IMG/VR virus record: IMGVR_UViG_3300011337_000066
Span: 1 to 37,020 of that record
Length of the DNA: 37,020 nucleotides
DNA from: a virus
Lineage: Duplodnaviria; Caudoviricetes
Direction: 5' to 3' (one strand)
In this document: positions 1 to 37,020 of the stretch, one piece after another
How the letters are laid out: every line of letters starts with the position of its first letter
How positions within the stretch are numbered: position 1 is the stretch's first letter
Notes under the pieces: model-generated
The model's database searches: none
The model's input: only the letters and a program-made list of their open reading frames with translations
Told to the model about the DNA's origin: nothing
Position numbers and translations under genes: made by a program

Positions 1-2
1 GC

Positions 3-1400
3 ATTGAGCGTGGCATCTACCGCAAAGTAGACATTACGCCCACTTATGAAGCTACTGACTTGGAACCCACCCAAGAGGTGAGTCAGTATCAGGATGAAAA
101 GGTGCTTTTGCTAACCTACTATGGTCTGGTTCCCCGTGAGTACCTAGAGAACCTTGAAGAGAACAAGAATATTGTTGATTTGTTCCCTGAGAGTTCCGCT
201 GCTGAAGAATATTCAGACATGGTTGAAGCCATTGTCGTAATTGCCAACGATGGGCAGTTGCTCAAAGCAGAGGCAAATCCTTACATGATGAAGGATCGTC
301 CTGTTCTGACCTACCAAGATGATACTGTTCCTAATCGTCTGCTTGGGCGTGGCACAGTGGAAAAAGCCTTCAATATGCAAAAGGCTATTGATGCTCAGAT
401 TCGTTCTCACTTGGATTCATTGGCGCTGACCACCAGCCCCATGATTGCCATGGACGCAACCCGTCTGCCCCGTGGTGCCAAGTTTGAAGTCAAGCCTGGG
501 AAAGCCATTCTTACCAATGGCGCACCTTCAGAGATTCTGTATCCCTTTAAGTTTGGGCAGACTGATGGCAATAACCTAGCCACTGCCAAGGATTTTGAGC
601 GTATGCTCCTGCAATCCACGGGAACCTTGGATTCTCAAGGTATGGTCAGTGCTGGTGCTAGAGACATGGGCCAAGGCGGTATGTCGATGGCAGTTGCCAC
701 CATCATCAAGAAGTACAAGCGTACTTTGGTGAACTTCCAAGAAGACTTCCTGATTCCTTTCATTCAGAAGGCGGCTTTCAGGTATATGCAGTTTGACCCA
801 GAGCGTTACCCCTCTGTGGACATGACCTTCATTCCTACTGCCACTTTGGGCATCATTGCCCGTGAGCATGAGCAACAGATGTTCATTGGCTTGCTCCAGA
901 CTCTTGGCCCTAACACCCCTGTGTTGCCATTGATTCTTAAAGGTGTTTTGGCTAATTCTTCTTTGACCAACCGCTATGAACTGATGGAGCAGTTGGACAA
1001 GATGAGCCAACCTAATCCTCAAGCAGAGCAAATGCAACAAATGCAACAGCAGTTGGCTATGCAAGCTGCACAGGCTCAGATTGCTGTTAATACTACTGCG
1101 GCAGAGCAAAATAGGGCTGAAGCACAGAAATTGATGGTTGAGACTCAGTTGATGCCTCAAGAGGCGCAAGCCAAGAGCATGGCGGCAATGACCAAGAACC
1201 TGCCAAACCAAGATGATGCTGGTTCAAAGGAGTTTGACAAGCGGGTTAAGATTGCTGAATTGATGCTGAAAGAAGCTGATATTAAGAACAAGTCTAAAAT
1301 TGTTGAATTACAGATGAATAACGCAAAGAACACTGTAGTAGATATGGAAAACGAGTTTTTACAAAACTTAAATCAGGAGTTGGCAAATGGCAATAGATAA
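3..1400 (+). CDS. Portal protein of phage A (5'-truncated by window edge)
   Basis: Frame is open from the window start. Portal-like segments (GRGTVEKAFNMQKAIDAQIRSHLDSLAL; KRTLVNFQEDFLIPFIQKAAFRYMQF) and a Gln-rich coiled-coil C-terminus as in P22-like portals. Confidence 0.85.
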   Translation: MERGIYRKVDITPTYEATDLEPTQEVSQYQDEKVLLLTYYGLVPREYLENLEENKNIVDLFPESSAAEEYSDMVEAIVVIANDGQLLKAEANPYMMKDRPVLTYQDDTVPNRLLGRGTVEKAFNMQKAIDAQIRSHLDSLALTTSPMIAMDATRLPRGAKFEVKPGKAILTNGAPSEILYPFKFGQTDGNNLATAKDFERMLLQSTGTLDSQGMVSAGARDMGQGGMSMAVATIIKKYKRTLVNFQEDFLIPFIQKAAFRYMQFDPERYPSVDMTFIPTATLGIIAREHEQQMFIGLLQTLGPNTPVLPLILKGVLANSSLTNRYELMEQLDKMSQPNPQAEQMQQMQQQLAMQAAQAQIAVNTTAAEQNRAEAQKLMVETQLMPQEAQAKSMAAMTKNLPNQDDAGSKEFDKRVKIAELMLKEADIKNKSKIVELQMNNAKNTVVDMENEFLQNLNQELANGNR

Positions 1401-3093
1401 AATCTTCAATGATGAGAATGTAGATGGCATTGCAGATAATATCTTTAATGCGGTAAACAACTCTGTATCCGAAGTCAAGCAAATGCAACAGCGTAAGGCG
1501 GCTGAGAATGCTCAAATGGTTGTCCAATCCCTTAAGAAGATTGACACAGACATTCGTAGTAAGTTTGACAACGTAACCGATGTTCTTGAGAAGCGCATCA
1601 TCAATATCAAGGATGGTCGTGACGGGTCTAATGGTAAAGACGGGCGTGATGGTAAAGATGGGCGTGATGGTAAAGATGGAATCAATGGTAAGCAAGGGCC
1701 ACAAGGACTAAAAGGTCAAGATGGATTAGATGGTCTTGATGGTATATCTGTAGCCAATGCAAACATTGACTTTGATGGTTCTTTGGTTATTAGCCTGTCT
1801 GATGGTCGAGAGATAAATGTTGGTGAGGTTGTATCTGCTGACGTTGCTGAAAAGATTAAAGTCATCAGCACCATGTCCACCAATGCGGCTATTGACGTAA
1901 AGGAAGAAGGAACAACAATTACCAATGGTGTAAAAAGTTTAAATTTTGTTGGTGCTGGTATTACGGCAACTACATCAGGAGATGATGTAACAGTTACTGT
2001 AGCGGGTGGCGGCGGTTCTGGCACTGTCACAAGTGTGGCGGCAACAGTCCCTACATTCTTATCGGTTACCGGTTCTCCAGTTACAACAAGCGGAACATTG
2101 GCAATTAGTTTGTCGGGTACAGCATTACCTGTTCTTAATGGTGGTACTGGTGTTACCACAAGTACAGGTACTGGCAATGTTGTTTTATCAACTAGTCCTA
2201 CCTTAATTACTCCTGTTTTGGGGACACCAACATCAGTTACTTTAACTAATGCTACAGGTCTTCCTATCTCCACTGGAGTCAGTGGCTTAGGCACTAGTGT
2301 AGCTACAGCCTTAGCTGTTAACACAGGCACTGCTGGTGCTTTTGTGGTTAATGGTGGTGCATTAGGTACTCCATCAAGCGGCACTGTTACTAACTTAACT
2401 GGCACAGCTTCAATCAACATCAACGGCACAGTAGGCGCTACTACTGCTTCTAGTGGTGCTTTTACTACCTTATCAGCTACAGGTGTCACAACTGTGCAAG
2501 CTGGAACAGCAGCAGCCCCTGCTATCACCACCACAGGCGACACCAACACAGGCATATTCTTCCCTGCGGCTGACACCCTTGCCTTTGCTGAAGGCGGTGC
2601 GGAAGTGGCAAGGTTTGATAGCGCTGGTAACTTTATATATAGCCAATCCTCTTTGGCTTGTTATGTATGGACTGCGTTTAATCCAACAAATACATCTGGC
2701 ACAACCACCAATGCACCTGCTACGGGTACAGGTTATGATACTGGGTTTGTGACAATGGTCAATTCATCTGGCACTCTTACCATTACTTTTGATATTGCTG
2801 GAAAATATCTTGTAAGCACGAATTTACAAACATCACACGCAAATACTTATTCAAACGAACGCTCAATATTTACTTTGGGTGGAACGGCGACAACAGCAAC
2901 AGGAACACAAGACCCAACATTTTCGGGGATTGATTCTGTAGATGCAAATACAACTGCAACATATCCAATATATGTGTCTGCAACTGCGGCGCAAACAATG
3001 ACAATATTGCCGACATACGAGTTAACTGGTAGTGGCACAACGGCACAGCATACTTGTCGCCCATCTGTAACTATTCAATACTGCGGAGGATAA
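1387..3093 (+). CDS. Fibre-like virion protein of phage A (coiled coil, collagen-like repeat, Thr/Gly-rich shaft, shared C-terminal tip)
   Basis: G-X-Y run, GSGTVTSV and PVLGTPTSVTLTNATGLP fibre motifs, GDTNTGIFFPAADTLAF motif. The last ~155 aa are nearly identical to 34484..35554. Confidence 0.8.
   Translation: MAIDKIFNDENVDGIADNIFNAVNNSVSEVKQMQQRKAAENAQMVVQSLKKIDTDIRSKFDNVTDVLEKRIINIKDGRDGSNGKDGRDGKDGRDGKDGINGKQGPQGLKGQDGLDGLDGISVANANIDFDGSLVISLSDGREINVGEVVSADVAEKIKVISTMSTNAAIDVKEEGTTITNGVKSLNFVGAGITATTSGDDVTVTVAGGGGSGTVTSVAATVPTFLSVTGSPVTTSGTLAISLSGTALPVLNGGTGVTTSTGTGNVVLSTSPTLITPVLGTPTSVTLTNATGLPISTGVSGLGTSVATALAVNTGTAGAFVVNGGALGTPSSGTVTNLTGTASININGTVGATTASSGAFTTLSATGVTTVQAGTAAAPAITTTGDTNTGIFFPAADTLAFAEGGAEVARFDSAGNFIYSQSSLACYVWTAFNPTNTSGTTTNAPATGTGYDTGFVTMVNSSGTLTITFDIAGKYLVSTNLQTSHANTYSNERSIFTLGGTATTATGTQDPTFSGIDSVDANTTATYPIYVSATAAQTMTILPTYELTGSGTTAQHTCRPSVTIQYCGG
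1612..1743 (+). repeat. Collagen-like G-X-Y coding repeat (9/18-bp periodicity)
   Basis: GRDGSNGKDGRDGKDGRDGKDGINGKQGPQGLKGQDGLDGLDG; repeated ggtaaaga(c/t)gggcgtgat. Confidence 0.9.
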
Positions 3094-3096
3094 ACA

Positions 3097-3327
3097 ATGT
3101 CATACGACTCAAACACACTTGCTCAATTTGAAATGCGTAAATTGCGCAATGTTTTTTTAAGAGCATCAGATTGGACTCAAATGGCTGATTCGCCTTTGAC
3201 TTCCGAAAAGAAAACAGAGTGGTCGGCATATCGACAGTTACTTCGTGATTTGCCAAACAACAGCACTCCAACACTTGATAAAGATAAAAATCTTGTTGGT
3301 GTAGTTTTTCCAACGCAACCGCAGTAA
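3097..3327 (+). CDS. Phage tail fibre assembly chaperone (copy 1)
   Basis: RxxRNxxLxxSDWTQMADSP...WxxYRQxLRDLP...FPxxP signature, immediately after a fibre gene. Confidence 0.85.
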   Translation: MSYDSNTLAQFEMRKLRNVFLRASDWTQMADSPLTSEKKTEWSAYRQLLRDLPNNSTPTLDKDKNLVGVVFPTQPQ

Positions 3328-3388
3328 AGAACAGCAAGCCCTCATCACAACCCTAACCGCCCGTATCACTGCACTGGAGTCAGCATGA
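3326..3388 (+). pseudogene. Relic 3' end of a previous tail-fibre gene (KEQQALITTLTARITALESA*)
   Basis: Start-less 20-codon frame resembling the coiled-coil end of fibre intramolecular-chaperone domains; its TGA overlaps the next ATG (ATGA, 3385-3388). Confidence 0.7.
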
Positions 3389-3675
3389 TTACTTGGAACA
3401 TCAGTCAACTTGACCGACAAACCTCTGATGGTTTTGTGACGGTTGCACATTGGCAAGCCACTGCAACAGATGGGGATTACTCTGCATCTGTGTATAACAC
3501 TTGCTCATGGAGTGATGGCACTGCAACCATTCCCTATGCCTCTCTGATGAAAGAAACTGTCTTAGGATGGATTTGGGCCAATGGTGTGGATAAAGACGCT
3601 GTTGAGGCTTCTTTGAATGCTCAGATTGAATTGAAGAAAAACCCCGTAACCGCAGTAGGTGTACCTTGGAACTAA
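3385..3675 (+). CDS. Small conserved tail-associated phage protein (copy 1)
   Basis: MITWNI...V..AHW...A.DG...YASL..ETVLGW...GVPW pattern, downstream of fibre genes. Confidence 0.75.
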   Translation: MITWNISQLDRQTSDGFVTVAHWQATATDGDYSASVYNTCSWSDGTATIPYASLMKETVLGWIWANGVDKDAVEASLNAQIELKKNPVTAVGVPWN

Positions 3676-3809
3676 ATCTCACCGTTGAAGAAGTAAACAA
3701 CATTCTTCATGTGTTGGGCGAACTTCCCACCCGCATGAATGCCTATCCTCTATTGATGAAAATCAAAGAGCAAGCGGAGGCTCAGTTACCGAAAGAGCAA
3801 AGTGAGTGA
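3666..3809 (+). CDS. Small hypothetical protein (47 aa, not in ORF track)
   Basis: TTG start, MELNLTVEEVNNILHVLGELPTRMNAYPLLMKIKEQAEAQLPKEQSE; fills the gap and overlaps both neighbours. Confidence 0.65.
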   Translation: MELNLTVEEVNNILHVLGELPTRMNAYPLLMKIKEQAEAQLPKEQSE

Positions 3810-3999
3810 AGATGTTGACAAGCGATTAGCAGTGCATGAGGCGATTTGCGCTGAACGCTACATCAAGATAGTCGATCAACTATCTGATGGGTCTAAGCGC
3901 ATGAGCAAGATTGAATATCTGCTTTACGCTGTGATTCTCGCTGTGTTGCTTGGCCCCGGCGTTGCGGCTGATTTCGTAAAGAAACTATTGGGGATTTGA
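3802..3999 (+). CDS. Small membrane protein (coiled coil plus C-terminal TM), lysis-region
   Basis: HEAICAERY motif followed by hydrophobic YLLYAVILAVLLGPG. Confidence 0.7.
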   Translation: MSEDVDKRLAVHEAICAERYIKIVDQLSDGSKRMSKIEYLLYAVILAVLLGPGVAADFVKKLLGI

Positions 4000-4000
4000 A

Positions 4001-4702
4001 ATTGACCCTCTCACGCTATTGGCAATGGCAAATGGATGTGTTGCTGCCATCCGAAAAGGGTGTGAGTTATACAAAGATGTTAAGGGCACGATTTCAGCGG
4101 CGCAAAAGACTGCTAAGGAAGTCACTGCGATTGCAGAGGAGGTTGGTGGGTTCTTTGGTTTCTTCAAGAAGAAGAAAAAGCCTACTGATAAACCCGTTGA
4201 TGCTCCAAAGCCAAAGAAAGCAGAACCCGAAGTTTGGGATGAGAATAAAGTCGTTGCTGATTTGGCGGCTAATCTCGGACAGTTCTTCAAGATTCAGCAG
4301 CAGCTTGCAGACCATATTCGTGAAGAAGAAGAAAAGTCTAAAAATGTTTATGACCCAAATCAGAACATCATGGAATCTGCTCTTAACCGAGAACTGGCAA
4401 AAACTCAGTTTGAGAAGCTATCTAAGGAAATCAGAGAGATCATGGTGTATCAATCTCCCAAAGAATTAGGGAACTTGTATACACGGGTGAACCAAATGAG
4501 GGTTCAGATCATTGAAGAACAAGAGCAAGCAAGATTGGCACAAGAAAAAAGGATTCGTGAGGCAGAATGGAAACGGCGAAAAGTAATTTCGGCAATTCAA
4601 GACAAGGCCATCTATGGGGCCATTTGCCTAATATTTCTGCTGTATCTGACTCTGTTTTTCAGCTTGCTAGTTATGGACAGAAAAGTAAGATGGGGTTTCT
4701 AG
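4001..4702 (+). CDS. Coiled-coil protein with C-terminal TM segment (start ATT 4001 or ATG 4028 uncertain)
   Basis: ORF 4019..4702 extends upstream to ATT-GAC-CCT (xDPLTLLAMA); hydrophobic C-terminus. Confidence 0.7.
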   Translation: MDPLTLLAMANGCVAAIRKGCELYKDVKGTISAAQKTAKEVTAIAEEVGGFFGFFKKKKKPTDKPVDAPKPKKAEPEVWDENKVVADLAANLGQFFKIQQQLADHIREEEEKSKNVYDPNQNIMESALNRELAKTQFEKLSKEIREIMVYQSPKELGNLYTRVNQMRVQIIEEQEQARLAQEKRIREAEWKRRKVISAIQDKAIYGAICLIFLLYLTLFFSLLVMDRKVRWGF

Positions 4703-4884
4703 TCGCACTCGTTTGTATGGTGATTGTGTTCGCCTTGATGCTTCCTTTGATCGGCAGCATTTATTACGACACGCTTGCTGTGCAGAAAGAAAGCAAAATG
4801 CAGATCGAGAGGATGGAGCGACTCCGCCAACAGCTAGAGCAAGACCGTAAAGATTTGGACAGAATGAAAAATGAGTCAAAATAA
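4690..4884 (+). CDS. Small membrane-anchored coiled-coil protein
   Basis: MGFLVALVCMVIVFALMLPLIG N-terminal TM, then a charged helix. Confidence 0.6.
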   Translation: MGFLVALVCMVIVFALMLPLIGSIYYDTLAVQKESKMQIERMERLRQQLEQDRKDLDRMKNESK

Positions 4885-4954
4885 ATTCTTGTGGTGCGTG
4901 ATTGTCATATCCATTGCGGTGGTTCTTTTACTGAGTGGATGTGAAATTGTTTAA
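4871..4954 (+). pseudogene. Orphaned 5' end of a lipoprotein gene (MSQNKFLWCVIVISIAVVLLLSGCEIV*)
   Basis: Signal peptide with LSGC lipobox, stopping three residues after the Cys where the HNH cassette begins. Confidence 0.65.
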
Positions 4955-4965
4955 GTTAAAATGCA

Positions 4966-4997
4966 AAATGCCAAACGGCGGGAACCGAATGGCATTT
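4966..4997 (+). promoter_or_regulatory. Hairpin in leader of the HNH gene, after a TAAAAT -10-like box
   Basis: AAATGCCA/TGGCATTT outer stem and CGG/CCG inner stem; AAGGAG RBS follows. Confidence 0.55.
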
Positions 4998-5024
4998 CTA
5001 ACCAACACGATGAAGGAGCATCAA

Positions 5025-5528
5025 ATGGCTGAGAAAATTTTATCACGAGATAGATTGTGCGAACTGCTAGAAGTTGACACAGAAAATGGCATTTTCACTT
5101 GGCGGCACACAATGGGTGGTCGGGCCAAGAAAGGTCAGCAAGCTGGCGCGTTAGGTGCTAATGGTTATGTCTCCATAGGCATTGACCAAAAAGATTTTTT
5201 GGCACATCGTTTAATGTGGCTTTATGTATATGGCGCAATCCCTTTGCTTCAAATAGACCACATTGACAGAAACAGAACCAACAACAAACCTATTAATTTA
5301 CGACTTGCCACACAAAAGCAAAATAGCGAGAACATCTATCGTATAAAAACAAATACATCCGGTTACCGCGGTGTTCGGTGTGAAAGCAGACTTTCCTCAA
5401 AACCGTGGTCAGCAACAATCACGCATAACTATAAACAAAAACATCTTGGTTATTATGCAACTGTTGAAGAAGCGGTAACAGCACGCAAAGCTGCGGAAGA
5501 TTTATATTTCACACACCATATGCCATGA
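5025..5528 (+). CDS. HNH homing endonuclease with C-terminal AP2-like DNA-binding domain
   Basis: AHRLMWLYVYG...IDHIDRNRTNNKPINLRLATQKQN (HNH) and NTSGYRGV...WSATI...HLGYY..EEAV.AR..AE (AP2); AAGGAG RBS before ATG 5025. Confidence 0.93.
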   Translation: MAEKILSRDRLCELLEVDTENGIFTWRHTMGGRAKKGQQAGALGANGYVSIGIDQKDFLAHRLMWLYVYGAIPLLQIDHIDRNRTNNKPINLRLATQKQNSENIYRIKTNTSGYRGVRCESRLSSKPWSATITHNYKQKHLGYYATVEEAVTARKAAEDLYFTHHMP

Positions 5529-5752
5529 TTAAAAAACTAAGTTTTATATTGTTGGCAATAAGTGCATTAACGGCTTGTTTTGAAGACAGGTACCGCTATA
5601 TTTGTCAGAACCCCGACAAGTTTGATCTTCCCGAATGCCAAAAGCCAAAGTGTTTATTCACGCAGACTTGCCCCGAGTATCTAGTCGCCCCTATCTTGAC
5701 AAACAAGATTGAACCGCCCAAAGTTGAAAAGGCCGATGATGACAAAAAATAA
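5525..5752 (+). CDS. Cys-rich lipoprotein
   Basis: MIKKLSFILLAISALTAC lipobox; four further Cys in the mature part; ATGA overlap with the HNH stop. Confidence 0.75.
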   Translation: MIKKLSFILLAISALTACFEDRYRYICQNPDKFDLPECQKPKCLFTQTCPEYLVAPILTNKIEPPKVEKADDDKK

Positions 5753-6200
5753 ATACACACCCGAAGATTTAGAAGTCCGGATATGGGGCTTTGTGGTCGT
5801 GATGATTACGATCATTCTTTTCGGCATCGTCTTTGCACTGCTCTATAGTGTTACTTTCGTAGTACAACCTATCAAGAGTATGGCCCCGATAGATCAAGCC
5901 TACACAAAGATGCTGAACGACATTGTTCTTCTCATTGTTGGCGGCATCGGTGGAATCGTTGGTAAACGGGCTGTAGGGTCGATAAATAACGCAGTAAGCC
6001 CTACCCCAACAGTTTCAACGCCTTCTAGCCCACCTATAACGCCTCCTACGCCATCAAACGCTTTGCCCGTGTGGGTCAATCCTCCGCTTGATGAAAGTTG
6101 GGTTCCCCCACCTCCCCCCACTACCCCACCCCAACATCTAGAGGCTGATTCAGTGCGTGAAGAAATCGCTGCTGCTCGGCATGAGGTGAAGAATGGTTAA
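5736..6200 (+). CDS. Two-TM membrane protein with Pro-rich tail (holin candidate)
   Basis: Two hydrophobic segments; directly upstream of the spanins and endolysin. Confidence 0.55.
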   Translation: MMTKNKYTPEDLEVRIWGFVVVMITIILFGIVFALLYSVTFVVQPIKSMAPIDQAYTKMLNDIVLLIVGGIGGIVGKRAVGSINNAVSPTPTVSTPSSPPITPPTPSNALPVWVNPPLDESWVPPPPPTTPPQHLEADSVREEIAAARHEVKNG

Positions 6201-6684
6201 CCCATACTTCATCATTGGGGCGATGATTGCTGTGGGCGGTGCTTACGGCTACGGGCATCATGTTGGATGGGGAGACCGTGACGCTGAAATGCAAATCGAG
6301 ATCTCCAAAAAGAACGATGAAGCAAGAGAGAAAGAGCGCGAACTTGCCCAACAACTGAATGACCAATCAACCAAACTGTCGGAGGCCAATAATGTCATTA
6401 ATCAAAAGCAGTCTAGTCTTGATCGCGCTATTCGTGATGGTCGGTTGCGCCTCCAAACCACAAGTTGCGTACAAGCCACCACAAATGCCCCCACTCCCAC
6501 CGGAGATAGCCCAAAAGAGAGAAGTGAACCTAACCGACCGGTTTATGAAACTTCTGACTCCGACCGAGCAACACTCGCAGCAATCGCCGAAATCATCGCC
6601 CAAGGCGACAGAAACACGGCCCAACTAAATTCGTGCATTTCTGCTTACGAGAAAGCAATGGAGATCATCAATGGTAAACGCTGA
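6193..6684 (+). CDS. Rz: Inner-membrane spanin (Rz-like)
   Basis: N-terminal TM, coiled coil, G.LRL motif, C-terminal GD.NT.QLN.C; adjacent to the endolysin. Confidence 0.85.
   Translation: MVNPYFIIGAMIAVGGAYGYGHHVGWGDRDAEMQIEISKKNDEAREKERELAQQLNDQSTKLSEANNVINQKQSSLDRAIRDGRLRLQTTSCVQATTNAPTPTGDSPKERSEPNRPVYETSDSDRATLAAIAEIIAQGDRNTAQLNSCISAYEKAMEIINGKR
6392..6628 (+). CDS. Rz1: Outer-membrane spanin lipoprotein (Rz1-like), embedded in Rz in the +1 frame
   Basis: MSLIKSSLVLIALFVMVGC lipobox then Pro-rich KPPQMPPLPP; GGAGG upstream. Confidence 0.8.
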   Translation: MSLIKSSLVLIALFVMVGCASKPQVAYKPPQMPPLPPEIAQKREVNLTDRFMKLLTPTEQHSQQSPKSSPKATETRPN

Positions 6685-7264
6685 CCAACTAAAGAAACTC
6701 CATATTGGGGCTGAGTGGGTTGATGCACTCAATGAGACCTTTGTTAAGTTCGGCATTAACACCAAACGCCAACAAGCTGCCTTTATCGGTCAGTGCGGAC
6801 ACGAGTGCGGACACTTCAAGACATTGGAAGAGAACCTTTTCTATAGGGCTGAGACGCTAATGAAGCTGTGGCCTAAGAGGTTTCCCACTTTGGACTTTGC
6901 TAATCAGTACGCACGAAATCCTAAGAAGATCGCCAATATGGTCTATAGCGGTCGCATGGGCAACCGTGATGAGGCAAGTGGGGATGGGTATCGGTTTCGC
7001 GGTAGAGGCTGCATTCAGTTGACCGGACACGCTAACTACTTCCATGCCGGACAAGCACTCGGAGTAGATTTTGTGATGGAACCCGATCTAGTTGCCACAC
7101 CTAAATACGCTGCACTCACTGCCGGATGGTTTTGGTCTACGCATGATTGCAACCGTCTCGCGGAGGAAGCGAATTGGACGGCTCTCACAAAGAAGATTAA
7201 TGGTGGCGTGATAGGGTTTGACGATAGGATTAACCACACCAATCAAGCCTTATCGGTCTTGTGA
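6671..7264 (+). CDS. Endolysin, glycoside hydrolase family 19
   Basis: AAFIGQCGHECG.F..LEENL.Y, GDGYRFRGRGCIQLTG..NY, AGWFW, TKKINGG..G..DR. Confidence 0.93.
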   Translation: MVNADQLKKLHIGAEWVDALNETFVKFGINTKRQQAAFIGQCGHECGHFKTLEENLFYRAETLMKLWPKRFPTLDFANQYARNPKKIANMVYSGRMGNRDEASGDGYRFRGRGCIQLTGHANYFHAGQALGVDFVMEPDLVATPKYAALTAGWFWSTHDCNRLAEEANWTALTKKINGGVIGFDDRINHTNQALSVL

Positions 7265-7401
7265 CGCTTGACCATTCTGAGGACATTCTCATGTGATATG
7301 AAGCGATGCCCGTTATAGCACTCCCTTCGTCTGACAAGCATATTCTCCTCAGTTTTGGTGTGTTGAACAAACGAGATTGCTTTGCACTCGGGACACTTCA
7401 T
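7243..7401 (-). CDS. Small zinc-ribbon protein (NrdR N-terminal-like)
   Basis: MKCPEC...RRRECYNGHRF.S.E. Confidence 0.7.
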   Translation of the reverse strand: MKCPECKAISFVQHTKTEENMLVRRRECYNGHRFISHENVLRMVKRHKTDKA

Positions 7402-7420
7402 GCCGGAGTTATTGGTACTC

Positions 7421-7525
7421 TTAGGATTCATTGAGGGCAAGCCAAACCATAAAACAGATACAAAGAACAGATAGTGCGATTCCTAAGAACCCCAAAGCAA
7501 AGATAGTAAATATCGTCTCGATCAC
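7421..7525 (-). CDS. Small membrane peptide (34 aa)
   Basis: GTG start overlapping the upstream stop; almost wholly hydrophobic (IFTIFALGFLGIALSVLCICFMVWLAL). Confidence 0.45.
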   Translation of the reverse strand: MIETIFTIFALGFLGIALSVLCICFMVWLALNES

Positions 7526-7674
7526 ATCACACCCCTCATTTCCCAACCCAATAAAAAATAATTCCACCTTGTTGTCATATTGGCATTTGTGAACTTCTCA
7601 CCGTCCCATTCAAGTTCTGATTCAGCATAGCCTTTACCCGTCATGAGGGCAATAAAAACTTGTCGTGCTTTCAT
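7522..7674 (-). CDS. Hypothetical protein (50 aa)
   Basis: MKARQVFIALMTGKGY...WNYFLLGWEMRGVM; AAGGAG RBS and ATGA overlap. Confidence 0.65.
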   Translation of the reverse strand: MKARQVFIALMTGKGYAESELEWDGEKFTNANMTTRWNYFLLGWEMRGVM

Positions 7675-7913
7675 GTGCTCTCCTTGAGTTTGGCTTCAAA
7701 CAAACGCAACACCATTTCACGGAACAACAGGCGGTCTTGACTGTGTCGATATGCGTTAAACAAATGCTTATCATCCATATCTTTGATGGCTATCTCACGC
7801 CCGTCTTTTGTTGTCCATACCTCTGTGCGAAAGGTGCGTCTTGCTTCTTCTATTTCCCATGCGCGTTCTGCAAGTTGCATTTTTGCCTCGTAGTCATCGT
7901 ATGAATCGCTCAT
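7671..7913 (-). CDS. Hypothetical protein
   Basis: WTTKDGREIAIKDMDDKHLFN motif; GGAGG RBS; coupled overlaps. Confidence 0.65.
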   Translation of the reverse strand: MSDSYDDYEAKMQLAERAWEIEEARRTFRTEVWTTKDGREIAIKDMDDKHLFNAYRHSQDRLLFREMVLRLFEAKLKEST

Positions 7914-8071
7914 GCGCCCTCCTTTGGTGGTGTACAAGTGTGAATGTCCTTGGTGCGTTTACCGCATCGTGAGCAGAAGTTCTGCTCTGTGCGCTGTGGT
8001 GGCTGAGGCTGTGTTGTTCTTGCTGTACCAACATGGCGGTCTTCGCCCCTTAAATAGCGTCCTACATTCAT
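7910..8071 (-). CDS. Small Zn-finger-like hypothetical protein (53 aa)
   Basis: ...QNFCSRCGKRTKDIHTCTPP; AAGGAG RBS; ATGA overlaps at both ends. Confidence 0.55.
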   Translation of the reverse strand: MNVGRYLRGEDRHVGTARTTQPQPPQRTEQNFCSRCGKRTKDIHTCTPPKEGA

Positions 8072-8322
8072 GCGTTCTCCTTTGGTGGGTAGTTGTTGCT
8101 ACTGCAAGCCACACACTCGTAAAGCACCTTTGCTTTGCAATCGGGGCATATAGGCTCTTGCTCAATCTCTTGACCAAGGCGCTGCACTTCGCTCATAGCG
8201 TGTTCTGCCAATGCTTTTTCAATGGCGGTGATGGCCTCTGCTGTTCCGCATGGCTCACCACCATGACACCATTTCAACGCCTCAAGCGCCATCTTCATGG
8301 CCTTTAATTGTTGTGGTGTCAT
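8068..8322 (-). CDS. Hypothetical protein with C-terminal CxxC-CxxC
   Basis: MTPQQLKAMKMALEALK...CPDC...CVAC; coupled overlaps. Confidence 0.6.
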   Translation of the reverse strand: MTPQQLKAMKMALEALKWCHGGEPCGTAEAITAIEKALAEHAMSEVQRLGQEIEQEPICPDCKAKVLYECVACSSNNYPPKENA

Positions 8323-8588
8323 GTGTTCCCCCTTGCTTCGATTGCCTCTATACACGCCGCAACAGCATGACGCTCCTTAAAACTTGACAATGGTTGCCCA
8401 GTGGCATATTTAGAAGACAAAAAAACTTTGAACAACTTTTTGCACTCTTTCACACACCTCTCACGCTCTATTGCTGTGGCTTTTTCTTCAACCAATGCGG
8501 CAAATTCTTCAGCCGCCTTTTGCCAGTCTGGGTGTCGAATTGGAAAGCCAACCTGCTTTGCCAACGCAATGATCTCATCAGGTGTCAT
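8319..8588 (-). CDS. Hypothetical phage protein
   Basis: MT.DEII.LAKQ.G...FAALV...ERERC...IEARG pattern; coupled overlaps. Confidence 0.7.
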   Translation of the reverse strand: MTPDEIIALAKQVGFPIRHPDWQKAAEEFAALVEEKATAIERERCVKECKKLFKVFLSSKYATGQPLSSFKERHAVAACIEAIEARGNT

Positions 8589-8728
8589 AACTTCACTCCT
8601 TCATACCAACCCTCGACATACATTTCGTGGAACCCCCAAGCGAATAGCCAAGTCCAACTGAGTGGCTTATTGTGTGGAAATGTTATTTGTGCCATGTGCA
8701 AACAAAAATCTTTATTTGGTGGTCTCAT
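8585..8728 (-). CDS. Hypothetical protein
   Basis: MRPPNKDFCL...; GAGG RBS; ATGA overlaps. Confidence 0.55.
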   Translation of the reverse strand: MRPPNKDFCLHMAQITFPHNKPLSWTWLFAWGFHEMYVEGWYEGVKL

Positions 8729-8943
8729 CGCTTCATTCCTCTGATGTACACAGTAAACGATTGAATCGTGTCTTTTCCAAAGGCCAACGAGCATTTCTCA
8801 ATGTGTTGGGCAACTTCTTCAATCACTTCGTTTCGCGCATTGGTTTCGGCGTATCGGATTATTTGGTGTTTGCGCGACCCTTGAAGTCCCCAATCGCCTT
8901 GTCTGCGACTGAGTTCTTCAAACGCTTCATCTTCCGGACTCAA
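8725..8943 (-). CDS. Hypothetical protein
   Basis: RNEVIEEVA..IEK...FGKDTI.SF..YIR.MK; in the coupled leftward operon. Confidence 0.65.
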   Translation of the reverse strand: MSPEDEAFEELSRRQGDWGLQGSRKHQIIRYAETNARNEVIEEVAQHIEKCSLAFGKDTIQSFTVYIRGMKR

Positions 8944-9176
8944 AACCCAATATCCTCATCTGCGGGTAAGCCTTCATACTTCGGCTCTTTGGGTTTAGGG
9001 TCGTTCATGTATGCCCAACCGTCCCACCCCGCATAAATAGGCATTACATCGAGTTTCAGCATAGGGCCGTTCTTTGTGTCGATAACAGACCCAATGCGGA
9101 TGTATCGTTTCTTTTCTTCGCCCTTTGCGTTGGTATAAGAACCCGCAACAACTGTGATTTCTTTAAGCAGTGCCAT
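8940..9176 (-). CDS. Small putative ssDNA-binding protein
   Basis: Beta-rich, acidic C-terminus ending DEDIGF like an SSB tail; follows the exonuclease/ERF pair. Confidence 0.55.
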   Translation of the reverse strand: MALLKEITVVAGSYTNAKGEEKKRYIRIGSVIDTKNGPMLKLDVMPIYAGWDGWAYMNDPKPKEPKYEGLPADEDIGF

Positions 9177-9780
9177 TTTTTTCTTTCATTAAAAGTTCAA
9201 GTTTTTTGTCAAGATCAGCGAGAAACTTCACCACTTCGGCATCCATTTCGCTGATTAGCTTCTCGTCTCTCTCGACTCGTTTGGTGAACATTTCCAACCC
9301 TTTTAGTCTTGGGTCAAAGGAAACGAAATCACACCATTCTTTACCCGTACACCTAAGCTGAAACTGAATTTGCTTGATGTACTTTGAGGGCACTGTTTTT
9401 GACAATAGAGTGTCGATGTGGGTGGAGGTGTTGGGACACTTGATCTCGATGATTCCATTGCCCACAATCCCATCGGGTGAGGCTCCAGCCATTTCAATGT
9501 CCGGATGTGGAATAAACCCCACTTGCTCAACCAATACAGAATTCACCATTTCATAGTGTGCTCGTGCCAATGGCTCAGTCTCTGTGCCCCACTGCATAGC
9601 CGAGTTGGTGAATGAATCGGCTTTCTCACCCGTCAACCGTTCACAAATGAGTTGGGCCATGTAGTCGTCCCGTGACGCACCATACCCACCCGTTTTAAGT
9701 TTTGCCATCACATCTGAGACGCGAGAGGCCGTTACCTTACCCAAACGGGCGGCAAACCATTCCGGTGTACCTTGTTCCAT
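9163..9780 (-). CDS. YqaJ / lambda-exonuclease family protein
   Basis: QGTPEWF.AR.GKVTAS, AMQWG.E.EP.AR, GASPDG, EIKCP, Q.QFQL...CDFVSFDPR. Confidence 0.93.
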   Translation of the reverse strand: MEQGTPEWFAARLGKVTASRVSDVMAKLKTGGYGASRDDYMAQLICERLTGEKADSFTNSAMQWGTETEPLARAHYEMVNSVLVEQVGFIPHPDIEMAGASPDGIVGNGIIEIKCPNTSTHIDTLLSKTVPSKYIKQIQFQLRCTGKEWCDFVSFDPRLKGLEMFTKRVERDEKLISEMDAEVVKFLADLDKKLELLMKEKNGTA

Positions 9781-10376
9781 TACAGACTCGCTTTCTTCAA
9801 GTCTTTGGCAATGATGATGGCATTCTTTGCGGCGGCATCATGTCCGGCTACCTTGATGGCCTCAAAGTAAGCTACCTTTAATTCTTCCTCTGTGGTAGCT
9901 GCATCAATGGAAGCGATTAGCGGGGCAATGAGGACGGTCTTTGGTGCGACTGAATGGGTATGGGCATCGGCATCGTTGTCGGCTTCTGTGGGGATGCTAA
10001 AGGCTTGAAACGCTGCATATTTGTAAGCTGCTGACATAGCTTTGTTGGTGGCTTTGTCTCCGCTGTCCATTGCTTCACCAAATGTCTTGACGGTGTGCTT
10101 TGACCCATCTTCTGCTGAGACAAAATCAAACTCAACCTCAACAGTCACATAAAACAATGCGCCACCCGACTTGCTTGATCGCTCAACACACTCACGGGTA
10201 AGAACACGGGGCAGAATACAAAGGCTGTGCTTTGCCAATAGGGGCGCAATGGCGTTATACACATCATCAATGCCCCTAAAGTTATATCCGCTGCCCTGCA
10301 TATTCCTACGGTCTTTTGTGATGCCTACCGATGACAATTCTGATTGAACAGCGTTAATGGCTTTGTAAACTTTCAT
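9780..10376 (-). CDS. erf: ERF-family single-strand annealing recombinase
   Basis: YNFRGIDDVY.A..P.LAKH, GEAMDSGDKATNKAMSAAYKYA..Q.F.IPTE..D.D. Confidence 0.9.
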   Translation of the reverse strand: MKVYKAINAVQSELSSVGITKDRRNMQGSGYNFRGIDDVYNAIAPLLAKHSLCILPRVLTRECVERSSKSGGALFYVTVEVEFDFVSAEDGSKHTVKTFGEAMDSGDKATNKAMSAAYKYAAFQAFSIPTEADNDADAHTHSVAPKTVLIAPLIASIDAATTEEELKVAYFEAIKVAGHDAAAKNAIIIAKDLKKASL

Positions 10377-10576
10377 TTGGAATCCTTTGCAATGAGTTCG
10401 GTTTGTAGGGTTTTGATTTCGTCACGGGCGTTGTCGATGTGGTTGACCAACACGCGAATGTGGCCTTCCAACATCTGAATGCGGTAAAGCAGTCGTTCAG
10501 CTAGATCGATCTGAGGTTCGCGGTATAAAGTCTCTGAGGTTTGTTTGACAGAATTGATGATGTAATCAGCGTCCAT
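10373..10576 (-). CDS. Hypothetical coiled-coil protein
   Basis: GGAG RBS; coupled to neighbours. Confidence 0.6.
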   Translation of the reverse strand: MDADYIINSVKQTSETLYREPQIDLAERLLYRIQMLEGHIRVLVNHIDNARDEIKTLQTELIAKDSK

Positions 10577-10755
10577 TAGGGTCTCCAAATAAAACAGTCA
10601 AGGGCAATCACGATAAGGGCGATGAGGCTCACCACACGAGCTACCTTATCGGCAATGGTCAGACGGGCGACATGAATCTCAATGCAAGCCCCGTTCTCCA
10701 TACTGTTGGGGAATGCTTCGGTGAATGTGCGGGGGAATTTGGTTCTATTAAGCAT
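10576..10755 (-). CDS. Hypothetical membrane protein
   Basis: FPRT..EAFP...C-terminal TM ending D.F.WRP. Confidence 0.65.
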   Translation of the reverse strand: MLNRTKFPRTFTEAFPNSMENGACIEIHVARLTIADKVARVVSLIALIVIALDCFIWRP

Positions 10756-11005
10756 GGAAGTCCTCAATCATGGCGATGTGGTGTTTCTTGATTTGCGAGT
10801 AGATCAGTGCTTGATCTGCTGCGGTCAGTTCGTAGGTAACTTCGGTTCCGGCAGGTTCATCTTCAAAATCTTCGGTGGTGTATGCAAACCAATCGTAGAC
10901 TTCGGAGAGGCCAACAGAATCATCGGCTTCAAAGTAGTCAAACTCGACCAAAAGATAACCGAAGTCGATTGAGTGGACTTCGGTGGAGTAGGTTAGATTT
11001 TTCAT
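10748..11005 (-). CDS. Acidic hypothetical protein, first gene of the leftward early operon
   Basis: AGGA RBS; strongly Asp/Glu-rich. Confidence 0.65.
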   Translation of the reverse strand: MKNLTYSTEVHSIDFGYLLVEFDYFEADDSVGLSEVYDWFAYTTEDFEDEPAGTEVTYELTAADQALIYSQIKKHHIAMIEDFHA

Positions 11006-11039
11006 TTGCTTCCTAATAGACCCTATGCGTTGTGCTGGG

Positions 11040-11126
11040 GAATGACTGCATCTTAAACCTACATCTAGTAATTATCATTAGGACTTTCCCTAATGTGTGA
11101 AAATACAACATCTAGCACAATGAATC
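11040..11126. promoter_or_regulatory. Divergent promoter/operator region
   Basis: Strand switch point; dyad CATTAGG-n6-CCTAATG (11076-11095) flanked by ACATCTAG direct repeats (11061, 11108). Confidence 0.6.
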
Positions 11127-11312
11127 ATGTTTCCGCATTGCTTTCCCTCTGAACAGCAGTATCGTGAGTGGGTCAATTACGCCAAAATCGTAGCTGAACC
11201 CGTCAATATCTGTGAGGACTGCACAAAGGATTTTCAGATGGAAATGCTCTTAGAAGAACGGTGCAAACCCTCCCCGAAGTGGTGGATTGGCAAACGCGAA
11301 GGACAAACATGA
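11127..11312 (+). CDS. Small Cys-containing hypothetical protein
   Basis: P.CF...CEDCT...RC; first rightward ORF. Confidence 0.6.
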   Translation: MFPHCFPSEQQYREWVNYAKIVAEPVNICEDCTKDFQMEMLLEERCKPSPKWWIGKREGQT

Positions 11313-11458
11313 AAGCACTCGTAGGAATTTGGTTCGCCCTTTCTGTCAGCATGGCATGGGCATCATGCACTACTCACACATACATCATGAACGGTCGTAT
11401 GGTGACTTGCACGACTTGCTGCTTTGCTTACGGCAATTGCACAACAAACTGTTTTTAG
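11309..11458 (+). CDS. Secreted six-Cys miniprotein
   Basis: AAGGA RBS; signal peptide MKALVGIWFALSVSMAWA, then SCTTHTYIMNGRMVTCTTCCFAYGNCTTNCF. Confidence 0.7.
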   Translation: MKALVGIWFALSVSMAWASCTTHTYIMNGRMVTCTTCCFAYGNCTTNCF

Positions 11459-11462
11459 GGTG

Positions 11463-11493
11463 TTGACACACACAAAAGAAATGTGTGTATAAT
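11463..11493 (+). promoter_or_regulatory. Sigma70-type promoter with 19-bp spacer
   Basis: TTGACA (11463-68) and TATAAT (11488-93). Confidence 0.7.
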
Positions 11494-11500
11494 CCAATCA

Positions 11501-11655
11501 TCAACGGCTTGGTAACCCGTTGAAGTTCTCTAACAACGCTACTCGCAAACCCATTGGTGAGCGGGCTTCGTCAAAGCTAAGGGATTCCGGTTAGAGCGGG
11601 CCTTTATGCGGCAACCAAGCCTAAAGCTCGTTCACCAATGGGTTTTTTGCTTTTT
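11501..11655 (+). ncRNA. Putative structured leader/ncRNA ending in a terminator-like long stem
   Basis: 22-bp stem 11547-11568/11624-11645 with two G-U pairs followed by T tracts; further crossing helices. Confidence 0.55.
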
Positions 11656-11932
11656 TGCCCCTACTCGTCAGGGCGCGTCAGCTAATGGTCTGAATGGACT
11701 GAACCCAAGAAACACCGCACCCATCTCACCCGTGGGCAAAAGGCGAACAGCGTTAGTTGAGCGACTGTTAAAGCATTTGGTACACGGTGGAACAAGGCCA
11801 AATGTATAAGCGAATCAACTCGTCAAGCGCACTTGGGCTGAGACTGTTTTTTGAAAGCATTAAGATGAATTTAGGAACAGATCGAAAGCTGGAGCGGGAA
11901 GGATAGTCACTCTATCCACCCTTGTAGGAACT

Positions 11933-12310
11933 ATGGAGAAAACAAAAATGCAATTATTCGAAACGGGATTCGACAGATTTTGGTCAGCATGGCCTAAAAG
12001 CCCCCGCAAGGGTGGAAAGTCAGAGTGCTTAAAAAAATGGCAAAAGTTCTATTGTGAGACTTGCGCCGATCAAATCATTAAACATCTTGAGTGGATGAAA
12101 ACAACAGACCAATGGCGCAAAGATAACGGGGCATTCATTCCCGCACCTTTGGTCTACCTCAATCAACAAAGATGGGACGGGGCAGAGATACCCGACACAG
12201 CCCCCAAAGCAGACCCCGCACTAGAGAAGATCAAAGCCGACATTGAGAGGGCTGCACCAATGCCTAGCCACATCCGCGAGCGACTTGCTCAACTGAGGGG
12301 TAAAGCATGA
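11933..12310 (+). CDS. Putative replication-initiation (replisome organiser-like) protein
   Basis: FDRFWSAWPK...K..C.KKW...FIPAP..YLNQ.RW motif typical of phage initiator C-terminal domains. Confidence 0.65.
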   Translation: MEKTKMQLFETGFDRFWSAWPKSPRKGGKSECLKKWQKFYCETCADQIIKHLEWMKTTDQWRKDNGAFIPAPLVYLNQQRWDGAEIPDTAPKADPALEKIKADIERAAPMPSHIRERLAQLRGKA

Positions 12311-12552
12311 CCAAAGAACAAGCACACGCACTGCTCAACTTTGTGAAGTTGGGGTTTGCAATCCCCACATGGCGAATCAACAAAGCACTGACCATCACGG
12401 GGGACTTGAATGCTCAACGAGTTAGCCGACCATTACGCGACATTGGCGATGACGAAGGGCTGGACAGAGTACACACGCCATCGGGTGAAGGAACTACGCG
12501 ATTCGAACGATATGTGGAAAGAATTACCCCGCATGGTGAAGGAGCGCATTGA
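12307..12552 (+). CDS. Hypothetical protein
   Basis: ATGA coupling; I..AL..TGDL motif. Confidence 0.55.
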   Translation: MTKEQAHALLNFVKLGFAIPTWRINKALTITGDLNAQRVSRPLRDIGDDEGLDRVHTPSGEGTTRFERYVERITPHGEGAH

Positions 12553-12622
12553 TGGACATAAACACGCCGAGAGGGAAAGAATCGCTCAAAGCGGAGGCGA
12601 GAGCAATGGCGATATTCGCTAA
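12410..12622 (+). CDS. Hypothetical protein overlapping its neighbours
   Basis: GGGG RBS-like sequence; LADHYA.LA...GW.EY.RHRVKEL looks protein-like. Confidence 0.5.
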   Translation: MLNELADHYATLAMTKGWTEYTRHRVKELRDSNDMWKELPRMVKERIDGHKHAERERIAQSGGESNGDIR

Positions 12623-13022
12623 ACACTTTCCGGATTACGAGTATTGCGAAACACCAAAGGACAAACCCGCAGACATTGACGCGATATTGATAAAACAAAA
12701 TCAAATCATGCGGGTGGTCGAAACCAAATGCAGAGACTTGACCATTGAGGAATTTATCGGAAGATTTAATTATCAGTGGTTGGTGACATTTGACAAACTC
12801 GAAAAAGGAAAGCAAATCGCAAAAGCATTATGTGTCCCATTCACCGGATTTTTATATTTGAGTCAATCTGAGATTTTGCTTGTTCAACAAATATCAAATC
12901 ACATTGGTTATGTGCCGGAGATAACGATTTTCCAAACAGCAACACAGAAAAATATAAACGGTGGACAGATAATCAGATCAAACGCTTATATCGACATGAG
13001 CAACGCGACTCAATTAAAATGA
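12549..13022 (+). CDS. Putative PD-(D/E)XK nuclease-fold protein
   Basis: E.RA...DID...VETKCR motif; AAGGAG RBS. Confidence 0.55.
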   Translation: MMDINTPRGKESLKAEARAMAIFAKHFPDYEYCETPKDKPADIDAILIKQNQIMRVVETKCRDLTIEEFIGRFNYQWLVTFDKLEKGKQIAKALCVPFTGFLYLSQSEILLVQQISNHIGYVPEITIFQTATQKNINGGQIIRSNAYIDMSNATQLK

Positions 13023-13435
13023 TTCAAATATTTTTCACTGTCCCACAAGTCTCCGGAAAAGGTAGGCCCCGCTTTGCACGACAAGGAACCTTTGTCAAAA
13101 CTTACACCGATGCAAAGACTTTGACCTACGAGAAGTCAATACAGACCTATGCTAAACAAGCGATGGGGTCTACAAGCCCTCTAATCGGGGCTGTAGCGGC
13201 TTATCTTCACATCGGAATACCCATACCGCCATCCTATTCAAAAACGCGCCAAAAGGCTTGTATTGAAGGACTCGAACGACCGACCAAAAAGCCCGACATT
13301 GACAACATTGTGAAAGCTGTATTGGATGGCATGAATGGCATCGTGTATCTTGATGACAAACAAGTGGTTGATTTGCACTTGACAAAGGTATATTCTTCAA
13401 AAGAGGGGATAGATATTATGGTGAAAGAAATATGA
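13019..13435 (+). CDS. rusA: RusA-family Holliday junction resolvase
   Basis: GKGRPRF, KKPDIDNIVKAVLDGMNGIVY.DDKQVV. Confidence 0.93.
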   Translation: MIQIFFTVPQVSGKGRPRFARQGTFVKTYTDAKTLTYEKSIQTYAKQAMGSTSPLIGAVAAYLHIGIPIPPSYSKTRQKACIEGLERPTKKPDIDNIVKAVLDGMNGIVYLDDKQVVDLHLTKVYSSKEGIDIMVKEI

Positions 13436-13653
13436 GACACGACATAGATTGGCATAAAGTACACGCAAAGGTCGGTCAGAAAATACCGGTATATCCTTTT
13501 AAACACACTGTTGAACCATTTATAGGTGTGGTTGAAAAAATCACCATCAATAAATATGGTCGTATCAGTTATGTTGTAAATGGTAAAGATGTATTTGCAG
13601 AGGAATTATTGCCAGCCAAAGGGCAAACAAAATTGAAAATGAGGGCAACATGA
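13432..13653 (+). CDS. Small AT-rich hypothetical protein
   Basis: ATGA overlaps at both ends. Confidence 0.6.
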   Translation: MRHDIDWHKVHAKVGQKIPVYPFKHTVEPFIGVVEKITINKYGRISYVVNGKDVFAEELLPAKGQTKLKMRAT

Positions 13654-14051
13654 ACATCACTTTATATAACCCCCAACAAGGACACGCAGTTTTAAAAGAC
13701 TTGTGGCCTAAGATCAAAGCCACATTGATGACGGGACAGAAGCTGCGGATTGAAATAAAACAATCGCGGAGAAGCGCAGAGCAAAACGATATGTTTCACG
13801 GCATCATCCATAAAATATATATTGCTATGAAGGGCGCGGGTTCAAAATGGACTGCGGACGATTGGAAACGATTATTAATAGACCAATGGGCACATGAGAC
13901 TAATCGCAAGATCGGAAAGGTAGCCCCGTCACTTGATGGCGAACGGGTGGTGCAATTGGGGTTGCAGTCTCACAAATTCACGATTGAGGAAGGAAGCGAG
14001 TTCATTGAATGGCTGCTTGCATGGGCGGCAGATAAGGGGATTAATCTATGA
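13650..14051 (+). CDS. ninB: NinB-family recombination protein
   Basis: RRS.EQN..FH...W...DWK...VV.LG..S.KF...E.SEFIEWL.AW.A..GI. Confidence 0.88.
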   Translation: MNITLYNPQQGHAVLKDLWPKIKATLMTGQKLRIEIKQSRRSAEQNDMFHGIIHKIYIAMKGAGSKWTADDWKRLLIDQWAHETNRKIGKVAPSLDGERVVQLGLQSHKFTIEEGSEFIEWLLAWAADKGINL

Positions 14052-14728
14052 TTCACTATCATGGAACACCCATAACCCCTATGAAGGCCATAGAGACAAT
14101 GGGCGGCAAGCATTTTTGTGTGTCCTATGCCCGACCGGATGACTTGCAAAGGTGTTTGCGTTTGGGACAGTCTCTAATGCTGGACAACGGCGCATTTAGC
14201 GCCAAAACTCGCGGATTGCCCTTTGACATTGATGGATTCTATAAATGGGTTGAACCTTTGCTAGTACATCCACATTGGGCTGTAGTGCCGGATGTGATTG
14301 ATGGGACTGTTAAGCAACAGAAGGAAATGGTCAAAACATGGCCTTTCCGCAAAGAGTTTGGCATTCCCGTTTGGCATTTGGGCTTGCCAATTGCATACTT
14401 GCTTGAACTGTGTGACACATGGGGACGGGTCTGCTTTGGGTCAGCTGGCGAGTATTGGCAGATTGGAACTACCAAATGGTGCGGCAAGATGGACGAAGCA
14501 TTTAACGCTATGACAAACACCTTTGGGCGGCAATTGCCTTGGGTGCATGGATTAAGGATGTTGGGTCTATCTGCTGGCCCGTGGCCTTTGGCTAGTGCTG
14601 ATTCAACAAATGTAGCTGTCAATCATTCCGGAAAAATGGAGTGTGCTGGCTGCATGGCAAAGAGGATAGATTCCACCAACCCCCCAACCCTTTGGGAAGC
14701 AAAACCGTTACAGGAGATTTTGATTTGA
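14048..14728 (+). CDS. tRNA-guanine transglycosylase-like (possible DpdA-type) protein
   Basis: LMLDNGAFS, PDVI.G, IPVWH, VHGL and ASADST match the order of TGT/DpdA motifs (DSGGF, PD.I, PV.Q/H, H.LG, S.DS); coupled to a VUT gene. Confidence 0.6.
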   Translation: MIHYHGTPITPMKAIETMGGKHFCVSYARPDDLQRCLRLGQSLMLDNGAFSAKTRGLPFDIDGFYKWVEPLLVHPHWAVVPDVIDGTVKQQKEMVKTWPFRKEFGIPVWHLGLPIAYLLELCDTWGRVCFGSAGEYWQIGTTKWCGKMDEAFNAMTNTFGRQLPWVHGLRMLGLSAGPWPLASADSTNVAVNHSGKMECAGCMAKRIDSTNPPTLWEAKPLQEILI

Positions 14729-15201
14729 TTTACCCCGCAATTTACATTTCTGCACTTGTCGTAGCCAATTTGTTGGTGGCATGGCTCGGGCCGTGGTTTA
14801 GTCCTATAAACGCCTTTGTTCTCATTGGATTGGATTTGTCATTGCGAGACAAACTACATGAACAATGGGAAAACGACAGACTTATCATAAAGATGGGAGG
14901 TTTAATTGCTGTGGCTAGCGTAATTTCCTATTTTCTCAATCCGGCAGCGGGGTCGATTGCTTTGGCATCATTTGTAGCTTTTGCTCTTTCAATGATTGCC
15001 GATACCATTGTTTATCATTATTTGCGAAATAAATCATGGGCAATTCGATCAAATGGGTCTAATGTTGCTGGTGCGGCGGTGGACTCGGTGACATTCCCTA
15101 CTATTGCTTTTGGTGGGTTGATGTTGGAAATTGTGGCTTTGCAGTTCTGTGCAAAGGTTTGTGGTGGGTTTCTTTGGAGTAAGTTTTTCAAAAGGAATTG
15201 A
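14725..15201 (+). CDS. yhhQ: VUT/YhhQ-family (queuosine precursor) transporter
   Basis: Multi-TM; ..ANL., L.LRD..HE, IALAS..AF..S...DT.VY..LR, RSN.SN..GA.VDS..F..IAFG, Q...KV; TTG start with AGGAG RBS. Confidence 0.8.
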   Translation: MIYPAIYISALVVANLLVAWLGPWFSPINAFVLIGLDLSLRDKLHEQWENDRLIIKMGGLIAVASVISYFLNPAAGSIALASFVAFALSMIADTIVYHYLRNKSWAIRSNGSNVAGAAVDSVTFPTIAFGGLMLEIVALQFCAKVCGGFLWSKFFKRN

Positions 15202-15214
15202 TGTAGGATAGAGG

Positions 15215-15438
15215 TGTTGGTGTAAACGGTTTGGCTCCGTGGGACTTCCGTTCAGTTGCGCCCAACCCTGCCATAAGGGAGACACCAACCAACACGCATG
15301 GGGACTGCCAGCCACAGGTAGCCAATTGAGGCTTCTTGCTCGTTGGACAAACAGTCTCCAGCCGTGTTGGTGAATGAAGATCCCGCAAAAAGTCAGCGAG
15401 CCGTCTGAGCCATGTCGGGGATAAACGGCCCACCAACA
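15215..15438 (+). ncRNA. Cluster of three interlocking stem-closed RNA units (putative small RNAs)
   Basis: GTTGGTG(T)...(A)CACCAAC closing stems twice, plus a central CCAACACG-CA-TGGGGACTG / CAGTCTCCA-GC-CGTGTTGG stem. Confidence 0.5.
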
Positions 15439-15454
15439 ACCTATAAGGATGCTC

Positions 15455-15790
15455 ATGGGCTTGATGTTCCCGAAGTACACCTACTATCGAAGCAAGACCC
15501 ACCTTAAGAATGTGGCATCTTTGCTCTGTCAGCACTGTGGACGGGACGGGTCAGTACAAGCGGCGCACTCCAATTGGTCAGAACATGGCAAAGGCAGAGG
15601 GATAAAGGCAAGCGATATTTATACCGCCGCGCTCTGTCAAGACTGTCATCAAGAGCTAGATCAAGGAAAACATCTGTCCAAAGACGAGAGAAAACGCCTA
15701 TGGATAGAGGCGCACAAGAAAACCGTCTTTACAATGCAGATGTTGGATTTGTGGCCCCGAGACATTGGAATACCATTAGAATATGAGTAA
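15455..15790 (+). CDS. Zn-binding HNH-like nin-region protein (DUF968/DUF1364-like)
   Basis: CQHCG...QAAHSN...GKGRGIKASD...AALC..CH..LD. Confidence 0.75.
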   Translation: MGLMFPKYTYYRSKTHLKNVASLLCQHCGRDGSVQAAHSNWSEHGKGRGIKASDIYTAALCQDCHQELDQGKHLSKDERKRLWIEAHKKTVFTMQMLDLWPRDIGIPLEYE

Positions 15791-15835
15791 CCGATGCTGG
15801 TGGTCTTTCCTCCCACAAGTGAACAGTCTGAGGCC

Positions 15836-15857
15836 GGGGCTTCGGCCCCTCTTTTTT
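15836..15857 (+). terminator. Rho-independent terminator
   Basis: GGGGC-TTCG-GCCCC followed by TCTTTTTT. Confidence 0.85.
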
Positions 15858-15868
15858 AAGGGTTTTTT

Positions 15869-16324
15869 ATGACCGGACTTTTAGCCCCTGCTGCTGAAAT
15901 CAGCATCGAGATCAAACAAAGCAAAGCAATGGATGAGGGCGATTCATGCCCCGTTGCCACTCAAGATGTTGAGGCGAACTTGAAGTGTCGCCAAAAAGCG
16001 ATTGACAAGGCAATGTATGGGCCGATGAACCCCAACGAACCAAATAACGACTATTGGCGCAAGCTGGCAGAGGGTTGGCGTCTTTCTGCTGGTCAAGCAA
16101 AGAAATCCACTTGCGGTAATTGCGCGGCATTCATTCAGACCACTAAGATGCTGGACTGCATTGATAAGGGCATGGGTGAGGACACAGACGCATGGGATGT
16201 GATTGAAGCGGGTGATTTGGGCTACTGTGAGGTGTGGGACTTCAAATGTGCCTCTAAACGCACTTGCTCGGCATGGATTGTTGGTGGCCCCATTACTGAT
16301 GAATCGGAAGGTGAAGAATCATGA
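15869..16324 (+). CDS. Cys-rich conserved phage hypothetical protein
   Basis: YGPMNP, CGNCAAF, GYCE.WDFKCASKRTC.AW. Confidence 0.7.
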   Translation: MTGLLAPAAEISIEIKQSKAMDEGDSCPVATQDVEANLKCRQKAIDKAMYGPMNPNEPNNDYWRKLAEGWRLSAGQAKKSTCGNCAAFIQTTKMLDCIDKGMGEDTDAWDVIEAGDLGYCEVWDFKCASKRTCSAWIVGGPITDESEGEES

Positions 16325-16497
16325 TGAAAATGAAGATGACCCCTGCCGGACAAAAGAAGGTCGGTAAGGTAATGCACGAGTACAAGATGGGTGAACTGCA
16401 CTCCGGCAAAGGTGGGAAAGTGGTAAAGAACCCTAAACAAGCCATTGCCATCAGTCTGAGTGAGGCAGCAAAGGTCATGAAAAAGAGAATGAAATGA
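16321..16497 (+). CDS. Small basic protein (DUF6496-like)
   Basis: KVGKVMHEYK.GELHSGKGG.VVKNPKQAIAI.LSEA; not in ORF track. Confidence 0.75.
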   Translation: MMKMKMTPAGQKKVGKVMHEYKMGELHSGKGGKVVKNPKQAIAISLSEAAKVMKKRMK

Positions 16498-16649
16498 AAG
16501 GCTTGTACGCCAACATTCATGCCAAACAAGAGCGCATAAAGGCTCAAAAGGCTGCGGGTGTAAAGCCCGAGCGCATGAGAAAAGTCGGTAGTAAGGGTGC
16601 GCCCACTGCGGCTGCATTTAAGGCTGCTGCTAAAACCGCAAAGAAATGA
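16494..16649 (+). CDS. Small basic hypothetical protein
   Basis: MKGLYANIHAKQERIKA...MRKVGSKGAPTAAAFKAAAKTAKK; ATGA overlaps. Confidence 0.7.
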   Translation: MKGLYANIHAKQERIKAQKAAGVKPERMRKVGSKGAPTAAAFKAAAKTAKK

Positions 16650-16897
16650 TTAAGCGCGGCAAAGAATCATTCTCGGGGTACAACGCCCCAAAGAAAACCC
16701 CATCCCACCCTACTAAAAGTCATGCGGTGCTGGCAAAGAGTGGGGATGAGGTAAAGCTGATTCGTTTTGGTCAGCAGGGTGTAAAAGGCTCTCCGGACGG
16801 GACAAAGCGCAACGAAGCATTCAAGGCCAGACACGCTGACAACATCGCTAAGGGCAAGATGAGTGCGGCATATTGGGCCAATAAAGTGAAGTGGTGA
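16646..16897 (+). CDS. Small basic hypothetical protein
   Basis: KLIRFGQQG...FKARH...SAAYWANKVKW. Confidence 0.7.
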   Translation: MIKRGKESFSGYNAPKKTPSHPTKSHAVLAKSGDEVKLIRFGQQGVKGSPDGTKRNEAFKARHADNIAKGKMSAAYWANKVKW

Positions 16898-16928
16898 CAA
16901 ATTGTAACAATCACCAAACCGAAAGGAA

Positions 16929-18152
16929 GTGATGGACAGAAAACTTGAGTGGCGACAGATCGCTGACTTAATTCCTTACGCAAGGAATGCCCGGACCCAT
17001 TCTGATGAACAAGTGGCTCAGATAGCGGCAAGCATTAAAGAGTTTGGGTGGACTAACCCGATTCTTGTTGATGGCGAAAATGGCATCATTGCAGGGCATG
17101 GAAGGCTTGCAGCGGCTAGAAAGCTTGGAAACACAGAAGTACCCGTCATTGAACTAACGGGGCTGTCTGAGGCTCAAAAACGGGCTTACATACTGGCAGA
17201 CAATAAACTAGCCCTCAATGCTGGATGGGATACAGATATGCTCATTGAGGAGCTAAAAGAACTCAAAGAGATGGATTTTGATCTTGAGTTGACCGGATTC
17301 AGCGACAAAGAAATATCCGACTTTTTGGTTGAAGAAGTGGAGGGGCTAACCGATGAGGATGCCATTCCCGATGTGCCGGAAGAACCAAAGACAAAATTAG
17401 GCGACATTTACCAATTAGGTAAACATCGATTGATGTGCGGGGATTCGTGCAGCCTTACCGACATGGAAAAGCTGTGTGATGGACAGCTTGTGGATATGTG
17501 GCTAACAGACCCACCATACAATGTTGCCTACGAAGGCAAGACCAAAGATGCCTTAAAAATTCAAAACGATAGTATGGGTGATGACCAATTCCGTCAGTTT
17601 TTACGGGATGCGTATGTAACTGCTGATCTAGTAATGAAGGCTGGTGCAGTTTTCTATATTTGGCATGCCGACTCAGAAGGTTATAACTTTCGCGGTGCGG
17701 CACAAGATGCTGGTTGGAAAGTACGCCAATGCCTAATTTGGAAGAAGTCGACTATGGTCATGGGCCGACAAGACTACCATTGGAAGCACGAACCTTGCCT
17801 TTATGGGTGGAAGGAAGGCGCAGGACACCTTTGGGCAACAGACCGAAAACAGACGACCATATTGGAGTTTGATAAACCAAGCCGAAATGGTGAACATCCA
17901 ACTATGAAGCCCGTAGCTCTTTTTGAATACCAAATGCTCAATAACACTAAAGGCGGTGACATTGTGCTTGATTCCTTTGGTGGAAGCGGAACAACATTAT
18001 TAGCTGCTGAAAAAAATGGACGCTATGCCCGACTGATGGAGCTAGACCCCAAGTATTGCGATGTCATAGTAAAGCGATGGGAAGACTTCACGGGCAAAAA
18101 GGCTAAGTTAGTAAGTGCTGACGCCGAACTTTCGGAATTAGAAACGGTGTAA
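16929..18152 (+). CDS. ParB-N domain fused to N6-adenine/N4-cytosine DNA methyltransferase
   Basis: PYARNARTH...IIAGHGRL.AA...ADNK (ParB); TDPPYN, HPTMKPV, VLDSFGGSGTT, ELDPKYCDVIV.RW (beta-class MTase). Confidence 0.93.
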   Translation: MMDRKLEWRQIADLIPYARNARTHSDEQVAQIAASIKEFGWTNPILVDGENGIIAGHGRLAAARKLGNTEVPVIELTGLSEAQKRAYILADNKLALNAGWDTDMLIEELKELKEMDFDLELTGFSDKEISDFLVEEVEGLTDEDAIPDVPEEPKTKLGDIYQLGKHRLMCGDSCSLTDMEKLCDGQLVDMWLTDPPYNVAYEGKTKDALKIQNDSMGDDQFRQFLRDAYVTADLVMKAGAVFYIWHADSEGYNFRGAAQDAGWKVRQCLIWKKSTMVMGRQDYHWKHEPCLYGWKEGAGHLWATDRKQTTILEFDKPSRNGEHPTMKPVALFEYQMLNNTKGGDIVLDSFGGSGTTLLAAEKNGRYARLMELDPKYCDVIVKRWEDFTGKKAKLVSADAELSELETV

Positions 18153-18154
18153 TC

Positions 18155-18493
18155 ATGCAGGGAAAACAACACATTCCAACTGAGGAAAGCCGGAAACTGG
18201 CAAGGACACTAAGCGCGGTGGGGATACGCTTTGAGGATATTGCTGGCAAGCTGGAGATCAACACCGACACTTTGCAAAAGTATTACAGCAAAGATTTGGC
18301 AGACGGTCGGGTAGATGCAAACGCGAGTATTGGCAAAACCCTATATGAGCAAGCAAAGAACGGGAACACCACAGCAGCTATCTTTTGGCTGAAAACACGG
18401 GCAGGATGGAAGGAAACCACTGTTAACGAGATAACTGGCGCAGATGGCGCAGAATTGGTCATTAGATGGGCACCTCCGAGCGTTCCATCGTAA
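18155..18493 (+). CDS. Putative terminase small subunit (HTH)
   Basis: IA..L.I..DTL.KYY..L..G...GNTTAAIFWLKTRAGWKE...EITGADG; directly before terL. Confidence 0.75.
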   Translation: MQGKQHIPTEESRKLARTLSAVGIRFEDIAGKLEINTDTLQKYYSKDLADGRVDANASIGKTLYEQAKNGNTTAAIFWLKTRAGWKETTVNEITGADGAELVIRWAPPSVPS

Positions 18494-19734
18494 TCCCCTA
18501 CTCCCCAAGAAAAGAGCAATTGCAGATTCACACTCTGCTAGACGCTCACAGATTCGGGGTGGTGGTGGCCCATCGAAGGATGGGAAAGACGGTAAGCGCG
18601 ATCAACCATCTGATTAAAGATGCGGTGACTAACCAAAAGGAAGCACCGAGATACGCTTACATTGCTCCAACATACGGGCAAGCAAAGCGGGTGGCATGGG
18701 ACTACCTCACGAAGTACGCAAGACCGTTAGGCGGTACAGAGAACATTTCCGAGTTACGGGTGGACTTTTGGAACCGTAGGATTCAGCTATACGGGTCAGA
18801 CAATCCCGATTCACTGCGCGGACAGTATTTTGATGGGGTGATTCTTGACGAGATTGGCGACCAAAACCCAAAGATATGGACAGACATAATCCGTCCGGCA
18901 TTGGCTGACAGACTCGGATGGTGTCTCTTTATCGGTACTCCAAAGGGCCACAATCACTTTAAAGACCTCAGAGATCGGGCAGAAACAGAGGACGGGTGGG
19001 GACTTTTAGAGTTCAAAGCCTCCCAAACGCAAGTCTTGAGCGAGACCGAACTCAAGGCGGCTCGGGTCGAAATGGGGGACGACAAGTACCTACAAGAGTT
19101 TGAATGCTCGTTTACCGCTGCGGTAGAGGGGTCGTACTACGGTCAGTTATTGAACGATTTGGACGAAAAGAACCACATTCAAGAGTTTCCCCGTGATGAC
19201 CTTTGTAAGACAGTGGCGGCATGGGACTTGGGAATGGGCGACTCGACAGCGATTTGGGTGGCTCAGATAGCGGGTTCGGAAATCCGGCTGATTGACTTTT
19301 ACGAGAACAACGGGGTCGGACTCGACAATTATGTGAATTGGTTAAGGCATAATGGATGGGACAAAGCCGAGCAAATCCTACCCCATGATGTTCAAGTGCG
19401 GGAACTCGGAACGGGAAAAAGCCGCATGGAGGTATTAACCGATGCGGGATTAAACATTCGGGTTGCCCCGCGCATGGGGGTCGATGATGGAATCCAAGCA
19501 GTGCGAAGGCTACTCCCGCGATGTTGGTTCAATGTGCCAAAGGTCAAACAAGGACTAGACGCACTCAGAAACTACCGGAGGGATTACGATGAAAAGCGCA
19601 AAATCTTTTACGAGCGACCACTTCATGATTGGAGCAGCCATGCTTCTGATGCTTTTCGCTACTTGGCAATCGGTCTAAACGAAACCTCCGGCTGGTCAAA
19701 GATGCCCACTCAAAATGTGAAATGGATTGTGTGA
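18466..19734 (+). CDS. terL: Terminase large subunit
   Basis: Walker A HRRMGKT, Walker B VILDE, IGTPKG, QEFECSF, nuclease WDLG..D and H.SDAFRYLA. Confidence 0.95.
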   Translation: MGTSERSIVIPYSPRKEQLQIHTLLDAHRFGVVVAHRRMGKTVSAINHLIKDAVTNQKEAPRYAYIAPTYGQAKRVAWDYLTKYARPLGGTENISELRVDFWNRRIQLYGSDNPDSLRGQYFDGVILDEIGDQNPKIWTDIIRPALADRLGWCLFIGTPKGHNHFKDLRDRAETEDGWGLLEFKASQTQVLSETELKAARVEMGDDKYLQEFECSFTAAVEGSYYGQLLNDLDEKNHIQEFPRDDLCKTVAAWDLGMGDSTAIWVAQIAGSEIRLIDFYENNGVGLDNYVNWLRHNGWDKAEQILPHDVQVRELGTGKSRMEVLTDAGLNIRVAPRMGVDDGIQAVRRLLPRCWFNVPKVKQGLDALRNYRRDYDEKRKIFYERPLHDWSSHASDAFRYLAIGLNETSGWSKMPTQNVKWIV

Positions 19735-21752
19735 TGGACGAAAACAAACTCAAATCAATCATTGATGCGGAGATTTCCAACAGTCTCGGCTATTTGGAGA
19801 CCGAAACCACTGAACAGCGTAGGGAAGCACTGCAAGCCTATTTGCGGCAACCTTACGGCAATGAGGTAGAGGGCAAGTCTCAGATTGTCACGGGTGAGGT
19901 AGCAGAGGCCGTAGACGGTTCTTTACCGTCATTGGTGCGTATCTTCTCGGCAAGCGATGAGGTGGTGAGGTTTGAACCCCGCGGCCCAAATGATGAGGCC
20001 GGAGCAAAGCAAGCCACTGAGTATGTGAATTGGGTATTCAATCGTGACAACGAAGGCGTGATTATTCTGCACGATTGGTTCAAGGATGCGCTTCTCCAAA
20101 AGGTCGGGGTGGTCAAAGCCTATTGGGAAGATAAAGAAGATGTCATCAAAGAAAAGTACCGCGATCTAACTGAGGACGAACTCGCCATGCTGATGAGCGA
20201 TGGCACTATGGAGATCGTTGAACAAGACACACAAGAATTCGATCAGATGACCCCAATGGGGCCTGTAAAGGTCAAGATTCATGCTGTGACCGTCTCAAAG
20301 AAACAAAAGACGGGCCGTGTGGTGGTCGAGAATGTACCTCCCGAAGAATTCCTAATCTCTAAGAAGGCGCGAAGGATTGAAGGTGCGCCATTCGTTGCCC
20401 ACCGTAAGCTGATGGTTCGCAGCGACTTGATCGCAATGGGCTTTGATGCTGACATTGTGGATGGGCTTCCTTCTAGTGACTCACTGACCTACACGCCGGA
20501 GCGACTCGTTCGGTTCTCTAATGGTGAGCAACCGGATGACTCCACAAGCATGGATGACTCGATGCAGAGTGTGGAAGTGTTTGAGTGCTACCTACGGGCA
20601 GACATGGACGGTGACGGTATCGCTGAACTGCGACAAGTGTTCTATGCTGGCAACGAGATTCTTTCAGATGAAGAATGCGACTATGTGCCATTCCACTCGA
20701 TCTGTCCGATTCCAATCCCGCACAAGTTTTTCGGTCAATCATTGGCTGACCGGACGACAGACATTCAGCTACAAAAGACCACTATTACCCGTCAGATTTT
20801 GGACAACCTCTATCTGACAAACAATGCTCGTGTGACTGCGGTTGACGGGCAAGTTAACTTAGATGACTTGCTGACTGCTACTGCGGGTGGAGTGGTGCGG
20901 ATTAAGTCTCAAGGCGCTGTGCAACCATTACAAGTGCAACCCGTTGCTGGACAAGCATTCCCGATGTTGCAGTATCTTGACTCTGTGGCCCAAAAGCGCA
21001 CCGGAGTGACAGACGCTTCCCAAGGGCTAGACCCCGCTATTTTGCAGAATGTGACTGCTGCGGCTGTGGCATCGATGCAAGCTGCTGGTGCGGGTAAGGT
21101 CGAACTGATCGCACGAATCTTTGCGGAAACGGGTGTTAAGTCTTTGTTTAAGGGGATTCTGCATCTTCTTTGTAAGTATCAAGACAAGCCCCGCATTGTG
21201 CGGATGAGAGGCAATTATGTGGCCTTTGACCCGCGAGAGTGGACGAATCAGTACGATGTGGACATAAATGTTGGTCTCGGTGCTGGAAACCGTCAAGAAC
21301 AGATGGCGATGCTTCAAATGGTCTTGCAAAAACAAGAACAAGTATTGGGACAGATGGGGCCATCTAACCCATTGGTCAGCATTGGTCAGTATCGCAACAC
21401 GCTCGGTCGGATGGTGGAAGCGGCAGGGTTCAAGGATAGCGCAGAGTTCTATAAAGCCATTCCTCCGGAACTCGATCAGCAATTGAGCAACCCACAACCG
21501 CAAGCACCGCAGATGACTCCGGAAGCACAAGCGGCAATGGCAAAGGCTCAAGCGGACATTCAGAACCAACAGATGAAGGCACAAGCTGATATTCAGTTGG
21601 CAAGGGAGAAAGCTGCTGCTGATTTGCAGTTACAGCGCGACAAGTTCCAAGCCGAAATGTTGTTCAGAAAGCAAGAGTTTGAAGCAGAGGCCCAATTGAA
21701 AGCAATGAAGGTAGGTGCAGGGATTACCTCAAACATTGAGATTCCGGGGTAA
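19734..21752 (+). CDS. Portal protein of phage B
   Basis: Follows terL; ~670 aa; DAL..KVG.VK.YW, PIPHKFFG.SLAD..., Gln-rich coiled-coil C-terminus. Confidence 0.9.
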   Translation: MDENKLKSIIDAEISNSLGYLETETTEQRREALQAYLRQPYGNEVEGKSQIVTGEVAEAVDGSLPSLVRIFSASDEVVRFEPRGPNDEAGAKQATEYVNWVFNRDNEGVIILHDWFKDALLQKVGVVKAYWEDKEDVIKEKYRDLTEDELAMLMSDGTMEIVEQDTQEFDQMTPMGPVKVKIHAVTVSKKQKTGRVVVENVPPEEFLISKKARRIEGAPFVAHRKLMVRSDLIAMGFDADIVDGLPSSDSLTYTPERLVRFSNGEQPDDSTSMDDSMQSVEVFECYLRADMDGDGIAELRQVFYAGNEILSDEECDYVPFHSICPIPIPHKFFGQSLADRTTDIQLQKTTITRQILDNLYLTNNARVTAVDGQVNLDDLLTATAGGVVRIKSQGAVQPLQVQPVAGQAFPMLQYLDSVAQKRTGVTDASQGLDPAILQNVTAAAVASMQAAGAGKVELIARIFAETGVKSLFKGILHLLCKYQDKPRIVRMRGNYVAFDPREWTNQYDVDINVGLGAGNRQEQMAMLQMVLQKQEQVLGQMGPSNPLVSIGQYRNTLGRMVEAAGFKDSAEFYKAIPPELDQQLSNPQPQAPQMTPEAQAAMAKAQADIQNQQMKAQADIQLAREKAAADLQLQRDKFQAEMLFRKQEFEAEAQLKAMKVGAGITSNIEIPG

Positions 21753-21779
21753 TCATGCAAACATCATTGGGGAATTGAT

Positions 21780-23033
21780 ATGGCAAAAACCTTATACATA
21801 TATAACCCAGCAGATAATACGATATCTAAAGATGGAGTAACAAGACCATACTTAGGTGGTGTTGGATTTGATGCGCCTACAGTTCAAAGTGGTGGCGGTG
21901 GATTATTTGGAGGTATTAGTGATGCTTTTACTAATGTTTTCCAACCCGTTGAACAATCAGTTAATCAAAATCTAGCTCAACTAGACAAAGATTTAAGCCT
22001 ATCTGAAAACGCCCCGTTATTGGCGGCAATCGCTGTCAGTGTGGCTATGCCGGGGGTTGGCTCTGCCATTGGTCAACAGATGATAGCGGCGGGTTTGCTT
22101 CCGGCTGCTACCTCTGCTGCTGTGGCTACTGCAATTGGGACGGGTGTGGCTAATGCTGCCCTACAAGTGGCACAAGGCAAATCAGCGGAGGATGCTTTAA
22201 AGTCTGCTGTAGTCGGTGGAGTGGCGGGTTTTGCGGGTGGTCAAGTTGGTGACTATTTAGTAGCTGACCCCGGCGCGGTAAAGAACTTTGTCTCAAGCAC
22301 TGCGGCAAACATGGTGGCGGGTAAAGACCCCGAGACTGCTGCTAAGACTGCTCTTGTCCAAACTGGCATACAAGGCACAGCGGATGTAATCTCTACCGCA
22401 CAAGCGGCTAAGTATCTTGAGAATCTTCCTACTCCCGATTACTTGAATGCTGGCCCCGCACCAACAAGCGAAGATGTAATGAAGTTATTTCCGGAGACTA
22501 ATCCGGCAAACATTCAAGGCCCACCGGAACAAATTGATACAACGCTGCTAGACTTAACAACAGCACCATCTACGCCAACCACACAGACATACACCTATGA
22601 GGATGGAAGCACCTTAACGGTTGATGAAAGCGGTGGTGTAGTTGGTTATACAGATGCAACCGAAACCCCATATAAGGGGCCGGTAGAAACACCGTCAAGC
22701 CCACTCACGAAGTCTCAGATTGAGGGGATGATTAAGGTCGGTTTGATGGTTGCTGGAGCAAGCCAAGCAAGCAAGGCAGTGCAAGATGCCATATCTAGCG
22801 GTGGTGATGCGCCTCAAGGCGGTTTCCCATTCACTCCGAGCGACATATCCGGATGGGCAAGCCCCACCTACACACAGACCTTTCAAGGCCCGATAGACCT
22901 AAACTCACTGTTTACCACCGACAATCTGTTAGGCGGCACTCAATGGGCTGGACTGCAAGGCAACCAATTCGCCAATATCCCGCAAGTATCAATGTCTGAT
23001 TTCATATCGAGTATCCAAAATGGAAAAGTTTGA
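21780..23033 (+). CDS. Ala/Gly-rich hypothetical protein (possible virion/ejection protein)
   Basis: Long ORF with hydrophobic Gly-zipper-like stretches, located between portal and scaffold. Confidence 0.6.
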   Translation: MAKTLYIYNPADNTISKDGVTRPYLGGVGFDAPTVQSGGGGLFGGISDAFTNVFQPVEQSVNQNLAQLDKDLSLSENAPLLAAIAVSVAMPGVGSAIGQQMIAAGLLPAATSAAVATAIGTGVANAALQVAQGKSAEDALKSAVVGGVAGFAGGQVGDYLVADPGAVKNFVSSTAANMVAGKDPETAAKTALVQTGIQGTADVISTAQAAKYLENLPTPDYLNAGPAPTSEDVMKLFPETNPANIQGPPEQIDTTLLDLTTAPSTPTTQTYTYEDGSTLTVDESGGVVGYTDATETPYKGPVETPSSPLTKSQIEGMIKVGLMVAGASQASKAVQDAISSGGDAPQGGFPFTPSDISGWASPTYTQTFQGPIDLNSLFTTDNLLGGTQWAGLQGNQFANIPQVSMSDFISSIQNGKV

Positions 23034-23250
23034 ACTTGCCAAAAATCTGCTGTCCGATGAATTCTTCTTAGAAGAAATGGAAGCATTAAAGCAATCTGAA
23101 TTGCTGAATATAGTTAACTCTGCGCCGGAAGATATTGAAGCGCGAGAACTTGCATATTTAAAAATTCATGCTTTACAATCAATTAAAGGCCACTTTGAAT
23201 CAATCGCATCTACGGGGCTAATTGTGAAGAAGCGGTGGAAGATTTTGTAA
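23020..23250 (+). CDS. Small conserved protein preceding scaffold
   Basis: Position and helical composition; positional analogue of 36130..36369. Confidence 0.7.
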   Translation: MEKFELAKNLLSDEFFLEEMEALKQSELLNIVNSAPEDIEARELAYLKIHALQSIKGHFESIASTGLIVKKRWKIL

Positions 23251-23300
23251 TCGTTGATTACACCGTGGCACTCGGTAAGTGCTGACAAAATGGGTTAGAA

Positions 23301-24239
23301 ATGAGTGATAACACGGCTCCGCAAGGAAGTGAATCGCTGAATGTGGAACAAGCTGCTTCTGCATTCTTTGGGTTAATGGACTCTGAACCGAACGCCGAAG
23401 GCCAAGTCGAACAGAGTGCAGATTCAGAGAATGAGGATGGCGTTGATTCCGAGTTGGTGGATTCTGAAGAAGTTGAAACAGAGCGAGCGAGCACTTTTCG
23501 TGTCAAAGCGGCTGGAGAAGAACGCGAAGTAACTCTCGATCAACTTATTGAGGGCTATCAACTTGGGGCCGACTACACAAAGAAGACCCAAACGCTTAGT
23601 GAACAACGCCGTGCTGTGGAAGCAGAACGGTCGAAAATTGACGAAGCAAACAAGGTAAGAGATCAATACGCTCAACGCTTGCAGATGATGGAACAATTCC
23701 TAACTCAGCAAACGAAGGGTGAGAATTTGGATGCTCTGAAGGAAAGTGACCCAATCGGGTATGCGGTTAAGGTAGCAGAAAAGCAGCAACGCAATGAACA
23801 ACTTGCGGTCTTGAAGGCAGAACAACAACGCATTGCTCAACAGCAACAAGCGGAACATTCTGAGAAACTCCAAAGCCATATTGCTCAAGAAAGCCAAAAA
23901 CTTTCTAGTTCTATACCGGGCTACGCAGACCCAAAGACCGGCGACCAAATCCGCAAGGATATTCGGGACTATGCCAAGTCGATAGGGTGGACAGACCAAG
24001 AGTTAGCCAATGTCTATGATTCTCGTGCTGTTTTGAGTTTGTATCACGGTATGAAGTATTCCTCTTTGCAAAAGGGCAAGCCGGAGTTATCCAAAAAGGT
24101 AACCGAAGCACCCCGAATGATTAAGAGTGGAGTTTCCCAACCGAGAGACAATCAAGAACAGCACAAAAAAGCAGTAGCGCAATTGCGTAAGACCGGAAAA
24201 ATCCGTGATGCCGCAAATGCGTTTGAACGGTTCGTTTAA
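23301..24239 (+). CDS. Capsid scaffolding protein
   Basis: Acidic N-terminus, VK..GEE.EVTLD.L..GYQ..ADYTKKTQ.L, coiled coil; precedes the capsid gene. Confidence 0.85.
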   Translation: MSDNTAPQGSESLNVEQAASAFFGLMDSEPNAEGQVEQSADSENEDGVDSELVDSEEVETERASTFRVKAAGEEREVTLDQLIEGYQLGADYTKKTQTLSEQRRAVEAERSKIDEANKVRDQYAQRLQMMEQFLTQQTKGENLDALKESDPIGYAVKVAEKQQRNEQLAVLKAEQQRIAQQQQAEHSEKLQSHIAQESQKLSSSIPGYADPKTGDQIRKDIRDYAKSIGWTDQELANVYDSRAVLSLYHGMKYSSLQKGKPELSKKVTEAPRMIKSGVSQPRDNQEQHKKAVAQLRKTGKIRDAANAFERFV

Positions 24240-24254
24240 CTCAAGGATTCAATC

Positions 24255-25205
24255 ATGGCAACCTATCAAACCTATACCTCCATTGGTCAACGGGAAGACC
24301 TTTCCGATGTTGTGTACTCGATCTCACCAACGGACACTCCATTTATGTCGTCCATCGGTAAGGGCAAAGCAACCGCTACCAATCACGAATGGCAAACCGA
24401 TGCTCTCGCATCTGCCGTTTTGACCAACTTCGCAGTTGAAGGCGACACGGCATCTGATGCCACCATCGGCGTGACCACTCGCGTGGGCAACAAGACTCAG
24501 ATCAGCCAAAAGACCGTGAAAATCTCCGGCACTTTGGAAGCTGTGGACAAAGCCGGTCGTAAGTCTGAGAAGGCTTACCAATTGGCTAAAGCCTCCGCTG
24601 AGATCAAGCGCGACATGGAAACCACTCTGTTGTCAAACCAAATCAGCACGAACGGTTCTTCTAGTTCCGCTCGTAAGTTGGGTGGTTTGCAAGCATGGTT
24701 GGCAACCAACTACAGCGGTGGCACTTCCGGCGTTGCTGGTGCAAGCGGCTCAACTGCTCGTACTAACGGCACGAACCGCACCGGCACTGAGGACATTATG
24801 AAGGCAGTCATCAAGTCGGTTTATTCCGCTGGTGGCAACCCCAAAGTGTTGATGGTGAACCCCGGACACAAGCAATTGGTTTCGACCTTCACGGGTATTG
24901 CTGCTCAACGCTACATGGCTCCATCTGATTCGCCTACCACTATCGTGGGCGCGGCAGATTTATACATGAGCGACTTCGGCACGATTTCTGTGGTTCCCAA
25001 CAGGTTCATGACCTCCACCAACAACTGCGATGACTCTATGTTCATTTTGGACACTGACATGGCCTCTGTTGCTTATCTGCGCCCCTTCCAAACCAACGAG
25101 TTGGCTAAGACTGGTGATGCGGAAGTTACTCAATTGCTGGTGGAATACACCTTGCAAGTGAACAACGAAGCTGCACACGGCATCATCGCTGACATTACTC
25201 CCTAA
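24255..25205 (+). CDS. Major capsid protein (DUF5309/SU10-type)
   Basis: REDLSD..Y.ISPTDTPF.S, HEWQTD.L, N.TQIS.K, KRDME, Y.SDFG, ELAKTGD...EYTL; followed by a terminator. Confidence 0.9.
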   Translation: MATYQTYTSIGQREDLSDVVYSISPTDTPFMSSIGKGKATATNHEWQTDALASAVLTNFAVEGDTASDATIGVTTRVGNKTQISQKTVKISGTLEAVDKAGRKSEKAYQLAKASAEIKRDMETTLLSNQISTNGSSSSARKLGGLQAWLATNYSGGTSGVAGASGSTARTNGTNRTGTEDIMKAVIKSVYSAGGNPKVLMVNPGHKQLVSTFTGIAAQRYMAPSDSPTTIVGAADLYMSDFGTISVVPNRFMTSTNNCDDSMFILDTDMASVAYLRPFQTNELAKTGDAEVTQLLVEYTLQVNNEAAHGIIADITP

Positions 25206-25213
25206 GAGTGAAT

Positions 25214-25244
25214 GCCCCCATGTTTAACCGCATGGGGGTTTTTC
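25214..25244 (+). terminator. Rho-independent terminator after the capsid gene
   Basis: GCCCCCATG-n8-CATGGGGGT followed by a T tract. Confidence 0.85.
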
Positions 25245-25245
25245 T

Positions 25246-25551
25246 ATGAATCAGTTTCGTCAATCTGTTGCCCACGCCGATGGCGATGGCGGCATCATCG
25301 TTGAGACACGCCAAGACATAACGGCAAACATCGAGCAAAATCTAAAGGAATTCAATTCCTACGATGAACGCGCAAAGTGGTCGGATGATATGTTTGGCAA
25401 CAAGGTTGCTTCAATTCCTTTAACGGTGATTGATGACCTCAACGCAAAAGGCATCATGCGCGGGTTTGCAGTGGTAGACCAAACACGCATGAAACAATGG
25501 CTGAACAGTCCGGATAATCGATATTTCCGAACGCGACCGGGGCAAGTATGA
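25246..25551 (+). CDS. Conserved phage protein after capsid
   Basis: QD....E.N...KVASIP...WLNSPDNRYFRT..G. Confidence 0.75.
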   Translation: MNQFRQSVAHADGDGGIIVETRQDITANIEQNLKEFNSYDERAKWSDDMFGNKVASIPLTVIDDLNAKGIMRGFAVVDQTRMKQWLNSPDNRYFRTRPGQV

Positions 25552-26168
25552 GCATTGCTACATTCTCTGAACTAAGTACAGCGGTTGCCAACTATTTGGC
25601 CCGTAGTGACTTGACCGATCAGATTCCCGACTTCATTCGGTTTGCAGAACTGAGACTTCGCAGAGAACTCCGCATTCGGCAAATGCTTAAATCAGTAACC
25701 ACCACTACGACAAGTGGGGATGGAACGGTAGAGATACCGTCAGACTTTCTTGAGGCTAGAGACTTCTATGTAACGGGGAACCCTCCGCAACCATTGACCT
25801 ATCTGTCTCCATCGGTGTTCATTCGGAACACAGATTCTCATGTTCGCGGTAAACCGTTGAACTACACAATTTTGGCGACTGAGTTTCAGTTAGCCCCAAT
25901 GCCGGACAACACATATACGGTTCAACTGCTGTATTACTCTGCTCCGACATTCCTATCAAGCGCAAACTCAAGTAATGCGTTTATGGCTAACGCTCCCGAT
26001 GCTTTGCTTTATGCGGCATTGTTAGAGGCAGAACCATACATCATGAACGATGCACGAATTCAGACATGGGCGACCATGTATCAAAGGGCAATCGACACAT
26101 TGGTTAGATCGGATGAATCTGCTCAATACTCGGGTGTTCCACTCGCAATGACTTTATCAAAGAGGTAA
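25548..26168 (+). CDS. Putative head-tail adaptor protein
   Basis: YL.RSDLT..IPDFI..AE....R.LR, G.P..Y, APMPD..Y, PDALLY..L.EA.PY..ND.R...W. Confidence 0.75.
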   Translation: MSIATFSELSTAVANYLARSDLTDQIPDFIRFAELRLRRELRIRQMLKSVTTTTTSGDGTVEIPSDFLEARDFYVTGNPPQPLTYLSPSVFIRNTDSHVRGKPLNYTILATEFQLAPMPDNTYTVQLLYYSAPTFLSSANSSNAFMANAPDALLYAALLEAEPYIMNDARIQTWATMYQRAIDTLVRSDESAQYSGVPLAMTLSKR

Positions 26169-26171
26169 AAA

Positions 26172-26558
26172 ATGGCTGCAATGTCCAACTATCTTGAGAA
26201 TGCTTTAATCAATGAAGTACTCCGCGCAACTGGCTACACAGCACCTACAACTGTCTATGTTGCACTGTTTACGACTGACCCTACAGATGCTGGTAGCGGT
26301 ACTGAGTGCACTGGTACAAGTTACGCTCGTCAGTCTGCTACTTTTGCTGCTCCCTCTAATGGTGCTTCTAGCACTAGTGCAGATATCAATTTCCCGCAAG
26401 CTGGAGGTTCATGGGGAACCATCACCCACTTTGGTATTTTTGACGCTCTTACTACTGGCAATCTGTTGGTACATGGTGCTTTGACCACTTCCAAGACAAT
26501 CGACACGGGCGATGTGTTCAAAATCGCTAGTGGTTCACTGACTGTCACCTTTGCGTAA
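26172..26558 (+). CDS. Virion structural protein (tail/fibre-associated)
   Basis: SNYLEN.L...YVALFT.DP...YARQ...FP.A..SWGTITHFGIFDA.T.GNLL. Confidence 0.75.
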   Translation: MAAMSNYLENALINEVLRATGYTAPTTVYVALFTTDPTDAGSGTECTGTSYARQSATFAAPSNGASSTSADINFPQAGGSWGTITHFGIFDALTTGNLLVHGALTTSKTIDTGDVFKIASGSLTVTFA

Positions 26559-27448
26559 TGGCAGATGTTTGTGGCCCATTCACGCTTGAACAGCTAGATC
26601 TATTTGGGAGCATCGATAGTCTAGCCTTCTCGCTTGATTCAACCGTTTGGACTGATGCAAATGTCTGCATCATTGAAGCGGCGGCATCCGCATCGGGTGC
26701 AGGGTCAGTCAACGCAGTACCTGTAGCAGTATTGGCGGGGGCATCGTCTGTTAGTGGTGACGCACAAACGCAGATTACTTACATTCGCGTAAGGAACTCA
26801 AGCGCATCTGTCAGCGGTGACGCATCATCTACTTCCGACTCACAAGTCACCTATGTTTCGAGTGCATCGATTACGGGGCTTGGAACGGTCTCGGGAGACG
26901 GGGTAAGGGTAAGGTTAGGCTCGGGTTCAATCAGTGGCATAGCGACCGTTATAGCGGCTGGAACCGGCATCTTCTCAAGCGGTGCATCAGTCTCCGGCTC
27001 TGCTTCGATTGTTGGTGACGGGTTTAGGGTTAGACAAGGCGCGGCTAGTTTGTCCGGTGCGGCTACGGTCTCGGCTGCAGCAATCAGAATCCAAACCTCA
27101 AGTGGTGACATAAACGGTACTGCTACGGTCTCGGCTCTCGGTGGGTTGGTCTCAAGTGCTGCGGGTATTCTGAACGGGATAGCGACTTTCTCGGCTGTGC
27201 CAACTGCGACATTTCAAGCACAAATGTCGATTAGCGGGACAGTAACGATTTCTTGCATTGGCATCCGATTGGGTGACAATTGGTCAAATGTCGCGGCTGA
27301 TACAAACACATGGACAGATGTTAGTGTTGGTGGGAATACATGGACAACCGTAACCGCTGACGCGAATACATGGACAGATGTGGGAACATCGGGAAATACA
27401 TGGACAGACACTTCAACGGGTTCAAATGATTGGTTAAGGAATGGATGA
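26558..27448 (+). CDS. Ser/Gly/Ala-rich repetitive structural protein
   Basis: ~21-aa quasi-repeats and C-terminal NTWTD decamer repeats. Confidence 0.7.
   Translation: MADVCGPFTLEQLDLFGSIDSLAFSLDSTVWTDANVCIIEAAASASGAGSVNAVPVAVLAGASSVSGDAQTQITYIRVRNSSASVSGDASSTSDSQVTYVSSASITGLGTVSGDGVRVRLGSGSISGIATVIAAGTGIFSSGASVSGSASIVGDGFRVRQGAASLSGAATVSAAAIRIQTSSGDINGTATVSALGGLVSSAAGILNGIATFSAVPTATFQAQMSISGTVTISCIGIRLGDNWSNVAADTNTWTDVSVGGNTWTTVTADANTWTDVGTSGNTWTDTSTGSNDWLRNG
27275..27435 (+). repeat. 30-bp tandem coding repeat (xNTWTDxxxx, ~5-6 units)
   Basis: aa(t/c)acatggaca recurs every 30 bp. Confidence 0.85.
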
Positions 27449-29097
27449 TGCCTACTCAAAGAATCGCATTAGGTGAATGGTTACCCGATCAACCGGGGTT
27501 GACGGGGGCATTAACTGTTGCAAAGAACTGTTATCCGGTGACTGCGGGATACGGGGCTTTCCCATCTGAGGCCAACTTCTCGGCTGCGGCTGCGGAGGAT
27601 TTGACCTCAATCATTTCTGCCAAAGACCAAAGCGGCACGACAAAACTCTTTGCTGCTGGCCTACACAAAATCTACACGGTGGATTCTGTTGGGGCTTTAA
27701 CGGGTGTTTTTAGCTTCACGGGTACATATGCCCAAAGTGGCACGACCACTCTGACGGTGACTTCCATTGCTCACAAGCTGAAAACGGGCGACTCTGTTTA
27801 CTTGGATTTCACAAGTGGAACGGCTGTAGATGCTCAATTCACCGTGACTAAACTCACTGCGGACACATTCACTGTAACGACCACCTCCGCGACAACTTCC
27901 GGCAATGTGACTATCTCGTCTACCTCTTTGGGGTACAACACGGGCGCATCTGATCGGTTTCGATTCACCCTATTCGGCAATCAGATCATTGGGACAAACT
28001 TTACTGAGAGGCTACAAGTCTATTCAGCGGATGGTAGTTCGTCATTCAAGAATCTGTCAGACAGTGCGCCAATCGCTAAGTTCATCACTGTTGTTAGAGA
28101 TTTCGTAGTCTGCGCCCATTTGGACGAGAGTGGCACGACTCGCCCATATCGAGTGCGGTGGTCTGCGATCAATGATGAGACCGATTGGGTTGAGAATGTA
28201 AACACTCAATCTGACTATCAAGACATTCCCGATGGTGGACACATCACGGGCATTCGCGGTGGCGAGTTCGGGATTATTCTGTTGGAGAAATCAATCTCTC
28301 GGATGAGTTACGCCGGAACACCGTTCATCTTCCAATTTGACAATATCTCTCGCGGTAAGGGCTGTATCGCTGCGGGGTCGGTTTGTCAGTATCAAGGGCT
28401 AACCTTTTTCTTGTCGGACGATGGGTTTTATGTCTGTGATGGGCAGAAAGTCACGCCTATCGGTGCTGAGAAGATTGATCGCTTCTTCTTCAATGATGCG
28501 AATTTAGACTTGACATCAATGTCGGCGGCGGCAGACCCAATCCGCAAGATGATTATGTGGAATTACCTCTCGACTGATGGCACAAGAAAGCTGATTGTGT
28601 ACAACTTCACGATTGGCAAATGGTCGTTGATGGAGACCACATCGGATTACATTTCTGACGCTTCAACTGCCTCTGTGACTGTTGAACAGTTGGATTCGAT
28701 TAACGCTTCGATTGATGCTTTGCCCGTAAGCATGGACTCGGCTCTTTATGCTGGTGGAAAGTATTTTCTCGGCGGTACTGACGGGACACGGGTTATCACA
28801 TTCACCGGAGCAAACAAATCAGCGGTGTTAGAAACGGGCGATATTGATGCCGGACGCTCGATAGTGATGTTGGCTCGACCTTTGGTTGATAACGGCTCTG
28901 CTAGTGTTTCTGTGGCCTCTCGGACGCTTCTAACGCAAAGTCTGTCCTACAGCACAGCGACCGCGGCTGATACTGATAACCGAGTGTCTCTGAGAAGTTC
29001 CGGCAAGTACCATCGTTTGCGGATGCAACCAACTGGCGACAATTGGAAAACCGCGATGGGTTTGGATGTTGATGTTGTCCAACAAGGCATCCGGTAA
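27445..29097 (+). CDS. Putative tail nozzle / packaged-DNA stabilisation protein (P22 gp10-like beta-propeller)
   Basis: GEWLPDQP N-terminus, RVRWSAIND..DW, GC.A.GSV, FFLSDDGFY, IG.EKID.FF; size and position. Confidence 0.7.
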   Translation: MMPTQRIALGEWLPDQPGLTGALTVAKNCYPVTAGYGAFPSEANFSAAAAEDLTSIISAKDQSGTTKLFAAGLHKIYTVDSVGALTGVFSFTGTYAQSGTTTLTVTSIAHKLKTGDSVYLDFTSGTAVDAQFTVTKLTADTFTVTTTSATTSGNVTISSTSLGYNTGASDRFRFTLFGNQIIGTNFTERLQVYSADGSSSFKNLSDSAPIAKFITVVRDFVVCAHLDESGTTRPYRVRWSAINDETDWVENVNTQSDYQDIPDGGHITGIRGGEFGIILLEKSISRMSYAGTPFIFQFDNISRGKGCIAAGSVCQYQGLTFFLSDDGFYVCDGQKVTPIGAEKIDRFFFNDANLDLTSMSAAADPIRKMIMWNYLSTDGTRKLIVYNFTIGKWSLMETTSDYISDASTASVTVEQLDSINASIDALPVSMDSALYAGGKYFLGGTDGTRVITFTGANKSAVLETGDIDAGRSIVMLARPLVDNGSASVSVASRTLLTQSLSYSTATAADTDNRVSLRSSGKYHRLRMQPTGDNWKTAMGLDVDVVQQGIR

Positions 29098-29879
29098 TGT
29101 TTAGGTTACTTCCTAATTTTGGTGGTGAACCGAGAGCGGTTGCGGAGATTGTCAACGGCATCATGAATGGCAAGACCAACAATGTCGGGATTGTCACGCT
29201 TGCCACCGGAGGGGCGACCACTACAACCATCACTGATAGACGCATTGGGGCAGACAGTATCCTACTGTTTACACCTCTCACAGCGGCTGCAAATGTTGAT
29301 TCTGTGCCTTACGGGGCATTTCAAGACAGTACAGACCAAACAGCGGCAAACACTACAACTGCTTACGCCATCACTTTTGACACGACAGATTATTCAAACG
29401 GTGTAACTCTGTCCAACAGTAGCCGATTGAATGTGTCGAATGCGGGTGTGTATAACATTCAGTTCAGTATTCAGTTTAAGAACACGACAAACGACACTCA
29501 AGATGTGGATGTGTGGTTTCGCAAGAACGGGACGAACATTGACAAGTCAAATTCTCGGTTTGGTTTGCAAGCTCGCAAATCATCGGGAGACCCCTCGCAT
29601 TCAATTGCAGCGTTAAACTTCTTTGTCGAATTGGCGGCAAGTGACTATGTAGAGATCATGTGGAGGCCATCGGACACGGGTGTATCAATCGAACATTACA
29701 CGGCAAGCACAACCCCAACCCGTCCCGCTGTGCCCTCTGTAATTGCTACATTAAGTTATGTAAACACATCATCATCGTTCAATGTGTTTGTCAGTGCAAG
29801 GGGTAAGGGAACCGCTACGCTGACACACTTTGCCAATTCAACCGCTGACAAAACATACGGATATGTAATTGTTGGCTGA
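29097..29879 (+). CDS. Structural protein with internal beta-sandwich domain
   Basis: Internal PYGAFQD...GVYNIQFSIQF...VWFRKNG..I..S...DYVEIMW...PSVIAT segment. Confidence 0.65.
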   Translation: MFRLLPNFGGEPRAVAEIVNGIMNGKTNNVGIVTLATGGATTTTITDRRIGADSILLFTPLTAAANVDSVPYGAFQDSTDQTAANTTTAYAITFDTTDYSNGVTLSNSSRLNVSNAGVYNIQFSIQFKNTTNDTQDVDVWFRKNGTNIDKSNSRFGLQARKSSGDPSHSIAALNFFVELAASDYVEIMWRPSDTGVSIEHYTASTTPTRPAVPSVIATLSYVNTSSSFNVFVSARGKGTATLTHFANSTADKTYGYVIVG

Positions 29880-29934
29880 TACAATGACTCTAGTGGATGA
29901 CCCCGCCGGAGTCCTTTTAATGAAAGGATAAGTC

Positions 29935-30864
29935 ATGGCAACGCAAATGCAGACCTCTACGACCACAACGGCTGTAGACCCCACTATTCAACCATATCTC
30001 ACTTATGGACTGTCTGAGGCACGAAAGCAATACGAAGGTGGTGGCCCACAGTTCTACCCCGGTCAAGGGTATGTAGGCCCATCCACTGCCACACAAACCG
30101 CACTGCAAGCCCTACAAGCAAGGGCAATGGCGGGTAACCCTCTGTTGGGTCAAGCGCAAGGCAATGTAAGTGGGATGCTCGCGGGTGATTATCTTGGCGG
30201 TAACCCATTCTTTCAAGGCGCATTCCAACCCGCTGCGACTGCGGCACAAACTGCATTCCAAAAGTCTATTGGTGACATTTCCTCTGCTGCCTCAAAAGCC
30301 GGACGATATGGCTCGGGTGCGATGGGTGACCTTCAAAGTCAAGCGGCTGGAACCTTTGCACAAAAACTTGCAGACACTGCGGGTAAGCTCTCTTACGAGA
30401 ATTACGCTCAAGAACGCCAAAACCAAATGCGAGCACTCGGCATGGCTCCGGGCCTTGCAGAGGCCGACTATGGCGACATAAACAAGTTATTGGGTGCTGG
30501 TCAATTGGGTGAGGGTTATCAAACCTCTGCACTGCAAGCGGATATGGCGCGGTATAACTTTGAGCAAAACGCACCTCAGAGAAACCTAACGAACTATCTG
30601 AATATGGTTTATGGGTTCCCTGCTGGTCGGACACAGACGCAAACCACACCGTATTACACGAACCCAACCGCTACGGCATTGGGTACGGGTTTGCTCGGAC
30701 TGAATCTGTACAACGCCGGAAATCAAGCAACCGGAGGCGGATTAACCAATTTCTTCAAGAGTGGGTGGAACACATTGACAAGTGGCTTTGGTGGCGGCTC
30801 TCCTGTTAACACGGGTCTATATGATGACTACTCAAGACGCAATGATGTTGATACCAACTTCTAA
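29935..30864 (+). CDS. Putative internal virion / DNA ejection protein
   Basis: Gln/Gly/Ala-rich; PYL..GL..A, AGRYGSG motifs; position typical of podovirus ejection genes. Confidence 0.65.
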   Translation: MATQMQTSTTTTAVDPTIQPYLTYGLSEARKQYEGGGPQFYPGQGYVGPSTATQTALQALQARAMAGNPLLGQAQGNVSGMLAGDYLGGNPFFQGAFQPAATAAQTAFQKSIGDISSAASKAGRYGSGAMGDLQSQAAGTFAQKLADTAGKLSYENYAQERQNQMRALGMAPGLAEADYGDINKLLGAGQLGEGYQTSALQADMARYNFEQNAPQRNLTNYLNMVYGFPAGRTQTQTTPYYTNPTATALGTGLLGLNLYNAGNQATGGGLTNFFKSGWNTLTSGFGGGSPVNTGLYDDYSRRNDVDTNF

Positions 30865-30872
30865 GGATAATC

Positions 30873-32273
30873 ATGGCACTACTTGATATTTTTGGTACGA
30901 CTCCTTCCTACTACGGTGGGCTATTGGGTGAGGATGAGTTAAATCGCGTCCGGCAACAAGCCCAACAGCAAGCACTGCAAAACACTGCATTGGCTCTTTT
31001 GCAAGCTGGCGCACCAAGCAGAACGCCGGGGAACGAAGCACTCGCCATTGCTCAAGGTCTACAAGGTGGTCAGCAAGCCTACAGACAGACTATGCAAGAG
31101 GGTTTGCAAGACAAGATGCAGCAGATGCAGATTCAAGACTATCAGCGCAAACAACAAGAGGCACAAGCGCAAAGAACTCGGCAAGAGCAAATGCGTCAGA
31201 TGTTCCCGCAAATCTTTACGCAGACTGTCACACCCGAACAGCAAACAATGTACGGGGAATCGGCTCGGGTGGTTCGTGATGATGAAGGCAACTTGATGCC
31301 GGGGGCACAGATTACCCCTGCAAAGCGGGAAGTTAATGTAGATATTGACAAGCTAAAAGTCTTGTCTATGCTGTCAAATGACCCGCTGTCTACATTCTTT
31401 AACATTGCAGAAAAAGTCCCTGCATTGCGTAAAGCCGGATTTGTCGGCGGTATGCAGCAAGAAAACCCATTCTCTGTATTCTCAAAGGATGAGAGCATTC
31501 CCGCACCATTACGGGCTGTGGCGGCTCAATACGAGCGAAGCTATGCAACGGGTCAAATGGATCAAGAAACTGCTGATAAACGGTTGGAGACTATTGGGCA
31601 ACGGGTTCAGTCTGCTCAACAGTTTGCACAGACACAAGCCGGAATTGAAGGGCAACGAGAGTTTGCAAATCAACTACAGCGTGAATTGAAGGATTTGAAA
31701 GCGCAAGGGTTGCAAGATTCCAATCGCTTCAAAGAACTTTCAGCACAAAACACAGCGGCTTTGCTTGATCTCAGACGCTCACAAGAGGCCAACAAGCCGG
31801 AAACATTCTCATACGCTCAAAAGAAAGAATTTGATGTTGTAACGAGAGCAAATGAAGAAGCACGAGTAGCGGCTGACAGTGCCGCAATTGCTGATCGTGC
31901 TATTCCATTGGTTTCACAAGCCTATACGGGAAGGCTTGAATCTGCATTTAAAAATGTCATTGGTGCTGCTGGTTACTCAACTGAGGCCAAAGATGCCAAT
32001 GATGCTTTGATGAGACTGCAAAACCAATTGGCTGTAAAAACTCCTAAGTTTAGTGGCCCAACATCAAATGCTGATGCAGCCCGTTACGACAAAGCTGTGG
32101 GTGATTTGGCTAATCCGAGTGTGTCCGGAACTGAAAAACTCCGAGCATTGAAAGACATTAAAGAATTGTCAGATAAAGCCAAAAACTACGCCTCACAGCA
32201 AGAAAACTATTTCTACCAAAACAACAAGTCGTTGCGCGGGTTTAACTTTGAAGATAATCCATTCGGACGGTAA
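30873..32273 (+). CDS. Putative internal virion / DNA ejection protein
   Basis: Gln-rich helical; GPTSNAD motif; AAGGA RBS. Confidence 0.6.
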   Translation: MALLDIFGTTPSYYGGLLGEDELNRVRQQAQQQALQNTALALLQAGAPSRTPGNEALAIAQGLQGGQQAYRQTMQEGLQDKMQQMQIQDYQRKQQEAQAQRTRQEQMRQMFPQIFTQTVTPEQQTMYGESARVVRDDEGNLMPGAQITPAKREVNVDIDKLKVLSMLSNDPLSTFFNIAEKVPALRKAGFVGGMQQENPFSVFSKDESIPAPLRAVAAQYERSYATGQMDQETADKRLETIGQRVQSAQQFAQTQAGIEGQREFANQLQRELKDLKAQGLQDSNRFKELSAQNTAALLDLRRSQEANKPETFSYAQKKEFDVVTRANEEARVAADSAAIADRAIPLVSQAYTGRLESAFKNVIGAAGYSTEAKDANDALMRLQNQLAVKTPKFSGPTSNADAARYDKAVGDLANPSVSGTEKLRALKDIKELSDKAKNYASQQENYFYQNNKSLRGFNFEDNPFGR

Positions 32274-32275
32274 AC

Positions 32276-34474
32276 ATGGCAACCACAAAAGACATTTCTT
32301 TGTTGATTCAGCGTCCGGAACTTGCAGACAAGTTTGATAAGGTCTATGGCGAAGGCGCGGCAGCAAAGATTCTTGCTCAAGCCAAACCCCAAAGGAAAGA
32401 AGAAAAAGCCGGAAGTTTTGAGCAATACATGGGCGCGGCTACACGGGGTCTTGCGCCCTCTGTTGTTGGTGGTGCAGCCTTAGCCCCACTCGGGCCAATT
32501 CCGGCTCTTGTCGGGGCATCTGCTACGGCGGGTGGGGATTTCATCAATGGCTTGATTAACCTCATATTGGCGGGTGGCGAAAAGGTCAGCGGTCAACAAA
32601 TGCCGAGACTGCAAATGCCTTCTCAAGTCGTTCAAGACTTGATGACACGGGCGGGAGTCGCAAAGCCTACTGATGTTGGCCCACAGTTGGTAGAGGCCGG
32701 AATGGGTGCATTGGGTGGCACTGCTTCTCAACTGCGCTCGATGCAACAACTTGCACAAGCTGCACCTTCCATCACTCAAAAGATTGCTCAACAGATGGCA
32801 CAGCGTCCGGTTGCTCAGATGGTGGTTGCACCTCCGGCGGGTGCTGCGGCTCAATTGACTGCTCAAGCTGCCCAACCGTATGTTGGTGACATTGGTGCTA
32901 TGTTGGCGGGTATGTTGGGTGGTACTGCGGTCGGTGGTGTTGGAATGGCTGTACCAACTCGGCCCCGTCCCGCACCGAGCATGGCAGAGCAACGGGCAGC
33001 AAAAGTGGCGCAGACTGCGGTTGATCTCGGGTTTGAGGGTGAATCAGCGTTAACACCGGCTCAACGGGGAACCAACCGAACGGCACAAATCTTTGAGGGT
33101 GTTGTTTCCAATATCCCCGGCAGTGCTGGACAGATGACTAGACGCTACATGACCCAAGCGGATAAGGCAGAGCAAATCCTTAACTCATTGGCGGCTAAGT
33201 TTGGCGGTATGCCGGATGCACCCGACACGGCAATGAGTGTGGCGGCGAATGCTGTGCGTAATGCTGTGGGAAAAAATGTGGATGACATTGGGTCAAGCAT
33301 TCGTGAAGTGGCATCAAAGTCTGATATTCCTCTGAGTGAAGTGCCGAACTTCCAAGATCAGATCATGAAGATTCGTGCGGGATTGAAGTCAATTCCTCCG
33401 GCATTCAGACGCGACCCATTGTTTCAAGGGTTTGAAGAATTCTATTTTGGCAAGCCCAATGGCGAATTGGCGGCTAATGTCGAATCGTTCATGACTGAAT
33501 CCGGAATTAATCGCATGAGTCCTAAGTACGCACAGACTGCGGCACAAGTGCGTAAACAGTTGATTGACAGCGGTATGCCCGAGTTTGAGTTTGAAGGGTA
33601 CGCACAGAGAGGGTTTATCCCCGGCTCGGATTATCAAGATCAACGGGTTTTGTTTGGTCAACTTGCAGAGGCACAAAAAGGCACAAAGGTGGGTCAAGCA
33701 TTCCGACAACTGCAAAAAGAATTGGACAATGCGCGAGAAGTCACATTCAAGAATGCCGGTATGGATGATGACCTCAAAGAACTGCGCTCCCTTCGTGCTT
33801 CGTATGGTGACGCTCTTGACCTAAAGCAACGATTCTCAACGGCAAAGGATGCTACTGTTGTTCGCTCAATCTCCACAAACGAGAGTCAAGCGGCTAACAA
33901 TGTGATTCCTTTGTTGGACAATGAAGGAAAGCTAAGACTCGCTCAAGGCGTATTGGCTGACATTAAATTGGAGTCTTTGAGTCCGGCGGGTGATTTGGAC
34001 ATTACCAAATTTGGCAAGACCATCATCAACCGTAACGAACGCTCACCCGCTACATTGCCAAACATCTTTGGAATGGAGGACGCAAGCACGATGATCGGTT
34101 TGGCAGATGTTGCACAGACAGCATTGAAGGCAAAGATTGGTAGTTCAATGACTACTGAGCGAACCGGAATGAAAGAAATGCTTACATCCACTCCGGCTAA
34201 AGTTGGTGCAGCTATGGCGGGTGGTACTGCTTTGACGGGTGAACCGTTCTTAGGTACTGCATTGGCTCTCGGTACTCCGGCATTGGCAACGAAAGCATAT
34301 TTGTCACCAACCGTTCAAAGTCTCTATGAGAGAATGAATGTAGTAGACCCATTGCTAAACTACATGAGAGCACCAATCAATCCAATGTTGGAATATGCTG
34401 CATCTCCCAATCTTTTGTATTCTGCACCGCAAATCCCGTACATTGAATTGCGCGGAATGGCTCAACCGGACTAA
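32276..34474 (+). CDS. Large putative internal virion / DNA ejection protein
   Basis: 732 aa, Ala/Gly-rich hydrophobic helices; last of three ejection-like genes. Confidence 0.6.
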   Translation: MATTKDISLLIQRPELADKFDKVYGEGAAAKILAQAKPQRKEEKAGSFEQYMGAATRGLAPSVVGGAALAPLGPIPALVGASATAGGDFINGLINLILAGGEKVSGQQMPRLQMPSQVVQDLMTRAGVAKPTDVGPQLVEAGMGALGGTASQLRSMQQLAQAAPSITQKIAQQMAQRPVAQMVVAPPAGAAAQLTAQAAQPYVGDIGAMLAGMLGGTAVGGVGMAVPTRPRPAPSMAEQRAAKVAQTAVDLGFEGESALTPAQRGTNRTAQIFEGVVSNIPGSAGQMTRRYMTQADKAEQILNSLAAKFGGMPDAPDTAMSVAANAVRNAVGKNVDDIGSSIREVASKSDIPLSEVPNFQDQIMKIRAGLKSIPPAFRRDPLFQGFEEFYFGKPNGELAANVESFMTESGINRMSPKYAQTAAQVRKQLIDSGMPEFEFEGYAQRGFIPGSDYQDQRVLFGQLAEAQKGTKVGQAFRQLQKELDNAREVTFKNAGMDDDLKELRSLRASYGDALDLKQRFSTAKDATVVRSISTNESQAANNVIPLLDNEGKLRLAQGVLADIKLESLSPAGDLDITKFGKTIINRNERSPATLPNIFGMEDASTMIGLADVAQTALKAKIGSSMTTERTGMKEMLTSTPAKVGAAMAGGTALTGEPFLGTALALGTPALATKAYLSPTVQSLYERMNVVDPLLNYMRAPINPMLEYAASPNLLYSAPQIPYIELRGMAQPD

Positions 34475-34483
34475 GGACTAATC

Positions 34484-35554
34484 ATGCCAAAAGTAAAAAT
34501 CAGCGAGTACAGCGCAACCGCTAACTCAAACACAGATGTAGCATCAATCAACATTGATGAGGGCTGCGCCCCGAGTGGCATCAATAACGCCATTCGTGCG
34601 GTGATGGGCCATCTGAAAGACTTTCAGCAAGGAACCTATGGAGACCCGTTTAATGGCCCCGTGAATGGTACTGTGGGTGCAACCACTCCGAGTACGGGTG
34701 CGTTTACTACGCTGAGTGCATCGTCTACTGTCACCCTGTCCGGCGGCACAGCCAATGGTGTAGCTTATCTCAATGGCTCCAAGGTGCTGACTACGGGTAG
34801 TGCGTTGGTGTTTGATGGTACGAATTTGGGTGTGGGGCAAGCAAGTCCTTCTTTTAAAATAGATGCCCAAGTTGCCGTTGGCGGGGCAATAGCAGTTAGA
34901 CCATCAACAGCAACAGGAAATGCTTTGCAAACAGCATTGCGTTTATATGGTTCAGTAGCAACAACATCATCTAGGTATGCTCAGATTGCCTGTTACAACG
35001 ATACTGCTGGTGAAGATGCAAACGCATTAACATTTAGTACGGGATTCGGCGCAACTATTTTTGAGCGCGGTCGTTTTTCTTCGGATGGTAACTTTATATA
35101 TACCCAATCCTCTTTGGCTTGTTATGTATGGACTGCTTTTAATCCAACAAATACATCTGGCACAACCACAAATGCACCTGCTACGGGTACAGGTTACGAT
35201 ACTGGGTTTGTGACAATGGTCAATTCATCTGGCACTCTTACCATTACTTTTGATATTGCTGGAAAATATCTTGTAAGCACGAATTTACAAACATCACACG
35301 CAAATACTTATTCAAACGAACGCTCAATATTTACTTTGGGTGGAACGGCGACAACAGCAACAGGAACACAAGACCCAACATTTTCGGGGATTGATTCTGT
35401 AGATGCAAATACAACTGCAACATATCCAATATATGTGTCTGCAACTGCGGCGCAAACAATGACAATATTGCCGACATACGAGTTAACTGGTAGTGGCACA
35501 ACGGCACAGCATACTTGTCGCCCATCTGTAACTATTCAATACTGCGGAGGATAA
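34484..35554 (+). CDS. Tail fibre protein of phage B
   Basis: Anchor N-terminus (ISEYS.T...NTD...INI.EGCAPSGINNAIR..M), LSGGTANGVAYLNGSKVLTTGSAL.FDGTNLGVG motif, shared C-terminal tip. Confidence 0.85.
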   Translation: MPKVKISEYSATANSNTDVASINIDEGCAPSGINNAIRAVMGHLKDFQQGTYGDPFNGPVNGTVGATTPSTGAFTTLSASSTVTLSGGTANGVAYLNGSKVLTTGSALVFDGTNLGVGQASPSFKIDAQVAVGGAIAVRPSTATGNALQTALRLYGSVATTSSRYAQIACYNDTAGEDANALTFSTGFGATIFERGRFSSDGNFIYTQSSLACYVWTAFNPTNTSGTTTNAPATGTGYDTGFVTMVNSSGTLTITFDIAGKYLVSTNLQTSHANTYSNERSIFTLGGTATTATGTQDPTFSGIDSVDANTTATYPIYVSATAAQTMTILPTYELTGSGTTAQHTCRPSVTIQYCGG

Positions 35555-35557
35555 ACA

Positions 35558-35788
35558 ATGTCATACGACTCAAACACACTTGCTCAATTTGAAATGCGTA
35601 AATTGCGCAATGTTTTTTTAAGAGCATCAGATTGGACTCAAATGGCTGATTCGCCTTTGACTTCCGAAAAGAAAACAGAGTGGTCGGCATATCGACAGTT
35701 ACTTCGTGATTTGCCAAACAACAGCACTCCAACACTTGATAAAGATAAAAATCTTGTTGGTGTAGTTTTTCCAACGCAACCGCAGTAA
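35558..35788 (+). CDS. Phage tail fibre assembly chaperone (copy 2)
   Basis: Identical protein to 3097..3327. Confidence 0.85.
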   Translation: MSYDSNTLAQFEMRKLRNVFLRASDWTQMADSPLTSEKKTEWSAYRQLLRDLPNNSTPTLDKDKNLVGVVFPTQPQ

Positions 35789-35849
35789 AGAACAGCAAGC
35801 CCTCATCACAACCCTAACCGCCCGTATCACTGCACTGGAGTCAGCATGA
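35787..35849 (+). pseudogene. Relic fibre 3' end (copy 2)
   Basis: Identical to 3326..3388. Confidence 0.7.
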
Positions 35850-36133
35850 TTACTTGGAACATCAGTCAACTTGACCGACAAACCTCTGATGGTTTTGTCA
35901 CCACTGCACATTGGCAAGCCATTGCAACAGATGGGGATTACTCTGCATCTGTTATCGGCACTTGTTCATGGAGTGATGGCACTGCAACCATTCCCTACGC
36001 CTCTTTGACAAAGGAAACTGTCTTAGGATGGATTTGGGCCAATGGTGTGGATAAGGCGGCTACTGAAGCTGCTTTGGCTGCTCAGATTGAGTTGCAAAAG
36101 AATCCTGTGACTGCCACTGGAGTGCCTTGGTGA
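35846..36133 (+). CDS. Small conserved tail-associated protein (copy 2, diverged)
   Basis: Homologue of 3385..3675 with multiple substitutions after codon 17. Confidence 0.75.
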   Translation: MITWNISQLDRQTSDGFVTTAHWQAIATDGDYSASVIGTCSWSDGTATIPYASLTKETVLGWIWANGVDKAATEAALAAQIELQKNPVTATGVPW

Positions 36134-36369
36134 TTCCTGAATTACAGAAATATTATGAAGATCGCTTCTCAATGATGGGAAGTGATGGGTGGAAAGACTT
36201 GGTGGAGGATATTGACACCATGATTGCATCCTTGAATAATATATCTGTGATTTCTGATGAACAAAGCCTACAATTCAAAAAAGGCGAACTTTCTATACTT
36301 ACTTGGCTGAAAACCTTGAAAGAGGTCAGCGAGAGAGCATACGAGGAACTCAATGAAAAGAATGTTTGA
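36130..36369 (+). CDS. Small conserved protein of the phage A portal-scaffold interval
   Basis: GTG start overlapping the upstream TGA; PELQKYYE.RF.M....GWKDL.ED...KG.L.IL.WL. Confidence 0.75.
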   Translation: MIPELQKYYEDRFSMMGSDGWKDLVEDIDTMIASLNNISVISDEQSLQFKKGELSILTWLKTLKEVSERAYEELNEKNV

Positions 36370-36586
36370 TTTTGCCTGTGCAAACGGGCATAAAACCGAA
36401 AGACTGACTGATTATGAGTCGATCAGTTTTAGGTGTGAATGTGGTGAAACAGCCAACCGCATTCTTTCTGCTCCAAACTTTAAACTAGAAGGGTGGTCTG
36501 GTTCTTTCCCATCAGAGCATGGAAGGTTCGAGAAAAAACACCTAGATCAGTTGAAGTGGGAGCAAAAGCACAACTCACAAGCATAA
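36353..36586 (+). CDS. FmdB-like zinc-ribbon protein
   Basis: FDF.C.NGH.TE...C.CG..A.RILSAP.F.L.G. Confidence 0.75.
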   Translation: MKRMFDFACANGHKTERLTDYESISFRCECGETANRILSAPNFKLEGWSGSFPSEHGRFEKKHLDQLKWEQKHNSQA

Positions 36587-36635
36587 ACGCCGAGTTGATT
36601 CTCCTATAACCGAAACGGCAGGAAAAAGGGATAAT

Positions 36636-37020
36636 ATGTTGATTGACCAAGAACCTGAGATGAAGAGTGAGTTAGAAGCTGAAGAATCCAAGCTATCTGA
36701 CACCATTGCGCCAGCAAGTCCTGGACTCCCTGATAAATACAGGGATAAAAGTCTAGAAGACATTGTTCGGATGCACCAAGAAGCTGAGAAGTTGATTGGC
36801 AAGCAAGCGCAAGAAGTGGGAGAGGTAAGGAAACTTGCTGATGAACTCATAAAGCAGAACCTCAGTTCAAAGCAACAGACTATTAAAGAGGAAGAGCCTG
36901 AAGTAGATTTCTTTGAGAATCCACAGAAGGCAGTTCAGAAGACTATTGATAATCATCCTGATGTTCTCGCAGCCCGTCAAGCGGGTGTGGATTTCAAAAG
37001 GATGCAGATTCAGCAGAAGC
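36636..37020 (+). CDS. Putative scaffolding protein of phage A (3'-truncated)
   Basis: MLIDQEPE...LPDKYRDKSLEDIVRMHQEAEKLIGKQAQEVGEVRKLADELIK...DFFENPQKAV; open to the window end. Confidence 0.7.
   Translation, partial: MLIDQEPEMKSELEAEESKLSDTIAPASPGLPDKYRDKSLEDIVRMHQEAEKLIGKQAQEVGEVRKLADELIKQNLSSKQQTIKEEEPEVDFFENPQKAVQKTIDNHPDVLAARQAGVDFKRMQIQQK

Follow-up and report, generated by a model that had tools for sequence, protein, structure and literature searches.

A phage contig with a complete second phage between direct repeats is very probably a chimeric assembly across a shared tail-tip cassette

Introduction

The window analyzed here is an entire viral contig of 37,020 nt. It holds a complete phage genome of 32,461 bp, phage B, between two direct repeats. 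The head genes beyond these repeats belong to an unrelated phage A, and the record is rated 100% complete. The question is whether one phage really lies inside another, as the initial annotation proposed, or whether an assembler joined two genomes that share a tail-tip cassette, an outcome which the same annotation held to be at least as likely.

Results

The only long self-match in the contig aligns repeat copy 1 (2625..3669) with repeat copy 2 (35086..36130), both on the plus strand, over 1,046 columns at 96.0% identity and with an offset of 32,461. The direct repeats of about 1.05 kb that had been claimed to enclose a 32,461-bp genome are thereby recovered. Each copy contains the 3'-terminal ~155 codons of a fibre gene, a tail-fibre assembly chaperone (PF16778, E 1e-16 for copy 1 at 3097..3327; copy 2 at 35558-35788) and a DUF7936 gene (PF25590; copy 1 at 3385..3675, copy 2 at 35846-36133). 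In the contig sequence the copies match perfectly over 701 nt (2737..3437, plus strand), and the differences to the left of this run lie at 2642, 2676, 2709 and 2736, so both the core and its flanking differences are as first described. Just four sites differ in the first 813 nt of the copies in the contig, with up to six extra in the sequencing runs, and the differences that the contig retains are connected to a flank in steps of at most 42 nt.

Outside the repeats, the genes belong to phage A and are all on the plus strand. The left part starts with a portal gene truncated by the contig start (3..1400; phrog_1216 portal, E 2e-21), which has relatives at 90-97% amino acid identity in many viral contigs, matches at 23-27% at best among cultured phages, and only two loci in a bacterial genome collection, on contigs of 25.8 kb and 1.6 kb. 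It shares 21% identity with the phage B portal over 354 aligned columns, in line with the claim of a second, dissimilar portal. The portal gene is followed by a collagen-repeat fibre protein of 568 aa (1387..3093; PF01391 and tail-fibre PHROGs) that ends in the shared tip. To the right of copy 2 lie two small genes of 80 and 77 aa (36127..36586), with 90-99% nucleotide matches downstream of the A portal at many loci; in A relatives they come after the fibre island. The last gene, truncated by the contig end (36636..37019), is the 5' part of a likely phage A scaffold gene and is found at 100% amino acid identity in several A contigs. Its earlier naming as a scaffold holds through a full-length relative in the A-type genome G008, which lies ahead of the capsid gene and matches a scaffold family weakly (E 5e-4), while the piece itself gave no confident family match in profile annotation.

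The unique part of phage B (3670..35085) makes up, with one repeat copy, the 32,461-bp unit genome. This genome is colinear with the circular genomes G005 and G010, as had been predicted for the circularized interval, and of 33 phage B genes tested, 30 are present in G005 and 29 in G010. On the plus strand it encodes a spanin and a glycoside-hydrolase-19 endolysin (6193..7264; 51% and 83% amino acid identity to G008), a RusA resolvase (13019-13435; PF05866), NinB (13650-14051; PF05772), small and large terminase subunits with an SU10-type portal (18155..21752; profile matches), and scaffold, major capsid, adaptor and gp80-like genes (23301..26558; phrog_3927, PF17236, PF24175 and PF23140). A YqaJ exonuclease and an ERF annealase (PF09588 and PF04404) lie on the minus strand at 9163..10376. 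Profile and Pfam matches thus confirm the terminase, portal, scaffold, capsid, lysis and recombination genes first read from the sequence. A satellite/helper relation was ruled out, since phage B encodes terminase, portal, scaffold and capsid itself. The closest cultured match of the capsid is Methylophilales phage Venkman (55%), and searches with the phage B capsid, scaffold and portal gave no match in G008 (E 1e-4). The phage B fibre protein (34484..35554, plus strand; 356 aa) has a start conserved in B relatives and ends in the shared tip; its final 178 columns are 92% identical to those of the A fibre.

Both types also occur as stand-alone circles, namely B-type G005 (32,320 bp, 127-nt end repeat) and G010 (33,370 bp, 123-nt end repeat), and A-type G008 (33,293 bp, 131-nt end repeat), which are relatives of the window phages at ~85-97% nucleotide identity and not identical strains. 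Fifteen of 38 close B contigs extend across the tail island, and 14 of these go on into B and one into A. The 59 A-portal groups give a corresponding picture, as 33 of the 34 that cross the tail island go on into A and one into B. An independent contig, G001, has the same nested layout with a different cassette. The nested layout is thus present in 2 of 16 informative B contigs, window included, which is frequent for an error and counts against a chimeric origin. A further contig (L099) links a B fibre start with an A head module located behind an inverted lysis block of B; it was left out of this count as a probable misjoin. The DUF7936 alleles do not sort by lineage and therefore cannot phase the junctions: A loci are closer to copy 1 in 8/14 cases and to copy 2 in 6/14, and B loci in 8/11 and 3/11, respectively.

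Sequencing depth was taken from the listed contig pieces of at least 250 nt in four runs of one study (X1, X4, X5 and X12), which possibly include the source sample. In total 20 runs were found, all stored as contigs, and X13-X20 hold 0.20-0.27 of the words. In X1, X4, X5 and X12, respectively, the depth was 11.1, 13.9, 14.7 and 6.0 for phage A, 31.8, 42.7, 17.9 and 7.3 for phage B, and 34.6, 55.0, 26.8 and 10.2 for the repeat core. The coverage step at the repeats that would distinguish a chimeric assembly is therefore present in X1 and X4 (B/A ratios of 2.9 and 3.1) and not in X5 and X12 (1.2 in both). The core had 1.09-1.49 times the depth of the deeper part in all four runs and 0.77-0.97 of the A+B depth, and is not exactly additive. 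Inside the 701-nt run, a second allele defined by a five-base variant cluster at 3000-3057 had a depth of 19.8 out of 32.8 in X5 and of 4.4 out of 8.8 in X12, and these depths suggest that the cluster belongs to phage A. Together with a variant at 3095, the cluster divides the run into pieces of 263 and 342 nt, a length within reach of ordinary read pairs; the right-hand alleles lie at 3438-3461. Among the contig pieces listed for the runs, none covers the core with both flanks.

The cassette has relatives in both lineages. Of 16 B islands, 12 match one of 34 A islands over at least 250 nt at 88% identity or more, and one A/B island pair shares an exact run of 499 nt. The same tip as in the window is found at 97% in an A-type locus (L081). 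Tip and chaperone occur together at 92-94% in L082/G004, whose remaining matches to the window are short pieces, and in the short contigs L318 and L319. A 26-nt exact pattern from the core had no match in viral contigs, and a chaperone-gene pattern was found in two viral and four metagenome stretches, two of them being the same contigs. For the putative receptor-binding tip, no solved relative was found; a lead is a single look-alike cluster in which 17% of the members contain C1q.

Discussion

We consider it very probable that the contig is a chimera, in which the assembler would have left A by way of the shared cassette, followed the B circle once, and returned into A through the cassette. 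The gene sharing between A and B is real, whereas the nesting is probably not, although rare true recombinants may exist. A and B would each replicate as a free phage, their host ranges probably overlapping, and homologous recombination would let them swap fibre-tip modules; the candidate enzymes are YqaJ, RusA and ERF, the last encoded by both types. If one A strain and one B strain with the same tip were present in the community, the cassette would become a single edge in the assembly graph with two inputs and two outputs, and B a loop on it. The sole path using each unique edge once would then run through A-left, repeat, B, repeat and A-right. Isolated differences within the cassette may have been collapsed by the assembler, leaving the perfect 701-nt run. 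In the literature searched, we found no published description of this exact loop path.

A chimera predicts the same sequence as a real cointegrate, formed by a single homologous crossover in the shared cassette between A and B genomes that replicate in one cell, and common enough, whole or as headful-sized cuts, to be assembled. The contig sequence is exactly what one crossover would give, and the repeat-flanked layout thus fits both. The nested and separate forms also have the same word sets up to k=702, so that short reads cannot decide between them; the 701-nt identical stretch exceeds the short-read span. With B/A close to 3 in X1 and X4, where equal partner depth is not seen, about two thirds of B there cannot carry an A flank. 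The ratio of about 1.2 in X5 and X12 is compatible with a cointegrate, and as the depth of B never falls below that of A, cointegrate accompanied by free B also fits the values. Recombination functions are available, with ERF in both types, RusA in B and a Holliday-junction resolvase in G008, A-B exchange does occur, a single-crossover product is a plausible intermediate, and G001 repeats the layout with another cassette. Nevertheless, parental joins dominate among the informative relatives of both lineages, and the same recombination would be expected to release B again from between its 1-kb direct repeats. The two nested contigs, at 37-39 kb, only modestly exceed one genome length, whereas a full fusion of ~66 kb is two genome lengths against unit genomes of 33 kb. 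Moreover, the window ends in A genes, where the graph splits into many short strain pieces, and not at a defined packaging end. In the literature searched we found no published case of a phage-phage cointegrate with headful packaging, nor of a two-phage chimera through a shared tail fibre. We regard a cointegrate as unlikely, and the same low probability applies to the proposal that the window and G001 are real single-crossover intermediates of tail-tip exchange, frequent in co-infected cells. The packaging limit would be removed in a stable nested prophage or plasmid-like element, with A in a host, B recombined into A, and a lysogen lineage carrying both; A-left could then persist at 6-15x in four runs. 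Such an arrangement is highly improbable. Tyrosine (PF00589) and serine (PF00239) integrases were each found in 0/5 records (the window, G001, G008, G009 and G010), with controls positive in 14/14 and 12/14 genomes, and none of 40 scanned G008 reading frames encodes an integrase. The search for a short att core returned only the 1-kb coding cassette as a long repeat, and gene annotation of the window gave neither a tRNA gene nor host genes. Furthermore, the larger of the two bacterial-collection loci with the A portal, on the 25.8-kb contig, matches phage G008 in its fetched part. The absence of an integrase and a short att core, already remarked upon in the initial annotation, is thus upheld. 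Its proposal of a whole phage nested in another is not supported, given the threefold B/A depth in X1 and X4 and the parental joins, while its caution about an artefact was well placed in view of the depth steps in two of four runs, the stand-alone circles and these joins.

The exchange itself is of a known kind, and the A and B lineages use one common pool of tail-tip modules. Identity of up to ~99% in the tips suggests a shared host and recent exchange. Whether A and B exchanged the tip directly is less clear, as both may have drawn on a wider pool of phages that bind the same host surface, which would also be compatible with a chimera. The tip and chaperone found in L082/G004, L318 and L319 point in this direction, and the islands of both lineages are mosaic and have many partners. 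The window copies are, however, closer to each other than to any third copy found (92-97%), and we consider this route possible but somewhat doubtful.

As an artefact, the contig is a practical warning that a record rated 100% complete can combine one entire phage with another's head genes; this misjoin, seen twice for the A/B lineage pair, would mislead portal-based taxonomy. Biologically, the finding is of an ordinary type but can be put to use: two uncultured freshwater lineages, both common and with unrelated capsids, have one fibre-tip pool. If the A-B joins were real, an exchange intermediate would have been caught in nature, and the step in which receptor-binding modules pass between lytic phages would be exposed.

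Comparison with known systems

Interspecies repeats are a documented source of inter-genome misjoins (PMC5411777; PMC5610896) and of chimeric viral contigs (Nurk et al., 2017, PMC5411777; Roux et al., 2017, PMC5610896; Antipov et al., 2022, PMC8862349). As in the cases described in these papers, co-existing genomes would here be joined at a region longer than the read span, with inner strain differences masked as bulges. In contrast to those cases, one partner is circular, which yields a reciprocal join and a whole genome between direct repeats; the window is also rated 100% complete, and the layout recurs for the same lineage pair in G001.

De Paepe et al. reportedly described, in 2014, recent gene transfer between distant phages that was enriched for recombinases. 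Such recent, recombinase-enriched transfer is also covered by Moura de Sousa et al. (2021, PMC8136500). The window resembles the transfers described there in that a few genes are highly similar while the genomes differ elsewhere, and in having an ERF-type annealase. Unlike in those cases, neither A nor B has a detectable integrase, which points to co-infection and not to a prophage donor.

The distant Alteromonas phages A5, V22 and P24 share a host-recognition module (Gonzalez-Serrano et al., 2023, PMC10579305). The likeness lies in a tail fibre and chaperone common to phages with unrelated head genes, and the fibre C-terminus and chaperone of the window are likewise common to unrelated A and B backbones. 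Receptor binding was tested for the Alteromonas module, whereas the module in the window is described from its sequence. For the Alteromonas module, with a similarity of 58.8%, an old origin was proposed; the window copies are 96% identical overall and ~99% in the tip, which argues for a recent exchange, and, unlike the Alteromonas module, exchange in the A and B lineages recurs with several different tips.

Layout of the window

The window is an entire virus contig of 37,020 bp, and its sole long self-match joins 2625-3669 to 35086-36130 (96.0% over 1,046 columns, offset 32,461). Each copy comprises the final ~155 codons of a fibre gene, together with genes for a tail-fibre chaperone (PF16778) and DUF7936; the copies are identical over 2737-3437, with four differences to the left and ~83% identity to the right. 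The interval between them carries the full gene set of phage B, i.e., lysis, YqaJ, ERF, RusA, NinB, terminase, SU10-type portal and capsid, scaffold and tail genes. Left of the repeats lies the portal of phage A, 21% identical to that of B, and to the right are two small A genes followed by the start of a likely A scaffold gene. The initial annotation had described the layout accurately: a complete inner phage between 1-kb direct repeats sharing a ~700-bp identical segment, a dissimilar outer portal, and ERF, YqaJ, NinB and RusA in phage B.

The interval also contains an HNH endonuclease gene (4935-5528) that is polymorphic in the population, as contigs from public runs X4 and X5 skip 4942-5578, and that is missing from most B relatives. 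A ParB-N domain is fused to a DNA methyltransferase at 16929-18152, directly upstream of the terminase genes, and four degenerate repeats with 30-nt spacing (27281-27411) lie in the 3' end of a 296-aa tail-region gene.

Phages A and B among their relatives

Phages A and B represent distinct lineages that each exist in their own right. The B-type contigs G005 (32,320 bp) and G010 (33,370 bp) align colinearly with the interval, and end repeats of 127 and 123 nt close each of them into a circle. They contain 30 and 29, respectively, of the 33 B genes tested. The A-type contig G008 (33,293 bp, 131-nt end repeat) has its own terminase, portal and capsid (40 of its 66 listed frames were scanned). 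Matches to it were limited to 10 of the 33 B genes: genes of the lysis region, one replication gene, a TGT-like pair, part of a fibre and the terminase (34%).

Parental joins are the rule among relatives. Among 38 close contigs found with a B structural protein, 18 stop before the fibre, 5 stop within it, 14 run on into the B start and 1 into A. Loci with the A portal at ≥85% nucleotide identity, a sample drawn mostly from the best 80 of at least 460 portal matches, formed 59 groups, of which 25 end early, 33 proceed to the genes on the right-hand side of A and 1 runs into B. The exception is G001 (38,684 bp), which repeats the window's order of A portal, fibre, whole B, fibre and A right-hand genes and likewise has a completeness rating of 100%. 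Its repeat (3527-4805 and 35571-36846) carries a different fibre tip; the two copies align over 1,279 nt (94.7%) and include an uninterrupted identical stretch of 638 nt. The layout is therefore recurrent, each time with more than 600 identical bases common to the A and B strains involved. Locus L099 (2074-7987) has an inverted B-type lysis block and then a B fibre start running into an A head module, and is probably another misjoin.

Depth and hidden variants

The nested contig and a separate A plus circular B have the same k-letter words at every k tested to 702, first differing at k=703, so sequence alone does not separate the two arrangements. Parts of the window's first 10 kb occur in 20 public runs, all of them available as assembled contigs, and 12 of these contain 85-91% of its words. 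For four runs of one study, which may include the source sample, we compared depths at both window ends, as per-contig values among the listed pieces of at least 250 nt. In X1, X4, X5 and X12, respectively, depth was 11.1, 13.9, 14.7 and 6.0 for the strain-specific A flank, 31.8, 42.7, 17.9 and 7.3 for phage B, and 34.6, 55.0, 26.8 and 10.2 for the repeat core. The coverage step that the initial annotation linked to a chimeric assembly was present in X1 and X4 (B/A of 2.9 and 3.1), while X5 and X12 were near 1:1 (1.2 in both); a single molecule would give 1 in every run. About two thirds of B in X1 and X4 cannot be joined to the A flank. B depth was never below A depth, and the core was deeper than either in all four runs, yet reached only 0.77-0.97 of their sum. 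Over the conserved A genes, binned depth reached 100-400 in three of these runs; the genes are split among many short pieces, and such fragmentation would explain where the contig ends fall.

The repeat core is probably not truly identical in nature. A second allele at 3000, 3009, 3012, 3032 and 3057 accounts for a depth of 19.8 of 32.8 in X5 and 4.4 of 8.8 in X12, and X5 additionally differs at 3095. The changes at 3000, 3032 and 3057 recur in three independent copies (L082, L318 and L319), and the X1 and X4 contigs do not show the cluster. From depth, we infer that this allele belongs to A. At 2676, 2709 and 2736, X5 keeps the A alleles; X1 and X4 have only the B allele despite the presence of the A flank, so minor alleles were dropped in those two runs. 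The differences retained by the window each lie ≤42 nt from the next and are chained to a flank (the limit in G001 is 95 nt). This is the pattern expected under collapse of isolated bubbles, a treatment of strain variation set out by the metaSPAdes authors (PMC5411777), although a tract left by recent recombination would give much the same picture.

Origin of the nesting

The nesting of B inside A is very probably an assembly chimera. The initial annotation had held an artefact at least as likely as a crossover product; we rate it the most likely origin, given the stand-alone A and B genomes, the parental joins in relatives and the roughly threefold B/A depth in X1 and X4, with no fusion vehicle found. 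A real A-B cointegrate is unlikely. Its layout does recur in G001, a recurrence that fits a recurring misjoin and also a recurring recombinant, and the depths also fit a mixture of cointegrate and free B. However, one molecule does not give the ratios seen in X1 and X4, a whole cointegrate would measure ~66 kb, twice either ~33-kb unit genome, and the recombination that formed the nesting would be expected to excise B again from between its 1-kb direct repeats.

We consider a stable nested element carrying both phages very improbable, as we found nothing that could maintain a fusion. In agreement with the earlier report of no integrase, none of the window, G001, G008, G009 (A-type) and G010 matched PF00589 or PF00239, while positive controls gave the expected matches; no tRNA gene was found, and in the bacterial genome collection the A portal occurred on just two short contigs.

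A shared tail-tip pool

Beneath the probable chimera, the sharing of tail tips between the A and B lineages is genuine and belongs to an established type. The window's tip and chaperone occur at 97% in the A-type locus L081, together with part of a B-type fibre stem, and at 94% in G004, which has a third backbone. When A and B islands from contigs with parental joins were compared with each other, 12 of 16 B islands matched an A island (≥250 nt, ≥88%). Four pairs match across 890-1,080 nt at 91-94%, one pair has 499 exact bases in common, and many shorter matches sit near the island end, probably the DUF7936 gene. Both types encode ERF, and A and B would likely exchange fibre-tip modules by homologous recombination while co-infecting a shared host. 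The tip itself gave only a weak C1q-like lead, and our search found no related solved structure.

The segment 14048-15201 encodes a TGT-like protein (phrog_887) and a Vut_1/YhhQ transporter, which have 93% and 77% identity to A-type G008 but no counterpart in B-type G005 and G010; this pair is a second module that the two lineages share. Between the B portal and scaffold, a 417-aa gene with no family match (21780-23033) has 137 residues at 70% to G009, and is possibly another.

Comparison with known systems

Our literature searches for phage-phage cointegrates, or for exactly such a misjoin, found no papers. Chimeras through shared regions are a documented phenomenon: in the simulations reported by Roux et al., <5% of contigs ≥10 kb were chimeric (PMC5610896), and viralFlye counts chimeras of two viruses (PMC8862349). 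The TGT-like and Vut_1/YhhQ pair resembles the DpdA and YhhQ pair described in connection with 7-deazaguanine DNA modification (PMC6884629). Recent transfers between distant phages are described as common and linked to recombinases (PMC8136500), and the shared tail tip resembles the fibre-plus-chaperone module that, in an account of Alteromonas phages, is common to distant phages at 58.8% similarity (PMC10579305).
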